Shown: in pieces, positions 1 through 64,000 of the stretch
Layout of the letters: the number at the start of each line of letters is the position of its first letter
Position numbering within the stretch: the first letter of the stretch is position 1
The notes under the pieces: generated by a model
What the model saw: only the letters and a program-made list of their open reading frames with translations
Database searches by the model: none
Told to the model about the DNA's origin: nothing
Assembly (NCBI RefSeq): GCF_024521635.1
Contig: NW_026250417.1
Location: 248,001-312,000, forward strand
DNA length: 64,000 nt
Origin: Tricharina praecox
Lineage: Eukaryota
Reading direction: 5' to 3'
Position numbers and translations under genes: made by a program

Positions 1-337
1 GTACCGCTACATGTCAACTACATCCCCATCGTGATCCGCCGGCGCGCAACGCGATATATATATGATCACATCGGTTCCTGTGTCGTAACCGATAACCAAT
101 CGATTCGGCGGTCGGCGGGTACCTGTAGTCTGTAAAATACTATACATATAGGCTGTGCCCAGATTCGCGCATAAATTCCCCACTCCAACTTGCCTGCTCG
201 TCGATACTCTACCGTCCATGTGAGCGGTTTTTTTTCTTTCCTTTTTTCGGTCTTTTTTTTCTTTCGCCCTCCTCTCCTCCATCGCGGAAAAAGAATAAAA
301 GGCACGGACTCGGATCAGATCGGTGATATATAAAGTA

Positions 338-792
338 CCCTGACAAAAAGGATTGGACAAAGCCCGTTTTACACCAAAAATGCCCACTTTCATGCAACCC
401 AAACATACCCTCCACCTGGTCGAAAAAAATCATCTCTTTTACAGAAGCGTTAGAATCACAAGCTGCTTCATCAATAAAAACTTTGACGACTTTCATCACA
501 GATTGGGGCTGTACGACGTTGTATTGTGCAGGAGTTGAAAAGTGACATTACATTTTGTATGGGGCTCCCATACAAAAAGCTACTTAGCAACCATCAATTT
601 TTCCCTCGTCTGGTATTGCTCCACAACAACAATTCAGAACTCCGTGAGGAGTTCCCATATCGTTGTCGGTGTAGTTATAGAGGTCTCCCGATGGTCCCTA
701 ATTTTTTTCGATACGTTGTGATTGTTGTATCGGTGGCTGAAAATGGCCATTTTTGGTGTAAAACGGGCACTGTCCAATCCTTTTTGTCCTAG
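338..792. mobile_element. MITE / non-autonomous TIR DNA transposon (TA TSD)
   Basis: ~50-bp imperfect terminal inverted repeats (CCCTGACAAAAAGGATTGGACAAAGCCCGTTTTACACCAAAAATG... vs ...CATTTTTGGTGTAAAACGGGCACTGTCCAATCCTTTTTGTCCTAG), TA on both sides (336-337, 793-794), AT-rich non-coding interior. Confidence 0.8.
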
Positions 793-3484
793 TACTGTAC
801 CAAGTATCTGGTAGCTAAATGTAGCAACTATTAGTTGCTCTACTCTAGAGTCTAGTGAATGCTCCGCTAGAGTAACGAGCGCGTCTCAGGGATGTGCCCA
901 TCTGTCCGTTCAGTTGCACATCGCCTCACCGCGTAAATAGTAGTTGCCGAGTGAGCTTTCGAGTAGTCGCCGAAGTATAGTATGCTACGTATACATATGA
1001 GGTATGTACCTATATAGCGGTGCAGAATACAGAGGGAGCTGGCAGTGCTGGCGTTGGGGGTGCACGCGTGGGGAGGGACAAGGGAGAGGAGAAAGGATGT
1101 GGTAAGGACTTACTTGCCCGTTGGTTACTTGAGGACTTACTTGAAGCACTTATTAAGTTATTCGCTCGGAGGAGAGTAAACCATTCTCCAAAAAACAATT
1201 CCCTCATCAGGTTAGATACTCTAGGCATTCCATAGTTCCACTCTCACGCTGAATCTGATGCTTCTTGGCACGATGAGTCCGTCCGTCCAATTAAGGCCCG
1301 CCCCGGCCCCCGGGTCCTACTTGGCAGGCTTCTCGAAGCCCAGCCCGACCCGGAGCTTGCTGGAGCTTGAGCTTTGAGCTGGAGCTGGAGCTTGACACCG
1401 GTAGAGCAACTACGGTACGGTAACTACTACGGTACCATCCCTCCTCGCTTCTCTAGCAGGGGGGATGGAAAGACCAGCGTCCGTGGGGTCCGGATCCGTC
1501 GGTTCAATTTCATACAAGTCCCAAGTCCCAACTCCCCGAGTAACTACCGTACGCGGTACACGGTACACGGTACAGACTTGCTCGGTATGACTGCCCTTTT
1601 CCTTTCCTTTCCTTTTCCTCCTCGAATTCCTAAACGTCGAAACGTCGAAACCTGCTCCTCGAGCTCCTTCTCGAGCTCCTAGGTAGCTAGCTAGCTGTCG
1701 TCAGAATCCCGGCTGATGCTTGCTTGCTTGGCCATGGGCTCTACGAAATATCCCCAACAAAACACTCCCCCTAAACTAAGCTCGAAGCTCGAAGGGCTCC
1801 ACTCCACTTCAGCTCATGGTTTTGCCGCAGGTGATACCCGGTAACTACCTTTGTAGAGTAGTTAGAGGTACCTAGAGCACCCAGGTAGACAGGCTGTTAT
1901 GTACTCACAAACATAGGAGTCCCCTGAAACGACGACGGCTGCAATTGTTGAGGGATTCGCCTCGTTCTTCTCGTCACTTGACGTTTGCGAGCCTTAGCCT
2001 TGCCATCACCCTTGGCCTCCCACAGGTCGAGACTCGAGAGCTCGTGGTTGGCAACTGCGGCGATCACCCCGGTTGGCTACGTACCTGAATATGTAGAGTG
2101 CCTGAAGAAAATCCCGTTCCTCCGCCTTCTCGACTCGCGAGTTCTAGAAACGACACCTGATCCCCGTGAGCTCGCAGAAGTTGAAAGAACATCTGTGTCT
2201 TTCCAGGGAGCCACTTGCCACTTGCCCCTTCCCTTCCTTACAACTCGAGCCTATCCACAGTCCAGTCCACAGTCCGTCCGTCCAGCCCACCGATTCGATT
2301 CGATTCGGGAATCCCCGAGGAAACCGAAAACGTGATGCTTATGTACTCCACTAGTCCTCTACTGCCTAGCACTCTATTTCAGCCTATGTTCAGCCTATTT
2401 CAGCCCTCTTTGATTACGAGGTCTCTCCCTTTTTTAGGGGGGGCTTTTCAAGTTTTGGGGGCTTGCACGTGGGACTGTTAGGTTGGGAATTGGGACTGAG
2501 AGGTCGACCCAAACCAAGCCTTGAGATCTGGCCTGCTTTGATTTGACTGGGAGGGAGAGGGAGGGGGGAGGGAGGGAGGTGAGGGGGGGTGTGTCATCCG
2601 TTTTGATATTATTATTATTATTATTATTTTATTTTGGCTGCACAGTGCACATCGCGCACAAGCGTTGGTCGTGATGACTTACCGGTACCGTACCTGGGTG
2701 AGTACGGAGCGGTATGTTCGTAGATACCGAATTGCTGCTCAGATGTTTACAATGTCCCACAGTCCCATAGGTCCATATCGATACTATTTACCGGCCCAAT
2801 AGATGGTCTGTATATAAGAATCACAGCAATTAGTACAAATTCTGGGCGCAAAGCTTCGCCACGGCCCACGAGGAGAGTAGAGTAGTAGGTATGAGTCCTT
2901 AACAGTCATGGACGCTACATTTCCTCTCATAGCCTCGAGTTATGTATCATACCGGTATTCGGTTATGAGGCAGCAATTGGATTGATGATGATATCATAAT
3001 CGTGGGCGGAGCTTTAAGGCATACATTAGATTATACACAGCGCTTTCTGTATGATATTGTACTACCCATACCGTAGTCTACGCCTGATTACCGACACCGC
3101 CTCGGGCCGTTGTTACTCGAAGATTTTCGATCCTCGCCACGGGAGCCGGAGTTAGCTGTCACCCCGAGATTGCAAACTCTGTTGAGGCTCCAAGACATGC
3201 TTTCGATACGAGCAGTGTGTGGTATTAGCATCACTGTTGCTCAAGGCACTGTCGATCACCTGTCACCTGTCGTGGATGCTGCAGTGTGCACACTACGGTA
3301 CATACATGTGTGTACCACCACCGCCGAACGCTTCACATGCAATGGTATATTCATAGTTGCACTTGCGGAAGACTACATAGTACAGATGTCAGACGCAGTC
3401 CCGCGATATATACGATGTTCCGTGTGGACAGCGTAACTAATCTCCGCTTCTCAGTGGCACAGCATGAAGTACGGTACCCGTCGA

Positions 3485-4661
3485 TTACCCGCCAGCCTCC
3501 GGATTGAGCTGCATTGTGTACAGCTCGATCTCACTGGTCTCGAGCTCGTCGTCCTCCTCGCCCAGTGCAACGAGCGCCTGATCCACCTGCACTATTCCGA
3601 ACACTTCCAGCAGGCTGCGGAACCGTTCCTCGCTCTCATGTCTATGCTTATGAGCGACGGTGAGCAGCGCGCGCGGACTCACCCTCAGGAGTGTAGTGAT
3701 GACGTTTACCAGGGCCGGCGCCGCATCGACGTTGTACATGCAGTCGGCCACCAGGATGAGGTCGAAGCGCTGCGCTGCGATGTCCAGCGGGATGGGCAGA
3801 TCCCAGTCGAGCGCGCAGAACGAGATCTCCGTGTGCGACGAGATGTTTTTGGCGCTGATTTCGGACGCCAGTGGTAGATCGCTCAGGACGACGTGGCTGT
3901 TGGGTCGCAGCTGGGAGAGTGCCAGGCCGACTATGCCGCAGCTGGTGGGTGTGAGAACTGACTCATGGTTTGCGGTTGCGTCTCGCCCACTTACCCACTG
4001 CCTAACTCCAGCACGTTGATGCGTTGGCTGCCCTGAAGCAGCGTGTCGAGTGCACCCAGCTGCGGGCCGTCAGGCTTGCGCGTACTCGACAGCACTCGGG
4101 CCATGTGAGCAACCAAAGCCACGCCGGCGTCCCTGGGATTCCGTCAACAAGACGTCTATAGTAGGGCTGCAGGTATATCGGGCATATGGGCTCCGAATGT
4201 ATGTACCAGATATGCAGGGCAATGCTGTTCTTTGTCTCCTCCCACACGCTCAGATGCATCTTTCTTCCAATGTTCAATCTCCGTTCCACCAGTTCCCGCT
4301 CCCCAACCTCGCCGGCCTTAAGGACGAACGGCGAGCTCCAGACGGACATGATATTGATTCCGGACCCCAGAAGCGGATCCACCGTGGCGCTGTCACTCGT
4401 GGAAACCTGGAGCACAACAGGCTCGCCCCTCGCCGCGCCAGCTCGCACCGGAATCTCAACCTTGAGCGACCGCATGCCAGCCTTCCAGGTAAACTCCTTC
4501 CTTGCGATTGCGGCCCCACCGCCGTCCTTGTAACGCACCGTGCCAATAACGACGCTGTCCCGGTGCATGAACGACTCGCCCAGATCCGAGGTGATCGTTA
4601 TAAGCGCGGATATCGTGTTCCCGCTGAAGCGGGGCGCCTTGAGGAACCGGATGTATTGCAT
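3485..4661 (-). CDS. Putative protein-lysine methyltransferase (Methyltransf_16 / METTL21-EFM family), spliced
   Basis: MQYIRFLKAP N-terminus; after splicing SIALHIW|DAGVAL, LELGSG|CGIVGLA (SAM motif I) and ADCMYN...AHKHRH; two GT-AG introns near 4140-4206 and 3940-3995. Confidence 0.85.
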
Positions 4662-4869
4662 TGTGCGACCGCGGTGTGATGCTGTGGTCCTGGCTCAGTT
4701 GTTGTCTGTGGTCAATGTAACGTTGCTGCTGCTGTTGCTGACGAGTAGTTGGGCGGAGAATGGAAGGGCTGCATTGTTGAATTCCTGCCAAGACAACTCA
4801 CCTGCGACAAGGAAATGTGTGTCCGGCACCTTGTCGCGTCACCCCCGAACTCACAATCACCCCGAACAC

Positions 4870-4925
4870 CACCACCACCACCACCACCACCACCAGCACC
4901 AGCACCAGCACCAGCACCAGCACCA
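4870..4925 (+). repeat. (CAC)n/(CAGCAC)n microsatellite in the divergent promoter/5'UTR
   Basis: Direct reading; it produces the spurious poly-H/HQ and poly-P ORFs. Confidence 0.9.
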
Positions 4926-4989
4926 ACATCCCACACACGACACCCCCGCCCAACCACGCACCCGTCGCCACCTATCCACCACCACGACC

Positions 4990-5793
4990 ATGACCGTCAC
5001 CCCCGCCAACATCGAAGACCCCACGCTGCAGCAATGCCTAGAAATAGCCGAGCGGACGCGGCAGCTGTGCCACCGGATCGTCACGACGTTCGAGAGCAGC
5101 AATACCAGCGGCGACCCAGATGCGCAGCAGAACCTGATCGAGCGGTCGCGCGGGCTGAAGCAGCTGAACGCGCTGCTGCAGCAGCTAAAGTGTCTGCACC
5201 GGACGGCGGTGATGTCCGCGCGCGACGCGAAGGACGTCACGCGCGACGCCCGCCAGGAGGTCGATCGCCTACATCTACAGCTGCAGAATCTGTACTATGA
5301 GCAGAGGCATCTGAGGGGCGAGATTACCGCGTGCATCGATTTCCCGTTCGTCTCCCAACCATCTCCCAAACCCCAACCCCAACCCCAACCACCGTGCGAT
5401 TGTTACTATGGCTGATGGCTAATGTTTGTGTGGGTGTGGACAGACACAAGTACACCTCCCTCCCCCTGATCTCGGAAGAAGAGTTCCTCGCCGCACACCC
5501 GGAACATGCCGAGATGGATGCGCACAACCTGATGATTGCGCGCATACGGAACGAAAAGGTGGTGCGCGAGGATCTCGAGAAGCAGCGCAAGGAGCTACTA
5601 GCTACCAAACAGCAGCTCATCAACGAGAACAAGAAGCGCAAGGACGATCTGGCGAATCTGGATGAGCAGTTGAAGAGATTCAGTAAGTGGTGCCCGGAGA
5701 GGTGTGTGTCGGAGGAAAACTAGCGTGCTAATACGGTGTGCACCAGTCGAATCCTCGAGGCCCATACAAACTACCTTCCAGAAAGACTACTAG
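4990..5793 (+). CDS. THOC5: THO complex subunit 5 (FmiP/Thoc5 family), 3 exons
   Basis: ARQEVDRLHLQLQNLYYEQRHLRGEITAC...F, then YTSLPLISEEEF...HNLMIARI; introns ~5346-5443 and ~5683-5746; last exon IESSRPIQTTFQKDY*. Confidence 0.85.
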
Positions 5794-5979
5794 ATCTGGA
5801 TGGTGTCTGGGAATTGAGGCCGGCGGTGGAATTGGCGGGGTGGAATGTGCCGACATATTCCTCATATCATAATGTTACGATTGCATACGATCAGCAAAAC
5901 GAAGCAAGGCTTCGACTACCTACCCACACCGGTCAGGCCGCGGAGCATGACACACATATACGTATTCTATACTTACTTA

Positions 5980-7020
5980 GAGCCTGTTCGGTACCGCACC
6001 GTATCTGGTAGCTACCACACAAATTTGAGCTTACGTCGGTTCAAAAATACGCTGAGCGTTCGGCGCAACGTCTTTTAGAAAATACGATCGTTCAAACTCA
6101 GCCACATCGTATTTCTTGCGTATTTCTCTGAGCCTCCACCAAAAAATAGACGATGCTGGCATCCGTCACCAAATCCCCCCGAACCCGTACGACAACATCC
6201 ACGATGTCCGCCGGTCCCAGTCTCCTCACCCCAGAAAATATCAATCACGGCTACCTCCAACCGACGCGGTATATGTCAGTGAAAGAGCAGCTTGCGATAT
6301 TTCTCAAAATCGTCGGCGAGAACGCCTCCAACCGTATGGCACAAGAACCGTTTCAACGAAGCGGCGACACGATCAGCCGTACCTTTAACAACGTTCTCGA
6401 CGCGATGATAGAACTTTACACTGTAATTGAGTAGGCGAACACACTGTGGACTGGGCACTGCTGTGGGCTGTAGAATAGTTACTCTATATACAAGCTGCCC
6501 ACTGCCTGCTATCTTCTCCCGTTGTCTATCTCCCATTTCCGACCCCCTATCTCCTCCTATTGCTATCCCTTAATGTCCGTCACCTGTACGGTATCTCTGT
6601 CTCTGCCTCAACATTTTCACCCACCAGGACGCGATGCAGTAGAGGACAGACTTGGGAAGAGGAGAAGGACTCGAGAAAGTAGTTGAGTAGGGGCGGTGGT
6701 GTAGTTCTGTCGTGTCGCTGTGTTGCTGTGTTGCTCTGTCGCCGCGTCGCTGTGTTGCTGTTGCTGTGTTGCTCTGTCGCCGCGTCGCTGTGTCTGTCTA
6801 TCCATGTTGCGCGCCCTCTTACTGACTGTTTCAACTTTCACCTTGGCTGGAAGTAGTATAGTACAGTGTGGCGAAGAGAGGTTGTCGAGTGTAAGCTACG
6901 GAGAAGGTGGTGTTGCCGAACAGATATTTGAGATGTCTAGGCGCCAAGTCATTACGCACTAGTGGACCGTATTTCTGAGCTTACGTCGGTTCACAGATAC
7001 GGTGCGTACCGAACAGGCTC
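5980..7020 (+). mobile_element. Non-autonomous PIF/Harbinger element with a transposase fragment
   Basis: TIRs GAGCCTGTTCGGTAC(C)GCACCGTATCTG at both ends; TTA TSD (5977-5979, 7021-7023); internal ORF 6153-6434 SVKEQLAIFLKIVGENASNRMAQEPFQRSGDTISRTF resembles the HTH region of Harbinger transposases. Confidence 0.9.
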
Positions 7021-7882
7021 TTACATACATGTCCCCTTTGTTGGAAGTGGGAGCTGGTGGATGGTTGGGTCATACATACCGTACCTTCCGTACTCAGCAA
7101 GCTCCCGGTGGCGCACCTAGAGACACCTCGCTTTCCTTCTTTTCCTTCGTGCCATGCGTTCCACGTTTGTCAAGTACCGTGCCACCGCCTGAATGTGATA
7201 CGCCTTAAACAACCGGCATGTACTCTACATAGCATAGGGTTCTCGCCTCGTAAAAATGCGAGTATGTATGATGTAAGACGTCTGTCCCATCCCTTTCGTG
7301 TATGTGGGCATCAACTCGGCTGCAGCCATCACATCAAGTTGCGCATCGACACCGAAGGTCCGAAACGGCTTCTGGAAGCATCTTGCATGGTAGGTAACTG
7401 GTTACACTACCCAAGTACCGTACTGTCCATACTCTACCTATGCCCCCAAGCATGGATACGCTGCCGGGATTTGCACACCCAATCCTTCTCAAAGGACCCC
7501 CATCCGCTATCTCTGGGCCCCGGGCTGTTAAAGACATGCCTAACCCAACCTCGAATCCGAGCTCAGTCTCGAGCTCGAGCGCGCAGGTTTCAGAAGCTTC
7601 TCGAAGGAGGCCGAAACTGGGTAGAGTAGGAAGTATGCGTGGAAGTTCCATGCAGCCAGCCACCGCCACCACCACCACCACCACCACCACCACCACCACT
7701 ACCGGCGGCAAAAGGTACTGTGCATATCGCCACCGCCGTGGCAAGCAATGGCAAGCCACGGACACGGAAGATTATTCCCCAACGGTGGAGATGGGAGATG
7801 GGAGATGGTTGCTGCTCTAACCGGAGGAATTACCTTCACGGGACCGTTCCACGGGGGGTGGGGGAGTGGGGCTTGGATGTTG

Positions 7883-7941
7883 GAACAAAGGAACAAAGGA
7901 ACAAAGGAACAAAGGAACAAAGGAACAAAGGAACAAAGGAA
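7883..7941 (+). repeat. (GGAACAAA)n 8-bp tandem repeat
   Basis: About 7 units, read directly. Confidence 0.9.
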
Positions 7942-8334
7942 AACGTGAGCTGAGATGAGCGGAGTACGGTACGGCGTGGAGTTCCGCCGTCGCCGCCGCT
8001 GCGAGAGCTCGGTGCTGCGCTGGCGATTCCATGGGGTAGATTCATATGTAGAGCGACGGTGAATCGGAATGCCATGGTAGAGTATCGTTCGGGGGCGAAG
8101 GAGGAGAGAGTACGATACATACGATTCCAGCACCACAAACTCGCTTGTCGCCTCCGTCATCCCATCACCCACCACCTTTCGTCCCGACCCACCCGGATCT
8201 GGAGTATCCCTCTCTCCGGTCCACGGTTCACCCCATCCCATCCCCATCTCCACCTCATTCATCCCATCCCTTTCATGGGTCCCGCGACCTCGGCATGTTT
8301 CAGTCTCTGTCTCGTCCACGACCTTTGTGTCTCT

Positions 8335-8385
8335 CTCTGCCTCTGCCTCTGCCTCTGCCTCTGCCTCTGCCTCTGCCTCTGCCTG
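8335..8385 (+). repeat. (CTCTGC)n microsatellite
   Basis: About 8 units, read directly. Confidence 0.9.
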
Positions 8386-10874
8386 TTTCTCTCTGTCTCT
8401 CTCTCGATCCATGCGAAGCTGGAGAGGAGATTGGGTGCTGATTTTTCAATTTTTTCTTCCACCTCCTCGGAGGAGGAGGAGTCACTCGGTCGGACCTCCT
8501 GGCCCTGTTCCTGGCCCTGTCCCTTCGGACGGACTGGGTGTTGCGGCGGCGGCGGAAGCGGATGCGTGTGTGAGTGGCGCCGAACCGAAGTCGTGGGCGC
8601 TGGGATTTGACACTGCTAGCGTGAATGCTCCTGCTGCTGGTGGTGTTCCTGCGTCCGCCTGTCTGGGAGGGGAGGTTGGTTGGTTGGTTGGGTTGGTTGG
8701 GTGGTAGAAATCCCGCGGGTGCGCACCCAGGCTACTAGTACCTGTGCATAAGGGGATTGTTGGTGGCCGGGTCAGGCACCGGGTCAGGTACCGGGAAGGG
8801 GGAGGATACATGTGTATGTAGGCTCGTGCACCGTCAGACGGGCGTTCCGAGCTCGTCGTCGACTCGTCGCTCGTCGCTCATCGCCCGGACATCGAATCAC
8901 CGGTCCGGTCTGGTCGCTGCCTCCCCTCCAGCCTCCCCGGCTCCCATCCCAGGCTCCCAGCTACCGGAAGAAGTCCGGTACATACGTCGGTTAAATTGCG
9001 ATCGATTGACACCTACATACCTACTCTGCATACATACGGTACCTACTTCGATGCCCTACTCTACTCTATTGTACATGCTGGTCACTGGTGTGCATGGAGG
9101 TGGATCGTGGTAAGCAAGCGGTACACATGCCTGGTAGTTGAGTCGGCCCCCATGCTGTAGCCTGTACGTGCACGTAGTGAATCGAAAGTGTGGCTTTGAC
9201 CGGGGCCCGCATGGCCCACATGGCCTGCCGCCGTCTCCGTCCGACGTGTCCGGCGTGTCCGGCGGTGGGTTGCGGAGAGTCGCGGCCTCGGGGAGCCGCA
9301 GGCCCGCAGCGGAAGCGGCAGTTAACTTAGCGTCTGGAATACCCTGTGGGACAGGAGGAGGATGAAGAGGAGGAGTGATGCCGAGGAGTGAGGCCGAGCA
9401 GTGACGTGGGTTCTAGTTGAGACCGCCACATCGTTGTTGAGCGAGTGATGGCCAGTGCAAACTCTCGTCTCGATTGGAGACTGTGACTGGGCTGGGCTGG
9501 GCTGGGAGCGAGGCGGACCTGCTCCGTACTATTTAGAGTAGAGTAGAGCCCCTCAGGCTCGCGTAGAACATTCACAACTACAATAATGGTGTCTATAGTC
9601 GTGTTACAGTGACGGCATTCGGTGGTGACGAATAAAGATGCAAGAGAGAGATGGGAGCCTGGATGGAAGAAGGTAGCGTTCTGGAATCGGGGGCTTGCGG
9701 TTGGACAGTGGTACTGGTACACTAATGGTTTTTCGGTAGTTATTAGAACACGCGATTTACAGCAGCTTCCCGCACAGGGGGGAGGGGAGGGGGGCAAAAT
9801 GTTGGAAGATTAAGGGACTTTGCTCGACCAACCGAACAGGTATGTCCATTTCACGAACGCACGGCGTAAGGCCTGTGAGGAGTCCGAGTGATGTGCGGAA
9901 GGAGACCACCGACCACCGGTTCAGTTCAGTCCTCGGGATTTCCAAATCAGCCACAGGGTGGGGTGGTAAAGTTTCTCGGGGGTGTTTTTCGGAGCTGTCT
10001 TTCCCGTAACATGAAGTTGAATTCTATCTACTCTTTTTATTTGTTTAAGCATCATTGCATTCGACCTTGGTAGGGTAGATCATTGGATTTTATGGTACTC
10101 TGAGCGTTGCACGTTCCGTCACTCGACATACGAATCGCAGGCTAGGATGATATTTCATGATCGGCTGTACCTACTGTGTCTATGGTTGGTGCGGATAATG
10201 AGCGTGGTCATGGCAGGTAGCGGAGTAGGCGGATAGCGTGCGTGATGGGGGGGGGGGTTGTTTGTTCGGTAGGCAGACAATGAGCGTGGTGGGGTGTTTT
10301 GTTTGGTAGGCAGCGGCGCAGCATCGAGCCGAGGCGATAGAGCTTTCTCTCTACCCCGCGGAGCTGGCAGGAAAGGTCGGGAAGTTGGTGGTCGACATAA
10401 TCTAGTAAAGGCCGCATGCGACAATAAATTGATGTCCTCTCTCTGATAGGCTGTACGTCGTCACGGTCGTCTTTCTACCGTTCAGCCTCTGCTCTGCCTG
10501 AAGGGTAAATGAAGTCTCTCTGGCGGAGAGAGATCTGGAAACTGAGTAGCCCTGTAGGACTTCCGGAATCGCAAGACTGTTATTGGTGACGATGCCAGCG
10601 GCGTTCGACCCCCTGAGTGGGTCTTTGCCGTGAGCTATGGTACATATGATGGCTACAAAATCTCATCGCTGCCCCGATAAATCACACGACAGCTAACAAG
10701 GATGAATGCAAGCTATGAAGTTGGGGACCATGAATATTCCTCCCCACTGCGATGTCTTGGGTTTACTCACAGTATGTACAACCCATACACCACGCCACAC
10801 TCCTTCATACCATCATCCTTCGCCACCTTGGCCTCACTGAGCACCCAAGTAACCGACGAAAAACCAGAAGCAAA

Positions 10875-11000
10875 CAAAAATTGCGATGCCGAAAGACCCT
10901 AAGATCATTCGCAGGGACTCGATTCTCGCAGTGCAATGAGAACCTTATCTCTGGAGCTTTGCTGATGGTTGAGCCAGCGAAGTCGCATCAAAGTAAGTAT
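10875..11000 (-). ncRNA. U1: U1 snRNA-like copy 1 (subtype B; 5' arm variant AUACUUACUUUG)
   Basis: 5' arm, AUUGCAC loop and AAUUUUUG Sm site; upstream TATAA; coordinates run from +1 to the Sm site. Confidence 0.8.
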
Positions 11001-11193
11001 GAAGAAGAAAAGAAAAGAGGAGGAAGAAGGCGCGGGGACGGGGTATTATAGTTGTTCCAGTGGGGTCGATTTTGGCCGACGGGAAGTAGCTAGCTAGGGT
11101 TTTGACCGAGTGACACGCAGTGTAGCCAAGCTAGTCAGCAGAAAACACCTTTAAAACTCCCCTTCCCCCGCCCATCATTTCCTTTTCTTCTTC

Positions 11194-11320
11194 ATACTTA
11201 CCTTGATGCGACTTTTCTGGCTCAAACAGCAGCAAAGCTCCAGAGACACCCCCTCATTGCACAGCGAGGGTAGCGTGTCTCCGCAAAAGGTCTTCGGGCC
11301 TTTCGGCGTCGCAATTTTTG
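11194..11320 (+). ncRNA. U1: U1 snRNA-like copy 2 (subtype A)
   Basis: ATACTTACCTTGATGCG...CCCTCATTGCACAGCGAGGG...GTCTTCGGGC...GCGTCGCAATTTTTG; TATA degenerate (TTTAAAA). Confidence 0.85.
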
Positions 11321-12836
11321 ATTTCTTCCTCTGCTTTGATGAGATGAAGGTGTTTTCGTTGATGGTGCTGGGCCCTCTCTCCTTAGGAGGCCGAGACGTC
11401 AAAGAAAACATGTTACATCGGTGGGGACTCCCTCTTGCCCCCAAGACAGCCTACGGGTCACGGCAATATTGCTGTCTTTCATGCTTTTTTTCTGTTTCAT
11501 CATTAAGTGCGTGCGACCTTATCTAGTCATGGCAAAGATTATGATGTACACACGCCGTTTCCTTATCCATTTTCCAACCCGACCTCGAACAGTCCGCAGC
11601 AGCCCGTGATGGCTCCTTCGCCTAGGCACCCGGAATACAAAGGAAAAAACAAAAGCTCGGACAAATTCCCCTTCCTCTCCGACCATCCTGTCTCGTCCGG
11701 AGAGGCCATAAGGGGGCGGCATTGAGTCGAACAGAAGCTGAGGCCCCCCCTCCACCACCATATCCCCATCCCTTTCCAGGCTGACAGCGTCTCGCGCTGT
11801 CATCTCCTCTAGCTATTCCTCGTGTTCCCTTTGTGCCCACTCGACAGGGCACCTCACTACTCTACTTTATCATCTTGGTAAGACAGTTGGAAGAGGCAGT
11901 GGTTCGTCAGACCTACTTACCAATACACTTCGGTACTTGGGGAGTATAAATAGAAAACAGAAGCAGGTTTTGATTGCGACCTTTACTTCGTGTGATATCC
12001 CATAGTATTGAGCGCTGAGTGAGCGCGGTGTTGGACCCGACGTGACCAAACGACTTGCTCCCTTATTCACTAGGAAGCCGGTTGCCATTCTGTCTCATTG
12101 CTCAGGGGGCAGTATTGAAAACTGTCGGATACATTCTATCTACAAGCTGCTTTTTTTTTGTTTCATCATCGTAGCATTCGACCTTATCAGATCATGGCTG
12201 TATACACTCCGGTTCCACCCCACTGTCTCCGACCGGCGACCGCTGGCCGCGAGCTCGATGTGGGTTCCCTATTGCTCTACGCCCAGCCCATCCGTAGATA
12301 GAAAGAGAGACAGAAAGTAAGAATATCTATAAGACGCCGTTCACTTATATTCCATCACTCGTCATACGGATTGCAGACGATGATGATATTTCATGATCAG
12401 CTGTCGTCACGGTTGTCTTTCCTGCTTTCGCTCAGCCTCCCTGTCTCTACCTGGTCTGCCTGAATGTTGAATGAGGTCTCTCCGGCGTAGGGAGGTTTGG
12501 AAACTCATTAGCAGCCTGCGGAACTTCGGGAATGGCAAGACGGTTGTTCAAGGTGACGATGCTAGCAGGGGGTTCTACACTCGAGTGGGTCCTTACTGTG
12601 AGTTGCATACAGTATGATGGCTATAAAATCACATCGGCTGCCCGGATATGACAGCTGACAGAGACGGGTGCAAGCCATGAAGCTGGGGAGCTTGAATATT
12701 CCTCCCCACTGCGATGTCTTGGGTTTACTCACAGTATGTACAACCCATACACCACGCCACACTCCTTCATACCATCATCCTTCGCCACCTCGGCCTCAAC
12801 TAGCGCCCAAGTAACCGACGGAAAACCAGAAGCAAA

Positions 12837-12962
12837 CAAAAATTGCGATGCCGAAAGACCCTAAGATCATTCGCAGGGACTCGATTCTCGCAGTGCAATG
12901 AGAACCTTATCCCTGGAGCATTACTGCATGTTGAGCCAGCAAAGTCACATCAAGGTAAGTAT
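12837..12962 (-). ncRNA. U1: U1 snRNA-like copy 3 (subtype B)
   Basis: All U1 motifs present; stem I has some mismatches; TATAAAA upstream. Confidence 0.8.
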
Positions 12963-13150
12963 GAAGAAGAAAAGAAGGAGGAGTGGGGAAAGGAGACGGG
13001 GTTTTATAGGTGTTCTAGGGGGTCGATTTCGCCGATAGGAAGTAGCTAGCTAGGGGTTTTAACCGAGTGACACGCAGTGTAGCCAAGCTAGCCAGCAGAA
13101 AACACCTATAAAACCCCCTTTCCCCCACCCACCATTTCCTTTTCTTCTTC

Positions 13151-13277
13151 ATACTTACCTTGATGCGACTTCGCTGGTTCAACTAGCAGCAAAGCTCCAG
13201 AGACACCCCCTCATTGCACAGCGAGAGTCGAGTGTCTCTGCGAAATATCTTCGGATGTTTCGGCGTCGCAATTTTTG
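13151..13277 (+). ncRNA. U1: U1 snRNA-like copy 4 (subtype A)
   Basis: All U1 motifs present; TATAAAA ~45 bp upstream. Confidence 0.85.
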
Positions 13278-14079
13278 ATTTCTTCTGGTTATCCGTCGGT
13301 TACTTGGGTGCTCAGTGAGGCCGAGGTGGCGAAGGATGATGATGGGATCTGCGGCGTGGTGTATGGGTTGTACACACTGTGAGTAAACCCAAGACAGCGC
13401 AGGCACTGTGAAAAGAAATACGGCAAACGTCTATAATGCTATAGTTTTTGGCACTGTGGTCTAAAATGCCATAGTTTTGAACAAAAAAGTCTGAAAACCA
13501 ACCACCGCTCAAACCCACCACCACCCACCATGTAAACCCACTGTCTCGAGCGATGGAAGAGCTGTCGGCGAGAGGAGAAAGTTGAAGAGGACTCCTGTCG
13601 GCCTGGAGTTGGCAAAGAGCCCTCGCAAAACCATCATTACTAAAACACCGTCTACTTGCCAATGCCTCTCTAGACCGGGAAGCGGGTCGACAGCGAGAAC
13701 ACACAAGGGGAGAGATGATATAGATGTTCATCGTCTATTCTGTAGACTATGAGAGAGAAAGAAGAAGAAGAAGTAGACGACGGAGAGGGCAGGCGTCTCG
13801 CTGGCCCCGCTAACGTTGATGTTCACTAAGTACTAACCACATCCGCTTCCTCCCACCGACAAATTATATCGCTGGGACCAGCCGGGGCGACGGGCAAGGG
13901 AAGCCACATGGCCCGCTCGACGAAAGCTGGGTTGGACAGTGGTGTGGAAATGGAGTGTGTAGGGGGCGGATATTGCCATGACCTGCCTTCGGAGCAAGAG
14001 GGAGTCCCCATAGACGTAACGTGTCTTCTTCGACGTCTCGGCCTCCCGAGGAGAGAGCCCAGCACCTTCAACGAAAACG

Positions 14080-14231
14080 CCTCCACCAAAGTGGAGGAAG
14101 ATATCAAAAATTGCGACGCCGAAACATCCGAAGACATTTCGCAGAGACACTCGACCCTCGCTGTGCAATGAGAGGGTGTCTCTAGAGCTTTGCTGATCTT
14201 TGAGCCAGCAAAGTCGCATCAAGGTAAGTAT
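14080..14231 (-). ncRNA. U1: U1 snRNA-like copy 5 (subtype A, intact 3' hairpin)
   Basis: All motifs plus a post-Sm hairpin CCUCCAC-UUUG-GUGGAGG (stem-loop IV equivalent); TATAAAA upstream. Confidence 0.88.
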
Positions 14232-15847
14232 GAAGAGGAAAAGAAAGAGGAGGAAGGGTGGCCGGGGACGGGGGGTTTTATAGGTGATTTTGGAGGGGTC
14301 GATTTCGCCGACGGGAAGTAGCTAGCGCGTAGTTAGGGCTTAGAACTTGAGCCACGTGCGGTTCGGTTGCTTTGTGGGTCCAACCGCCCCCACGCACGCT
14401 TTCTCACTCCAACTCTCTTCTCCTTCCTCCCAATCTCCAACATCAGCATGTGCACTCATCCACCTCAGCAGATGGTTCACCGTGCCTACCGTGGCCCTTG
14501 TTCTCCCCTCAGGTGAATTGACCCGCAGGACTGATGACTCCGAATCCTCGCGGCCGTGAGTCGTGACTGACTCTCTCCGTTTTGAGGGCATTAGGTGTCG
14601 GGAATCGCCACGTTCACGAGCCGGGAGGGTATATAATCATGGTAAAAGACAGCTGGAGGAGGCAGTGGTTCGTCAGACCCACTTATGTAGGTACACACTT
14701 AGGGGGTATAAATGGTAACAGAAACAGTTTTTGATTGGACCTGTAACCTGTATGTATACTTCGTCTCATCGTGTGATGCAGTATCCCGTGGTGTTGGATC
14801 CGAGGTGGTGGACCAACTACTTGCTCCCTATTCACTGGGAAACTGGTTGCAGTTCTGCATCGCAACATTGCGTAGGGGGTAGTATTGACACCTGTTGGAT
14901 AAGATGTATCTATCTACACCCATTTCTGCCAACCAAGATTTCGGCCTTGCAATTCCGAGCCGAGTGACAGGCTATGTCTACGAAATCGCATCGGGTGCCC
15001 TGGTACGACAGCTGACATGGACGGATGCAAGCCATGAAGTTGGGGACCTTGAATATTTCTCTACACTGCTTTGTCTTGGGTTCACTCGTAGAATGTACCA
15101 GGAACAGCCAATAAGCCGTGCCTCACCACCATTACGAATTATAAGCGCAAGGTGAGGCACCACTAACCCTTACACCCGAGTATCTACATGAAGAAAGTTA
15201 CGTCGCCACAGCCTGGCCAACTCAAAAGCCAGGGCGCGTAATGTGGAAAAAGCATGACACGCAATGGCTATTCGCAATGGACATTCGCAATGGCATACGC
15301 AACGGTCATACACAATGAGGGAAGAGAAAGCTCGGGATTTGGAAGACAGGTGTCTTTCTAGATAGCTCTGTATCTCTTGTTCGCTGTATATAAACCGTCT
15401 ATGTTGTCCGCTCTTTTTCTTTCTGAACCAAGTAGTCAGTCAATTCAATTTCTTGTTTCCCTCTCTCTCTACCTTCCATTGAGCGGCCTATTTGTGGATC
15501 GGGACGATTGGAGGGATGAGTTGTTGTTTAGGCGGGCGAACGATTGATTGATGATGGTGATGATGGTGATGATCTTGGTCTTGGTACAGATAGAAGGTAA
15601 ACAAGAGAGTCCCCCCTCCCCACCACTAGCCTGGAAACCGCTTACAAACAGATGTAACGCTCCACACCGTCCGTACGATCATACTTCCGCACCGCCCATC
15701 GACACTACATACCTCATACCTCATACAGCCAATACACCACACCACCGATCCTTCCTCTGTATAATACCATCATCCTTCGCCACCTCGGTCTCACTGAGCG
15801 CCCAAGTAACCGACGGAAAACGCCTTCATCAAAAAGAAGGAAGAAAT

Positions 15848-15975
15848 CAAAAATTGTGTTGCCGAAAGATCCGAAGATCATTCGCAGGGACTTGTGATTC
15901 TCGATGTGCAATGAGAACCTTATCCCTAGAGCTTTGCTGATTGTTGAGCCAGTAAAGTCGCATCAAGGTAAGTAT
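15848..15975 (-). ncRNA. U1: U1 snRNA-like copy 6 (subtype B)
   Basis: 5' arm, AUUGCAC loop, Sm site; TATAAAA upstream. Confidence 0.8.
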
Positions 15976-16064
15976 GAAGAAGAAAAGAAAAGAGGAGGAC
16001 GGAGGGGCGGGGAAGGGGGTTTTATAGGTGTTCTAGGGGAGTCAATTTCGCCGATTACCTACGT

Positions 16065-16412
16065 AGGGGCCTAGGGCTTGGAACTTGGAGCTTGAGAGCA
16101 GACGAGAAAGGAATCGAAGCTGGCCGGCCGACTTGCGAGCCGCGGGGTTGTCGGCTGCCAGCTTGCACAGCTGCTGTGTGTGGGACCCAGCGGAAACGAC
16201 GCCTTGGCGCGTCGTTTCAACCCGGAGCTGCGGACCTGGGTGAGACCGATGGCCAAGGAGTTGTGAACGGACTGGGGCTCGTTGAGACCAGCTCGGTTTG
16301 GAGTGTGACCGAGGGCGGAGAGGTTTGTTGTCATTCGGTTTGAGAGCGGGTCCTGTCTGAGCTGGGAGCGGGCATGGGAGATGCACGAGCGGCGAAATTT
16401 CGCCGACCTGGC
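16065..16412. repeat. ~350-bp module inside the U1 pair spacer; second copy (reverse complement) at ~51551-51890
   Basis: GGAACTTGGAGCTTGAGAGCAGACGAG...GGGAGATGCACGAGCGGCGAAATTTCGCCGACCTG matches the reverse complement of 51551-51890. Confidence 0.85.
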
Positions 16413-16802
16413 TAGACCAGATGTGGTGGGCGAAATGCTCGAGGGGGTCTTTTTTACTTTGTTGGCCGGTTGTTTGTTTTGTCATTGTCCGTCATCATCT
16501 GCGCATTCATATACTCATCTCGCCATTCAACTCGCGGGGTACTTGAGGTTCATCACCTGAAGAGCACAGGTGGCTCTTTTCTTTCATTGTCGTTTCTCTC
16601 TCTAGACAAATACAATCGGTCTTCTATATTATTAAACAAGGTTGTCTGAGGGTCATCACGTCTCCAGTGCTTCACTGCCCAAAGCACTGCCCGCTAATGC
16701 CTCCTCCATTTTGGCCGAGTGACACGTAGTGTAACCAAGCCTCCAGCAGAAAGCGCCTATAAAACCACCCCCTTCTCCGCTCACGGTTTCCTTTTCTTCT
16801 TC

Positions 16803-16928
16803 ATCTCACTGCATGCGGCTTTGCTGGCTCAAGAAGCAACGAAGCTCCAGCGGCAACACCTTCATGGCACAGCGAGGGGCGAGTGTCTCTGCGAAAGGGC
16901 TTCGGGCCTTTCGGCGTCGTAATTTTTG
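16803..16928 (+). pseudogene. U1: U1 snRNA-like copy 7, degenerate
   Basis: 5' arm replaced (ATCTCACTGCATGCGG), U1A loop AUGGCAC; Sm site and stem III retained. Confidence 0.75.
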
Positions 16929-17633
16929 ATTCTTCCTCCTTTTTGATGAAGGCGTTTTCGTTGATGGTGCTGGGCTCTCCTCAGGAGGCCGAGACTTCAA
17001 AGAAGACATGTTACATTGATGGGGACTTTCTCTTGCTCCGAAACTGTTTTTTGTTTACTGATTGATTGCATGCGACTTATCTAGATCATCGAATTATCCG
17101 CCCCGGTCATACATCCTCCCCTTTCCACGTCACTGTCCAGCTCGACTTTCATCGAGCGGCCCGATGTGGCTTCCCCTGCTTCTCCGCCCTGGCTTTTCTC
17201 GAAGATACATGTGAAGGAAATAAAGCTATGAAAAGAAAGGGAGGGAAAGTGGGAGTGGCCCCGGCTCCTCAACCTCGGCGCCCTCATTCTCCTTCTCCTC
17301 ACGCCTCCTCTCCACAATGTACCTATGCGAGGAGTTGGGTGGATTGAGTGGTATTTGGTTCGAGTATGTAGATTCGCATTGTTCAAGCGGGGCTTGGAAT
17401 CCAGCGCAAGGCCAAGCTCTCTCACATGTTATCACCCGCTCTACTCATGGTCCATCACTCCACAGCCCGATTGAATGTGATCTGCAGGGTCCGTTTTCAT
17501 CCCGCTCTTGGCAGCACGCCACAGCCCCTCCATCCACAGTTTTTCCGCGGCCATCCATCGCCACACCTCCGCACTGCAGTCTACCACTTCTCCCACGACC
17601 TCCACGACGACGACGACGCCAACGACCGCAACG

Positions 17634-18859
17634 ATGTCCCTCGAAGCCATCCGCTACCGCCGCGGCTCCCTCACGATCCTCGACCAGCTGCGGCTGCCGC
17701 ACGTCAGCGAGTACGTCACCATCAGCGACTGCCGTGATGCCTTCTCGGCGATTGAGCGAATGGTAGTCCGGGGGGCGCCCGCGATCGCCATCGTCGCCGC
17801 GCTCGCGCTGGCCGTGGAGCTATCCTGCAGCAAGATTGAGTACGCCAGCGGCGCGAAGATGGCGGACACCATCTGCGAGCGGCTCGAGTACCTCGTGGGG
17901 TCGCGGCCGACGGCCGTGAACCTTTCGGATGCGGCGCGGAAACTCAGCAAGGTTGCCAGGGACGCGGCGGAGGCGGGCGAGGGCCCCGAGCAGGTGAAGG
18001 AGCGCTATATTGTGGCCGCGGAGAAGATGCTGCAGGACGACGTCGAGGATAACAGGAACATTGGCGATCACGGCGCGAAGTGGATCTTGGACAATGTTAA
18101 CCACGGCGACCTGCACATGAAGCCCGTGTCGGTGTTGACGCATTGTAATACCGGGTGAGCTCCACTTAAGATGGTACATGATTGATGCTGGTCGGTGCTG
18201 ACGCGGGGCGGCGGTGGTGAAAAAGCTCCCTGGCTACCGCTGGCTACGGAACCGCCCTCGGCATCATCCGATCTCTACATGCCATGGAGTCGTTGCAGCA
18301 TGCCTACTGCACCGAAACGCGGCCGTACAACCAGGGATCGCGGCTCACAGCCTACGAGCTCGCGACGGACCTCCCGCAGGGGATGGCTACGCTCATCACG
18401 GACAGCATGGCGGCGTCGTTGTTGGGCCGGTACCAGCTCGCGGCGATCATTGTCGGTGCGGACCGCGTGGCGGCGAACGGTGACACGGCGAACAAGATCG
18501 GGACGTTCCAGCTCGCCATTGTTGCCAAGTATCATGGGGTCAAGTTTGTGGTTGCGGCGCCGACGACGAGCATCGATATGGGCACGGCCAGCGGTAATGA
18601 TATCTGCATTGAGCAGCGGCCGGCGCACGAGGTGCTCATGGTCACTGGCCCCGTGGTGACGACCAAGCCCGAGGGTGGTCTGAGTGTTGACGTGCAGTCG
18701 GTGGCGACGATTGCACCCGGCATGGCGGGTAGGATCGGTGTTTACAACCCGAGTTTCGACGTGACACCGAAGGACCTGATCGATGCAATTGTCACGGAGA
18801 AGGGTGTGATGGTGAAGAATGAGAACAATGAATTTGAGCTGGCCCAGCTTTTTGTATAG
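17634..18859 (+). CDS. MRI1: Methylthioribose-1-phosphate isomerase
   Basis: MSLEAIRY...[75 protein letters not shown]; one intron ~18155-18225. Confidence 0.97.
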
Positions 18860-19150
18860 ATACCACATGGCAGTAAGCAAGGGAGGGAGCCGAGAGCCCC
18901 GACACAATTTGGGGGGTGGGGGAGAAGTGTGCGGTTGGTTTCATGTGGTATCGCATTGATAGAACACCATTCTGCCTGGGCAGAGCTGAGTGAGTGAATG
19001 AGTTTGTGGTGTAATGTACACATTTGCGCGCTCCCGTCCCACACTCGCCAACAACCAACAACCAACAACCCCCCACTGCCACCCACCACCACCACCAACT
19101 GAAACCTCTACCGCATCACCGCCACTACAACCAGCACCACCGCCACATGC

Positions 19151-19833
19151 TTAAGCTCCGATGGCGTCCTTGTTCGAGGAGACATCGTCGGTGCCGTTGT
19201 TGCTGCCGTTGTTGTTGCTGCTGTTGCTGCTGCTGTTGCTGTTGCTGCCATCAGCAGGGGCCTGTTCCCTGGCCGCGCGCGCCTGCATATCGGTAGTTCG
19301 GGCGTTGGGATCTGGCGCATCGACATCGACATCGGCATCGTGTTCGTGCTCATCAAGGAATTCACCAATCTTGCTTTCGAGGGCGCGCAGCTGATTCTCG
19401 ATGAGGGTAACCTGCTGTTCGGCTCTGGTGGTTTGTTGCCGCAATGGCCAAAAACATCGCCAGCTTGTCGTCAACTAACCATAATTTTTTTTTACATACG
19501 GGTTACTTTTTGTTTCTTTTTTTGTTTTATGGGGGTAAAAGTTGGGGATTGGTTGGGGTGGGTTTGGTTGCGGGTAAAAAAAAGCCAGATCGAAAAGAAA
19601 CGAACCGGACCCAACTGGACTGAACTGGACTTAGTACTTACGCGGTGATGTCGAGGTAGGCCTGGTGCGATCGTGTCAGTTTATATGCTTACTCTGGAAT
19701 CGGGATTGGGATTTCGTTTCGTTTCGCTAGGTCTATCGGTGCGGGGTGTATGGAGGGGGAGGGGGGAAGCTGAACACACCTGCCCCATGTCTGCGTCACC
19801 GCCACTACGGCCGCCTCCGTTCTGTGCGGACAT
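19151..19833 (-). CDS. Small coiled-coil hypothetical protein, 3 exons (not recovered as one ORF in the track)
   Basis: Splices in frame as MSAQNGGGRSGGDADMGQ|AYLDITA|AEQQVTLIENQLRALESKIGEFLDEHE...; canonical GTGTGT/GTAAGT donors and CAG acceptors. Confidence 0.7.
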
Positions 19834-22800
19834 GGCTGATTGATTGACTGGTGGATGGATGGATGGATGAGCCGGAAGAGAAGTGAAGTTGTTGGCACGT
19901 TGTCTGTCTGTCCGTTACTGGGATCGACGGGGGGACGAAGTGCGAGTGCGGGAGGGAGATGGGTGGGCGGCGGGTGCGCGCGAGCTCTGGTGGTTACCGT
20001 GGTGGGGTTGGGTTGGGTTGGGTTGGGTTGGTGGGGTTGGGGTTCGGGTGGGGGGTTGGGGGTTTGGAGGTTTGTACGCAGGTGGAGGTGGAGGTCTCCG
20101 TGTGTCGTGTGTGTGCCTGGACGTGCGTGCGTGTGTCTGCGTGTGCGTTGAACAAGATGATGATGCTGATGATTGATGTGGTGGTACCTAGCCGGCGCGG
20201 ACGGACGGTGTATCGTAGGGCTGACCTTCTCCGACGATGGTCTTGCTGCTCGCTGGCTGCGTGGTACTACCTGGATGTTTCTACTTGTGGGCGACGAACC
20301 ACAATCACAGCCGCATGGCTGGCTGGCTGGACGGCTGGCTGGGGGGGACGGGATGATGGCGGCACTCTACTGTATCGACATCGACATCGCCATCGACATC
20401 GAGCCACCGAGTCTAGGGGCGCTTTTCTCGGGCTGAGATATGTAGGGTTGCCAGCAGCAGCAGCTGCTGCTGCTGCTGCTGCTGTGTGTTTTTCGTTAGT
20501 CATCCAGCGAGAGACCCTCGACGTGTGCGGGCAACTTATGAGACTGATTCAATTGACCAAGAAGCAACAAGAAAGAAAAGCAGCCTGTGATCTCCAGACT
20601 GAGCAACCTCAAAGTACCTCTGCGGTGTCGAATTACAGATGAGGGGAAATAATCGGAAAGCAGAACAAAACACGAATTGCATATAGCTCGAACGTTTGGG
20701 CACTAGGTACCATACCTAGTTCATCTTATCTTATCGGCCGCAACAGCTGGGGCCGATCGCGGACTGGTGCATTACTTCATCGGCCGTTGCTCATCGGACT
20801 TACTTCGAAGACCTTTGGATGATGCTTGAAGCTTCAACGTGCCGCGGTACTGCTGCTGCATGCAACGATAACAATAGCCGCTCTATGTAGCAGTTGCCAG
20901 TTGCCAGTTAGGCTAGGCATCCACTCACCGGGAATCCATCCACCCACACAGACACAGCCGGCTTCAAAGGGCAACTGTCCGTCCTGAGTCCTTAATCCTC
21001 ACCGAAGATGCCGCCCAGACAGGCGAAAGTCGAACGAAAACGAAAATAAATGAAAATGCACACCACATCGCAAACAGATGGGCAAAAAACAATTATGCAT
21101 GCGAATATCCCATCCACCACCCCACCATCTCCATGCCATCCACAATCCAGTGCGGCATCTTTCCCGGATTGATTGATTACTCTATGTAATGAATGCACCC
21201 ACCTATCTACTGTGGGACAGGTGTGATGGCGGGCAGACCCGATGCGGTGCGGTCGCCTCAACGTTGAAATGTTCTCTGTTGCTGCTTGTATGTATGTTCG
21301 TCTAGTCGGCCGGTCTCTCGTTCAACACATCAGACATTATCATCACCGCAGAGGTACTTTGAGGTTCTTGCTGCTTTTTAGTCAATTGGATCAGCCCCAT
21401 CGGTTGCCCGTACCCGTCGAGGGTCTCTCACCACCTACCTAAGCATGTACTTACATACGCAACCGCACTGCACTGCACTGCACCACACTGCACCACGCGA
21501 AACGCACGCATGCATGCACTCGCGGAAGATACGATATGTACCTTCTCTATCGACCGAGCTTCTCAGCGGTGTGTGTGTGTGTGTGTGTGTGGACCTCCGA
21601 CAACCCTTCTGGCCCGCGGAGATGCACCCCGTGGGCCGTAGCATTCCCATTCCCGGGTGCGATGCGCAGCCCCGGCGGTGCTTGCTGGTTCACCGTGCCG
21701 CCGGAGTCGGCACTTCGAGTTTGAGGCTGGCTGGCCAGGTCACGACATCACGTGTGTGCACGCACGGTGGAATCGTCGATGACCGCTGCTCCGACTCCGG
21801 CTTCGTTCGAAGCGCGATCGAGTCGAGCCCAAGCATTTCCATTTGGATTCCCGGTCGGCGCACTCGGAGTCACCCCCCACCCCCCGCCCCCACTACCCAG
21901 CTCGTATGTAGAGTACTGGTGTGCTTCCGATGTCGCCGTCCATTACGGTACATGCGTGCACCCCCCAATAGATATGTCTCCGGACGGGCGAGACGAGGCA
22001 TTCAGAATCTCGAATGCGATATGCATGTACGGTAGGTACGGTATGTACGGTATGTGGGCCGCTGCTCACTCGGGCGACATGGGACGGGTGGTGTCGAAAG
22101 GTAAAACGTGGAGGGCGAGGGAGCGAGAGAGAGGGACGACAAGGACCGTAGCGGGCTTTTGTACCTCACCGCTTTCCGTTGGGCGGCCTTAACCCCTCCG
22201 CCCTCCCCCCGCCCCCCGCCGGCCATGCCCCCCAGCTCGGTCGTGTGCATATGCGATATGCGATGCCGTGAGTGCCGGATGAAGTGCATACGGCAGTAAG
22301 TTGGAGCATCATCACTGGTTGCGGTTCAACGCCAAATCACATGACTCTGCTTCTTTCCTTACTCAGCACGTTCGGGATTCTTTTCCTTTTTTCCTTTTAT
22401 TCCTTTTCGCGAGACAAGACAGCTCCCGTCGCATCCAGTGAAACCGGCGATCACCACCCCCCGGAATCGATACATATGCCTGACCGACCACTTGGCTATG
22501 TACCAGTGACCACGCCCAAGCCGTTCTGCATCCGCACTACGCCGAGCTATGCTGCTTTGGCACGACCCCGAGATGCCCCAGTGTGACTTACCTAACAGCC
22601 ATGTTGCAGCCACTCTCTTAGTAAGTTGCTCAGCGTTCGTTCGCGCCGCCCCTCCGTCACCCCATCCCTCCCTCCGTCGTCCCCCGTCGCACCCCAATCC
22701 ATCCGTTCACGTGCTATGCGCGCAGTTGGCCGTGGCAGTCTCAGCACGGTGACAGAGTGCGTCACCGAGCGTCGTCCCTGTACGGTCCCTTTTCCACACT

Positions 22801-24125
22801 CCACTCTAGTCCATCCGCCTGTTCCTCGCGCGCTCCGTTACCCGGGCCTTTTTGGATGAGGAACATCCACCACCACCACCAACAACCACTACCACCACCA
22901 AAACCACCACCACCAGAACCACTACCACAACCACCACAACCACTCTCCCGATGTCGAATAGGGCAGTCGGGAGGAATATACCCATCCGGCTCGTAGAACC
23001 TGAAGTGCTCTCCATGTCCCAGCGTCAACCGGTAACCGCTGTTGTTGTTGGAGGGGGGGTAGCCGGCTTCCTCCTCGAAACCTGCACCTATCAAGATAAC
23101 CACAGGGAATACATACCATGTATACTCTACATACCGTACTTTAGATGAACAGGATTGCTATCCAAAAAAGCCACAGCCTTCTTCGTGGTGGTGGTGGTGG
23201 TGGTGGTGGTGGTGGTGGTGGTTGGCCGGCAAAGAAAGTTCGTTGGGCCAACGACGCCGAGGCCAGCGCGCCCACCTCCCGTTACCCAGCTAAACAGCCC
23301 CCTCCCCCTCCCTCTTGGGTCTTCTCTCTCTCTCTTCTCTCTCTCTCCAGGGCCTCAGCCCGTTCCCTGTCCTTCTTCGGCTCCATCGGCCAGGATTAAT
23401 GCTCAGAACTGCAAAGTGCTCGGAGAAGAAAGGCAAGGGCTACGCAGAAGGAATCAGAATGGAGCCCTGTGTTGGTGCTTGGCCTTCCGAGACTATACTA
23501 GTCACTCCACTGTGGAACCAGCAACGACAAGCGTCGCCCCGGTCATTGCGTCATGCTGCATAAACAGGATAATGGGGCTTCTCCCTGCCTCTTTTTTAAG
23601 GGAGGAACGACTTCTTCCATCCCCCGAGTGCGTCCACAGAGGGGGAGGGGGGGAGGGAGGGAGAGAGAGAGGGAGAAGAAGGAGAGCACGAAAAAAGTCT
23701 GCTGTCCCTTTCGGCTCGGCCGAATCAGGCCAGCAGCTGATGGGGCTGAGCGGCCGGCCAAGTCCAAAGTCTCGGTTTGGTCTCGGTTTGGACTCCGCCG
23801 TGTGCCTGAAAAGGCTGAGAGAGAGACGGAGAGAGCGAACACACACGCATCGGCCAAACGGGAGGAGGGGGGGTGGGTGTGAGCATTGTGAAGAAGGAGA
23901 GACGGAAGGAGGGAAGGAGGGAGTGAGGGACGGGAGGGGAGGGGAGAACACGAGAGAGGGAGGAGCGCCGCAATGACGCCGGCTTCACACGTCGGACGTC
24001 CGGCGGCACCACCACCACTACACCACCACTACCACCACCACCACCACCACCAGCAAAGCACCAGCACCAACACCAGCACCAGCACTTGCACCACAGGCAG
24101 AAGGGAAAGTGGCAGACCAGATGCA

Positions 24126-24222
24126 CCCTCCCTCCCTCCCTCCTCAGTCACCCTCCCTCCCTCAGTCACCCTCCCTCCCTCAGTCACCCTCCCTCCCTCC
24201 CTCCTCAATCACCCTCCCTCCA
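24126..24222 (+). repeat. ~18-bp minisatellite (CCCTCCCTCCCTCAGTCA)n
   Basis: 3-4 units, read directly. Confidence 0.8.
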
Positions 24223-25695
24223 ATTCGCTCCGCTCCACTCCACTTCTCTGCTGCCTCAATGCCCTCTCTCTTCTCCGAGCACTGGGGCGATTGGCGGTGG
24301 TTTATGTATCAAAATACGTAGACACAAGCAGGGTGAGGACATATCTACTCTATCTACTCTACTTAGGTATCTCCCTGGTATCTATGGCACACACTACTGT
24401 GGCAAGGACCGGCAGACTAGCCGGGGGAACGTCATTTCGCTTTCGAGGCGTCCGTCAAACGGTCTTCCTGGGTTTCGTTCGCTCTCTTCGATATGATCTC
24501 TCCCCGTTCAACCGTACCGTTTACCACGCATAACGTCCGCGACCCACGAGCGGACTGTCCACAAACCACAGAACACAGAACACAAACCACACACCCGCAT
24601 ACCACCCTACCCATCTGTCCATCGACGCCACTGCTACCATCATCCTCACTCGTCCCTCCTCCTCCACCACTACCACAATACCACAATACCACAACTACCA
24701 CCATCACCACCCCCTCCACCACCTCCTCCTCCTCCCCCACCACCTCCTCCCCTCCCGCCGCTCCCCTACCCCCCCTCCCACCTTACACGCATTAACCAAG
24801 TCCCAACCCTACTACGTACCCTGAACTGCCGGTGCCGTACCGACAACTAGCAATCCAGTAAACACCACACCCCCAGGGCGATCACAATAAATCTTGTGCC
24901 TCCCTTTCCCCCTTCGCAATCCAACCCGGCACGCAAACCCCAACACCCCCCCCCCCTCCCCTCCCACAATCTTCCCCGTGCTCGTTGCTGAGTGATCGAC
25001 ATCCGTCTGCCTCCTCCAGAAGTCGCTGTGCCAGTCTCACAAGTTTAAAACCGGTAACGATAATCCCGAATTTCCATCGGTTTCTGCTGCGGAAGCTGCC
25101 CCCCTCCCCCCCAAAACAGTACAAATCGTCGATCGCTGCAGCGTTGATAGCCTTCAATTCCGAAGATTCTGCTCTAAACCTCGATCCGCAGGACCTGCGT
25201 CAGTGCAAATACCTGCGTATGGGTAACTTCCGTGGGCAAAACGCGACCTTGTAAGGTACAAATCATCGTATCACGCAACTGTATCCACACTTGCCCAACC
25301 CCCCGCAGGTGCTGACTTGGGCCCCATAAACACTATTCCAGAAAAAGGAAACTCGTTATTAGCCAAAGGCTGCCCTTTTGAAAGCTGCCCGCTGCTGCCG
25401 CCTCTGCTCCGCTGCTGCTGCTGCTACTGCTGCTACTGCCACTGTTGCTGCCGTTACTACTGCCCGCTGCACCAGTTCTTTTCTTCTGCTGCTGCAACTG
25501 CTGCTGCGTGTGGCTTACTCTTGTAGTCTGGTTGTTTTCGGCGCTGTCTGTTCTGTCTCTGCCTATCCCCCTACTGAACCGTGGTTTGCTATCAGGCCGT
25601 GTCCCCCCCATCAGCCACTACTACTGTTGCTTCTGCTTCTTGTCTGCTTGCTGTCTTTGCATAGCGAGAAGAGACACAGAGACAGAGACACAGGG

Positions 25696-25726
<31 letters not shown>

Positions 25727-26535
25727 GAGAAGAGGAACGAACAGTCACCTACCTGTTTCGAAGGAGGAGGAGGAGGGGAAAAGGAAAGAAAAGCAAAGAA
25801 AACAACACACCCGCCAAAACACCTGCAAGGCCTCACCACCGCAAAGGTTCGGATATCCAGCCAGATCACGGAAAGGAAGAAGAAGCAACGCACCATCGTC
25901 AAGACTGCCGGTGTGCAGTTTTATCCGCCGGAGAAGTTCCCGGACGCCGGACCGTCTCAGCTTCTGCTATCCCGGGAGAAGACCAATAATTCGCCGGCGT
26001 TGGCCTTTTTTTTTGGACGGTCAGTCAGGAACCCCATCGGTACATACATCCTTGGGAATACCATACCCACTGCGTGCAAAGAGAGGCCCTCTTCGAGAAC
26101 GGTAAGAACAGAACACACACCGCACATACACCGCATGATAGTCCCTCAGTCCGACTTCTCTGTTATGACAAAAGCTTTTGCCTCATCGTCATCAACAGTA
26201 TCTCCTTCTTCGTCTCATTCTTGGTCTCCTTCCTCGCCTCCTTATTCATCTTCATCGTCTTCATCTTCTTCGTCCCATACTTCTTCATCTGCGCCATCAT
26301 CCTCAATCTCACTCCGAATTCAACACTTTGGACTCGCAGCAGCTCGAGCTTCATTCCTTGCGATTTATTAGGCCTTCTCTCCCCTGGCTGGTCCGCAAAG
26401 TCGCAACCTAGGATCTCCCTCCTGGAAACAACGGCAAACAATAAATCCCAAGTCGACAAGGGGAAAGGGAAACAAGTAGGGAAACAACAATAGCTTGCGT
26501 GAGGAGCGCCCGAGAAGCTGTAAGGGACTGTGTAT

Positions 26536-28577
26536 ATGACGGAGTTGAGAGACGTGTTGGACAGGCTGGGACTCCTTCAGTACCTGGGGAGGCTTAAAGA
26601 TGAGGGCTTCCATAAATGGGACACCGTTCTCGACATTACCGAACAGGACCTGTGAGTTTCTCCCAATCCGGCAATCCTTTAATCTCGTCCGCTGCCTCTT
26701 GTTCCTCCTGCTTCTACTCCTCCTCCGTTTGTTTGGTCTGGTAGTTCTCATACTGACGGATCCATTTTTTAGAGCTGCCTTGGACTTTAAGCTGGGCCAT
26801 CGAAGAGTATGAAGATGCCCTCTCCTTCATTCAACTCTTTAGTGCTTCCATGTTGCTGTGAGGGACTTTACCGTCCTCTGCAGCAACAAAAAGACGAGGA
26901 AAACATTGGTACTAATGGGACTTTTCTATGGTCGTGTAGATTTTGCAGAGAGAGATTGCCAGTGCACGTGGTATACCTCCGACGCAAGCATTAACTCCTG
27001 CACAATTCGGTCCGGCCGAGGACTTTGACCAGGAGGAGAAGCCGCCTTTCAAACCGGCCAAGGCCGAGCCGGGGAGACCACAACAGGCTCCAAACACTGG
27101 AAAGCGGAAATACCGGAGACATCCAAAGGTTCGATCTTGTGATGCGTGGTTCTGTCGGCGCCGCCTCTTCCTCCCTATGCTGTGGTCCACAATGCTGACT
27201 TGCTCTTCTTTTTGTTTGCTCCCCCTACAGACTGATGAGAATGCTCCGGAGAAACCACCTTCGGCGTACGTCATGTTTGCTAACAGTCAGTTTTGGATCC
27301 CCGTGTCTCCTCCCCTCCCCCTCCCGTCGAAACTTACTGACTGACAGCATCAAGGCGTCCGTGACGAACTAAAGGGGCGCAATCTCAGCTTCACGCAGAT
27401 AGCCAAGCTGGTGGGAGACCGGTGGAAAGTGCTGGAACCGGAGAAGCGGGAGTTGTATGAGTACAAGGCGACGGCGGCGAAGGACAAATTCAACGCCGAG
27501 TTTGAGGAATACAAGAAGACGGAAAACTACCGAGACTATGCCCGATACTTGGCGGATTTCAAGTCCAGGTTGGCCAGAGATGGCAAGGAAACACCAGGTG
27601 AGCAATCTACCCACGCGGCTGTTGTCTATTTGGTTATGCTTAATGGTTAATGAGAGGATCGAAGAACAATCCGAAACGACCATGAAACGGCCAAAGCTGG
27701 AAAGTGCCCCAGGCACGGGCAGCAGTCAGGGCGGGAATTCAGATGTTGGCACGGTTGTGGGAAGTCCGGTCAGTATGGGAAGTGCCATCCACTCTTCCTC
27801 TTCGGCGATGGGGATGATGTCCTCGGGACCGCCCAGTGCATACTCTCCTTCGTCAGCATCTTCGCGCAAGAAATCGACTTCACCCAAACAACCTCGAAAT
27901 TATTCCTCCATGGCAACCACTAGCACGGCAATCTCACCAGCCACCAAATCCATCGATTTCGCGGGCTACCGAGAATCGCTGGCAAGGACCACGCAGCATC
28001 AGCAGCAGGAGGCGCTCACGGCGTCCACCACGGACACGGACAGCCCCTTTTTCCCGCGAATGCACACGGCGGTGCAAAATCCGCACATTCAGCAGCAGTC
28101 ATCGTACCTCCGGCACCAGCCGACATCGGCACCGACACCGCCACCACGCAACAGCAGCGGCGTGGTTTTACCGAGTCCGGGGATACGACGGCGAGAAGAC
28201 ACGTTTTCACCCATGTCGTCCATCTCCGGGTCGATAAGCAGCAGCGGGAGCTCGACCGCACCCTCAATCACCCCGATCACACCGCTAACCTCCGGTCTCG
28301 ACGAGAACACCCGCAGCAAACGAGCCCTCCCCCTGCCCTCCCCTTCCCCGTCGGGATACTTTGACCAACGGGCCCACCACCAACGACAACCCTCACAGCC
28401 GCAGTCACCCCGATACGGACAAACGCCGCTACCCCCTCCCGACCATAGAGCATCACTCGCACGCGCGCTCCTACTCCTCCACGTCGCTGAATTCGCTCCC
28501 CGCCCCCTCGAACCTTGCCACGACCACACCAGTGCACCCATTACCACATCCTCCGACCGGCCCGGGCCAGCCGTCCG

Positions 28578-28608
<31 letters not shown>

Positions 28609-28773
28609 GCAATAACAGCAGCAGCACTCCGAATACCGCCCTCCCGAGTAAAAAAATATCGATTTTCACGTCACTATCTATTTCAGACAATTTTCATTAT
28701 TTTTTCATTTTTTTGGATATTGTTGCATGTGGCGTCCACGCATTTTTTTTATATTTTTTTTTTGAACGCTTGA
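26536..28773 (+). CDS. SAM-domain + HMG-box transcription factor, multi-exon (3' end uncertain)
   Basis: MTELRDVLDRLGLLQYL...LDITEQDL|AALDFKLGHRR|ILQREIA (SAM-like); KRKYRRHPK|TDENAPEKPPSAYVMFAN|VRDELKGRNLSFTQIAKLVGDRWKVL (HMG box); Ser/Pro-rich tail. Confidence 0.88.
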
Positions 28774-29580
28774 AGTTAGACGTCTTGGCGTTTTGTCAGA
28801 TTGGATTTGAGGGGGGGGGATGTTGATTTCGTCATGGGCAGAAAGCAAACACCGGTTTGTGTACCACAGCACCACGGAGGGTATCTGCCTCCGCAGGTAG
28901 GCTGGCGCGGCTTTTTACGGGAAAAAGAAAAGAAATTGCGCGCTTTCCGGGCGAGGAGGTTTTTTTTTGGTGGTGGTGGTGGTGGGTGGCTGGAGGATAC
29001 GAGATGGGATGGGATGGGATGGGACGGGATGAACGGGATGAACGGAACGAACGGGAGAGGAGAATACCGCACTCTAGGTACCTGAGGGGAGGGGGGGTTT
29101 GGGGGGTTTGGGGGGTTTGGGGGGATCTCGTAGGAGAAGGAGGAGAAGGAGGGGTGTATATCTGTGAATACGTTTTGCTTCCGAATTTATGGCAAATTTA
29201 TGGCCCTGCCTTACTTGTTTAGGTATATTGTACAGAATAGCATTTTTTTTCTTTCTCTTGTTCCTTTTCCTTTTCCTGCTTTCTCCTTCCTTCCTTCTCT
29301 TCGATTTTCTTCGTCTTTTGGGATACCTTGTATAACTCATGTATTTTGATTTTTGGTTCTGGTTCTTTGGCTTGATTTGGCTAGAGAAGGTATGGATAGA
29401 TCGGAGGAGGAGGAGGGAGGTGGGAGGAGGCAGGAGGGAAAGAGGCTGGTCCCACCACCACCACCACCACCAACAGCACCACCAACTCTAGACGGTTTAC
29501 TCTAGACATTCCACTTCCACGCGTGGTCACGTGACGAAGGAACGCGAAACGTCGTGACCTGGACTGGTAGCAGTAGTTTA

Positions 29581-30377
29581 TCAAGTCGTCTCTTCCTCCT
29601 CCTCCTCTTCGTCTTCCTCCTCCTCCTCTTCTTCCTCGTGATCATCATCATCATCGTCATCGTCATCGTGATACTCCTCCAACGCGCGCTTATCGACCAG
29701 CACGCGGTGTCCGCCGGCGCCCAGGAGGTCGTCGATAGTGTTCTCGAGGAGTAGTCCTACACCCTGGTGATCAGTCCACACCGTATCATCGCGCCGTATC
29801 ATCGCGCCGTATCATCGCGCGGTAGCAGCATCGTCGAGGGGGGGTACCAATAGCGATCAACGCCGTCTCATCCAAGCTCCGACAGCTAACCTCCGCCATC
29901 CCGTGTGCATCGTAAAAGTCCGCGGCGTACTGGTGTACCGCTAGGAGTAATTCCTGCGCTTCTTATCAGCCCACACCTCCCCCACACCCCTCTCACCCCC
30001 CGCAGCATACGCACGTCGTCAGGCGCCCCCCCCTCCGCCCCATCGTCTTGTAGCTGCGAAAGGTCCGCCGGCGCCCGCAGCCGGCGCGAGAGCACCTCGT
30101 CTGCGGGCCGCGCGACGGCGCTGCGGTACTCTTGCTCGCGCGAGTGCGAGTGCGAGTGCGAGTGTGAGTGGGGGTGTGCGTGCGTGTTGTTTCTGGTGGT
30201 GTGTGTGGGAGCGCGCCGACGAGGCTTGATGAACCCCGCGTAGTTTACGCGTGAGGCGACGACATCGTAGACTGTTGCTTGGCGGCGGGCGGAGGTCGTG
30301 GAGGTGGTGGTGCTGGTGGGTTTGGAGGTGCGAGCGGTGCGGGTGGTGGCGCCTTTGGTGGTGGCGGCTTTAGGCAT
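29581..30377 (-). CDS. Rrn10-like RNA polymerase I UAF subunit
   Basis: ATVYDVVASRV...PADEVL, then after splicing ELLLAVHQYAADFY...RSLDETALIAIG|LLLE and an acidic tail; pattern recalled for fungal UAF_Rrn10 proteins. Confidence 0.65.
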
Positions 30378-30529
30378 GGTTGTGGTTGTGGATGCCTGTG
30401 GGTGGACGCGTGTGTAGTGGGGGACTCAGAGGGGTGAGAGGACGCGACGAGCACTAAAATTACGTGTGTACCCGTGCGACGTCATCACCTCGCACCGAGC
30501 TACGGTAACTACAGACACACCACGGCGCA

Positions 30530-31965
30530 ATGCAGACCTCGCACCTTCGTCTCGCGCGAGAACTTGGGACGCCGGGGGCGCACTACGGACTGGAGCTGTG
30601 GCGGAACAGCGAGCGGTGGCATTCACTGGGCCTAAGGACTGATGTCGTTGATACCGGCGGAGTCAGCGGAGTCGGCGGAGTGCATAAAAAGGGAGCCACG
30701 GCACTCGATATCGACCGCCAGACGGGGCGGTAGTACGTTCCCCTTTAATTACTGGTTGGTTGGATTATATACTGACATAAAAACCTCCAGCCTCCTCGCC
30801 GCTGGCGCCACAGGAGCCGTCTCGCTGCACGACCTTTCCGCCGGCGGCGCCCCGCCGCAGACCGCCGCCGCAGCAGAAGGCGGCCACAAATTCACCGCCT
30901 CATCCATCTGCTTCTACCCTTCAGACGCAGACCTGTTCATTTCCGGGAGTTTCGACGGCACGGTGCGGGCATGGGACACGCGGGAGCTCTCGGTAGCGCA
31001 CACGTTCCGGATCTCGCGAGCGGTGCACGCAATCGCGATGGCGCCGCGGGCGCGGCACACGCTGATTGCGGTTGCGGCGGCGGCGGCGGCAGTGCGCCTG
31101 CTGGATCTGGGCAGTGGCGCCGCGGCGCAGGAGTTGATCGGTCATGTCGGCGCGGCGTGTTATGCTGTGGCGTGGAGTACGAGGGATGAGAACTTGCTGG
31201 CTTCTGGGGGCGTGGATGGACAGGTTAGACTGTGGGATGTTAGGATGGCAAGGGCATGCTTGGTTAGTTTGGATTGCGAGGGGGCGGGGAGGGGGAATGT
31301 CGATAGGAGGAATCGCGCACATGATGGTTCGTGGTTTGGTTGCATGGGACGTGGGAGGACGGGCTTTGGCTAACGGGTGGGTGTAGGTGTAGTGAATGGA
31401 TTGACGTGGAGTGAGGATGGCACTTCGCTTGTGAGCCTCGGTCACGACGACAAGTTACGAGTGTGGGACCTTTCCACGGGCTCAAACGTCCCTGTACGTC
31501 CCCCGTCCCCCGTCCCCCGTCCCTTCTCGCGTCCCAAGACTGGCTGATCCCTTAATCCGGTGTTACAAACAGACAGACTTCTCACCGGTTATCCGCAACC
31601 GACAACTGTCTAACTGCGATCCCGTACTGACATGCTTACGTCACTCGGACCCCCAGCTGGTGTTTGTCCCCTCTGTCGGCGAGATCCTAGGATTCCACTT
31701 TACCGAAGGAAACGTTGTCCTCCGGCAGGAGGTAACACAGCACAAAGTCAGTGCGCTCGTGCAACGGCCGCACCATCCCGCTGAGCTGTATTACGGCTCT
31801 ACCGGTGGCGAGATTGGCATGCTAGCTCCGCCTCTAGATCAGGACGGTGGTGGTGGCGAAGACGATGGTGGGGACGATGGATCAAGCGCAGCGGGAGGGA
31901 AGGACAAGGCTGTCTTGGATGCCATCTACCAATCTTTAGTTCGCGCTCCAATGACCTTCACCTGA
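30530..31965 (+). CDS. RAD28: WD40 DNA excision repair protein ERCC8/CSA (Rad28/Ckn1-like)
   Basis: ALDIDRQTGRY|LLAAG, HKFTASSICFYPSDADLFISGSFDGTVRAWDT, VRLLDLGSG, LASGGVDGQVRLWDVR, NRAHDG; 3 introns. Confidence 0.85.
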
Positions 31966-32100
31966 ATGAACGAATGAGACAGGTTTCAGAAAACGTACCT
32001 GTCGGCATGGATATGTTTAAAGCGTGTGTATTCTGAGCGCTGTTATGCGCACATCTCCATCCGGCCTATATCACCCGGCCATCATCGAACCACTAAACCA

Positions 32101-33277
32101 TTATGACATCATCGCAAGTGTTATATGTAAAAAACCATCTGGATACACCGCTACTTGGAGAAGCTCTGCCACCGGCGTATTCATAGCAACCACTACCCCG
32201 TGAACCACCGGTCGTGCCACCAGTGCCGACCGCTTCGATCTGAACAGCTCGGGGATCAGACTATTCAGTGCTGTACCGATCGTCTGTGGTTCTTCTGGGA
32301 TGTCCGCATCAGCCCACTTCCCAATTGTGGAATGTCGGATCATATGAACTCACTAGACTCTAAGAACGGTGCCACGGGTAGCTGAACTACTCGAGGTGTC
32401 GAGGGGACGTAGACTCTTATTGGGATGCCGCGCATTACCGTTGGATCTGTCATGAGCTTTTCATTCACACTCCAGAACCTATCGAAGTCGTCTTTTTCCC
32501 TGTCAGCTCTGTACCAACATCGAGGGGTAGGAGCGAGTGACGTACGGTCCAAAAGTCCTTCCCACAACTTTGTGGATTCTGCTTTCGACATGCTCATCAC
32601 CGTCTTCGCACTACCGTTCCTTACGCAGGCGGACTGATTCCGGCGCGTATTAGATAGCAATATCCCGTGTGTGTGTGGGTAAGCTCACTTGTTTGAGGGT
32701 ATTCTTCCACGCATCTTCAGCTGCATCTTCAGTATCCAACCGCATCAGGTGTTTAGTTGGCCAGTTCTGGAAGTGCAGCGTCAGAGTCCACGGTAACTGG
32801 TATTCCGCGTTGTCGCTGTCCCGAATGATGGACGGATCTCGGCCGGTGAAGAGGTCGTAGAGAACACCGACGGGCCAGTGCCTATAACCCCAACACCGCG
32901 TCAGCTATGGTGCACAGAATGGACCCGACCGCATCCAGGTATCGAGGTGGGGCGTTGGCGTGGTCCCAACCATTTGAGCGGCACTCCCTCAAACTCGAAC
33001 CATGCATTCTGAGGCCTGCACTCATGCGACTCTGCGAAGTTCGGTTCGAAGAACTGGTATATCTGGTCGATCCAGAGTGGGATGTACGATATACGGGGTA
33101 TCGACACCTATTTTCGGGCACAGGTTCAGCACACGTTCCCGGTACTTCGTGGGAACGGACGGAACTCACGAAGTACGGACTGACAGCCTCGTAAGCGGGA
33201 TCCTCCGAGAGGTCGAGATTTATTTTGCACGGGATGGAACCATTCCAGACATCTCGCCGAAGGGAATCGGTATCCAT
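32101..33277 (-). CDS. ATG5: Autophagy protein 5
   Basis: LRRDVWNGSIP, IPRISYIPL, WFEFEGVPLKW|HWPVGVLYD, ADCVRNGSAKTVMSMSK, IPIRVY, VVHGVVVAMNTP...YPDGFLHI. Confidence 0.95.
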
Positions 33278-33577
33278 GAGTGCGAGTCTCGGGGTGTTGA
33301 GGGCGGATGGGAGCTCGCTCGCACGGCTGTCTCGTGGGATTGCCGTTGACGCAGTGGTGCTGGCTGTTGGAGCTCTCCGATACGGTACGTGAGTCTTTAG
33401 ACTACAATGAGACTAGCCCAGTCACGCGGCCGGCTAACACCATCTTGGCAAGGTTCTTGTACGACACAGAAAATGCGGGTGTCTCTGAAATTTGTCCCCG
33501 ATTGAAACGCCGCCGCTCCCCCGCCAACTGTCACCCCTCCATACGCATCCACCAACTACGCACGCACGCCGGCCGAA

Positions 33578-34603
33578 ATGTCAATCGCGTCGATATTTGC
33601 ACGGCGGACGCCCCGCGTGCTCTCCTCGTTCACGGTATGAAAACTCTCACCTGGGGCGGGGAATTAAGCTCACGGGACGGATGGAAGAATGTCGCTCCTC
33701 GGGTTCTGCCCATGCAGCACCAACAGCGCCGTGCGAAACACGGCGTCCCGGCGCTCACAAACATAAGCAACTTTGCCGAGAATGGTGTCCCCGGCCTGTT
33801 CTCGAGGAAGGCTTTCAACATCGCGTGGACCGAGTACCAGGGACTGCTAGTGGACAACCTTAACCGGTTGGTTGACGGTCAGCCTCAGATGCACCAGCTA
33901 TATGGGTGTGGATGTCAGTATTGACGGAACTTGGCTGGCAGGTACCGACTACATGAACAAGACAGCGTTAGACATCACCGTGATGACCTCCCGACAAGCC
34001 GATCTCGCCGCGACGTTCAACTATGCCTCGCAAGCACACAACAACCACTTCTTCTTCGAGACCCTGGTACGGCGATTCCCATATCCCAATCTACTCCCCC
34101 ACTCATCTGTATAGGCCCCAGCCAAAGTCGACATCCCCGACATCCTCAAGAACCACATCCCCAACGGCTGGCCCTCTGCTGAAGCCATGCGGACCGAGCT
34201 CCTTACGACCGCGGCCAGCATGTTCGGCAACGGCTGGGTATGGCTGGTCTTCGACCAGAACAAGAACCTGCGCATTCTGTGCACGTACAACGCCGGCACT
34301 CCCTACGGTGCTGCCCACCGCCGCCAGGACACGGACATGAATACCCGCAAGACCCTGGGCGACAACAACATCTCATACATGACCGACACCCTGCGTTCCG
34401 TCACCCAAGGCAACAACTCCAACTGGGCTGTCCCATTGCTGAACATCAACTGTTGGGAACATGCATGGCTGGAGGACTACGGCATTGGCGGGAAAGAACG
34501 GTACCTTGAGGCCGTATGGGATCGTATCGATTGGAATGTTGTGGCGTCTAGGTGGCCGTTCCCGGATGGAAATACGGCCCCAAGATCGTTCTATAACAAT
34601 TAG
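33578..34603 (+). CDS. RSM26: Mitochondrial small-subunit ribosomal protein with Fe/Mn-SOD fold (mS42/Rsm26-like)
   Basis: Presequence-like MSIASIFARRTPR; HGVPAL...NGVPGLFSRKAFNIAWTEYQ, FNYASQAHNNHFFF, FGNGWVWL, PLLNINCWEHAWLEDYG. Confidence 0.8.
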
Positions 34604-34854
34604 TGTACTCTTCAGGTGCCGGGTGTGATTTTTGTACTGTACATCGTGGGCGGGAGTGAGCCGGCTATGGGAGGGAGGCATAGAGCGCACGATCTCGAAA
34701 TGTACTTTATACATAGAAAGACGGAAGTGGGGGGAGGGGGCGCATGTATCATAAGCCGATCAAAAAAGAAACACCACCTCTAGTATCCCAACCATCATGA
34801 TCTACAAATACAATTCGCACATCCCTCCCACACGCATTCATTGCCCGTCCGACC

Positions 34855-35273
34855 TTAATGGCTCAAGTTCTTCCTCCCCTTCAGCCTCCTCCTCTTCAGG
34901 ATAGCCCTTCCAGTCCTGCACCCATTCCTGGTCAAGAATCCCGCACGCCTCTTGCGCACCCGGTGCGACGGATCGAACGTGTCGCGAGGACCGTTGCGGA
35001 CCTGCAGCGCCTGCAGCGCGGGCGACGCACTGATGCGCGATGCGAGCGTGTCAATGACTCCCGTGATCGTAGTCGGCGGCGCGGCCAAACCGGCCGGTGC
35101 AGCGCCGAAAACGGTGGGACGGCGGAGCGTCATGAGCGAGAAGTTTCTGGTGGGGGTTAACGAGTGGGGGGCAGCAGGTGGGATGGCGGGGGTATCTACC
35201 GGGTGAGCGCGGGAGTGGGGGCGGCGGAAACACGCACGGCGGCGGTGCGGAGGGCGGTGCGGAGGGCGAACAT
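34855..35273 (-). CDS. MRPL34: Mitochondrial ribosomal protein bL34m
   Basis: [10 protein letters not shown] presequence, one intron, C-terminal [20 protein letters not shown]...[18 protein letters not shown]. Confidence 0.92.
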
Positions 35274-35608
35274 TGTCCTTGTCCTGTCCTATTGTGGTGC
35301 TGCGTAGAGTTGCTCAATGCCGTGCCCGTGTCTGTGCCGGAGGTGAGATGAGGTTGCCAGCAGCAGCAGCGGCAGCGTGCGGCGGCGGGTCGTTAGTTTT
35401 CGAGGTTCTTGGCGTGTCACAGGGGTGCTGTCACGCTTCACTCTGCGCCGACCAAAACTTTCTGATCGTAGATAGTAGTTAACTACCTCGTTCTCAGCCA
35501 ACAACCTCCAAAACCCACCCGTATGTAACAGCTCTTTACCCCGCTCGCGACCTCAATCCCCGGCTGACCGAAAAAGAGAAAGAAAAAAAAAAGGAACAGA
35601 AGAAAACC

Positions 35609-36070
35609 ATGTCGACAGCAACTCTCCCCCCGACCCGCGTTATCAGCTCGACAGTGGTATCGCCAGCAGACGCGCACATCCTCCTCGCGGCGTTCGTCGA
35701 GCGCGCCGATTCGGAGCGCCACACCAGCGCCCGCGGGGACCTGGTGCTCTCCGATCAGCGACGGATCGTCAGTGCGCTGCAGGGCGTGTTCATTCCCAAG
35801 CCCGTCGAGACGTTCGATACGGAAACGTCGGAGGAGGTGAAGGGACGGGCTGCGGGGCTGACACCGGCTGTACGAGAGGACGAGGAGGAGGATGTCGAGG
35901 TCGGAAATTGGGCGACGGCGCAGACGGGGGGTAATGAGGTTGAGGCACCGGTGTTAGAGGGCGAAGAGGTGGGCGGTGTGGACAAGGAGAAGAGGAAGGC
36001 CGACAAGAAGGCGAGGATGAAGGAGGACAAGAAACGGAGGGCCGAAGAGAGGGCGAACGAGAAGAAGTAA
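35609..36070 (+). CDS. Probable RNA polymerase I subunit A14-like protein
   Basis: Single-exon 153-aa ORF with ATG; VSPADAHILLAAFV...LSDQRRIVSALQG core and Lys/Glu-rich tail; family assignment tentative. Confidence 0.6.
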   Translation: MSTATLPPTRVISSTVVSPADAHILLAAFVERADSERHTSARGDLVLSDQRRIVSALQGVFIPKPVETFDTETSEEVKGRAAGLTPAVREDEEEDVEVGNWATAQTGGNEVEAPVLEGEEVGGVDKEKRKADKKARMKEDKKRRAEERANEKK

Positions 36071-36236
36071 TGTTTAAGGTCAATGTTTTCGTTCATGATT
36101 AAAATGTAACCGGCGCTGCAATTTTTATGGGGATGTTCTAACAATCGGTACAAAGAAACTGATCTGCTAATCACACATCCCCCCACCATCCTCTTCCCAA
36201 TATTATTACTCGAGTATCGACATATACCTAATGTAT

Positions 36237-37828
36237 CTACTCAACCTTTCCTCCCTTCCAGCCCAACTCCCTCAACCGCTCCGGCAGAATGGGATGAGTG
36301 AAGTGGTACGCAGAGTACAAGTAATCTGCATCCATAGTGCTCAAGTTTTGAACCTGGAGCTTGATTAAGCTCTTAGCGAGATCCTTCTCGTAACCCAACC
36401 CAACTGCAAAAGCATCCGCCTCGTACTCGAATTTCCGGGACATGATGTTCATCAAGAGCTTCAGGACAGTGTCGACGGGAGTCAAGATATCGCCAAAGAT
36501 GAGGAAACCAATCATGGTGGGCATGCTCTTCTCGAAACCGAAAGCTTGGAACAGAGATCGGTTGTTGATGAACAGCGAGAACATGACGAAGACTCCGAAA
36601 GTGTAGAACTGTCACAGCGTGTTAGAAGCGGACAACTAGACGACATGCAAACGGGCTTGCTTACCTGCGAAACTGCGAATTGCTTGGTAGTGTGACCCTC
36701 CTTCCAGTGACCCAACTCGTGAGCGAGAACGGCAACGACCTCGCTGATCTCGCTCTTCTCAATCAAAGTATCATAGATAACAATCTGCTTGCTCCAGGGC
36801 AATCCGTAGAAGTAAGCGTTGCTGTGCGCACTGCGCTTGGAACCGTCGATAACGTAGAGGTGCTTCAGAGGGAAGTTGAGCCTAGTGGCCAATGCCTCAA
36901 TCTCGGACTTCAGCTTTCCATCCTCGAGAGGAGTGAGCTTGTTGAACATGGGCAGGATGAAGATCGGGTAGACGGTGACAAGGAAGGTTTGCACTCCGAG
37001 GATGAAAAGCCAAAGGTAGTAGAAGAAGTTGCCACCAAAGTAGCTGACGATCTTCAAGAAACCGGCGAGAACCGGGGAACCGAGGGCAGCGATCAAGAGC
37101 TGAGTCCTGATGGCATCCGTGAAAAACTACGTTCACCGTAAGCAATCTGTCGACCTAATCTAGGCACGGAATGACGCATACCAACTTCTTGGTCTGCTTG
37201 TTGAATCCAAACTTCTCCTCCAAGACAAAGTTCTTGTAGTACTGAAGCGGCATGTTGGCGAGGTTTCCGGCAAGGTTGAAGGCGACGAAGAAGACGATCG
37301 AATGGGTGATTTCACCGCGGAAACCGATAGGGGCGTATCGGGACATCCAGAGGCCGGTGAGGCCCCACAGTTTGGGAAGCAGATCGAAGTGAATAGTACC
37401 GACGTTGGTGAGTTGACCGTAGAATGAGCTGATGAAGCCGAACTTCGACTTCGCACGTCCGTAGGCCTGGTCGACTATCAATCACCGCGCACCAAATACG
37501 GACCAATCCGTAGAGCATTGACTCACCTGAGCCTTATCGTAGTCCTGCTTGGAAACAACACCATCCAAGGCCTTCGGCACCTTGTCCTCGCAGAGCTTGT
37601 GGTGCTGGCGAACAGAGAGCCATGTTTCAAGGAGGTACTGTGAGATTCCAAAGCCGATGATGAGGGTCTTCCATGGGAAGCCCGGGCGGTCCAGAAACTG
37701 TGCTAGGTTCTTGAAAAATTTTCTCGTCAGTCGGAACTCTCATCTGATAGTACTGATAAGCCCGTGAGGGCGGGATTCTCGAGTCAAAGGCTTCAATGGA
37801 TATGATTTCTTACCCCTAGGATATCCAT
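36237..37828 (-). CDS. STE24: CAAX prenyl protease 1 (peptidase M48)
   Basis: LDRPGFPWK, AYGRAKSKF, FVLEEKFGFNKQT, IDGSKRSAHSNAYFYG, VLAHELGHW (HExxH), SRKFEYEAD, YHFTHPILPERL; 4 introns. Confidence 0.97.
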
Positions 37829-38469
37829 GACGGCTGTGGGAGCAGGCACTGGCGTTGGCGGAGTTGTTTGGTCGGTGTCGTATGGTGGTGGGTAGGTTCA
37901 GAGTTGATGTTGATAACCGTTATAACACGGCATTGTTGTTGGTTGAGAGAAGATGTGTCCTTTTTTTACCGCCCCAGCGGTGGTCGCACAACAGCGGACG
38001 GCATCACCATAACACCAATCAGAAGCTTCCAAGATAGGTGGCTTGTGTTACCCTGAAAGCGGGATGCAAGGGAAATCATCGCTGTCGATCTTTGGTGGAC
38101 TGCGGATCATGATTCAGAGGGGATGAGCAGGATCTCTTATGATTGTGCTGCTTGAGGGAGCTCTCCGGGCCGTGGCCATAGCTACCTGTTTTACCTAGAC
38201 GGTAGTCGCCGGACTCGGTAGAGTTCTCTGGTAGGCAGGTGCTGGGTGATGTCGTGTGACGGGGTGGATGAATCCCGAGTAAACAGAGACAAAGAGTGGT
38301 GCTGCCATAACTCAGGATATACTAACTATTACAAAGGCAATCACGCGAATTGCAGCTCTTGAAGAATCATGTTCGCGAAATGAACTTGGTATCGAAAACT
38401 ATTAAAACCATCTACCCCAAATTCCCCGAGCGCGTTTCTGTATGACGTGCCCAACATCTCCCCGTCCCA

Positions 38470-38996
38470 CTACTTTGTGACCAGCCGGAATACTTGGGAT
38501 TGTATCTTGAAGGAGGGCGTGGGGCCCGGAATGGACTGCAAGACGAACGTCTCGCTGTAGCCGCGGTTGACCTTATCGATACCGTACTTGACGGCTCCGG
38601 AGACGAGAACCATGAGGTTGCTGCCACCGCCAACCTTGTGCACGTCGTAGGACTGTGAGTCGTGGTAGGTGGTGGTGGCGGTCGCGAAGAAGCTCGCGAA
38701 GGCATCTCCGCCGGCGAAGGCGTTGCCGTTGTAGACGATCTTGGCGTCCGGGACGTAGAGGCTGGCGAGTTTGGTGCGGTCGCGGTTCATGGCTCCGTAA
38801 TAATCTTCTAAAAAGTATTTGGCCGCTTAATGTTCGTCGTGTCAGATAACTGGGTGCAGCTGGAGGGAACAGATATAGGTACTAACCATCATTGACATTC
38901 TCGATAGTCCGGTACCGGCCTCTCTCTCTCTGGTTTCTCTCCTGCACTTGGATTAGTCTAAGGTCCGTAAAGGGAGAGGGAGGGTCCGTATACCAT
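38470..38996 (-). CDS. NXT1: NTF2-related export protein
   Basis: Splices in frame as M|ERNQRERGRYRTIENVND|AAKYFLEDYYGAMNRDRTKLASLY...IVYNGN...SYDVH...VSGAVKY...SETFVL...IQSQVFRLV. Confidence 0.85.
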
Positions 38997-40379
38997 TTCC
39001 GCTCGTTGATGCAAGGATATCTCACGCTGAGTAGGTTTGCAAGTGGGTATGTAGCAGGAGTATGGGCGGGTGTGATAACGATGCACGATTGCGGTAGCTT
39101 ATTGGGAGGTGGTTATTGGCAAGATGTGGCGGTGCGGTCTGTGGCTGTGGAGGCGCAGCTGAGCATTTGAGCGTGTCGGAGAATGGAGCTAAAGAGGCGG
39201 GGCTAGCCACACAAGCTCAAAACTGGACAGGGTACATGCGGGGCACTAAACGGTCCGTGCAGTGAGCAGAGCCTCTTTCGAGTGATTACTCATGCTCGTA
39301 ATCGCTCAGCGAAGTTGGTTGACTGTGTACCAGCAGGTACTTGGGTATTTTGTCGTATGTACCGCCTCACCAATATAAACTGCAAACATCTTTCGTTTTC
39401 GTTCCGGTCATTGCAGCCAGTTGCATTGTCCTTGCACGTGTATCTCTACCGACAATCACATGCGATTTACAGGCATCCACACGCGGTAAGTGACAGTCCC
39501 GGCACCAAATGTCGAGCAGTGAGTGCAGCTGTAAATATGTAAGGCCAAGAATCTCGGGGGAATTCAGGTCTGCGTGCCGGTGCCGCGAGTAGGTATCTTC
39601 AGGCATGCAGTCCGCGATATTGTGCCGGAGTGCGGGCGCACCGGGCGCCGGGAGGACAGGCGTACATGCATACAATTGGCGGTGTCAGGCCTGTCATCTT
39701 CGGCGTGGTTCATCGTCGGGTTCCGAGTGCACGGCAAGGCGGCGATGAGCAGTGGGCACAGCCACCTGTCCGCTCGCATACCTTGGGTACATACAGTCCG
39801 CTCACATACATTATCATAGGTACATACAATCCGCTCACATACATTAGGTATATACAGTCCGCTCACATACATTGGGCACATACAAACGACAGGAAAGGGG
39901 GTGGAAAGGCCATCGCTCCAAACCCAGAGGATCTTCATGCCTGTGGAGTTGAACCCTGGCGTTGCGGTCTGTGCTCTGGCCTGAAGAATCCAACCCACGC
40001 TACGTAACCACTCTAACCTCAGGCTGCTCCCTGGGTTGAGAAACTTTGTTTTTGTACCACATGCCGCCGCCCTTCAACCAGCAAGCATTTGGCATGTGTC
40101 CTCATACCACCCCCAGAGGGACCTTCAAGTGTCACTCCAACTCCCCCAGCTCATGAGCCCTCGTTTATACCTCCCCGTCTCCCCTCGTCTCCTCCTGCCT
40201 CTCCTTCTATTATCCCTCCATCGCTAAGTTTCAAAGCTACTCGCTTTGCCCCTCACTCCCCTCCCTCATCGCTGTCGTCCTCATCTGAGCGGCTGAACGG
40301 CTGAACTCTTCTTTGGCTATCGACCGTTATTTGCCAGAACTCTCAACGATTAGCCTGGCTTCGCCCGTAACGCGTCACG

Positions 40380-41904
40380 ATGGGCGACAACAGCGAGAAG
40401 ACGACGAAGCTCGATATACCCCCGACAGATGAGACAGTAGGCCTTGCAACAAGACCTGCCGGCTTCCACCCGGCGGGCAACGTTCGCTATGGAGGGTTTC
40501 GCCAGTATGTACGGGTATGCACTTGCGGCATCTGGTTCCTCACGTGTGTCTTGGTGTAAGTACCAACCCAGTGTTCCACTGTCCCACGGGAAACAGAAAG
40601 GAAGGCTACTGACTTCGGCCGTTCGTTCGACAATAGGATCATTGCCACCCAGTTTGTCGGTGCGCCGCTCTACTTCGTAAATCGACAACTATACTATGCC
40701 TGGATGGCACGGACAAAAATGCATTTCGGCGTTGTCGCGACCACCGTCACGCAGTGGTGGTCACCCACCGTGATCCGCGTTACCGGTGACAGATCCGTCC
40801 GGCACCAGATCAAGCGAGGGGCGGATGGTGAGCTGCAGTGTCAGTTCCCCGAGCGACTGGTACTGATCGCCAACCACCAAGTATTCCTGCCAGCTCGGCT
40901 GAGTCGTAGGAATGCAGATGCTAATCTCCAGTAGTTATATTCCGATTGGCTCTACCTCTGGTGGATAGCTTACACAGCCCGCATGCACGGGTTCATCTAC
41001 ATCATCCTCAAAGAATCGCTCAAATACCTTCCTCTGATCGGACTCGGAATGCAGTTTTACGGCTTCGTATTCATGGCGCGGAAGTGGGAGCAGGACAAGT
41101 CGCGGATTCAGCACCGGCTCTCGAAACTCTCCTCATCGCGGGATGACCCCATGTGGCTATTGATCTTCCCCGAGGGGACGAATGCGAGTATAAATGGCCG
41201 GACCACGAGCGCCAAATTTGCGGCAAAGCTGGGGATCCCCGATCTTAAACATCAGCTGTTGCCGCGATCCACCGGTCTGCGGTTTTGCTTGGAGCAGATG
41301 AATGAGACGGTTGATTGGGTGTATGATTGCACAGTTGCATATGAAGGAGTGCCGTATGTTCAACCGCTTTGACCGAATCCGGAAATGCACTGACTGGGAT
41401 CGCAGACGCGATGGGTTCGGTCAGGATTATTTCACACTATACGCGACATATTTTGAGGGCCGCCCTCCGAAGTCGGTGAATATGTACTGGCGTCGATTCG
41501 CGGTCAAGGACATTCCCGTCACCGACCCCGCTGCCTTCGAGATTTGGCTCCGGGAGCGTTGGATCGAAAAAGACAACCTTATTGATTTCTACATGGAAAA
41601 CGGACGATTCCCGGAAGACGAGGACACTACCGAGGAGACCAAAAACTTGAATGGAGCCTCTGGGCTCCGACAACGGATCATTGGCGGGCAAGAGCGCACT
41701 ATCAATACCACCGGCGGAACAAATGCAGATGGGAAATGGGACGGACCGGTCGAAACTGAGGTCAAAATTGGACGCTGGGGAGACGTTCTCGATATTTTCA
41801 CCGTGGCTATGTGGGTATCCCCGGTCGTTTACTCCCAAGCTTTGTTTTCTCTGTTTATGCGGTGGCTACTCTGGCTCGGCAAAATTCTGGGTATCTTGCG
41901 ATGA
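40380..41904 (+). CDS. Lysophospholipid acyltransferase (PlsC family, Cst26/Psi1-like)
   Basis: LIANHQ|LYSDW (NHxxxxD), YIILKESLKYLP, LLIFPEGT, LLPRSTG, YDCTVAY. Confidence 0.92.
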
Positions 41905-42338
41905 AGAATGCATCTTCTCTCTCAGAATCCGTGTGTATTTTGTGGTGCTAACGTGTTCTCCTTTGTCATCTCTGTAGTGCCATCGCTCTCATCATCAATG
42001 TGGCCCTCCAAATAACGAGTATTCTCAAGAAGATGGCCCACTAGGAGGCAATTTGGATATTTTCGTGTTATTTTCCTTTGATCTGGGTGAGATTCTCGAG
42101 TTTGAGGAGGGACTTTTCTTTCGCTATGCTTTCGGCGTTAAAAGAATGGCTACGGCGTTTTTTCTTTTTCTTTTCATCAGTGTGTTCATAATTTTCGTGC
42201 TGTGTAAAAACAGATATAAGAAGTCGAAGTTTCCCAAAGCTCCAATCACGTGCAACCCATCATTGGCGCCCAACCTTGAACCCACCTCACAGCCACAGCT
42301 CCTACCACGACGCATCCACCACCACCAACAAAACAACA

Positions 42339-42752
42339 ATGGACCCCACCACACCCCCCGCCGACGCCGCCGCGCCCTCCAGCGACCCCTCCACCTTCCT
42401 CAGCTCGATCATTGGCGGCCCCATCGTCGTCAAACTTAACAGCGGCGTAGAATACCGCGGTAGGTTTTCCCCATCCCCCCACTTTTCTAGAGGAAGGAAG
42501 GAAGGAAGCTGACGTGTGTAACACGGACAGGTGAGCTCAGCAGCGTCGATGGATACATGAACATTGCCCTCGAGCACACCGAGGAGTTTGTTGCCGGCGG
42601 TAGACTGAGGAATCGCTATGGCGACGTGTTCATCCGGGGAAACAACGGTGGGTTTTCTCTCTCTCTCTCTCTCTCTTCTACTGGAGTGGGCGTGACGGGA
42701 CGAGACGGGGACTGATGATGAGGGGACAGTGCTTTACATTTCGCAGGGTTAG
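42339..42752 (+). CDS. LSM6: U6 snRNA-associated Sm-like protein LSm6
   Basis: DPSTFLSSIIGGPIVVKLNSGVEYRG|ELSSVDGYMNIALE...YGDVFIRGNN|VLYISQG*. Confidence 0.95.
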
Positions 42753-43042
42753 ACGAATGTGGGATGAGGGACGAGGGACGGAGGACAGGGGGCTAGGCAG
42801 GCAGGCAATGGCATTTTCTTCAGCTGGCTCACGAGCCGAGTGGGGCTGGCTCGTATCGATCACAATCGTAACTTACATTTACATATCCACCTCCACCGCC
42901 GTCGCGAAAGAAATCCCGATCCCCGCGCTGCTGCCGCGCATGCCCCGACTACATACCAAATGTGAATACAAGGTGCAAATAGCCCACAACTCCATCTAGG
43001 GAAACGAATAGAACACCGACTACAAAGTCTCATCAGATTGCA

Positions 43043-44763
43043 CTACTTCCGCCCCAGCCTCAACAGACCCTTGATTTTCTTTTCAATATCGCTTTTGGCA
43101 CTTCTAGGGCCAGCTTCTTCCTTCCGTTTTCCCTTTGCATTCTCGGATTCCTCCTCGGTCGCGACGTAGTCTGACTCCTTGGGCGGCGAGGGCTTGGGCA
43201 ATTCCTTCGAGGCTTTTACGAGCTCGTCGTTTAACGCCGGAGAGTTCTTGGCTTTGTCGCTGGCTTCTTTGCTCCAGGCTAGGTGTAGTGATGCGCCGGA
43301 GCGCACCTTGAGGTCTAGCGTAAGGCGGCGCGCGTCATCCTTGATGATGTCGCGGGGGGGAATCACTGGACAGTGTTAGATGATTCTTGCGTGTAGGCGT
43401 GTGATGCGGGAGAGCTTACAGAGGACAAAGGGCTCGTTGGGGTGGCGTAGAGTGGTGCGGATGAGATTGTAAAGATCTCGGGCTAATGAGACGGTCAGCC
43501 TTGTTTTACGAGTAATGTTATGCGCGGAATTCGAGATCCTACCTGTGCATTTGCCGTCAAGCTCCTGCTGCGAGATGTAGCCATCAGGGAATCTGACTTT
43601 GATCTTCAACTGTTCTCAAAGTCAGCTGCACCCACGGATGAAGAAGGAGGAAGACCTACAGCCTGGATCTTCTCCATCTCTTGCCGTTTGATCACCTCCT
43701 TCTCCGCGAGCTCTTTGTCAGAAAGCAGCCTCTGAGGCTGGGAGGCGATATGGTAGTTCTCCTTGATCCGCTTCAACTCCGCAATTCCGATATCGTATGC
43801 CGCGTCGGGTACTTGAAAAGCTGCCGCCGCAGGGGTTGTCGACGATGACGGCTGGAACACTGCGATCTTCGGCTCCACCGGTCCAGCAGGTTCTTGAGCA
43901 ACAGAAGGTTCGGGTGACATATCATTGCTCTCAACTGGTTCCGTAGAGACAGATGGCAGGTCCAGGGCGGTGTCCGCAGTCTCGGGGGTGTCAGAAGCCT
44001 CCGGCATAAGCAGATCCTCATCGTTCGCCGCATCGACCGCCGGCCCGGCCCCCTCTGTAGCTGGCACTTTTGGGCTCTCCGTGGTCTCCGCCGAGCCCAG
44101 ATCCTTCGTAACCCCCGCAATCTCCATCAACGCATCCTCGTACGGCGTCTCGGTCGGTAAAAACCTGAGCACCAACAGCTCCCGTCCACTGCATCCCAGC
44201 TCCTCCAACGTCTGCTTGAGCTCGCCAAACTTGGCCAACTCCCTATTTGCAACCCTCACAGCCGGCATCTGATACAGCAGCCTCCCCGAGCCCGCATCGG
44301 CCGAAGGTGCACACCGCTCCGTGATGTTGACCTTACTACTTCCCGCCGTCCTCGCATCCGCCTCGAGCTTCCTTAGGATTTCCCAGATACTTGTCGCCGC
44401 CGGGAACGTTCCCGATAGCTGCTCGACCGGATCGACGGTTCTTAGAACGATGCTGACGGGCTTCGCAACGGCCGACGCAGAAACTTGTACCAACTCCAGC
44501 TTTGTACCCGGGACGAAGTTGGTGAGGCGAACGGGGAGTGAGAGATCTAGCTTTGCTCCGCCTCGCCTGCTTCCGTCAGCTGCTTCATCCTCACTCAGCG
44601 AAAGAAAAGAAAAAAAGCATATTTACTACTTTAGAATAAAGCCGGAGGGCGTCGACAGCCCGAATTTGGCGCAGGCTTCGGCGCGGATCTCGCTAAGTGG
44701 CTTTCCCGGAGTCGTTTTTATGGTTACGGCGCGCTGATTCCATCTTACGACGACGTTGGACAT
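43043..44763 (-). CDS. UBX4: UBX-domain protein, TUG/ASPSCR1 (Ubx4-like)
   Basis: N-terminal TUG-UBL (IKTTPGKPLSEIRAEACAKFGL, LDLSLPVRLTNFVPGTKLEL); C-terminal UBX (KVRFPDG...LYNLIR...PFVL). Confidence 0.85.
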
Positions 44764-46162
44764 GGCTGCGGTACTGGCTGAATAGGGATGTGTCGGTAAG
44801 GTGGTGTGGACGTGGGTTGGCGATGGAGCTTGGAGCTTGCTGAGTACTGTTCGAGTGGGTAGCCTTGGTGGGGCTTGGTGTGGGGGGAAGCCGCTCCATG
44901 TGGCTGTCGCCTAGTGTAACTGCCAAGTTCATTTTCTGTACTGGACAGGGGAGCTCACTCGCAAACACCTAAAAAATGCGAGTATCGAAACACACCATTA
45001 CTGCCTACTCAAGTGAGCAAGTCCACGTTTCCGTACATAAGTGCTTACTTGCTGAGTTGTTTGTGTAGCGAGTTTATACGAGAATACCCAGGTGGGTAGC
45101 AATCCTGTACATTGACAAGTTTTGGAGCTGTGATCAGCTTACAACGCCCGAATTGATACCCAATTGTAGTATAATTGATAAAAGTAAACCAACAAAAACT
45201 CCCTAAGTACTTGCTTTAAACACCAGCAAATAAACTTATCCTAGGTGTTTCCGGACATTATGGTTGCCGTGGGAAGTCGTGGTTCCGGTAGGCGGTAGTC
45301 CCGAGACCTATGGCTCGACCGATCACGACTATCTGAGAGGGTGGGGCGGGATTGTATACCGAGCTCTACGTGCCTCCTACATCAGCTTCCAGAGAGAAAA
45401 TGACACCACAGGACTTGACGGCGTTATGGACCAACGGGAGCGAAAGGGTCGGACGCACGTCGGTCCCGTCATCAGAGTACGGACGAGCAAAACGACCCTC
45501 TCCTACGGACTAAAGCATGAGGAATAGGCGGAGAAGGGGTCATTGTATTGATGGGTGAATTTAGATGCTTGGTTGCATACGAGAGGGCCAGGCCGTTCGA
45601 GATGAGGTGCATGCATCATGGGGCTGAAGTCACTGCTCATCTCGTAAAGTAGGGTGTATGTAGAGTAGACTGACGAACGTTCGACAGCTTAGGGTTGAAG
45701 GATGGCAGTGTTTGTGCTCTAGACACGTAGTCTAATTCAAGTTTGCCGCGCTGGGTACTCAGGAACGATGACTGGCGGTCGAGAGATCACTGCTCTGATG
45801 AATCCCGGAGGATGAGAGGGCTGCAAAAGGCTCAAGTGAAGTTCTTCATCACCACGATCGAGATGGTATTGCCGTTCGGATTCGTCGGGTTGGGCTCACA
45901 GCGTGTGTGTGGGGTCTCAGCATCAGACACCACCCATCGCGATACGAACGCTTGAAAAACTTGAGCTTCGCTGTCTCTGCCCCGTTGGCGCGTGCGGAAA
46001 GACTAGAGTACATACTCTAGATGACCTGAGCGAGAACTTCATCCGTCTTCAGAGCAAAAGGAAGTCCCCATCGATGTAACGTGTCTTCTTCGACGTCTCA
46101 GCCTCCTGTGGAGAGCCCAGCACCATCAACGAAAACGCCTTCATCAAAAAGGAGGAATAAAT

Positions 46163-46288
46163 CAAAAATTGCGACGCCGAAAGGCCCGAAGACCTTTCGC
46201 GGAGACACGCTACCCTCGCTGTGCAATGGGGGTGTTGCCTCCGGAGCTCGCTGATTGTTGAGCCAGCAAGTCGCATCAAGGTAAGTAT
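46163..46288 (-). ncRNA. U1: U1 snRNA-like copy 8 (solo, subtype A)
   Basis: All U1 motifs; its own upstream TATATAAA and a different upstream sequence; family 3' tail extends to ~46050. Confidence 0.85.
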
Positions 46289-46630
46289 GAAGGAGAAAAG
46301 AAGAAGAGAGTAAGAGACGGGAGGAAGGCACTGTTTATATAGGTGGAAGTCTTGGCACTATACCGGATCGGAGCTAGCGTCATGTCACCAGCAGTCACCC
46401 GCCCTTAGAATTCGAGAGCTAGCGCTCCCAGCCATAAATACTACCAATTTCACGTACAGCTTTAGAATTCATGAATCACCGTAGCAAGCACGCTCTTCTC
46501 AGAGTAAAATTGATTCCCATACATTTATGTAATATTACCGCCGTTTAAAGGAAATCAAGGCATCTCGCCTAAGTATCATGCACACATACCGGTAATCTGG
46601 TTCTCCATAGAGACTCCATGTGTCCTTTCT

Positions 46631-47696
46631 CTACCGCCTATCGCGATACTCCACATCCTTATGTCTCCTGTCTACACGTGCACGGTCTCTCGACTTTGAC
46701 CGTGACCTGCGCCGTCTGTTGTCATCGCGTCGGCGGTCCCGATGATCGTTACCGCCCCGTCCTCTGTCTCCGCCCTCGTCCATCCTGCGGTTTCTATCAT
46801 CTCTTCTCTCACCCGCCCCTTCTTCCCTATCCCTATCCCTTCGGCCTCCTCGAGCTGGAGGCGCACCTCCTCGCTCCCGATCCAATCCCTTCATAACTCT
46901 CTCAGCCGCGCTCTCGGCTATTCTCTCCCTTGGTTGTGCTTGTACCTGTGGGGCGTGCACTGAACCAACAAACTCCACTTTATCCCTTCCAGACTCCAGC
47001 TGCACCTTCTCCCTCGCCTCGCCAATCATGGCCTGGTTATATGCCAATGCCTCGACAAAAGCGTCCTTAGGGAACTTTGTTGGATCCCACAGATCAGACG
47101 ATAGATTGGTTGCGTATTGATCCTTTCCGGCAAAGCCTACAAACTCGGTCAACTTCTCCAAAAGATTCGGATTTCGCAATGACGACGAGCGAAGTAGCTT
47201 CTCGTTGAAATGCACGCCTTTCGTCTTGAGGTCCCGGAAGTGTGCGAATTTGGCCGCGAGTGGTGCCGGTGGCGACCCTGGTGGTGATGGGGGAATGGTG
47301 GGGATAGAGGGAGGCAGCGTGAGCGTGTGGATGAGGTTTCGCGAAGCCGTGTAAGGTGAAAGCGGTGGGCCTTGGTCTTCCTCGTCTTCGTCCTCGTCCG
47401 ACGGTGGTCGTTGCGGACCTACGATCGGGGCATCGTCTGTCGATGGTTGCTCATGTTCTGGCGACGCCTGAAAAGAACCGGGTGAATGACGACTGGAAGC
47501 GCCATCTATGGTCGTAGTTATTGGACCGGGGGAGAGGTTCTGTGACTACGAGTCCAGTATGTTAGTTGACAGCACGGCGGAACGGCTACGTAGGGTGCAC
47601 CTGTGGGGGAGTTGTTTGATAGGGCTGCTGTGGCACTGAAGCGGAAGTTGAAGGAGCTTCATCCTCGCTATCGCTACCATATTCGACGAGACCCAT
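46631..47696 (-). CDS. HCNGP/SAP30BP-like protein
   Basis: MGLVEYGSDSEDE, IPPSPPGSPP, KGVHFNEKLLRSSSLRNPNLLEKL...QYATNL..LWDP; one intron. Confidence 0.88.
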
Positions 47697-47903
47697 TGCG
47701 CGGTTGCTGAGTGCTAGTTACTGGTGTCGGGTTTGTCGTGTGCAACGGCGCGTCATCGCCGCGCTGGAGAGCTCCCGCAGTTGAGGTGATTTACCCTGTC
47801 GTGTTGCGGCTAAGCTTCGAGAGAACGTTCATGCATCACCCAGAGCATCAACAGTGCAACCAACACCTCTCCAATCCATCCTTCACATCACCATCCCATC
47901 AAA

Positions 47904-48876
47904 ATGTCGCTGTTTGCATCTCCATCGTATGCTCCTAGCGCTCACGCAGCTAGCGGTCCCCAGCAGCACGCCTTCAACCCGTTCGTTCCCCCCGCTTCCA
48001 CAGCAGGCAGCACTACGGCGGAGCTCTACTGACCACCCTCTAGCTACACCAATAACGGCGGTTCGATAATCGGCATCGCGGGAGATGATTTCCTCGTCAT
48101 GGCTGGCGATACGCGACACACCTCCGGCTACAGCATCAACTCGCGGACGGAAAAGAAGGTGTTCAGGCTCGGCGAAGACTCCAACTTGGTGCTTGCTACT
48201 GTGGGCTTCGGAGCGGACGCAAAGAACATCGCCGAGACGATGACGAGAGCTGTCGATGTTAGCCTTCAACCACCGCCGCAGTCAGACGGAAGCTGTTATG
48301 GGATATGTGCTGATACGCAGAGGCAACAGGACTTCAGATTCCAGCACAACCTGCGGAACATGTCGGTTACGGCGGCGGCGCAATTCCTTTTCACCGTCCT
48401 CTACGGCAACCGCTTCTTCCCAAAGTACGCCCACTGCATTCTCGGAGGTCTCGACAAGGATGGCAAGGCGAAGCTATATTCCTACGACCCTGTTGGATCG
48501 TATTCCAAGGAAGGAGAGAGGCGCGCTGCGGCGGGCGCGGCCAGTTCGTTGATCGTGCCGTTCTTGGATAATCAGGTAATGCCTCACTCGTGACTGGTCA
48601 TCGCGGCAATGAGGGGATTATTACCCTCATGGCCTGATTCCGGTTGACGCTAACAACCCGGTTCAGGTCGAGTTCAAGAACCAGTACGTGCCGGGCACTG
48701 CCTTCACCCAAGAGAGGCCGGTGGAGTATCTCTCAAGGGAGAAAGTCAAGATGTTGGTCAAGGATGCGTTTACGAGTGCTACGGAGAGACACATCGAGGT
48801 CGGAGATGGCCTGCAGCTGGTCACCATCTCAAAGGATGGCTACCACGAGGAAGTCTTTGATTTGAAGCGTGATTAG
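47904..48876 (+). CDS. PRE7: 20S proteasome subunit beta-6 (PSMB1)
   Basis: FNP|YTNNGGS..IAGDDF..AGDTR, LYGNRFFP, YSYDPVGSY, PFLDNQ|VEFKNQ, DAFTSATERHIEVGDGL...LKRD. Confidence 0.97.
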
Positions 48877-49553
48877 ACCAAGGTTAATCTAGATGACCTC
48901 AATGAAGTGCCTTTGATGAAGCCTGAACAGGCATGCAGTAAGATTTTGGCAGCCTGAAGATAGAACGTATCACTCAAAACTCATCCATCGTGGTCACTCA
49001 CCATGCATATCGCTGGTGGGTTTCGCCGTTGTGTCTCATGCGCGACTGGCGCCGCTCTAGATCGTCCGCGCTAGTAGCCCTGTAGATTCCCAGGCGGCCT
49101 TGCCTACTGCCCATAAGCACTTCATCAATCAGTCACGTAGATACATGAATACATTTGTGGGTAAGCCCGTGGACACACATACAGTACTCACTTCATGTAA
49201 AGTGCGCGAGCAGAAGGGATAGTTCTGAGCAAGAACAAAAGCCCACGCAAACTTATATGGTGTGCTTAACCGCCAGAAAATCCCCGAAATGGAGGAGGAG
49301 GAGGAGGAGACATCCATCCTACAATAGTACCTGACTACATCTGGCACAGAGCTGTGAGAGTGATCCTACTCCTGGAGCAGGTCGATAACTATAGCTGCCC
49401 ACAACAGCAGCAGCAGCAACAACACCATCCCATCCCACCCCCCCACCGCCCGCCATCTTCCCCAAGAATTTCCTTCGAAGCCTCGACTTCCCAAAGGAGT
49501 ATCCAAGTATCGACGCAGATCCCCAACTCCCCATCGTTTCCGTGGCGAGCAAT

Positions 49554-49680
49554 CAAAAATTGTAACGCCGAAACATCCAAAGAGATTTCGCAGAGACACG
49601 CGACCCTCGCTGTGCAATGAGGGGGTGTCTCTGGAGCTCTGCTGCTGTTTGAGCCAGCAAAATCACGTCAAGGTAAGTAT
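49554..49680 (-). ncRNA. U1: U1 snRNA-like copy 9 (subtype A, truncated just after the Sm site)
   Basis: 5' arm, AUUGCAC loop, Sm site; half of the spacer present upstream. Confidence 0.75.
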
Positions 49681-50069
49681 GAAGAAGAAAAGGAAACTGG
49701 GTGGGGGGAAGGGGCGTTTTATAGGTGTTCTGGCTGGAGGGCTTGGCGGCACAACGTGTCACTCGGTCAAGACGGAGGGGGCACTAGCGGGTAGTGCTTG
49801 AAAGACAGCTTTTGCAGCAGGCAGCGGCACAGCAACGGGCCATGGTGGTAGAGCTTTCTCTCGACCTGCGAAGCTGGCAGGAAGGTCGGGAAGTTGGTGG
49901 TCGCCATGGTCTAGTAAGACAGCAATATTGCCATGATCTGTCTTTGGAGCAAGAGGGAACACCCATTCCCCCTCTATGTAGCGTGTTTTCCTCGACGTCT
50001 CAGCCTCCTGTGGAAAGCCCAGCAGCATCAACGAAAACGCATTCACCAATTCAAAGCGGAGGAAGAAAT

Positions 50070-50196
50070 CAAAAATTGCGACGCCGAAACATCCGAAGAC
50101 ATTTCGCAGAGACACTCAACCCTCGCTGTGCAATGAGGGGGTGTCTCTGGAGCTTTGCTGATTGTTGAGCCAGCAAAGTCGCATCAAGGTAAGTAT
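50070..50196 (-). ncRNA. U1: U1 snRNA-like copy 10 (subtype A)
   Basis: All motifs; clean stems I-III; TATAAAA upstream. Confidence 0.88.
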
Positions 50197-50385
50197 GAAG
50201 AAGAAAAGAAAATTTAGTGGGGGGAAGGGACGTTTTATAGGAGTTCTAGGGGGTCGATTTCGCCGACGGAAAGTAGCTACATAGCTAGGGTTTTTGACCG
50301 AGTGACACGCAGTGTCGCCAAGCTAGCCAGCAGCTAACGCCTATAAAACCCCCCTTCCCCCCACCCACCTTTCCTTTTCTTCTTC

Positions 50386-50511
50386 ATACTTACCTTGATG
50401 CGACTTTGCTGGCTCAATAATCAGCAAAGCTCCAGGGATAAGGTTCTCATTGCACAGCGAGAATCGAGTCCCTGCGAATGATCTTAGGGTCTTTCGGCAT
50501 CGCAATTTTTG
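50386..50511 (+). ncRNA. U1: U1 snRNA-like copy 11 (subtype B)
   Basis: ATACTTACCTTGATGC...CAGGGATAAGGTTCTCATTGCACAGCGAGAATCGAGTCCCTG...GCATCGCAATTTTTG; TATAAAA at 50342. Confidence 0.88.
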
Positions 50512-50641
50512 TTTGCTTCTGCGTTTTCCGTCGGTCACTTGGGCGCTCAGTGAGGCCGAGGTGGCGAAGGATGATGATAGGATCTACGGCGTGGTGTATG
50601 GGTTGTTCACACTGTGAGTAAACCCTAGACAGCGCAAGCAC

Positions 50642-51200
50642 ACCGCCCGGACGCTCGGTGCGGATGGTGTCATTACCTTTCAAGACCCAGACTCGGAAGC
50701 ATCTCTTCGGGTGCTGCCCCGAATGACTGAGCCGGTACAAGATCCTGTGGGCAGAGGTTCGGAAGGGGACAGGGAGGGCCGAGGCTCGCTTCAAGATCCG
50801 AGACCTCTTCGCAGACGCGCGGTGCAACCAGGTCATCCTAGATTTCCTCTCATCCAATGATGTGGGCAGACGGGTCTTAGAGGTCGGTGAGGAAGATGCT
50901 GCAAGTGAGGTGTCCGAGTGAGAGCTTAAGGAGATATGTGGAGATGAAGCGAGAAGAGGAGGAGGAGGGCACTGAGGTTGAGGAGTCGGTGTCACTCCCG
51001 CTGTTCCTCTTCACACCCTTCTTCGTGGCATCTCCTGATGAAAAGTCAGGGTGCGGCAAGGCGGGGTGAGGAGCGGGCTTTCGTTTCCTAGCTTTATTTC
51101 CTTCACATGCACCTATTTTTGGGAAAAGCCGGGGCGGAGAGCAGGGAAAGCCACATCGAACCGCTCAACGAAAGCTGGGTTGGACAGTGGGGTAGAAACG
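50642..51200 (+). mobile_element. 5'-truncated, degenerate LINE (Tad-like) ORF2 C-terminus plus 3'UTR
   Basis: Across a frameshift and a stop it reads DARCGWCHY.FKTQTRKHLFGCCPE*...ILWAEVRKGTGRAEARFKIRDLFADARCNQVILDFLSSNDVGRRV, the CCHC zinc-knuckle end typical of fungal LINE ORF2. Confidence 0.8.
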
Positions 51201-51358
51201 GGAGGTGTATGCCCGGGGCGGATATTGCCATGACCCAACTTCGGAGCACGAGGGAGTCCCCATCGATGTACGTAACATGTCTTCTTCGAAGTCTCGGCCT
51301 CCTGAGGAGAGCCCAGCACCATCAACGAAAACGCCTTCATCAAAAAGGAGGAAGAAGC

Positions 51359-51482
51359 CAAAAATTATGACGCCGAAAGACCCTAAGACCATTCGCAGAG
51401 ACTAGATTCTCGATGTCTAACGAGAACCTTATACCTGAAGCTTTGCTGCTCGTTGAGCCAGCAAAGTCGCATGCATATAGAT
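51359..51482 (-). pseudogene. U1: U1 snRNA-like copy 12, degenerate (subtype B)
   Basis: 5' arm replaced (ATCTATATGCATGCGAC); U1A loop mutated (GUUAGAC); Sm site kept. Confidence 0.72.
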
Positions 51483-51992
51483 GGTGAAGAAGAAAAGGAA
51501 AAGAGGAGGAAGGGCGGGCGGGGACGGGGGATTTTATAGGTGTAGGCTTCCAGGTCGGCGAGATTTCGCCGCTCGTGCATCTCCCATGCCCGCTGCCAGC
51601 TCAGACAGAACCCGCTCTCAAACCGAATGACAACAACCCTCTCCGCCCACGGTCACACCCCGGACCGAGCTGGTCTCAACGAGTCCCACTCTGTTCACAA
51701 CTCCTTGGCCATCGGTCTCACCTGGGTCCGCAGCTCAGAGTTGAAACGACGCGCCAAGGCGTCGTTTCTGCTGGGTCCCACAGCAGCTATGCACAATCCC
51801 GCCGCTCGCAAGTCGGCCGGCCAGCTTCGATTCCTGTCTCGTCTGCTCTCGAGCTCCAAGTTCCAAGTGGCAAGTCCTAAGCCCCTATCTAGCTAGCTAC
51901 CTACTTTCTGTCGGCCAAAATCGACCCCCCCGGAACAGCTATAAAACCCCCCATCCCCGCCCGTCCTTCCTCCTCTTTTCCTTTTCTTCTTC

Positions 51993-52119
51993 ATACTTAC
52001 CTTGATGCGACTTTGCTGGCTCAAACAGCAGCAAAGCTCCAGAGACACCCCCTCATTGCACAGCGAGGGAAGCGTGTCTCTGCGAAATGTCTTCGGATGT
52101 TTCGGCGTCGCAATTTTTG
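51993..52119 (+). ncRNA. U1: U1 snRNA-like copy 13 (subtype A)
   Basis: All motifs; TATAAAA upstream. Confidence 0.87.
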
Positions 52120-52899
52120 ATTTCTTCCTCCGCTTTGAATTGGTGAAAGCGTTTTCGTTGATGGTGCTGGGCTCTCTCTTCTCGGGAGGCCGAGACGTCG
52201 AAGAAAACATGCCACACATCGATGGGGACACTCCCTCTTACTCTTTCCACCCGGCTGTCCCTGACCGCTGGCCGCGAGCTCGATGCCGGCTCCCTATTGC
52301 TCTCCGCCCAGCTCTCCCCGAGCGTCAACCTTCCCTGCTCGCTCCCCGCTCAACTCAAAAGAATGAATGAACGAAAGTATTCGTCAGTCAAACTCTCGCC
52401 CCGTCCAACTTCCTGTGAGCTCGATTACGAAATCTAGTTCCTCGTCCCTGCCGCCGTGTTCTCTATATACTCCACCGGCCGGCCGTCTCCTCGCCCGTCC
52501 TGTATCCTCTTTCTCGCCCTGGCTCTTACTGCGTCCCAGTCCATCGAGCTGCCTGTAGCCTGGGTGACCCGGCTGGGAGGGATGGGAAGGAAGAGGGGAC
52601 GAAGGCTCTCGGCGGCCTGTCTCCTTTCTTCCGCTCTCGCCACTCTTTCTACCGCTGCGGCTCTTGCTCCTTCTCTATGTGAGGACCGCCGTCGCCGCTG
52701 CTATGTCCGAGGTTTGGCTCGGGGTTTCTGGTCCGTCTTCTGGTCCCAGGGGGGGTACCCTTCTGCGACCCACGTCCGTGCTGTCGAGGAAACCGAGGAC
52801 AGCCGTAGTACAGTATTGGTTCGCGAGGAGATCCTCGATCTTGAATCTCCCCCCCCCCCCCCTCCCTTCCCCCACCCATCGTTTCCTTTCTTCTTCATA

Positions 52900-55766
52900 C
52901 CCTTGTAAAACAAGGGGGAGTTTTTTAAATAGTGGAGCGACTGTTGTGCCATGATTTTTTTTTCAAACCCGTAGGAAAAGTAAATACCACATCGTGATAG
53001 TTGGGAATTATACACATGTCAAATTATTGACCTATAAAAGCCACTCAAAACATTGTACATTCCGTGTTAGATTTACAGACGTGTTGCAAGTTTTTAACGG
53101 AGGGAGTGGATATACAGTTCACAGACTTTTCCCGTGAAAATTGGAAGCCGTAGTACAAGTGATCCCGATTATAGAGAGTTAAATGACCGGCAATTAGACA
53201 TATTTAAAGAATTACTTCGAGTTTTTTTTCAATATGTTGCAAATCTCTCCTATGTAGTTAAAATAAAGCGTTAAAGTGCATTAAAACGTTGCAGCATCGT
53301 TTTCTTGGAATTTTTGAACCATTTTTGAACCATTTTTGAACTGTTGAAACTTGGGAGCAAGAGTGCAACGTGTGAATATCAGAGATGAATCGGGACGCTT
53401 AGCCTTGAAACTAGGCTCGGGTTTCCTCGCTTATGCAGTATTTTTTCACATTGGTCTTGAAGCACTAAGCACATATGGATTTATATTCTACTATATATTA
53501 CTACCTACGGGGCCAACAGGCAGTATCCAGAGCGGGCCGGCAGGCTGGCACATACTGCTGCTAGCCCTGCTGCCACTGACCCTCGACTTGCTGGATCCAT
53601 TGTGGTGGAGAGATGGAGGGGCTGTCGGCGGGAGGAATGGTTGCGCCGAGATGAGGGGTTGTGTCGAGGGGAGGGTTGCGGCGAGGATATAGTTGTGGCT
53701 AGAAAAGATATAAGAGAGAGAAGCTCTTAACGAGAGTAGGAGTTGCGGCGGGAGGAGGGGTTGCGCCGAGAGGAAGGTTGCGCCGAGAGGGGGGGTTGTG
53801 CCGAGAGGAGGGGTTGTGCCGAGAGGAGGGTTGCGGCGAGGATATAGTTGCGGCTAGAAAAGCTATAAGAGAGAGAAGCTATGAGCGAGAGTAGGAGCTA
53901 CGGCGGGAGGAGGAGTTACGCCGAGGGGAAGGGAGAATAGAGTTGTTGCTAGAAAAGCTGTTTGAGAGAGAAGCTATCAGCGAGGGTAGACTCTAGAATT
54001 GCGGCCAGAAGTTGCGGCAAGAATAGAGTTGCGCGGAGAGTACATAGCAGTTGTGGCGAGGGTAGAGATGCAGCAAAGCTAGCTATAAAAGAGAGAAACT
54101 ATCAGCAGGAGTAGAATGGCAGCGGGAGAAGTAGCTATATGAGTAAGGAGATATCAGCGGGAGTAGCAGTAGCAGTAAGGTGGAGGGTGGGGTGGGGGGG
54201 GATCACAGAGGGGCCAGCCGGGCGAGCAGCAGTAGTGAGTGGGGGATATTCACAGCGCAGCCAGTACTGTATACACGTTAGCACGAGGGCAAATTCGAGG
54301 GCAAATCCAGTACTGTAACAACGGTAGCGAGGGGGCATTTCTAGCGAGAGTGCATTTCGTAGGCGATTCCAGCGCTGTATCAGCGGCGGGTCCAGCAGGG
54401 CATGTAGTAGTGGGGAGAGGGAAGGGCAATCACCATGTATTGCGCCGAGAGGAGGGGTTGTGCGGGGAGGAGAGGAGAATAGAGTTGCACCGAAAGTAGA
54501 CTTGCGGCGAGAAAAGCTATGAGAGAGAGAAGCTATCAGCGAGGGTAGATATGCGGCCAGAATAGAGTTGCGCCGAGAGTAGCAGTTGCGGCGGGGGTAG
54601 GAGCTATATCATATGAGCTATCAGTAAGAGTAGTAGTAGCAGTTGCGGCGGGAGTAGCAGTAGCAGGAGGGAGTAGGAGCTATATGAGAAATGAGCTATC
54701 AGTGGGAGTAGCAGTAGTAGTTGCGGCGCGAGTAGGAGCTATAAGACAGAGGAAGATTAGCGAGAGTAGTAGTTGCAGCACAGAAGGGAGAATAGCAGTT
54801 GTGGCGAGAGTAGAGCCTTGAGAGAAGTGCTATCAGCAGCAGTAGTAGTAGGAGCTATATGAGAGAAGTGCTATTAGCGAAAGTAGTTGCGGCGGGAGGG
54901 GGATAGCAGTTGCGGAGGAAGTAGTAGTTTCAGTGGGAGTAGCAGTTGCGGGGGGGGGGGAATAGCAGTTGCGGTGGGGGAGGGAGTTGCGGTAAGGGGG
55001 GTAATAGCAGTTGCGGTGGGGGGGAATAGCTGGGAGTGGGAATAGCTGGGAGTGGGAATAGCTGGAGGTGGGAATAGCAGTTACGGGGGGGGAGGAGTTG
55101 CGGGGGGAGGAGGAGATGTGGGGGAGGAGGAGTTGTGGGAAAAGAAGAAGAAGAAAAAGAAGAAGAGGCGGACGGCTAAGAGAGCATACGACCCCGCCAT
55201 GCCCGCCATGCCCGCCAACGTTGGTGCCGTCTACTAACCACATTCGTCTTCTCCCACCGACAGGAGTCCTTCACCTCCTCCTGTTGCCGACACCTCCTAC
55301 CACAGCTCCTGAGCCATTTCACGAATTGACTAAGTCATTCCTAGAGTCATCTCGCGGATTGACTCAGTCATTCCTGTTATTACTCCCTCCCGTGGCAGCT
55401 CGCTCATCGCTCCCCACACAGGGAAACAGTGGAAAAATGCCAAGACAACGCTTAAGTGAGCACCAACGATATATCTCGAACTTGTGTTTTTATATTTCCA
55501 CCAGTTCCTGTTTACTTAAGCGTTAGATCAACGTATGACAAATTCTCACATTTTCTGGCTTTTTGCCGAGTTTACAATTTAAAATGGGTGTACTGTCTAT
55601 CATCATATTATTTCCGCATCGTTTTACGTAGCTCACGTTATTCTAGATGCAATAGTTGCGGAATAGTTGGGCAATACCGCGGGGCCGTTTGTGAAATCTA
55701 ATGATCGCGTAACCATTTCCCAACCCACCGCTCACGTTTATAAAACCCCCCTTTTTTTTACAAGGG
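52900..55766. mobile_element. 2.87-kb TIR DNA transposon (TA TSD) inserted in U1 copy 14
   Basis: TIRs CCCTTGTAAAA... / ...TTTTACAAGGG; TA duplicated (52898-99, 55767-68); removing it restores TTCTTCATACTTACCTTG; no intact transposase seen. Confidence 0.9.
53640..55140 (+). repeat. Purine-rich degenerate minisatellite inside the TIR element
   Basis: Recurrent GAGAGAGAAGCTATCAGCGAG and TAGCAGTTGCGG units. Confidence 0.75.
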
Positions 55767-55917
55767 TACTTACCTTGATGCGACTTTGCTGGCTCAACGA
55801 TCAGTAAAGCTCTAGAGACACTCCCTCATTGCACAGCGAGGGTCAAGTGTCGCTGCGAAATGTCTTCGGATGTTTCGGCGGCGCAATTTTTGATATCTTC
55901 CTCCACTTTGGTGGAGG
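55767..55917 (+). ncRNA. U1: U1 snRNA-like copy 14 (subtype A), interrupted at nt 2-3 by the transposon
   Basis: TACTTACCTTG...ATTGCAC...AATTTTTG plus the CCTCCACTTTGGTGGAGG hairpin; its upstream T-tract is left behind at ~52860-52899. Confidence 0.82.
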
Positions 55918-55994
55918 CGTTTTCGTTGATGGCGCTGGGCTCTCTCCTCGGGAGGCCGAGGCGTCGAAGAAAACGTGTCACATCGGTGGGGAAG

Positions 55995-56390
55995 GGTCAC
56001 GCTCTCTTTCATGGCATATCCTGATGAAGCGGCAGGGGGCGAGGCGGGGTGACGAGCGGACTGTTATTTCCTAGCTTTATGTATTTCTTTGATGCGCTCT
56101 ATCTCTATCGCCGGGACCGGTTGGGGCGGCGGGCAAGGGAAGCCACATCGGGCCGCTCGACGAAAGCCGGGTTGGACAGTGGCGCACGCCCTCTTTCATG
56201 GCATCTCCTGATGAAGCGGCAGGGGGCGGAGCGGGGCGGGGTGAGGAGCGGACTGTTATCTCCTAACTTTATTTCTTTGGTGCGCTCTATCTCTATCACT
56301 GGGACAGGCCGGGGCGGCAGGCAAGGGAACCCACATCGGGCCGCTCGACGAAAGCCGGGTTGGACAGTGGCGTGGAAACGGAGTGTGTAG
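55995..56390 (+). repeat. Two tandem ~185-bp LINE 3'UTR-like fragments
   Basis: CACGC..CTCTTTCATGGCAT.TCCTGATGAAGCGGCAGGGG...CGAAAGCCGGGTTGGACAGTGGCG occurs twice and matches 51010-51195. Confidence 0.75.
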
Positions 56391-56537
56391 GGGCGGATAT
56401 TGCCATGACCCGTCTCCGGAGCAAGAGGAGTCCCCATTCCCCATCGATGTAACATGCCTTCTTCGACATCTCAGCCTCCCGATGAGAGAGAGCCCAGCAC
56501 CATAAACGAAAACCTTCATCAAAGGGGAGGAAGAAAT

Positions 56538-56664
56538 CAAAAATTGCGACGCCGAAACATCCGAAGACATTTCGCAAAGACATGCTTCCCTCGCTGTGCA
56601 ATGAGGGGGTGTCTCTGGAGCTTTGCTGCGGTTTGAGCCAGCAAAGTCGCATCAAGGTAAGTAT
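56538..56664 (-). ncRNA. U1: U1 snRNA-like copy 15 (subtype A)
   Basis: All motifs; TATA degenerate (TACAAAA). Confidence 0.82.
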
Positions 56665-56859
56665 GAAGAAGAAAAGGAAACGGTAGGTGGGGTGGGGGAA
56701 AGGAGCGTTTTGTAGGTGATTTGGTGGGCCGATTTCGCCGAAGGAAAGTAGCTAGGTAGCTAGGGTTTTTGACCGAGTGACAGGCAGTGCCGCCAAGCTA
56801 GCCGGCAGACAACACCTAAAAAAACCCCCTTCCCCCCACCCAGTTTTCTTTTCTTCTTC

Positions 56860-56985
56860 ATACTTACCTTGATGCGACTTGCTGGCCCCACAATCAGCGA
56901 GCTCCGGAGGCAATACTCTCATTGCACAGCGAGGGCAGCGTGTCTCTGTGAAAGGTCTTCGGGCCTTTTGGCGTCGCAATTTTTG
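56860..56985 (+). ncRNA. U1: U1 snRNA-like copy 16 (subtype A)
   Basis: All motifs; TATA degenerate (TAAAAAAA). Confidence 0.8.
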
Positions 56986-57256
56986 ATTTCTTCCTTTCTT
57001 ATGAAGGCGTTTTCGTTGATGGTGCTGGGCTTTTCGAAGGAGGCCGAGATGTCGAAGAAAACGGCATGAAGGATTGCGGCGTGGTGTATGGGTGTTGTAC
57101 ACAATGTGAGTAAACCCAAGACAGCGCAAGCAGAGTGTAAAGCAATATTCATGGTCCCCAACTTCATGGCTTGCATCCATCCCGTCAGCTGTCGTATCAG
57201 GACTCCCGGTGCGACCTTGTACGTAGCCACCATATGTACCGTAGCTTACAGTAAAG

Positions 57257-57470
57257 ACGCCGACGAGCGGTACAGCCAGGGGGTAGTTCCTAGATCCTAG
57301 ATTTCCTCTCATCCACCGATGTGGGCAGTTGGACCATGGAGGTCGCTGAGGAAGATGCAGCATGTGAGGTGTCCGGGTGGGAGCTCAGGGAGCGGGAAGA
57401 GAGGGAGGCGGAGCTGAGGCGAGAAGAGGAGGGGTCACGCCCGCTGTTCCTCCTCACGCCCTCTTTCATA
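57257..57470 (+). mobile_element. LINE ORF2 C-terminal fragment
   Basis: ADERYSQG..ILDFLSSTDVG...EEDAACEVSGWELREREE; homologous to 50810-51025. Confidence 0.75.
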
Positions 57471-57558
57471 CATAACGTGTCTTCCTCGACGTCTCGGCCT
57501 CCCGAGGAGAGAGAGCCCAGCAGCATCAACGAAAACTTCACCAAAGCGGGTAAGAAAT

Positions 57559-57685
57559 CAAAAATTGCGACGCCGAAAGGCCCTAAGACCTTTCGCAGAG
57601 ACACTCGACCCTCGCTGTGCAATGAGGGGGTGTCTCTGAAGCTTTACTGCTGTTTGAGCCAGCAAAGTCGCATCAAGGTAAGTAT
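57559..57685 (-). ncRNA. U1: U1 snRNA-like copy 17 (subtype A)
   Basis: All motifs; TATAAAA upstream. Confidence 0.85.
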
Positions 57686-57874
57686 GAAGAAGAAAAGGAA
57701 ACGATGGGTGGGAGAAAGGGGCGTTTTATAGGTGATTTTGGTGGGGTCTATTTCGCCGACGGAAAGTAGCTAGCTAGGGTTTTCGACCGAGTGACACCCA
57801 GTGTCGCCGAGCTAGCCAGCAGGAAACACCTATAAAATCCCCCTTCCGCCATCCACTGTTTCCTTTTCTTCTTT

Positions 57875-58000
57875 ATACTTACCTTGATGCGACTTTGCTG
57901 ACTCAAACAACAGTAAAGCTCTAGGAATAAGGTTCTCATTGCACAGCGAGAACCGAGTCTCTGCGAATGATCTTAGGGTCTTTCGGCATCGCAATTTTTG
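57875..58000 (+). ncRNA. U1: U1 snRNA-like copy 18 (subtype B)
   Basis: All motifs; TATAAAA at 57831. Confidence 0.85.
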
Positions 58001-61000
58001 TTTGCTTGCTTGCTTGCTTCGGGTTTTCCATCGGTTACTTGGGTGATCAGTGAGGCCGAGGTATCGAGGGAGGATGGTATGAAGAATTTGCGGTGTGCTG
58101 GCAGCGCAGAGCGGACTGAGGACATGCCAGGTAATCGTAGGGGATATTTCCTCGATTACCTAGAGCAGACCCCCACCCCCCAACAATTGTAACTTGTGCG
58201 GTTGGACTGGGAAAATCGAGTAAAATATTCGGCTTGAATGAGAATTGGATACATTTCAAGTGGTTCAACGGCGGTCGGATTCCCAAGTGGTTAGATTTCT
58301 CTGATTTTGTTCCAGGCTAACTACATAACAAACTGCCAACTCTGGCATTTGCAAATCCAAAGGGCGGGTGGGGCAAGTGAGAGGATGTGGAAAGAGGAGG
58401 CCACGAGTGAATGAGGCAGGAACAGGAGGCGCGGAGGCTATGGTTGCAGGTTGCAGCAACTTAGAGGCGAATCAATTGCTCGATCAAGGGAAGATACCGG
58501 TACATCGATATATGTCAAGGATTTCGCGACAACAGCAAGGCTTCAGCCTTCAGTGGAAACAGAAACATGTTTTATCAGATTATCAATACACCCGACGATT
58601 GAACCATTTGATCTTATATTCTGAAAAGAGCTGCTCAATACCAGCAGGAATGACAGGAATGGACAGTAAACCAAGTGCCGTGTGGTGAACTTTGAAGGTT
58701 GGGAGAACGCCGACTCTGACGTTGTTCAGACCACCGCGCAATAGCGGCTATGCTGGCAGCTGTCATGATACCTAGTCCCTCTCAGTTGGAAATGGATAGT
58801 ATTCTTGCAACTAATCAAAGTCAAATCGATTGCATTACCACCAAGCCAGAGACGTTGGGATCAATGTTAGTCCCTGCTCGAGTGTTGATCAGAGGGGTCG
58901 TTCGGTGGCTAAGAGTGATAACGTATGATAATGCTTGAAGAGTCGGAATATTGTTCTCGATCAGGCTATTAGGTCGGGAGGGAGGGCGATTATACCTATT
59001 GCAGCGCATGGGGAACTTTCATTGACAACAGGAGGCGGGATATTTCCTCCACCAGCTCATGGTAGGGCTGTGTTGCCGTTCAAGTCGGAGTGCAGTCCTC
59101 TGCGGTGGGGGTGGGGTTTTGAGAGACTGCTGAATTTGCGTGACGGCCTCAAGGTAACTTGTTGTATGTATTGCTACTGTCACCATTCATACCTACTTCC
59201 GGAGTTCCGGCCACATTCTCTACAGAAGTTCCTCTATCGTTTTAACCGCAAAAGAAGTGGAGGAATCTTTCTTCGCTTTTAGCTACATAGCGGAAGAGCA
59301 GTCCGCTTGGGACTTTCGATGGAACCTGCTCTGGAATCTGGTCTGGCCGCTAATTCCGATGGATCCCCACCTTGCCTACATATACCCCTCATGTAACTAA
59401 CGAGCTGGCTGGGCATCATGGAAGAGGTGGGGCATGGGCAGTATCCAATAAGGGAAGGCCCTCCTCCCTCCTCCCTCCTCCCTCGTCTCTGCTCCGGGGA
59501 CGCACGTTGCACGCATATATGCAGAAGCCCATCCAAATTCCAGAATCCATCCTCCAAAGCCAGCAGAAACCGGTTGTTTCATGCCAATGCCAATATCTAC
59601 CATGCCAACGCCAAACTAACCGCCAACCCCGACTCAAGTTCCGATCGATGCCTTGGCTGTATATCTATAGCCTGAGTGATACGCAGTGACTTCAAAGCCG
59701 GCACCTCGGCCCGCAACATTTCTCGGCGCGATCAGTTGCGCTGGATGGATGAGTGCGGTGCCGAGCGAGCACCCCGCATCCCACGCCCGCTGCACTGCGG
59801 GCTTACGGCCCCCATGGTCAATATATGCGCGATAAGTATGTGAGTATCATACATACATGCTGCAATACTCAATTTGGCTCGAGGGTGGTGGATAATGGAC
59901 AGTGGAGTTTGGACGTGCATGTCGCCTACATAGGGATTTATTATCGTCGCGTATGTAAGCTCTGGGGAGGCAGCTGGGCAGCGGGATAGGTGAGTAGGTA
60001 GAGAGGTAGGAAGGTATGTAGACAGGCAGGCAGGTATCTACCGAGCGCTCTCGGTGAAGCCCAACGAACGAAAGAATCACAGTTCCAGGACCTCTGGCGG
60101 TGGTCAGCGTTGGCGTGGAGCGACTCCGAAGGATCCGATACGTCAGTCGCCGCTGGCGTGCTGTCAATTTTAATCAATGATGGGTAGGTATCGCGGTGAC
60201 GCTGAGTGCATGTGCCGATGCGTTTTGGATGACGAGCGAACGGAATGTATGGGTATCATGGTCGCGCCGCGCCGTGCCGCGCCGTGGGGCAGATCCGCGG
60301 CGCGCGGGGGGAGGGGAGTGTTGGTCATGGCTACGTGATACCCAGTGAGTGGTTGAGTGATCCAGTCGGCAAGCTCGGTTCGACGGAGAGACGAAAACGC
60401 ATGAACTGGGCGACTGGGAACGCGGGTCAGGTGGTGCCTTTCGTTGGCTCGTTTCGGCGGTCTTACTTCCTGCTTGCGTGTGATAGATCCGAGCTTCTCT
60501 GCAGAGTGAAACCAGTGCGATACAGTGCGTACTATAGTTACCGATCGCCAGCCGAGCATGAGGGCAGACGAACTTGGGGGCGTGATGGCGATTTAAACAA
60601 AAAGAACAAACCACTCTCCCCCCCTCCGCCGCCTCCTCCTGTCTGCGGATGAGACGAAACGAGACCGTTATGGGGGAACTCAACTCCAGATTTTTTCTGT
60701 TGAGGAATCAAGAGTCGGAGAGGGGGGTGCGTGGACCATCCGTCCCTGCATGCAGATGCTAGGGATTTACATTAGATCCAGAGACAGCAATCCGCCACTA
60801 TCGAAACGGAGAAAAACCTGGCCAAAGAGACGCCTGGGATCCCGCAGCAGCTTCCGTGGGTGGATGTGGAGTATGTACGCCCCAGGGCGGTGAGAACTGA
60901 GCGTTTAGAACCGGAATCCGTGCAGAGTGTGGACGCTGTAATTGTGTATTTGTGTATTTGTGTATGTGTGTACAACATAACTGACGGTTGAATTGAAGCG

Positions 61001-61535
61001 AGAAAAGGGCGGCAAAATCATCAATCAGCCATGGCCAGGGCGCATGTTCTGGAATTTGGAATCATATCTAAAGGCAGGCAATTACGAGTGCAGCGTCTCC
61101 TTGTTCCGAGAACCCTCCTTGAGTACCCACTTTGCTTCTTCCCACTCTACCTCCTCCTCCTCTCCGCCGCTTTCCCTCGGCCGTCACTCCTTACAATAGT
61201 CCCGGGGAAACGATACTTACCAAAGTATCTTAGCACCGGCTTTTCATTTTCTTCTCGAACCCACTTGCGGCTACACTTCCCTCATATATCGCCAGCCGTC
61301 GCCCCTCTCCCTCCCTGAAAAGGGACCATTGTCGTTGTCGCTACTGTCACGATCTTGTACCTCGCAGCTCCCACTTGTACCTACACTTGTACACCTGTAC
61401 ACTTGTACACCCACCTGTGCCAGCACATATCAACACCTCGCTCGAACAACGATTCCCTCCACATCCCTTGCATCCCTCGAACAAGAACCATTAACATACA
61501 CATTTATTCGCACTTCGACACAGTCTACAATCATC

Positions 61536-63079
61536 ATGGCCGCCTGCACCGGTTCGGCAGGACTGGTCAACACCTGGGAACGCGACGACACTGATGTTCA
61601 GCCGCAGAGAAAGGTCAAGTATCGCAGGAAACACTCTCGACAGCTCTCCACCATAGATTATCTGGAGGGCGAATCGGATTTGCTGTTGAAAGTATGGTCT
61701 ACGGCTCCCCCTCCCCCTCCCCCCCTCCCCCCGGTCGCAAGCTACAGTGCAACCGCGACACGCACCCGCGCACCCACGCACGCGCACACGACAAACAAAA
61801 AACAATGGCTGACATGGTGTACCATCTCCAGGTCGACCACTTCCTCACCGAGCTGGAGCAGCGGCTGGACCATCTCGAGAAATACGGCAACCTCAAGTTC
61901 GACCAGGGCATCGAGCGCGCGTGGAGTACACTGCAGGATGTGCGACTGGAGTGCGGGCGCATGGGAGGAGAGGTGATCGACGAGGGCAAACGGCGAGCCA
62001 AGGCCATTGTCGACATTCTCGAATCGCGGTACCACGAGGCATTGGAGGCTAAGGATACACTGCCCGGCAAGGTCGCGGCCAGCGTGCACTTTCTGGATGA
62101 ACTGCTGGAGGATTTTGAGGCGCGGGCACAGGCGAGTCTAGACAGGAAGCTCGATCGCGCCAGGCGCGGGATGGAGGCGGTCGCAGGCGCAAGGGATATG
62201 CTTTCGGTTTCGATCGAGCGGGCCATCGCGCTGGCGAAGGAGCGGAGGTTGATCACGTACGAGGAGCTGCCAGTGCCGTGGAGGGTCAACCCGCACATCC
62301 TCGACGGCTACAGGTTCACCGAGAGCAAGGTCGAGTGCGTCAAGTCGGTGTTCTGTTCGTTCAGCAACGAGACTTGCAACATCTGGTCGCACGGCCTGGG
62401 CTTCTTCATGGTCCTCGCGATCGCCTTCTACTTCTACCCCACGTCGCAAATGTTCCACTACCACACCACCGCGGACAAGCTCATCAACGGACTGTTCTTC
62501 CTCGCCGCGGCTAAGGCTATGGCTTGCAGCGCCATCTGGCACACCTTCGCGGCGATCGCGCACCAGGATGTGATGGAGCGCTTCGCGTGCGTCGACTACT
62601 CGGGTATCTCGCTGCTGATCGCAGTGAGCATCATGACAACCGAATACACCGCCTTCTACCACGAGCCCGTGAGCCGGTGGATCTACATGACGGCGACGTG
62701 TCTCTTTGGCATCGCAGGCGTAATCCTGCCATGGCGGCCCATCTTCAACCGAGCGGACATGCGAGTCTACCGAGTCGCATTCTACCTCACACTCGGAGCC
62801 ACCGGCGCCTTCCCCATGATCCAGCTGTGCTTGACTAGGGGCCCGGCGTGGGTCGGCCTCTTTTACGCACCCGTGCTCAAGAGCGTGCTCGTGTACCTCA
62901 TCGGCGCTATCTTCTACGCTCTTCAGATCCCCGAGAGATGGTACCCCGGCTGCTTCGACTTGGTCGGTGGCTCCCATAACATCTTCCACTGCATGGTTGT
63001 CTGTGGAATCCTGTTCCACTGGTACGCCATGCACGACTTGTTCCACCTCGCCTTGAGCCGCATGCCCGTCGGCATCTGA
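61536..63079 (+). CDS. IZH3: PAQR / hemolysin-III family membrane protein (Izh3-like)
   Basis: MAACTG...LLLK|VDHFLTELEQRL; LPVPWRVNPHILDGYRF, SNETCNIWSH, ACVDYSGI, IPERWYPGCFDLVGGSHNIFH. Confidence 0.92.
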
Positions 63080-63789
63080 GTATTGCGGGTTGGTTTTTCC
63101 CGCATGTCTCTTTGCCTGCATCCTCAGTCGCTCACTCGTCCGTCAGTCCTAGAATTTGACGTATAACTAGAGCCGGCCGTTGGTTCTGGCGACATGGAAG
63201 GCACAATTATTTTCTCCCGTTCCTGTACATTCAGCTTATTGTCGCAACCCTTCCTTCTTTTCCGTTCCTTTACCTTCGAAGTTTTCTTACCACCACCTTT
63301 TTTCCCTTTACTGTGAATATCGTCCCCCCACCTTCCTTTCTTCTTCAATACCTTTGCCCTTCGCATAGAGGTTCTTCATTTTACCTTCTTTCTCTTTCTC
63401 TTTTTTTCTTTCTTTTTTTGGTTTTGTCCCTTATTTCGTTCGTTTTTTGGATGGATGGTATGGTATGGTGTTGAGGTTACCTAGCTCGGAGAGATACAAA
63501 CTTGAAAGAAGTACCTGTGGCTATGCGCCGAATCGAGACCAAAGTATGCAATTGAAACTTGAGCTTGAGCTTGTGATGCAGATGATGATGTTGATGGCTG
63601 GCTGGCTGGCTGACTGGCTGGCTGGCTGGTTGGCTGGCAAGGTGTTCATAACTTCATATATGTCGGAGTACGTAAGCGTGTTTGTGGATTTATTTCCGTA
63701 TATATTGTACGGGTGTTGGCAGTTGCCTGGGGAAGTAACGATGTGACGATGTGATGCGCCGAGACATAGGGTGTCCTGTGGTGCCCTGT

Positions 63790-64000
63790 AACCGTCAATC
63801 GGCTCACATCGGCGTTGTCCTCCGCGTTAACGTCGTTAGCCCGAGCCCGAACGGCTGTGGGTACGTAGTAGGTCTCGGGATTACACACATGCATACCGGT
63901 ATGTCGCTGCAGCACAGCCCGGTAAACATCATCGCCATCGACGTCGACGACTTGGCGGAACAATGATAGGTAGGCAGCAGAGCACCCGTCGGCGGTTCGC
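63790..64000 (-). CDS. Probable exon of an unidentified gene that runs off the window
   Basis: Open frame ...AAYLSLFRQVVDVDGDDVYRAVLQRHTGMHVCNPETYYVP... with coding-like composition, followed by a GTGAGC donor-like site. Confidence 0.4.

Follow-up and report, generated by a model that had tools for sequence, protein, structure and literature searches.

Eighteen U1 snRNA gene copies in two groups within 64 kb of the genome of the cup fungus Tricharina praecox

Results

The window, a 64-kb stretch of DNA from the cup fungus Tricharina praecox (Pezizomycete), contains 18 matches to the U1 model RF00003 when searched over its whole length in the E-value mode of Rfam. A protein encoded in the flanking DNA has 100% identity to a T. 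praecox protein. The copies fall into two groups, seven at 10842-16955 and eleven at 46134-58032, lying 29 kb apart. Sixteen matches are strong (34.6-62.1 bits, E 5.4e-13 to 4.5e-5 for the 64-kb window) and two are weak, c12 (25.2 bits, E 0.023) and c07 (24.2 bits, E 0.045). When a profile HMM was made from all the copies, it recovered those 18 and no further match in the window at E ≤ 10. A sequence-only reading of this DNA had proposed 18 U1 copies in 64 kb, a count that is exact by both searches, and had set the RF00003 search beforehand as the test of U1 identity; with significant matches obtained, the identity is borne out by sequence as well as by the structure described below. No match in the window attains the Rfam gathering score of 69.5 bits, the best copy scoring 62.1 bits. 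Because the lone U1 genes on six metagenome contigs from related fungi score equally low (49.3-52.5 bits), a sub-gathering score is typical of the lineage. The 12-nt 5' arm ATACTTACCTTG occurs 16 times in the window at up to one mismatch (14 exact), compared with 0.17 expected, and none of 100 shuffles reached 16. Soil-metagenome contigs (runs X1 and X2) match parts of the array at 95-100% identity, and the array is not an assembly artefact.

Three body types are distinguished, T1, T2 and a c08-type; T1 is set apart from T2 by stem-loops II and III and by the 3' flank. The features are listed with their RF00003 scores.

c01, 10842..11000, minus strand: 51.7 bits, E 5.4e-10; T2 body, tail B-like flank; C9-to-U change in the 5' arm; left gene of the pair with c02
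Candidate bidirectional promoter c01/c02, 11001..11193, no strand: TATA-like boxes face both ways; from the alignment of five such spacers
c02, 11194..11353, plus strand: 38.7 bits, E 2.9e-6; T1 body, tail A; pair with c01
c03, 12806..12962, minus strand: 61.9 bits, E 6.1e-13; T2, tail B; pair with c04
c04, 13151..13309, plus strand: 47.7 bits; mosaic of T1-like stem-loop II and tail B (alignment, tree); pair with c03
c05, 14079..14231, minus strand: 53.9 bits; T1 with tail A and a small, perfect 3' hairpin; single
c06, 15822..15975, minus strand: 50.9 bits; T2 body, small hairpin and tail B
c07, 16801..16955, plus strand: 24.2 bits, E 0.045; degenerate, 5' arm and AUUGCAC loop missing but Sm site retained; likely pseudogene
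Tail A 3'-flank hairpin (example), 46083..46136, minus strand: just 3' of the U1 body; conserved in 11 copies and in L001 and L007; from predicted folds
c08, 46134..46288, minus strand: 47.3 bits; putative ancestral copy, adjoining the HCNGP gene; syntenic with the single U1 of relatives
c09, 49533..49680, minus strand: 57.2 bits; T1 body, 3' flank of its own kind; single
c10, 50041..50196, minus strand: 51.6 bits; T1, tail A; pair with c11
Candidate bidirectional promoter c10/c11, 50197..50385, no strand: from the alignment of five such spacers
c11, 50386..50543, plus strand: 62.1 bits, E 5.4e-13, top score in the window; T2, tail B; pair with c10
c12, 51331..51484, minus strand: 25.2 bits, E 0.023; degenerate, without 5' arm and AUUGCAC loop; likely pseudogene
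c13, 51993..52150, plus strand: 51.7 bits; T1, tail A
c14, 55766..55918, plus strand: 39.2 bits; T1 with tail A; begins with G; an upstream deletion has moved TATA to -27
c15, 56533..56664, minus strand: 43.0 bits; T1, tail A; pair with c16
c16, 56860..57009, plus strand: 34.6 bits; near the putative ancestral c08 type (tree); stem-loop I loop altered; pair with c15
c17, 57537..57685, minus strand: 48.1 bits; T1, tail A; pair with c18
c18, 57875..58032, plus strand: 48.7 bits; T2, tail B; pair with c17

In full-length alignments to the RF00003 model, the copies display 5' arm, cloverleaf and Sm site. Every element named in the sequence-only reading is visible in the alignment of the copies: helix H, stem I with its GCUCAAnnAn loop, AUUGCAC, a UUCG-type stem III and AAUUUUUG. 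The RNAalifold consensus of the copies comprises helix H and stem-loops I-III, i.e. the U1 four-way junction. On this fold, 96.7% of 628 cells are paired (shuffles 93.6 ± 0.5; 0 of 500 reach the observed value), and 28 cells are altered on both sides compared with 9.8 ± 2.9 in shuffles (0 of 500 reach 28). As a control, shifting the consensus structure by 1-3 columns left 38-47% paired. Compensatory changes affect 6 of 35 base pairs, and the differences between T1 and T2 are themselves paired and compensating. These changes are few events inherited by the subtypes; they demonstrate constraint on the T1, T2 and c08-type bodies each, but do not demonstrate it for every single copy.

The 5' end AUACUUACCU, complementary to the 5' splice site, is retained as the exact 12-nt arm in 14 of the 18 copies, carries one change in c01 and c14, and is lost in c07 and c12. 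The U1A-type loop of stem-loop II, ATTGCAC (AUUGCAC in the RNA), is found in 16 of 18, and the loop of stem-loop I, a candidate binding site of the U1-70K type, aligns with GAUCAaGAAG of the RF00003 model. All 18 copies harbor the Sm site AAUUUUUG after helix H, at +117 to +121, and AATTTTTG is retained in 18 of 18. Mean pairwise identity amounts to 0.83 for +1 to +130, 0.92 for the Sm site, 0.76 for the TATA block and 0.77 for -20 to -1, and to 0.48-0.57 in the remaining upstream stretches; by this comparison, the best-conserved parts of the copies are the predicted functional parts. Overall, the copies are 72-85% alike, with 380 transitions to 314 transversions, an ordinary substitution spectrum.

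Homology common to all copies spans approximately +1 to +135, and the conserved unit is thus longer than the ~126 nt initially proposed; most copies are also alike upstream to about -60 or -100 (promoter block) and downstream to about +210 to +280. A promoter-like TATA block is present in all 18 copies, in agreement with the proposal that they are promoter-bearing, and TATAAA is exact in 14. The placement of this element ~45 bp upstream applies to 17 copies (-43 to -56) but not to c14, where it lies at -27: the TATAAAACCCCCC block is retained there as in other copies and has been brought nearer by a deletion. Five tight head-to-head pairs, all in one absolute orientation, share a spacer of ~190 bp with 86% mean column identity in the spacer alignment, a candidate shared bidirectional TATA promoter. 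Each pair forms an inverted repeat with arms of ~270 bp, which consist of two different U1 types that are ~77% alike. Downstream, a 3' flank with a long hairpin (tail A) was identified in 11 window copies, its sequence being also conserved in L001 and L007; the 3' hairpin is hence not limited to copies 5 and 14, to which it had been ascribed. This hairpin, conserved in sequence and seen in predicted folds, may act as a 3'-end processing or termination signal. The TATA block, the -20 to -1 block and the 3' hairpin are better conserved than the sequence surrounding them.

Three metagenome contigs from related fungi, L001, L007, and L008, are syntenic with the locus of the second group around c08 and align with the window at 76-84% identity, including the TUG-UBL, U1/HCNGP, proteasome-subunit and HlyIII genes. 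Each harbors one U1 per locus, the orthologue of c08, which has the same sequence type, TATA block, 3' hairpin and neighbor genes as c08, whereas the relatives' DNA examined contains neither T1 or T2 types nor head-to-head pairs. The interval from the proteasome-subunit gene to the stretch before the HlyIII gene measures 5.5 kb in L007 and contains no U1; in the window it measures 11.4 kb and contains ten copies. Phylogenetic analysis clusters c08 with L007 and L001 (support 97/94), and a split with support 96/98 separates 16 window copies from c08, c16 and the relatives. RNA data consisted of assembled contigs of two runs; one contig (run X3, depth 11.5) overlaps c08 and continues spliced downstream; it could be read-through from U1 or the long 5' leader of the next gene.

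Discussion

These results make it probable that the array is a lineage-specific U1 multigene family that arose by DNA duplication and was maintained by selection, with no mobile cassette involved. Copy c08 would be the ancestral U1, in the position next to HCNGP that the lone U1 of related fungi also occupies. Further copies would derive from repeated DNA-level duplication in which a U1 gene was copied along with its promoter and 3' flank. Homology indeed passes upstream through the promoter and downstream beyond the RNA, pointing at duplication of DNA. Much of the growth may have occurred by duplication of a head-to-head pair with its common 190-bp bidirectional TATA promoter. The copies would have diverged to 72-85% identity without homogenisation: they do not form an array of near-identical, head-to-tail units of constant length, but display mixed orientation and irregular spacing of 0.2-3.6 kb. 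Selection would have retained the TATA box, the overall U1 fold with its 5' splice-site arm, U1A loop and Sm site, and the 3'-flank hairpin. Accordingly, 16 copies seem capable of producing U1 RNA, which would come in at least two isoforms of different structure (T1, T2). Copies c07 and c12 would have decayed to pseudogenes, giving a birth-and-death pattern overall. We infer that RNA polymerase II transcribes the copies from the TATA promoter, that the 3' hairpin directs processing and that the products assemble into snRNPs.

Alternatively, U1 might come from c08 and perhaps a few other copies, the rest being DNA-duplicated pseudogenes that are either young or repaired by gene conversion. Visible decay of c07 and c12 fits this scenario, as do changes at important sites elsewhere (C9U in c01, A1G and the displaced TATA in c14, the altered stem-loop I loop in c16), and among the listed RNA contig pieces the only U1 body covered is that of c08. 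Mosaic copies, e.g. c04 and c06, moreover suggest gene conversion between copies, by which motifs could stay intact without selection on each copy. We nevertheless consider mostly dead copies unlikely, as the copies are old at their level of identity, yet the 8-nt Sm site is intact in all 18 and the 12-nt 5' arm in 14 of them; in addition, the TATA block, -20 to -1 block and 3' hairpin are kept better than the sequence around them, and the changes separating T1 from T2 are paired and compensating.

The sequence-only reading had instead envisaged U1 captured and amplified as a mobile cassette, i.e. a transposon or other mobile DNA element that acquired both a U1 gene and the accompanying promoter and then spread. 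Both orientations, irregular spacing, the two groups 29 kb apart, mostly unique spacers and an interval with ten copies that varies between species are compatible with such a spread, and the two ~270-bp arms of a head-to-head pair make up an inverted repeat. Those arms, however, are two U1 types only ~77% alike, unlike working terminal repeats, and the five tight pairs all share the same absolute orientation. No common termini exist, since the points where homology stops, upstream as well as downstream, vary among the copies. Neither transposase nor reverse transcriptase nor helicase genes were found at the arrays, in the ORF lists of both (longest ORF 203 aa) or in a Pfam scan of a subset of these ORFs, which matched no transposon family. 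With 18 copies confined to two groups and no extra fragments detected by their own HMM in the 64-kb window, mobility is very improbable; in the distinction drawn by that reading between a mobile family and a local cluster, the evidence within the 64 kb points to the latter. An RNA-mediated origin as U1-derived retropseudogenes, which are common in mammals, or as a SINE-like family could draw on the BLAST homology of c14 beginning at +1, but is dismissed as having a negligible chance because promoter and 3' flank are retained, with the TATA block at -43 to -56 in 17 of 18 copies and the TATAAAACCCCCC block merely shifted closer in c14, homology reaching 200-280 nt past +1 into non-transcribed or processed flank, and no A-rich tail visible in the 3' flanks inspected.

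Fungi are regarded as having one or few U1 genes. Animals and plants have well-known U1 multigene families and U1 variants. Human true U1 genes are near-identical and organized in large repeat units, with PSE/DSE promoters and an Integrator 3' box. T. praecox copies, in comparison, share 72-85% identity, lie at uneven distances and frequently head to head, carry TATA boxes (candidate promoters), and have as their 3' element a hairpin common to related fungi. The two systems are alike in that many U1 genes, each with promoter and 3' signal, cluster on one chromosome (RNU1 genes at 1p36 and variant vU1 genes at 1q12-21 in human), and the portions of the human studies used here describe some sequence variants as transcribed and assembled (PMC3561869, PMC10870369). 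Drosophila melanogaster likewise has a small multigene family with sequence variants, although at five copies or variants, the figure in the cited section, this animal has fewer than T. praecox, and head-to-head pairs are not mentioned there (PMC10645366). Among filamentous ascomycetes, Aspergillus fumigatus has more than one U1 locus, encoding an RNA of ~130 nt with the same stem-loop layout; its U1-1 and U1-2, as portrayed in the extract cited, lie on different chromosomes and differ by 1 nt, in contrast to 18 copies of three body types in 64 kb (PMC2377427). That ascomycetes usually have few U1 genes, as the sequence-only reading maintained, is upheld to the extent of these partial sources: 18 copies are unusual next to one U1 in S. 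cerevisiae (PMC10645366), two loci in A. fumigatus (PMC2377427), 14 snRNA genes of all kinds together in Podospora anserina (PMC2441463), and the related contigs.

Within 64 kb, T. praecox thus harbors at least 16 U1 genes that look intact and fall into two or three structural types, against one in the syntenic DNA of relatives. Should the additional genes be silent, this would be simply a local burst of gene duplication of modest interest. If they are expressed, they would provide a compact system, with single-copy close relatives for comparison, for asking why cells multiply and diversify U1. Going by sequence, we tentatively suggest that this one filamentous fungus may make distinct U1 snRNAs (c08 type, T1, and T2), as a fungal counterpart of animal variant U1 snRNPs; T1 and T2, often head to head on one bidirectional promoter, would be produced together. 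Were variant U1s made, their recent origin would turn single-U1 relatives into natural controls and open a route to extra or variant U1 roles, such as splice-site choice or guarding transcripts from premature 3'-end formation. The array also offers a first view of a candidate Pezizomycete snRNA promoter and 3' signal, consisting of a TATA near -45, a bidirectional core and a 3' hairpin, the latter two both conserved.

Copy number and identity of the U1 genes

Searching the whole window with the Rfam U1 model (RF00003) in E-value mode returned 18 full-length matches (c01-c18, numbered along the window), of which 16 score 34.6-62.1 bits (E 5.4e-13 to 4.5e-5) and the remaining two 25.2 and 24.2 bits (E 0.023 and 0.045). 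This search had been proposed by a sequence-only reading that counted 18 U1-like units, and the number holds: a profile HMM trained on these sequences recovers all 18 and no extra U1 fragments beyond them in the window (E <= 10). The putative RNA start, ATACTTACCTTG, occurs 16 times at no more than one mismatch, 14 times exactly, against a chance expectation of 0.17 in the window motif search. The copies fall into two groups, which are listed here with the neighboring genes referred to below.

10842-16955: first group, seven U1 copies
43606-44622: TUG-UBL gene
46134-58032: second group, 11 U1 copies, including c08, the ancestral copy beside the HCNGP gene
46631-47545: gene for the HCNGP-domain protein

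About 29 kb without U1 copies, containing long open reading frames, separates the two groups. At curated thresholds, Rfam gives zero matches in the window. Such sub-gathering scores are not a sign of decay, because U1 genes found on six metagenome contigs of related fungi, one on each, score 49.3-52.5 bits with RF00003. Neither snRNAs other than U1 (Rfam, E <= 1) nor tRNA genes (ARAGORN) were found in the window, and a 121-aa ORF starting within c13, one of the “junk ORFs”, has no match in the protein collection searched and thus offers no lead to copies at other loci.

Alignments to the Rfam model span positions 1 to 166 and display the 5' splice-site arm, helix H, stem-loops I-III, the AUUGCAC loop, and the Sm site. 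The RNAalifold consensus of the 18 copies is the U1 cloverleaf with 35 pairs. Counted on this consensus, which derives from the same 18 sequences, standard pairs occupy 96.7% of 628 cells compared with 93.6 +/- 0.5 after shuffling, and both sides have changed in 28 cells compared with 9.8 +/- 2.9; none of 500 shuffles reached either value. Sliding the structure by 1-3 columns leaves only 38-47% of cells paired. Compensatory changes lie at 6 of the 35 pairs and represent few events, inherited by subtypes. Model alignments and a cloverleaf with compensated pairs thus confirm the proposed identity as U1. Neither the 5' arm nor the AUUGCAC loop survives in c07 and c12, which are best called pseudogenes.

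Structural types and head-to-head arrangement

Two structural types of the U1 body differ in stem-loop II, which reads ACCCCCTC...GAGGGT in T1 and TAAGGTTCTC...GAGAAT in T2, the latter with compensated changes in stem-loops II and III; c08 represents a further body type. Copies c04, combining a T1-like body with one of two kinds of 3' flank (tail B), and c06 are mosaics, suggesting that copies may have exchanged sequence.

Five tight head-to-head pairs (c01/c02, c03/c04, c10/c11, c15/c16, and c17/c18) have start sites 188-195 bp apart, spacers with 86% column identity, and the same absolute orientation; c06/c07 and c12/c13 form looser head-to-head pairs. By self-BLAST, the duplicated unit for a pair measures ~550-900 bp, with 72-85% identity between units, and the sequence between units is mostly unique.

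Promoter and 3' flank of the copies

In 17 copies a TATA element is placed between -43 and -56; in c14 it is found at -27. Its sequence is exactly TATAAA in 14 copies, and downstream of it come a pyrimidine-rich leader (consensus TTTCCTTTTCTTCTTC) and then the putative RNA start. The Sm site AATTTTTG is found at +117 to +121 in all copies, and ATTGCAC in 16 of 18. Pairwise identity averages 0.83 from +1 to +130 and 0.92 in the Sm site; upstream it reaches 0.76 in the TATA block and 0.77 from -20 to -1, with other stretches at only 0.48-0.57. Mature U1 of Aspergillus fumigatus is given as ~130 nt in a published description (PMC2377427).

Downstream, eleven copies carry tail A, in which a small hairpin precedes a long one, GTTTTCGTTGATGGTGCTGGGCTCTC...GGGAGGCCGAGACGTCGAAGAAGAC; the long hairpin is nearly unchanged in two of the related fungi (contig loci L001 and L007). 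Tail B, present in c03, c04, c06, c11, c18, and, with one difference, c01, is also predicted to form a long hairpin, in a different register. Single-sequence folds of the 3' flanks yield modest z-scores (-0.7 to -2.6), and RNAalifold applied jointly to all flanks, with loosely chosen coordinates and tail types pairing in different registers, yields 4 pairs only, so that the hairpin claim rests on the single-sequence folds and on sequence conservation. The 3' hairpin may be regarded as a candidate signal for 3'-end processing or termination. In c18, a short GCTT repeat (GCTTGCTTGCTTGCTT) is inserted right behind the Sm site (58000-58020), making its 3' tail longer than in the other tail-B copies.

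A single U1, the counterpart of c08, in related fungi

The HCNGP-domain protein matches an NCBI protein of the Pezizomycete Tricharina praecox at 100% identity, and its next-best matches come from other Pezizomycete genera, e.g., Sphaerosporella, Wilcoxina, and Geopyxis. Scanning metagenome contigs for the U1 pattern gave 15 loci, six with one U1 each and nine chance matches. Three of these six loci align syntenically with the window, at 76-84% identity.

Window segments aligned with syntenic metagenome contig loci
L008: 43034-44764; 46079-47803 (U1 and HCNGP); 47832-48923
L007: 46079-47803; 47832-48923; 61535-62920
L001: 45908-47671

The single U1 of each of these loci is the counterpart of c08, and in a tree of about 290 columns, midpoint-rooted for drawing only, the U1 of L001 and L007 joins c08 with support 97/94. 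A further split (support 96/98) has the remaining 16 copies of the window on one side and c08, c16, and the relatives on the other. From the proteasome-subunit gene to the stretch before the HlyIII gene, L007 spans 5.5 kb with an NLR-like ORF and no U1, whereas the window has 11.4 kb with ten U1 copies there; at least as regards the second group, to which this comparison applies, the fungus of L007 therefore lacks all copies but c08. The interval holding the ten copies differs wholly between window and L007, where the NLR-like ORF, at 7667-8377 (minus strand), contains an NPHP3_N (NACHT/NLR-type) domain (E 4e-6).

The remaining three loci (L002, L004, and L013) carry another fungal U1 type, more distantly related, whose stem-loop I differs and whose T-rich 3' flank retains TTTTCGTTGGTG. 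It occurs in one copy per locus, including 12.8 kb examined of a 102-kb contig.

Origin of the copies

Copies carry promoter and 3' flank and were therefore copied as DNA, not via RNA. We favor an origin by local duplication with birth and death, in which a U1 gene or gene pair would have been duplicated repeatedly and the copies would then have diverged for a long time under selection. Capture and amplification of U1 as a mobile cassette, as the sequence-only reading had it, is the less likely origin and is not supported by what the window shows: the ends of homology are not fixed and differ from copy to copy, the ORF lists contain no long ORF within the U1 arrays, and Pfam scans detected no transposon family among the ORFs examined. 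Repeat-induced point mutation was rejected as the source of divergence, since seven chosen unit pairs show an ordinary substitution spectrum (380 transitions, 314 transversions) and the arrays have ~50% G+C. Parts of the array are matched at 95-100% identity by contigs from two soil-metagenome runs, evidence against an assembly artefact; the summed depth of one run (X1) is higher over the array but should not be read as copy number.

Transcription across the locus

Contigs of two presumed RNA runs (X3 and X4), which include spliced contigs of neighboring genes, were mapped onto 43000-60000. One X3 contig (559 nt, depth 11.5) covers 46016-46272, starting inside c08, and runs on downstream over a 65-nt minus-strand intron to 45652, heading toward the TUG-UBL gene. 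It could be explained by read-through beginning at the c08 start, or else by a long leader or an upstream start of the TUG-UBL gene. Contig depth in both runs is zero in bins over c10, c16-c18, and others; contigs break at repeats and lose short RNAs, so these data cannot reveal mature U1 and the empty bins carry no meaning. Depth at 56041-56607 stems from short matches of contigs mostly placed elsewhere and was not counted for c15.

Amid the second group, 53475-55054 is a transcribed stretch (X3/X4 contig depth 44-143) with a joint at 54266-54434 resembling a minus-strand intron. It is dense in short tandem repeats (periods 16-18, 53, 78, and 155 bp), and its ORFs are only low-complexity, with no Pfam match.

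A probable lineage-specific U1 gene family

Animals typically have U1 multigene families that include variants (about 200 copies or variants in mammals, 5 in Drosophila), whereas S. cerevisiae snRNAs are single-copy (PMC10645366); human variant U1 genes are expressed (PMC3561869, PMC10870369). Among filamentous ascomycetes, published counts are two U1 loci, differing by one base, in A. fumigatus (PMC2377427) and 14 snRNA genes altogether in the P. anserina annotation (PMC2441463). No report of a fungal U1 expansion was among the literature matches listed, from a search of main texts covering few subscription journals. Our preferred description is a lineage-specific family of U1 genes that comprises two or three structural isoforms and includes head-to-head pairs with a shared promoter. 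This kind of gene family is well known, and the host group is unexpected for such an expansion, the significance of which would rise if the U1 isoforms are expressed and assembled.

Follow-up and report, generated by a model that had tools for sequence, protein, structure and literature searches.

Head-to-head U1 genes in a fungal genomic window are probably driven by two separable promoters that abut in a compact divergent spacer

U1 genes that lie head to head with only ~190 bp between their 5' ends raise the question of whether one bidirectional promoter drives both members of a pair, or whether each gene carries a promoter of its own. We addressed this question in the window, a 64,000-nucleotide stretch of DNA whose host looks like a Pezizomycetes-like ascomycete and which contains 18 U1-like genes, 10 of them in tight head-to-head pairs.

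A search of the window with the Rfam U1 model (RF00003) returned 18 matches with E <= 0.045, 16 of which had E <= 4.5e-05, and blastn with three copies as queries recovered the identical 18 segments and nothing further. The copy set is defined by this E-value search and lies below the gathering score: no copy in the window reached the 69.5-bit gathering threshold, the top score being 62.1 bits. Single-copy orthologues in related loci scored 49-52 bits (47-52 with copy 8 included), and because they likewise fall below gathering, the low scores look like a trait of the fungal lineage and not of the duplicates. The U1 5' end ATACTTACCTT occurred 16 times in the window at no more than one mismatch (14 exact) against a chance expectation of 0.54, a count reached in none of 100 shuffles. 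The 5' splice-site recognition sequence (AUACUUACCU) reads exactly ATACTTACCTT in 14 of the 18 copies, has one mismatch in two, and is absent from copies 7 and 12. The stem-loop II loop AUUGCAC (CATTGCAC) was found in 16 copies and the Sm site AAUUUUUG (AATTTTTG) in all 18. Over positions 46000-58200, matching soil metatranscriptome contigs were limited to ones of 31 letters at 52846-52878 and a single partial one at 57382-57424, none of them on a U1 copy; the three soil runs, all of one study, contain almost none of the sequence words of this stretch, and the result is uninformative on expression either way.

The copies and the intervals between paired copies are given here, with A, A' and B for the gene types and alpha and beta for the two predicted promoter halves.

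10842..11000, minus strand: U1 copy 1, type B (Rfam 51.7 bits, E 5.4e-10; 5' end ATACTTACTTT, C9 to T)
11194..11353, plus strand: U1 copy 2, type A (38.7 bits, E 2.9e-06)
12806..12962, minus strand: U1 copy 3, type B (61.9 bits)
12963..13150, no strand: spacer of pair 3/4, 188 bp; beta left, alpha right; TATA consensus on both sides
13151..13309, plus strand: U1 copy 4, chimera of an A-type body and a B-type 3' tail (47.7 bits)
14079..14231, minus strand: U1 copy 5, type A, unpaired, with only a beta promoter (53.9 bits)
15822..15975, minus strand: U1 copy 6, B-type stem-loop II and A-type SL4, beta promoter (50.9 bits); two base pairs of helix H broken
15976..16800, no strand: interval of wide pair 6/7, 825 bp; beta half, 436-bp module common with copy 13, alpha half of copy 7
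16801..16955, plus strand: U1 copy 7, A-like, 5' splice-site recognition sequence gone (24.2 bits, E 0.045)
46134..46288, minus strand: U1 copy 8, type A', unpaired, putative ancestral syntenic gene (47.3 bits)
49533..49680, minus strand: U1 copy 9, type A, unpaired, with only an alpha promoter (57.2 bits)
50041..50196, minus strand: U1 copy 10, type A, beta side (51.6 bits)
50197..50385, no strand: spacer of pair 10/11, 189 bp; TATA consensus on both sides
50386..50543, plus strand: U1 copy 11, type B, alpha side (62.1 bits, highest score of the window)
51331..51484, minus strand: U1 copy 12, B-like, 5' end gone (25.2 bits, E 0.023)
51485..51992, no strand: interval of wide pair 12/13, 508 bp; beta-type half on each side
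51993..52150, plus strand: U1 copy 13, type A, beta promoter (51.7 bits)
55766..55918, plus strand: U1 copy 14, type A, begins GTAC (39.2 bits); promoter with no homology to those of the other copies, 65% pyrimidine, TATA at -27
56533..56664, minus strand: U1 copy 15, type A, beta side, deviant TATA (TACAAAA) (43.0 bits)
56665..56859, no strand: spacer of pair 15/16, 195 bp
56860..57009, plus strand: U1 copy 16, type A', alpha side, deviant TATA (TAAAAAA) (34.6 bits); groups with copy 8 in the tree
57537..57685, minus strand: U1 copy 17, type A, beta side (48.1 bits)
57686..57874, no strand: spacer of pair 17/18, 189 bp; TATA consensus on both sides
57875..58032, plus strand: U1 copy 18, type B, alpha side, (GCTT)n run within the 3' tail (48.7 bits)

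The first-pass annotation had described five pairs with 188-195 bp between their 5' ends, and our measurements agree (1/2, 193 bp; 3/4, 188 bp; 10/11, 189 bp; 15/16, 195 bp; 17/18, 189 bp; 5' ends were located by homology, and we infer start sites, polymerase and activity for all copies). TATA boxes of the same tight pair are 96-100 bp apart. The outward-facing arms reported earlier, each with a TATA box, a C-tract and a T-tract, were also recovered as inverted sequences of 40-44 nt, 70-81% complementary and 86-109 nt apart. In each tight spacer, an asymmetric ~87-bp core lies between two inverted arms of ~50 bp, each made of TATA, a variable C-tract and an invariant T-tract; the core that had been quoted is a fair consensus, found in all five tight spacers with minor differences and indels. 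The interval first cited for pair 1/2, 10875-11320, cuts into both genes, and the true span is 10842-11353. In the five pairs, the divergent start sites as placed by homology are less than 1 kb apart, within the distance used to define bidirectional promoters. The spacer of pair 1/2 is organised as follows.

11001..11193, no strand: spacer of pair 1/2, 193 bp, aligned with the four remaining tight spacers
11001..11014, minus strand: T-tract immediately upstream of copy 1 (GAAGAAGAAAAGAA on the plus strand), mean identity 94-96% over five pairs
11044..11051, minus strand: TATA-like box of copy 1 (CTATAATA on the gene strand), departing from TATA[AT]A[AT]
11062..11097, minus strand: beta distal element of copy 1 (GGGGTCGATTTTGGCCGACGGGAAGTAGCTAGCTA on the plus strand), mean identity 82% over five pairs
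11098..11143, plus strand: alpha distal element of copy 2 (GGGTTTTGACCGAGTGACACGCAGTGTAGCCAAGCTAGTCAGCAG), mean identity 87%; GCCAAG at -69, GTGAC at -84, both also in copy 8 and the former in its orthologues too
11149..11156, plus strand: TATA-like box of copy 2 (CTTTAAAA), deviant
11157..11193, plus strand: pyrimidine tract of copy 2 (C-tract then CTTTTCTTCTTC), reaching the U1 5' end, 92% pyrimidine

A truly shared promoter, in which the ~87-bp core is one unit driving both TATA arms, would make co-expression obligatory, and pairing would yield A and B together. The near-constant spacer length and TATA-to-TATA distance speak for such a unit, as does the conservation of the entire core (mean pairwise identity of 85% across the five tight pairs). 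However, comparison of the two sides indicates that the core is not one shared element and is made of two unrelated halves, alpha and beta. Over the proximal 50 bp the two sides resemble each other, with a score reached by none of 2000 shuffles; when the distal 50 bp were compared, 1885 of 2000 shuffles scored at least equally well. Alpha is marked by GCCAAG at -69 and GAGTGAC at -84, and beta by TCGGCGAAATCGAC at -70 to -82. A TCGGC[CG]AAA motif lies at -70 to -82 in all eight intact beta-side copies, and GCCAAG at -67 to -69 in alpha copies 2, 4, 9, 11, 16 and 18. Because the distal halves are unrelated, we rejected the idea that the pairs arose when one gene and its promoter were duplicated as a palindrome.

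Furthermore, each half is associated with one gene only, and single halves exist outside the tight pairs: copies 5, 13, 6 and 12 keep beta, and copies 7 and 9 keep alpha. Lone halves stand before the intact copies 5, 9 and 13, and alpha-like motifs precede the unpaired copy 8 and its orthologues, which argues against a shared unit. GCCAAG occupies -68/-69 in copy 8 and in its orthologues at loci L001, L004 and L005, despite a TATA box ~10 bp further upstream there, and alpha appears to have been inherited from the ancestral single-copy U1 promoter. Nor is alpha or beta linked to gene type, since the beta side is B in pairs 1/2 and 3/4 and A in pairs 10/11, 15/16 and 17/18; promoter half, long or short arm, and type A or B occur in varied combinations among the copies.

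Our typing confirmed the earlier observation that six of the seven pairs are A+B; the exception, 15/16, is A+A' and counts against a unit dedicated to producing both types. In favour of such a unit, all six B-type copies have an A-like copy as head-to-head partner, leaving no B-type copy unpaired (P = 0.024 under random type labels, a value that is not a probability of independent events, as the copies are related by duplication). Two further features of the core point in the same direction. At -105 to -112 of tight-pair beta-side genes, a second TCGG[CT][CG]AAA motif lies within the alpha half, but only in copies 1, 10 and 15, that is, in three of the five tight pairs. Given this motif and a weak similarity to the same stretch upstream of beta copies 5, 6 and 13, an overlap or sharing of ~20 bp between the halves is conceivable. 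In addition, of three spacers examined, two (3/4 and 17/18) have their alpha element flanked by a 10-bp inverted repeat, GCTAGCTAGG / CCNAGCTAGC. On balance, we regard the shared unit as unlikely. Of the shared bidirectional Pol II promoter originally proposed, the bidirectional geometry stands and a Pol II TATA promoter is plausible, but the core consists of two unrelated halves that also occur alone.

The promoter elements themselves are widespread, as TATA[AT]A[AT] was found in 14 of the 18 copies and a pyrimidine content of 84-95% at -37 to -1 in 17. Plant snRNA genes carry an upstream element (USE, RTCCCACATCG) ~70 bp upstream, and metazoan ones a downstream 3' box (GTTTN0-3AAARNNAGA). 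The plant element had no match in the window, including upstream of the 18 copies, and the 3' box had none in the window; the metazoan PSE has no consensus that can be used across phyla. In a filamentous ascomycete, a TATA box followed by a pyrimidine-rich region ahead of the start site works as a core promoter (PMC9703631, partial text), and the U1 copies follow this filamentous-fungal order, with the pyrimidine-rich tract extending to the start.

We consider it probable, with some reservation, that two complete and separable TATA/pyrimidine-tract Pol II promoters abut in a compact divergent region, and that the U1 genes are a lineage-specific expansion, with a cassette formed once and then reshuffled. 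A tight pair would consist of two complete U1 transcription units head to head, each with its own ~95-bp promoter. Transcription of each gene would start at the A of ATAC, preceded by a tract of 84-95% pyrimidine that closes with the near-invariant CTTTTCTTCTTC; the TATA box lies at about -44 to -38, and a single distal element completes the promoter. The alpha and beta promoters would abut with hardly any other DNA between them, which would give the 188-195 bp between start sites and the 96-100 bp between TATA boxes. Pol II with TBP would fire outward from both TATA boxes, and the spacer would act as one compact divergent promoter region, probably a single nucleosome-free region, in which the distal elements are modular and sharing is not required. 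The alpha/beta junction would have arisen once, after which the cassette would have been duplicated within and between clusters and reshuffled by recombination or gene conversion in the inverted arms and in the 5' part that the U1 genes have in common.

The proposal that a divergent two-gene cassette is the unit of amplification survives in part. The five tight pairs are homologous end to end (78-86% over 470-854 bp) and have an identical alpha/beta junction in all five cases; since they share this junction, the cassette was probably formed once, then duplicated and reshuffled. However, it is not rigid, because halves, arms and types have recombined. The two wide pairs, 6/7 and 12/13, are indeed head to head (825 and 508 bp apart), but they are not the expanded tight spacers they had been taken for: 12/13 is beta/beta, and a separate 436-bp module lies upstream of both copy 6 and copy 13. 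Each wide pair includes a copy without the U1 5' end (7 or 12). We found no RIP signature among the copies, with a ts/tv of 0.85-1.47 and neither a transition excess nor a dinucleotide signature.

To place the expansion, we scanned metagenomes with the first 21 nt of U1 and found six loci with one U1 apiece; these relatives are metagenome contigs, in which repeats assemble poorly, and one U1 per locus is not a whole-genome count. Copy 8 is orthologous to the U1 of L001, L004 and L005, with flanking genes conserved, and L004 is without cluster 2 between the same flanking genes. Apart from U1, loci L002, L003 and L006 showed no synteny with the window. For a flanking MRI1 exon, the named homologues that match best come from Pezizales (Sphaerosporella brunnea, 78%). 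All 18 copies are confined to two local clusters. As part of the reading that we favour overall, and with the same guarded confidence, copy 8 would represent the single ancestral U1 gene, expanded to 18 copies in this lineage only. The tree gave no resolution for the node of the A/B split before or after divergence from the relatives.

We then compared the predicted folds of 21 sequences, with copies 7 and 12 and locus L006 excluded. In the four-way junction (helix H and stem-loops I-III), 91.6% of 751 cells were paired, compared to 38-51% with slid partners. Both sides had changed in 9 of 36 pairs, amounting to 33 cells, a cell count reached by none of 500 shuffles. Between A and B, compensatory differences keep stems II and III paired. 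By this comparison, A/A' and B are two structurally distinct, correctly folding isoforms.

These folds bear on the reading that most copies are dead duplicates, with functional U1 coming from copy 8 and perhaps a few others, and with the similarity of pairs reflecting age and gene conversion. Every copy scores under the Rfam gathering threshold, copies 7 and 12 lack a 5' end, copy 14 lacks the common promoter and copy 6 has a broken helix H. Deviant TATA boxes affect 4 of the 10 tight-pair promoters, those of copies 1, 2, 15 and 16, which are both sides of two pairs, and copy 1 has an altered 5' splice-site recognition base; for these two reasons, decay may be under way in some pairs. Copies 4 and 6, as chimeras, point to ongoing exchange, and for the relatives the one U1 found per locus suffices. 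However, copy 8 and its orthologues score below gathering as well, the top scores belong to the paired copies 11 and 3, and the compensatory changes between A and B preserve the pairing of stems II and III.

Conservation along the cassette also disfavours dead duplicates. Cassettes have diverged by 14-22% overall, and the T-tract is nonetheless 94-96% identical. Among the tight spacers, this block and the alpha (87%), beta (82%) and TATA (74-86%) blocks alternate with a C-tract of 46-74% identity; the common 5' part of the gene is 86-90% identical, a level close to that of the core, and flank identity among cassettes drops to 34-50% past ~90 nt after the Sm site. The spacer is therefore better conserved than its surroundings, the first-pass annotation having named the opposite outcome as fatal to its proposal (core 85%, against 46-74% in the C-tract and 34-50% in the flanks). 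Because the fast-changing C-tract sits between conserved blocks, this pattern fits better with selection than with simple homogenisation. We thus view widespread death of the copies as improbable, somewhat more so than a shared promoter.

A bolder reading would have the fungus make two U1 snRNPs, A and B, which differ in compensated stem-loops II/III and in the 3' end and are co-produced by a 190-bp cassette with an invertible core. Since the cassette arms are inverted repeats, the core could flip: recombination between the arms would turn the asymmetric core and swap the alpha and beta drive of the isoforms, and this would account for beta driving B in cluster 1 and A in cluster 2. We give this reading little credence; if true, the spacer would be a promoter module, serving two isoforms of a splicing RNA, that can be inverted over evolutionary time or even somatically. 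A foldback- or MITE-like mobile element, in which a ~600-bp cassette with long inverted arms transposes with U1 as a passenger, would fit the inverted-repeat structure, the non-homologous surroundings of the cassettes and the fall in similarity to 34-50% past ~90 nt after the Sm site, but it is very improbable, given that the four cluster ORFs tested contain no transposase or other Pfam domain (0 families, against housekeeping families in 5 of 16 other window ORFs), that the ends of homology fade instead of being sharp and match the stretch 3' of the ancestral gene that is conserved in other species, and that all copies lie within two local clusters.

To our knowledge, the fungi studied so far have one U1 gene each; it is SNR19 in budding yeast and snu1 in fission yeast. 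Older work exists on snRNA gene arrangements in chicken, plants and nematodes. Our literature search, which had most subscription journals outside its reach, returned no head-to-head U1 pairs or U1 families in Pezizomycetes or other filamentous fungi. Fungal divergent histone pairs (H2A-H2B, H3-H4) are conserved head-to-head arrangements of related genes with a short common control region; their pairing is ancient and thought to balance output, and shared upstream activating elements have been demonstrated experimentally. In contrast, the U1 halves look separable and the pairing recent.

Close in organisation are the Arabidopsis U1-U4 clusters, two-gene snRNA cassettes with an intergenic region of 180-300 nt, duplicated to seven clusters, whose non-clustered U1/U4 copies are explained by individual duplication or loss (PMC545797, partial text). 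The U1 pairs resemble them in their short intergenic region and repeated duplication, but the Arabidopsis clusters are tandem, with U1 upstream of U4, combine different snRNAs and use USE and TATA, whereas here both genes are U1 and divergent. Drosophila and human U1 variant families likewise include multiple U1 genes with sequence variants, whose expression and functional differences are in question there as here, and their abstracts make no mention of head-to-head U1 pairs (PMC10645366, PMC8457000, PMC4291461). Those animal genes rely on PSE/SNAPc-type promoters and a 3' box, in contrast to the fungal TATA/pyrimidine-tract promoter predicted here. In the bidirectional xylP/axs5 intergenic region, mutation of the TATA box left 8% of activity and replacement of the pyrimidine-rich region 22% (PMC9703631, partial text). 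The arms described here have the same order of TATA, pyrimidine tract and start, although xylP/axs5 serves protein-coding genes over hundreds of bp with XlnR activator sites, and the U1 spacer serves two small-RNA genes within 190 bp.

A divergent small-RNA companion upstream is also found in trypanosomatids, where small-RNA genes rely on a tRNA gene ~70-100 bp away whose internal A/B boxes are the promoter for Pol III (PMC2784804, partial text). Unlike that system, unpaired copies exist here, each gene has its own TATA box, and the companion is not a tRNA (ARAGORN found none). Finally, C. elegans inverted-repeat pairs kept by gene conversion are divergent homologous genes that stay similar (PMC1803023, abstract), but those repeats are long and nearly perfect, whereas the U1 arms are 70-81% complementary and the genes usually of different types. 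The layout of the U1 pairs is unusual for a fungus, yet a variation on known gene-family layouts.

If the copies are silent, the window records an ordinary local gene-family expansion followed by decay. Otherwise, a filamentous ascomycete with at least 18 U1 genes and two correctly folding isoforms would be a simple system in which to study distinct roles of U1 variants, and how a Pol II small-RNA promoter works in fungi without the animal and plant snRNA promoter elements. The window would serve as a natural experiment, with U1 genes behind alpha, beta, both or the ancestral promoter, beside orthologues in related species, and it maps candidate elements to single motifs: GCCAAG at -69, GAGTGAC at -84, TCGGCGAAATCGAC, the TATA box and the CTTTTCTTCTTC tract. 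The 190-bp spacer would also be a candidate for a compact dual promoter with which to express small RNAs in fungi.

No Rfam family matched the window at gathering thresholds. An E-value search of the whole window gave 18 U1 (RF00003) matches, spread over both strands; E-values were between 5e-13 and 4.5e-05 for 16 of them, and the other two were weak. A blastn search with three copies as queries returned the identical 18 segments and no fragments, and the U1 5' end, ATACTTACCTT, occurred 16 times with at most one mismatch versus 0.54 expected. Numbered in window order, these matches are copies 1 to 18 of the first-pass annotation. None of them reaches the Rfam gathering score; since the single-copy U1 genes of related organisms (49-52 bits) also fall below it, low scores look like a property of the lineage. 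In a fold alignment of 16 window copies (all but 7 and 12) and five from related loci (L006 excluded), helix H and stem-loops I-III were kept in 91.6% of cells versus 38-51% with slid partners, and 9 of 36 base pairs showed changes on both sides. By sequence and predicted fold, the window copies are U1 genes.

Copies 1-7 form a first cluster (10.8-17.0 kb) and copies 9-18 a second (49.5-58.0 kb), with copy 8 isolated outside both at 46.1 kb. Ten copies lie in tight head-to-head pairs, four in wide pairs and four (5, 8, 9 and 14) have no partner. The 188-195 bp initially claimed between the 5' ends of tight pairs proved exact: 193 bp (1/2), 188 bp (3/4), 189 bp (10/11), 195 bp (15/16) and 189 bp (17/18). 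The wide pairs are separated by 825 bp (6/7) and 508 bp (12/13). Local tandem and dispersed repeats unrelated to U1 (75-90% identity) occupy 53610-54735, between copies 13 and 14. We also observed that, in three soil metatranscriptome runs, numerous contigs of 31 letters match 52846-52878 at 90-95% with high word depth, probably because an abundant sequence of some other organism has this short stretch in common. Within 46000-58200, no contig of these runs matched a U1 copy.

Stem-loops II and III and the 3' end distinguish three U1 types.

Types of U1 copies in the window
Type A: copies 2, 4, 5, 9, 10, 13, 14, 15, 17
Type A': copies 8, 16
Type B: copies 1, 3, 6, 11, 18
5' end lost: copy 7 (A-like), copy 12 (B-like)

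Most of the changes that separate A from B are compensatory (stem II, CG to UA twice; stem III, GC to UG or AU). Copies 4 and 6 are A/B chimeras, direct evidence that isoform genes exchange sequence. Copy 4 has a type A body and a type B 3' tail (at 13278-13377); copy 6 combines a type B stem-loop II, a short type A SL4 and a type B 3' hairpin (at 15748-15847). Copies 7 and 12 lack the splice-site recognition sequence and carry similar replacement 5' ends (16801-16817, +, and 51468-51484, -), TCATCTCACTGCATGCG and CCATCTATATGCATGCG versus the usual ATACTTACCTTGATGCG. They group together in the tree (support 98/95), and their variant 5' end may have a common origin rather than reflect two independent decays.

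The five tight cassettes (pair plus spacer) align end to end. Outward from each gene, the spacer consists of a T-tract, a C-rich tract and a TATA block, which together form an arm, followed by a distal block that differs between the two sides and is named beta on the left and alpha on the right.

Spacer blocks in the five tight pairs (mean pairwise identity)
T-tract, CTTTTCTTCTTC: near-invariant, 94-96%
C-rich tract, variable in sequence and length: 46% left side, 74% right side
TATA block, ACACCTATAAAAC: 74-86%
Left distal block, beta, GGGGTCGATTTCGCCGACGGAAAGTAGCTAGCTA: 82%
Right distal block, alpha, GGGTTTTGACCGAGTGACACGCAGTGTCGCCAAGCTAGCCAGCAG: 87%
For comparison, common first 49 nt of the gene: 86-90%

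That a fast-changing C-tract is sandwiched by blocks that hardly vary suggests selection acting on the latter, and no RIP signature was found. Beyond the cassette, likeness runs through a conserved 3' hairpin to about 90 nt past the Sm site (77-84% within type); further out, the flanks are only 34-50% similar. The spacer core is much better kept than these outer flanks, and this comparison does not refute the first-pass reading of a conserved spacer. The two arms of a spacer form an inverted repeat (40-44 nt, 70-81% complementary). With each side read toward its gene, the proximal 50 bp clearly resemble each other (none of 2000 shuffles matched the score), and the distal 50 bp show no such likeness (1885 of 2000 shuffles equalled or exceeded the score). 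TATA-to-TATA distances are 96-100 bp in the four pairs in which both boxes fit the pattern.

The first-pass annotation had proposed a shared bidirectional promoter. The compact divergent geometry agrees with this proposal, but the two halves are unrelated and each is kept alone outside tight pairs: beta with its own arm by copies 5, 6, 12 and 13, and alpha by copies 7 and 9. Upstream of the single block, copies outside tight pairs carry other kinds of sequence. Each tight pair probably holds two promoters, not a single one, and a factor site may yet serve both genes. The wide pairs, first read as expanded 190-bp spacers, are instead different juxtapositions, because 12/13 is beta/beta and one 436-bp module lies upstream of both copy 6 and copy 13. 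This module (15976-16411 and 51550-51992, 83% alike) contains a perfect 10-bp inverted repeat, GAAACGACGC...GCGTCGTTTC, and has no Rfam match at E <= 10.

The alpha motif GCCAAG lies at -67 to -69 from the U1 5' end in copies 2, 4, 9, 11, 16 and 18. It recurs at -68/-69 upstream of copy 8 and at L001, L004 and L005, three U1 loci in metagenome contigs of related organisms, where the TATA box is about 10 bp further upstream. Furthermore, alpha retains GAGTGACACGCAGTG of a GTGAC-N5-GTGAC repeat conserved in the orthologues. With the motif and repeat remnant in common, alpha has the look of an ancestral U1 promoter in compacted form. The beta motif TCGGC[CG]AAA occurs at -70 to -82 in copies 1, 3, 5, 6, 10, 13, 15 and 17, and a similar motif at about -100 in the distant loci L002, L003 and L006. 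In three of the five tight pairs, the alpha half contains a second beta-type motif (-105 to -112 relative to the beta-side gene), so some sharing of elements between the halves is possible.

The alpha/beta junction is identical in all five tight pairs, suggesting a single origin of the pair. In 1/2 and 3/4, beta precedes type B, and in 10/11, 15/16 and 17/18 it precedes type A; alpha, opposite to beta, precedes type A in 1/2 and 3/4 and type B or A' in the other three (B in copies 11 and 18, A' in copy 16). The long proximal arm (with CCTTCCTCCTC) accompanies beta in copies 1, 3, 5, 6, 12 and 13, and the short arm accompanies alpha everywhere and beta in copies 10, 15 and 17. The cassette modules evidently recombine. 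Each of the six B-like copies has an A-like copy opposite it (P = 0.024 with random labels, a descriptive value only as the copies are not independent). A tree of the gene plus 3' hairpin placed the A' copies 8 and 16 with the orthologues (99/99) and type B within the A copies, as a clade on a long branch (100/99), without resolution at the node dating the A/B split against speciation.

The flanking housekeeping genes are eukaryotic (HlyIII/adiponectin-receptor-like, HCNGP, proteasome subunit, TUG-UBL protein, Thoc5 and methylthioribose-1-phosphate isomerase). For the isomerase exon, every one of the top named homologues belongs to the Pezizales (Sphaerosporella brunnea 78%, Ascodesmis 75%, Trichophaea 75%, Wilcoxina 74%, Geopyxis 73%), which points to a Pezizomycetes-like ascomycete host. 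Scanning metagenome contigs with the first 21 nt of the window U1 revealed six loci with one U1 each. Three of them, L001, L004 and L005, are orthologues of the locus around copy 8, with TUG, HCNGP and proteasome genes in common (76-88% DNA identity), which identifies copy 8 as the ancestral gene. The HlyIII-to-proteasome gap spans 7.5 kb without U1 in L004 and 12.6 kb with cluster 2 in the window, showing that at least cluster 2 was added in this lineage. Between the conserved segments on the HlyIII and proteasome sides, 5.5 kb of L004 (3321-8840) has no detectable similarity to the window, where the counterpart (48923-60324) measures 11.4 kb including cluster 2; on this comparison the interval varies in both genomes. 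The loci L002 (U1 at 791-942, -), L003 (5111-5259, +) and L006 (482-630, -) are not syntenic with the window and carry a third, more distant U1 type in another context. Its stem-loops I and II differ, and its upstream region has TCGGCCAAA near -100 and CCCAAG near -83.

About 30-90 nt past the Sm site, each U1 copy is followed by a long imperfect hairpin (for example 46063-46130, -, and 50540-50600, +), as are the U1 genes of L001, L004 and L005. The hairpin reads GTTTTCGTTGATG...GGAGGCCGAGACGTCGAAGAA in types A and A', has another sequence with the same shape in type B, and hardly differs from copy 8 to the orthologues of other species. It may act as a signal for 3'-end processing (RNase III-type stem) or be a long terminal stem-loop that the mature RNA retains. 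In copy 18, a (GCTT)4-like microsatellite (58001-58025) replaces the usual sequence right after the Sm site.

The sequence architecture, the conservation pattern and the relation to the ancestral promoter are shown here. As far as is known, U1 is made by Pol II in every organism examined, and the Sm site has a T5 run that would stop Pol III. Neither the plant USE nor the animal 3' box was found in the window. A core promoter of TATA box plus pyrimidine-rich region was reported from mutation in a filamentous ascomycete (PMC9703631). From these points we infer that Pol II would transcribe each U1 gene from its own TATA box, pass the pyrimidine tract (84-95% pyrimidine in 17 of 18 copies) and start at the A of ATAC. 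In a tight pair, two promoters of about 95 bp would abut, and by its geometry the 190-bp spacer would be a divergent promoter region, probably forming a single nucleosome-free region that hosts two initiation complexes.

Not all copies appear equally sound. Helix H is broken in copy 6, copy 1 has a C9-to-T change, TATA boxes deviate in copies 1, 2, 15 and 16 (both sides of pairs 1/2 and 15/16), and copy 14 has a foreign promoter. Copies 1, 2, 6, 7, 12, 14, 15 and 16 are probably impaired, and pairs 3/4, 10/11 and 17/18 look intact on both sides. Copy 14 (55766-55918, +) starts with GTAC, not ATAC, has unrelated upstream sequence with TATAAAA only 27 bp from the gene, and seems to have been separated from its promoter by a rearrangement.

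In function, the closest parallel is offered by the divergent histone pairs of fungi. Seven two-gene U1-U4 snRNA clusters, duplicated several times, are reported in Arabidopsis; they are tandem with 180-300 nt between genes (PMC545797), whereas the window pairs are head to head. U1 variant families are reported in animals (PMC10645366, PMC8457000, PMC4291461). Trypanosomatid small-RNA genes are described with a divergent upstream companion tRNA whose internal boxes form the Pol III promoter (PMC2784804), a model that does not fit here because no tRNA genes were found in the window and unpaired copies exist. Within the incomplete literature searched, we found no description of head-to-head U1 pairs or of U1 families in filamentous fungi. 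As read from its sequence, the locus is a lineage-specific fungal U1 family, amplified largely as a divergent two-gene cassette.

Follow-up and report, generated by a model that had tools for sequence, protein, structure and literature searches.

A probable family of clustered U1 snRNA genes in a Pezizales-like ascomycete, with two old classes that differ by pair-keeping changes

What is a fungal genome doing with many diverged versions of what appears to be a single spliceosomal RNA gene, and could the differences between them have been kept by selection for the fold of that RNA? The window analysed here, a single stretch of DNA of 64 kb, raises both questions. An earlier note on it had described 18 U1-like copies in two subtypes, A and B, separated by compensatory base-pair changes, and had proposed that the subtypes diverged under selection on RNA structure. 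In the available text of the surveys that bear on this, S. cerevisiae carries its snRNA genes as single copies and metazoans carry theirs in several copies, variants included (PMC10645366), concerted evolution is the usual mode among snRNA paralogues (PMC4291461), more than three U3 copies are rare in fungi and no diverged U3 paralogue families are seen there (PMC5832005), and only four Sm-class snRNAs are reported for two Pezizales genomes surveyed with Rfam (PMC11375150).

When the window was searched with the Rfam U1 model (RF00003) in E-value mode, 18 matches were returned with scores of 24.2 to 62.1 bits and E-values of 5e-13 to 0.045, 16 of them at 4.5e-05 or below. An HMM made from the 18 copies recovered the same 18 places across the whole window and none further, and a 15-nt U1 5' motif occurred 16 times in the window, compared with 0.97 occurrences expected by chance. 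None of the 18 copies reached the Rfam gathering threshold for RF00003 (69.5 bits), at which the whole window gave no RNA family match. For this reason, routine annotation pipelines working at that threshold would miss the entire U1 family of the window. The 5' splice-site-pairing end, AUACUUACCU, is exact in 14/18 copies; copy 1 reads ACUUACUU, copy 14 starts with G, and copies 7 and 12 have lost this end. The Sm site, AAUUUUUG, located 3' of helix H, is intact in all 18. Loop II, AUUGCAC with a closing C-G pair, corresponds to the established binding site of U1A (U1A/Mud1-type) and is intact in 16/18, the exceptions being copy 7 (AUGGCAC) and copy 12 (GUUAGAC). In single-sequence folding, the canonical four-way junction was the minimum-energy fold in 12 of the 18 copies.

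The copies lie in two clusters, seven at 10.8-17.0 kb and eleven at 46.1-58.0 kb, and ten of them form five head-to-head pairs (copies 1/2, 3/4, 10/11, 15/16 and 17/18) with spacers of about 190 bp. An assembly artefact or collapsed haplotypes were judged an unlikely source of this set, the 18 copies being all distinct and their flanks 74-86% identical. Protein-coding genes are found nearby at 4540-5415 (+), 30642-31373 (+) and 61190-63088 (+), namely a THOC5-like fragment, a WD40 protein that matches the THOC3 beta-propeller best, though under the Pfam cut-off, and an HlyIII/IZH-type membrane protein. The proximity of two mRNA-export (THO-like) genes to the U1 cluster may be a coincidence. 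For the HlyIII/IZH-type gene, which lies at the window's right end, the best named relatives are from Geopyxis (74%), Pyronema (73%) and Tuber (67%), all Pezizales, and this places the host among the Pezizomycetes. Of the sequencing runs compared with 55700-63100, two gave transcriptome-like contig sets, one metatranscriptome matched to a small extent and three matched hardly at all. Transcriptome contigs identified spliced coding genes in 49400-63100, with introns at 59802-59856 and 61692-61831, the second of which belongs to the HlyIII/IZH-type gene and is thus supported by RNA contigs; the U1 copies were left uncovered by these contigs, which come from poly(A)-like libraries in which small non-polyadenylated RNAs are not expected, so that this result carries no weight for or against U1 expression.

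Alignment of the 18 copies confirmed the membership of the two types as first listed, with copies 1, 3, 6, 11, 12 and 18 in B and the other 12 in A, and the stem II and stem III strings originally quoted for them were all found in the copies, including two A forms and one B form of stem III. The A and B bodies differ at about 20 of 127 positions. In type A, stem II consists of a lower helix of 9 bp and an upper helix of 5 bp, while in type B it has a lower helix of 7 bp, a small, rearranged internal loop and an upper helix of 6-7 bp; stem III of B carries one U-U mismatch. A and B do not differ in the 5' splice-site-binding end, in loop II or in the Sm site. The loops and the Sm site had all been described as constant, and this holds for the Sm site (18/18) and largely for loop II (16/18), but not for the remaining two loops: loop III reads UUAG in five of the six B copies and in copy 17, and UUCG or UUUG elsewhere, while in loop I 3-4 positions vary, and they do so inside each type, not as a difference between A and B. 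Type A is itself heterogeneous and comprises A1, A2 and a third form (copies 8 and 16), whose two members have both arms of stem I shortened by one base pair, among other common features.

Four two-sided, pair-keeping changes distinguish A from B, of which stem-loop II holds three and stem-loop III one. Lower pair 4 of stem II is A-U in A and G-C in B, and two upper pairs of the same stem, C-G in A, read U-A in each of the six B copies. Pair 7 of stem-loop III is G-C in A1, G-U in A2 and A-U in B, and pair 6, which is G-C in both A1 and B, is U-G in A2.

We then asked how far this pattern goes beyond chance. On the 18-copy alignment, 92.5% of the 731 cells of the canonical structure were paired, compared with 38-44% in slid controls; two-sided changes were observed at 8 pairs, a number reached by 9/500 shuffles, and in 30 cells, a number reached by 0/500. 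A scan of metagenome contigs with a U1 pattern yielded 115 loci, six of them close relatives, and when these six were added to the alignment 95.2% of cells were paired and 13 pairs were two-sided (0/500 shuffles; 4-8 in slid controls). RNAalifold, run on the resulting 24 sequences with no structure supplied, returned the U1 four-way junction, with helix H and stem-loops I-III, in 34 pairs, 12 of them two-sided.

The shuffle controls ignore relatedness; a re-pairing control, by comparison, leaves each column, and with it the phylogenetic signal, intact. Here two columns passed as a pair if they were at least 80% canonical and held a two-sided variant in at least three copies, variable columns only being considered. 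Five of the 10 variable true pairs passed, compared with 19 of 928 other pairs of variable columns (Fisher P=1.6e-6). In a placement test, the real substitutions between representative copies were reassigned at random to sites with a matching base, so that their from-to types stayed unchanged. For the step from copy 17 (A) to copy 11 (B), which involves 21 substitutions (the A-to-B range being 20-21), at least four kept double changes arose in 80 of 200,000 trials (P=4e-4), and for copy 10 (A) to copy 11 (B) at least four two-sided, pair-keeping changes arose in 77 of 200,000 random placements. Within type A, the 11 substitutions that separate the A1 and A2 forms of stem III include 0 that break a pair (P=3e-4 under random placement) and one double transversion, G-C to U-G. 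Thus, compensation in the stems exceeded chance expectation both by placement (P~4e-4) and by re-pairing (P=1.6e-6), for an A/B signal made up of about four two-sided changes, which represent few independent events on one deep split.

Mutation bias or chance could in principle have produced compensation as a by-product, through C-to-T and G-to-A decay (by RIP, or by deamination after MIP-type methylation) on both arms of a helix. C>U and G>A account for seven of the A-to-B substitutions, and a C>U column combined with a G>A column does mimic compensation, which is mostly what is seen in the 19 passing column pairs outside the helices. Nevertheless, RIP indices are normal in both clusters, with TpA/ApT at 0.76-0.85 and (CpA+TpG)/(ApC+GpT) at 1.17-1.18, and the flanks have a transition:transversion count of 192:126, and on these grounds bias of the RIP/MIP type was rejected as the source of the compensation. 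Moreover, substitutions of the same from-to types give four kept doubles in just 4e-4 of random trials, the A1-to-A2 double change consists of two transversions, and every G>A either faces a U or is matched by a C>U in its partner. We therefore consider an origin by mutation bias or chance highly improbable. The proposal that the subtypes diverged under selection on RNA structure is supported by the placement and re-pairing tests, with RIP/MIP bias finding no support. These comparisons show that purifying selection for the U1 fold acted on each class as the two parted, so that each descends from a working U1 gene. The compensated A/B stems support the view that at least the founders were functional variant U1 RNAs, where the words 'at least' are apt given the neutral private changes described below.

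The relatives allowed us to polarize these changes. An HMM search of the 115 loci gave one match per locus, except for a tandem pair, L099/L100, on a single contig; in most of these loci just 0.3-1.5 kb of flanking sequence is present per side, and clustering elsewhere lies outside that reach. With outgroup relatives, the two upper pairs of stem II were found to be ancestrally C-G and lower pair 4 ancestrally A-U, the B states (U-A, U-A and G-C) being derived. G-U intermediates are still found in copies 5, 12, 16 and 18 and in L099. In the tree, the B copies form a clade (99/97), as do the A2 copies (95/98), and copies 8 and 16 fall near the metagenome locus L052, while deeper nodes are without resolution.

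L052 is the syntenic orthologue of the locus of copy 8 (46163..46288, -), which is solitary and has the third, 'A3' form: about 1.5 kb of L052 aligns to 46066-47671 at 84-88%. The two U1 bodies are identical at 119 of 126 positions, compared with 78-83% identity in the outer flanks and 88.5% from +127 to +226, and this comparison is direct evidence for purifying selection on the copy 8 gene. The tandem genes L099 and L100, from a related fungus, lie about 900 bp apart and have bodies that differ at 2 positions, both with a lower stem II that is B-like and an upper stem II that is A-like. Their 3' flanks are unlike each other and correspond to the B-type (L099) and A-type flanks of the window, which implies that the flank dimorphism predates the split of these species.

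The spacers of the head-to-head pairs lie at 11001..11193 (copies 1/2), 12963-13150 (3/4), 50197..50385 (10/11; 189 bp), 56665-56859 (15/16) and 57686-57874 (17/18). Each end of a spacer carries an inverted core promoter of about 48 bp, composed of a TATA box at about -44, a C-rich stretch and a C/T tract that runs to +1, so that these ~190-bp spacers look like bidirectional promoters. Because each spacer has an asymmetric centre, two upstream types result. Of the 18 window copies, 17 have the TATA box and C/T tract, which also occur in relatives and at many other fungal U1 loci; the exception is copy 14 (55766..55892, +; type A2), where the upstream region is rearranged and lacks the C/T tract. 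Among 62 fungal U1 loci, 39 have a strict TATA-like motif at -60 to -25, and the C/T tract ends at +1, so both classes carry the promoter layout of other fungal U1 loci. At about -85, counted from the gene on the right, there is a GAGTGAC motif, and motifs resembling GCCAAG or TCGGCCAAA stand at about -65 to -75; in the spacer of copies 10/11, GAGTGAC and GCCAAG stand in the asymmetric centre. These motifs recur upstream of U1 in relatives and at more distant fungal loci, and are candidate upstream promoter elements of fungal U1 genes.

The repeat units are 250-960 bp long and 74-86% identical, and within them body type is independent both of the upstream (promoter) type and of the 3'-flank type. 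Most clearly, the unit at 12829-13406 (copy 3, B, with copy 4, A) and that at 50062-50641 (copy 10, A, with copy 11, B) are 8.5% different in spacer and flanks and 16.3% different in their bodies, because the body types are swapped. Similarly, copy 6 (B) and copy 13 (A) differ by 7.8% in their flanks and by 16.1% in their bodies. Such swaps between nearly alike flanks indicate that the A/B split is older than these duplications. Gene conversion or unequal exchange would have moved patches the size of a gene body. Copy 4 (13151..13277, +) is a mosaic that joins an A body to a B-type 3' flank. Copy 6 (15848..15975, -) has a B body and a mixed 3' flank, and copy 17 (57559..57685, -; left gene of its pair) combines an A1 stem III with the B-type UUAG loop. 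Within a type, bodies diverge by 5.5-8.2%, only moderately below the 11-12% of the flanks.

The copies differ widely in condition. No pair is broken in copy 5 (14105..14231, -; A2, 41/41 pairs intact), in copy 10 (50070..50196, -; A2, canonical fold at -48.0 kcal/mol) or in copy 11 (50386..50511, +; B, canonical fold at -46.5 kcal/mol), the last two being the A and B genes of the pair to which the earlier note referred; one pair is broken in copy 13 (51993..52119, +; A2) and one in copy 17. Copy 3 (12837..12962, -; B) scores 61.9 bits, and copy 1 (10875..11000, -; B body and B-type 3' flank, one change in its 5' end) 51.7 bits with 2 broken pairs. Its partner, copy 2 (11194..11320, +; type A with an A1 stem III), has 4 broken pairs and scores 38.7 bits. 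Copy 15 (56538..56664, -; A2) is the left gene of a pair with copy 16 (56860..56985, +), an 'A3' form in which loop I is altered and 11 pairs are G-U. Copy 18 (57875..58000, +; B) is followed directly after its Sm site by a short (GCTT)n expansion (58001-58020). In copy 6, helix H is weakened and there are 7 private changes, while copy 9 (49554..49680, -; A2-like, with a unique 3' flank) has 8; private changes are concentrated in copies 9, 6, 18, 14, 16 and 4.

When these copy-private substitutions were classed by their effect on pairing, those of A2 comprised 12 that keep a pair, 6 that break one and 7 at unpaired positions (neutral means 8.8, 7.5 and 8.7; P=0.27), and those of B comprised 5, 9 and 7 (neutral means 4.1, 10.2 and 6.7; P=0.36). 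Hence, pair-breaking changes are not significantly depleted among the private substitutions of A2 or B, so that recent constraint on individual copies is undetectable and the present function of each copy is putative. The picture this suggests, in both classes, is of a few near-consensus genes accompanied by drifting, redundant or dying copies.

Two copies, 7 and 12, have lost both the 5' end and loop II. Copy 7 (16801..16928, +) is A-like and degenerate, with 7 broken pairs and a score of 24.2 bits, and copy 12 (51359..51484, -) is B-like and degenerate, with a score of 25.2 bits. At 16801-16815 (+) and 51470-51484 (-) respectively, both have one and the same substitute 5' end, ..AUCU..UGCAUGCG instead of AUACUUACCUUGAUGCG, and their 3' flanks are 86% alike. 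Since this common end stands on different bodies, it represents a third '5'-end module' that has been combined with both body types. Because loop II is mutated in both, the two copies resemble pseudogenes more than U1 genes that have acquired another splice-site specificity.

Downstream of the Sm site, in the region of stem-loop IV, inspection of RNAfold structures by eye identified clear hairpins of 6-7 bp in copies 5 and 14, that of copy 5 being the strongest, and short ones of 4-5 bp in other A flanks. In B-type 3' flanks the same inspection gave no convincing proximal hairpin after the Sm site, the hairpin being weak or absent. A conserved block of about 60-100 nt follows the Sm site in the copies and in the relatives L052, L053, L071 and L099, as for example at 49965-50069 (-) and 50512-50616 (+). 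In A-type flanks it reads UUUUCGUUGAUG..CUGGG..GCCGAG..GAAGA, and a homologous version is present in B-type flanks. The block could be a signal for 3'-end processing or termination, or part of a longer mature RNA; within it, neither a conserved hairpin nor covariation was convincing (RNAfold, by eye). A 5'-splice-site-like sequence, GUGAGUAAAC, is also seen about 100 nt downstream in B-type flanks.

Given this unevenness, just one working U1 lineage might exist today, for example the syntenic form of copy 8 or a set of A2 master copies, with the other class, most plausibly B, made up of promoter-bearing pseudogenes. The compensated stems would then be ancestral, and would persist because there has been too little time for decay. 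Such a reading could draw on the statistical neutrality of the B private substitutions (5/9/7, P=0.36), on a B-type 3' flank without the proximal hairpin of A flanks and relatives, on the clearly dead copies 7 and 12, and on the fact that all copies score under the Rfam cut-off. Nevertheless, we consider it unlikely. The private changes of A2 are equally near-neutral (P=0.27), so that B is not singled out, and copy 11, a B gene, combines a complete promoter and undamaged motifs with stems in which 0 of 39 pairs are broken; it has 1 private change and outscores every other copy of the window as U1 (62.1 bits). Furthermore, L099, the tandem partner of L100, is B-like both in its lower stem II and in its 3' flank, which indicates that B-type features have been kept in another genome.

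Taken together, these data point to the window probably holding a clustered multigene family of U1 spliceosomal snRNA genes from a Pezizales-like ascomycete, with at least two old classes, A and B. We hold this explanation with the same good, though not full, confidence as a whole, including the shuffling of bodies, the choice of active copies and the interchangeability of the classes that form part of it. Points that weigh against it are the Rfam scores under 69.5 bits, a stem-loop IV that convinces in few A copies, the near-neutral private changes, the U-U mismatch and rearranged internal loop of B, and the moderate gap between body and flank divergence. On this account, an old split would have given rise to A and B, with the single-stranded elements kept and the helices of stem-loops II and III changed in a mostly pair-keeping manner. 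Duplication, together with short-tract gene conversion or unequal exchange, would subsequently have carried body types from one setting of promoter and 3' flank to another, related one. The copies likely to be active are the near-consensus copies 5, 10 and 13 (A) and 11 (B), as well as copy 8, with its conserved syntenic site, while the remaining copies would be drifting with little constraint, copies 7 and 12 being presumably dead. Finally, A and B would most likely yield interchangeable rather than specialised U1 snRNPs, because their protein-binding loops are the same; the identity of these loops, and a body type that is unlinked to promoter type, make redundancy likelier than specialisation.

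Vertebrate U1 isoforms (mouse U1a/U1b, Xenopus) are expressed and developmentally switched, and a specialised use has been proposed for the embryonic and adult U1 of vertebrates and for the variant U1 of flies and humans. Like the window, vertebrate genomes have several U1 genes, whose variants leave the 5' end, Sm site and general fold unchanged; unlike the vertebrate isoforms, the putative window family is fungal, and its body type is unlinked to promoter type. In their available text, the sources that treat such families describe embryonic and adult isoforms in vertebrates (Lund et al. 1985, 1987, cited in PMC4291461) and variant U1 families that keep the fold in vertebrates, flies, the silk moth and humans (PMC4291461, PMC10645366, PMC3561869). 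The four A/B changes keep the fold by compensation in the manner of the variant-U1 families of animals and plants; matched, pairing-preserving U1 variants are known from both of these groups and are unusual for a fungus.

Similarly, A and B could be functionally specialised U1 isoforms, used in different life stages or for different sets of introns and held distinct by selection. The classes do stay distinct although bodies have moved between nearly identical flanks, whereas the bodies of L099 and L100 differ at only 2 positions, and the best-kept copy of each class is found in one and the same head-to-head pair, that of copies 10 and 11. We nevertheless think this quite unlikely, as A and B share one 5' splice-site-binding end, one loop II and one Sm site, the variation in loop I falls within both types and not between them, and the lack of a tie between body type and promoter type speaks against class-specific regulation.

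The comparison with other families, as far as the accessible parts of the sources go, points to what is distinctive here. The Drosophila U1 family, with five genes and three variants (PMC10645366), is likewise a small multigene family with a canonical form and variants; its genes are dispersed and differ at few positions, however, while the 18 copies of the window are clustered, many of them head-to-head, and its classes are about 20 of 127 positions apart. The human variant U1 (vU1) genes are imperfect copies long taken for pseudogenes, some of which have intact promoters (PMC3561869), and they pose the same question of which copies are active; many of them change the 5' splice-site-binding sequence, whereas A and B keep it and only copies 7 and 12 differ. 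The concerted evolution usual for snRNA paralogues fits the relative with L099 and L100, whose tandem genes have near-identical bodies and unlike flanks. In the window, by contrast, homogenisation is incomplete, and two to three diverged body classes coexist in one cluster, a situation unreported for fungal small RNAs in the available text of the surveys cited above. Our search of the literature, which covered open-access text, found no report of a fungal U1 multigene family and returned only papers on animals or on snRNAs in general.

A cluster of 18 fungal U1 genes with diverged, structure-compensated classes thus extends the variant-snRNA families to fungi, and it might serve as a system with a small genome in which to ask if variation among snRNAs has consequences. 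It is conceivable, if rather doubtful, that this filamentous fungus keeps two or three structurally distinct U1 isoforms by selection, despite gene conversion between shared bidirectional promoters, and that these have different roles in splicing or transcription control, for example in vegetative growth and in fruiting-body development. If that were true, it would be the first case of selected, distinct U1 isoforms outside animals and plants.

Follow-up and report, generated by a model that had tools for sequence, protein, structure and literature searches.

By 2015, the transposons reported at snRNA genes were only Keno and Utopia (U2), Dada-U1 and Dada-U6, according to PMC4640811. Keno, Utopia and Dada are described as inserting inside the snRNA coding sequence at a fixed nucleotide, with most copies linked to the target (PMC4640811, PMC3706591, PMC8869645); Utopia carries a restriction-like endonuclease and Dada is a DNA transposon. 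The Dictyostelium retrotransposons TRE3 and Skipper-2 integrate ~100 bp downstream of tRNA genes (PMC5006619), and SINEU elements (PMC4494074) join an snRNA head and a LINE tail that are co-oriented in one transcript and have no external promoter. A search of titles and abstracts found no report of LINEs at U1 flanks in fungi.

Here we analyze LINE 3′ ends that recur beside the U1 genes of the fungus Tricharina praecox. Like Keno, Utopia and Dada, these are transposon 3′ ends beside a multicopy spliceosomal RNA gene, precise at the 3′ end and variable at the 5′ end, with several lineages maintained in one array; unlike them, the tails lie 91-132 nt outside U1, and most copies of the family appear unlinked to U1. 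The nearest positional analogue is TRE3/Skipper-2: in both cases the genome is gene-dense, a retrotransposon sits in an interval of ~100 nt after a small-RNA gene, and unrelated lineages converge on that interval. TRE3 differs in having a Pol III target and a near-exclusive association, whereas the association here is partial and with a Pol II snRNA-type gene.

The analyzed stretch (the window) comprises 64,000 nt of T. praecox (NW_026250417.1, positions 248,001-312,000), and all counts and the copy map given below are confined to it. Its DNA is compact, with intron-split housekeeping genes (eIF2B family, ATG5, Fe/Mn SOD, CAAX protease, a proteasome subunit and HlyIII), and a scan of the 64 kb found no tRNA genes. 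The HlyIII frame has 81% identity with that of Geopyxis carbonaria and 78% with that of Pyronema domesticum, which places the host among the Pezizomycetes.

An Rfam scan by E-value revealed 18 full-length matches to U1 snRNA (RF00003; 24-62 bits, E 5e-13 to 0.045) in two clusters, at 10.8-17.0 kb and 46.1-58.0 kb. As all 18 fall below the Rfam gathering score for U1 (69.5 bits; best match 62.1), a default scan returns none of them. We still read them as U1 genes, from their E-values, full-model cover, 5′ end, Sm site and compensatory changes. The canonical U1 5′ end is present in 16/18 (including the gene at 55766, whose first base is changed) and the Sm site in 18/18; there are two sequence types, between which double changes preserve pairing at 6 of 34 predicted base pairs. 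The genes mostly form head-to-head pairs, many ~190 nt apart, and array units repeat at ~1.0-2.0 kb. Two copies, 51331-51484(-) and 16801-16955(+), have lost the end that recognizes the 5′ splice site and have one derived replacement in common. The 3′ flanks fall into two classes, denoted A (exemplified by 50544-50641) and B (exemplified by 51241-51345 in reverse); the B flank is common to ~10 U1 copies, which are paralogous there with 65-85% identity.

The upstream promoter region is present at 18/18 U1 genes, whether or not they are linked to a LINE. Since every copy has this same region, the U1 copies are a DNA-level gene family and not retroposed transcripts, as the preliminary description of this DNA had argued from the promoter travelling with the copies.

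The LINE piece that follows the U1 gene at 50386 (copy a, Table 1) consists of the last ~95 codons of ORF2 and the 3′UTR; it is 5′-truncated and has one frameshift and stops. Translated 50622-50919 (X at two stops) matched seven fungal proteins among 128 candidates (E 1.8e-19 to 1.8e-5), one of them from T. praecox itself and bearing an RNase H domain. A search for longer proteins from one of these matches gave 21, including P0016 (1302 aa), which has Exo_endo_phos (PF03372/PF14529), RVT_1 (PF00078) and RNase_H (PF00075) domains. The window peptide aligns with residues 1182-1259 only, at the C-terminus of P0016 (45/78 identical, 58%; E 1e-27), so the fragment is a LINE ORF2 end with 3′UTR, as the preliminary description had it, and the failure to match that it had proposed as a test was not seen. 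The ORF2 C-terminus has a Cys/His motif after RNase H, and the frameshifted Cys motif of copy a starts exactly at 50642, so that its 5′ boundary against the A flank can be set at this position.

Judged from these alignments, copy a is most probably the 5′-truncated ORF2 end and 3′UTR of an APE-type LINE with RNase H, a candidate member of the Tad1/I-like clade. The window pieces resemble fungal APE-type non-LTR retrotransposons with RNase H in their ORF2 C-terminus, their 3′UTR with an A-rich tail, their heavy 5′ truncation and their high copy number. They are unlike full-length APE-type LINEs in that the window holds 3′ fragments only: none of its 224 ORFs of ≥100 aa contains an endonuclease, RT or RNase H Pfam domain.

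A scan of metagenome contigs for relatives of this LINE gave 80 loci (418,684 bases) at 42 distinct places, mostly of one other fungus in three sister metagenomes. In 79/80 loci there is no frame of ≥500 aa on the + (match) strand, and one locus (L030) has such a frame; 31 ORFs scanned from the loci were flanking host genes or weak RNase H. The 3′UTRs of the relatives share a common plan, with a conserved ~50-nt terminal block followed by an A-rich tail. A strict regular expression recovered only six tails (four distinct), so we built a LINE-tail profile of 137 positions by iterated nhmmer from 124 tails of the other fungus. It places the true 3′ end of the LINE beyond the point assigned in the preliminary description: the tail of copy e extends to model position 134, and those of a, b and c2 stop at 99-102. 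Complete A-rich tails are found in copies e, t1 and t2, and several other tails lack the last 35-65 nt. Three features of LINEs are thus present (a conserved 3′UTR with A-rich tail, variable 5′ truncation and high copy number), and inspection of the junctions by eye for target-site duplications gave resemblances of 5-8 nt only, none convincing.

The profile has 12 matches in the window at E up to 10, ten of them at E < 0.02 (the profile spans in Table 1, other than that of copy g) and the other two at E 2 and 0.42. All ten (10/10) lie inside the U1 clusters and none in the remaining ~44 kb. When the search was restricted to the first 300 nt past the 3′ end of every U1 gene (18 genes, E up to 1), we identified eight tail matches, seven antisense to U1 and one sense, the latter being c1 behind the U1 gene at 55766-55918. 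The seven antisense tails end at +91, +92, +92, +106, +108, +118 and +132 from the U1 3′ end, and 7/18 U1 genes therefore have a LINE tail facing their 3′ end.

Table 1. LINE pieces of the window and the U1 features next to copy a, with the evidence for each.
Feature	Position	Strand	Evidence
U1 gene, type A, left neighbour of LINE copy a	50386..50543	+	Rfam 62.1 bits, E 5.4e-13; canonical 5′ end, Sm site
A flank of U1 50386-50543	50544-50641	+	3′ flanking DNA
LINE copy a (alpha), ORF2 C-terminus to ~50925 and 3′UTR, last ~40 nt of tail missing	50642..51240	+	tblastn 50641-50933; profile 51122-51240, positions 2-102 of 137, E 3.3e-7
B flank, 3′ of antisense U1 51331-51484	51241..51330	-	65-85% identity between copies
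U1 pseudogene, 5′ end replaced as in 16801-16955	51331..51484	-	Rfam 25.2 bits
LINE copy b (alpha), 3′UTR only, truncated-tail junction as in a; faces U1 14079-14231(-)	13875..13987	+	profile 13875-13987, E 8.7e-6
LINE copies c1 and c2 (alpha), truncated-tail junction as in a; face U1 56518-56664(-)	55998..56412	+	blastn; tail profile 56114-56182 and 56301-56412; junction 20-mer
LINE copy d (alpha), ORF2 end only and shortened B flank; faces U1 57537-57685(-)	57294..57468	+	blastn, tblastn
LINE copy e (alpha), complete A-rich tail adjoining B flank of U1 pseudogene 16801-16955(+)	17044..17316	-	profile 17197-17047, positions 4-134, E 1.6e-11
LINE copy f (delta), ORF2 end and 3′UTR reaching model position ~75, where it runs into B flank of U1 51993-52150(+)	52244..52850	-	tail profile 52258-52311; tblastn
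LINE copy t1 (beta), complete tail; beyond it a tail-like remnant of ~35 nt (11446-11480), then B flank of U1 11194-11353(+)	11485..11680	-	profile 11485-11620, E 6e-10
LINE copy g (gamma, like 10321-10429), truncated tail and ~35-nt remnant as in t1; faces U1 50041-50196(-)	49812..49947	+	weak profile match, E 0.42 (window), 0.023 (300-nt search)
LINE copy t2 (delta), complete tail, in U1 cluster, off U1 flanks	12151..12295	-	profile 12151-12289, E 1.1e-15
LINE copy h (gamma), ~400 nt from 3′ end of U1 10842-11000(-)	10321..10429	+	profile 10321-10429, E 9.5e-4
LINE tail piece i, not at U1 flank	10035-10074	-	profile 10035-10074, E 0.013

Direct comparison of the junction region (50200-51560) with the window by blastn matched 13873-14286 (80%), 56185-56718 (76%), 17239-16787 in reverse (75%) and, as a variant with the ORF end, 57294-57462 (76%). 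The exact 20-nt junction of a, b and c, GGGCGGATATTGCCATGACC, occurs three times (13964, 51216 and 56391; 0.04 expected), and GGGTTGGACAGTGG has four exact occurrences and seven with at most two mismatches, against 0.62 expected. The recurring junction of a LINE end with an antisense U1 tail that the preliminary description had pointed out is therefore real, including the variant it had placed near 57257-57560, and it is wider than claimed, since copies f, t1 and g lie beyond its list. Searches with tblastn for fragments of the ORF2 end found 57294-57470(+), which is copy d, and 53004-52578(-), which is copy f with its LINE part starting at ~52850. Both junctions of copy a are also spanned by a 774-nt contig (50547-51320, two differences) from run X2, possibly the source sample itself or a sister sample.

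Two kinds of candidate were rejected. An extension of the A flank (behind the U1 genes at 10842, 12806 and 57009) was considered as an old LINE tail and has no profile match even in a search space of 5.4 kb. The flanks at 50041 and 11353 were considered as empty sites; each of them contains a brief stretch resembling a LINE tail, upstream of which lies another LINE tail. The window yielded no B flank that is truly empty, the flank of 46134-46288 having only doubtful LINE-like remains.

The recurrence of LINE and U1 together could be taken for LINE 3′ read-through transduction, in which RNA of the LINE and the U1 cassette is retroposed to new sites, and this had been put forward in the preliminary description. 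The LINE and the downstream cassette do travel together in a, b, c and e. However, seven of the eight LINE-linked copies lack any A-rich 15-mer in the 500 nt that lie past the U1 5′ end, and the eighth scores only on a purine-rich run directly upstream of U1. The common downstream boundary coincides with the end of the promoter that all U1 genes possess, all copies lie inside U1 arrays and none at unrelated sites, and in metagenome run X1 the depth of the flank bin does not exceed that of the U1 bins. We regard transduction as very improbable.

Still less probable is a SINE-like (SINEU-type) or Helitron-borne U1 cassette. There is a superficial likeness to SINEU, with U1-derived sequence beside a LINE-derived 3′ tail: the U1 gene at 50386-50543(+) is followed after 98 nt by the co-oriented LINE 3′ part, as an snRNA head with a LINE tail. 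The comparison made in the preliminary description nevertheless misfits because U1 and LINE tail are oppositely oriented. At the recurring junction the two lie antisense, tail to tail, and the copies carry their external upstream promoter and 3′ flank, unlike SINEU, which has no external promoter. A Helitron finds no support in the Pfam hits of the 224 ORFs of ≥100 aa, among which there is no Rep/helicase family.

The alpha pieces a-e point instead to copying of DNA. Likeness among the UTR cores of a, b, c1, c2 and e amounts to 77-93%, and divergence within alpha is about equal in all parts of the composite (identity 64-87% in the LINE, 67-85% in the B flank and 70-86% in U1). The tails of a, b and c all lack the last ~40 nt, ending at position 99-102 of the 137-position model. 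Copies a and e adjoin an inverted duplicate of a long U1 upstream region (51550-51990 vs 16411-15978, 83% over 458 nt) and have the derived U1 pseudogene 5′ end in common. Smaller rearrangements are also visible: copy c contains a tandem duplication of the 3′UTR start of 188 nt (c1, 55998-56184; c2, 56185-56412), and copy d has an internal deletion of the equivalent of 51026-51268. The a-e pattern fits a LINE-flank-U1 composite that was copied, and its parts reshuffled, while the array recombined.

Against this, the alpha lineage has as many 5′ ends as pieces (a, 50642; b, ~13860-13875; c, 55998; d, 57294; e, ~17316), the variable 5′ truncation that the preliminary description had advised looking for. 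The 5′ flanks differ likewise: an A flank at +98 for a; unrelated DNA for b; for c, the sense B flank of U1 55766-55918(+), which adjoins the 5′ end of c1; for d, a 160-nt longer A-type flank with 6-nt microhomology; and for e, unique DNA beside the eIF2B-family gene. Five different 5′ ends and flanks are what independent 5′-truncated insertions would give, and they count against DNA copying, which would need a later rearrangement in each copy. The characters of copy a are also in conflict: its U1 pseudogene links it to e, its truncated tail to b and c, and DNA copying can accommodate this only by gene conversion or recombination.

Tails of other lineages occur at the same place. By their UTR cores the pieces fall into groups: alpha; t2 with f (83%); g with h; and t1 alone. 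Identity between groups is 34-75%, and the indel patterns differ discretely from group to group. The LINE parts of a and f have no blastn match to each other (best E 0.054), though both encode the ORF2 end, and across 242 nt of flank and U1 the two copies have 79% identity (E 2e-53); the 5′ end of f adjoins a U1 promoter fragment. LINE parts that cannot be aligned beside flanks that are 79% identical require two or three separate insertions, at least, at one spot. With at least three LINE lineages next to U1, one copied composite cannot explain all tails.

These comparisons show that the delta and beta/gamma lineages inserted independently within ~40 nt, in one orientation, behind B-flank U1 genes. 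Because different lineages did so within so short an interval, the DNA just behind these U1 genes, or a LINE remnant already there, acts as an insertion hot spot, the cause of which we infer. The suggestion in the preliminary description of DNA-level copying of a LINE-U1 composite is thus retained for alpha pieces a-e and replaced by separate insertions for the other lineages.

Pure DNA-level copying would derive all tails at U1 flanks from a single old LINE insertion next to one U1 gene, with duplication and decay as the only later events. The paralogy of all B flanks, the visibly duplicated and rearranged array and the presence of some LINE-like remains at nearly every B flank are in keeping with it. 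It is contradicted by the a/f comparison, and the discrete indel differences between UTR cores speak against it, as does the grouping of f with t2 and of g with h, t2 and h not being at U1 flanks. We consider it improbable.

The opposite possibility is active position-specific targeting, in which the LINE would prefer to integrate, in a fixed orientation, at ~90-130 nt past the 3′ end of Pol II snRNA genes, and separate retrotransposition events would account for most or all of the copies, a-e among them. In a variant of this explanation, read-through transcripts of a resident copy could carry the U1 flank, anneal to other U1 flanks and prime reverse transcription, so that the truncated-tail junction is inherited. 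In its favour, the tails of at least three lineages, each tail to tail with U1, terminate no more than 40 nt apart; a, b and c combine variable 5′ truncation points with a constant 3′ junction; every tail of the window is inside a U1 cluster; and the distance resembles that of TRE3, ~100 bp behind tRNA genes (PMC5006619).

The relatives offer a mixed picture on this point. Rfam scans of 40/42 distinct places (all except L078 and L080) found one 5S rRNA gene, one tRNA gene and one U4 gene. The 5S rRNA gene (L008) directly follows a truncated LINE tail, and the U4 gene (L044) has a tail remnant 69-117 nt behind it, both of which would suit targeting; the U4 remnant is sense-oriented and of marginal significance (E 0.027). 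The tRNA gene (L014) is 1.5 kb away, and a tRNA scan of 60/80 loci yielded a single gene, present twice because one place is represented in two metagenomes. Against targeting, neither blastn nor an nhmmer profile of 16 window U1 genes found U1 in any of the 80 loci (418,684 bases), and the 3′ flanks of the relatives' tails have no obvious common target motif by eye.

Sequencing depth in run X1 bears on the same question. Summed depth was 120-320 in LINE bins (UTR bin, 317), 32 in the flank bin (51218-51318) and 20-90 in U1 bins, the depths being rough, since they come from soil-metagenome contigs placed at 80% likeness to which other fungi may contribute; X1 contigs that fit the window without any difference have a depth of ~4-9. 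LINE tails are thus ~10x deeper than the flank junction, which suggests that many LINE tails are not joined to the flank and that there is no large population of LINE-U1 composites outside the array. In runs X3 and X5, which we guess to be RNA, LINE parts are covered and U1 is not.

With no U1 in the 80 loci, the ~10x depth of the tails, and t2, h and i in the cluster yet off U1 flanks, U1 linkage of the LINE family appears to be neither near-exclusive nor that of a majority of copies. The same three observations speak against targeting, and the U1 pseudogene and flanking duplication common to a and e indicate descent at the DNA level. We therefore hold general targeting to be possible though unlikely. 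Its more specific form is a shade more doubtful: a fungal APE-type LINE lineage that is position-specific for the DNA ~90-130 nt behind Pol II snRNA genes (U1, and perhaps U4 in the relative), tail to tail, whose resident copies may home via read-through RNAs that include flank sequence.

The reading we prefer, with somewhat more confidence than doubt, is a U1 array with an insertion hot spot ~90-130 nt behind its genes, combined with co-amplification of one LINE-U1 composite. What each part is, where the copies lie, how they divide into lineages and that marks of transduction are absent are all observed; the order of events we infer as follows. An abundant non-LTR retrotransposon of APE type with RNase H has colonised the multicopy U1 array of this Pezizomycete, and a 5′-truncated alpha LINE would have inserted ~92 nt behind a U1 gene, tail to tail. 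The resulting LINE-flank-U1 composite may then have been multiplied and reshuffled by the processes that amplify U1 units: tandem and inverted duplication, unequal crossing-over, gene conversion and small deletions would together give the exact recurring junction. The delta and beta/gamma lineages inserted separately, within ~40 nt of the same place and in the same orientation.

Transposons in or beside multicopy small-RNA genes are models of ‘safe-haven’ targeting and possible tools for site-directed insertion. If array duplication is mainly responsible, the locus is an ordinary but clear case of a transposon fragment carried and homogenised with a gene family, and it also shows that an identical junction alone is no proof of retroposition. 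If targeting is true, the U1 3′ flank would be a novel target, the Pezizomycetes a novel host group and an APE LINE with RNase H a novel type of element, and the LINE would be a fungal Pol II-gene counterpart of Dictyostelium TRE3 and the first LINE reported for U1 gene flanks.

The window holds 18 U1 snRNA genes, in two clusters separated by ~29 kb, and head-to-head pairing is common among them, with ~190 nt between partners and a shared promoter region. The genes fall into two sequence types, distinguished by compensatory stem changes in 6 of 34 pairs. Purine-rich, diverged tandem repeats also lie within the second cluster (53626-54721; units of ~85-155 nt, 67-92% alike).

U1 features of the window and small-RNA gene neighbors of LINE tails in a related fungus
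Feature	Coordinates	Orientation	Remark
U1 clusters	10842-16955 and 46134-58032
U1 copies with replaced 5′ end	51331-51484(-) and 16801-16955(+)		same derived sequence
U1 promoter fragment	52861-52910	+	followed by a U1 5′-end-like stretch of just ~9 nt
Interval from the A flank of U1 13151-13309 to LINE copy b	13406-13860		~455 nt
U4 snRNA gene and marginal LINE-tail remnant	L044:749-1003	same	related fungus
LINE copy with truncated tail, then 5S rRNA gene	L008:3195-3625	same	related fungus

In two U1 copies the end that recognizes the 5′ splice site has been swapped for a derived sequence common to both. These copies are probably pseudogenes, kin through an inverted segmental duplication (51550-51990 versus 16411-15978, 83%). 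The promoter fragment directly adjoins LINE copy f, a truncated retrotransposon piece, at the latter's 5′ end and looks like a U1 gene cut short by insertion or deletion. The interval between the A flank (one of two classes of DNA downstream of U1 genes) and LINE copy b contains no LINE ORF signal and has no match in the rest of the window except for 31 nt (13831-13861 to 55232-55262, 87%).

At two metagenome-contig loci with relatives of the window LINE, a LINE tail or a marginal remnant of one lies beside another small-RNA gene. The U4 gene at L044 (Rfam 55.3 bits, above gathering) is followed 69-117 nt downstream by a marginal tail remnant (E 0.027), with a longer LINE copy 1.3 kb beyond; at L008, the 5S gene (93 bits) begins within a few tens of nt of the truncated tail. 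All 18 window U1 genes score below the Rfam gathering threshold, and default annotation would therefore overlook them.
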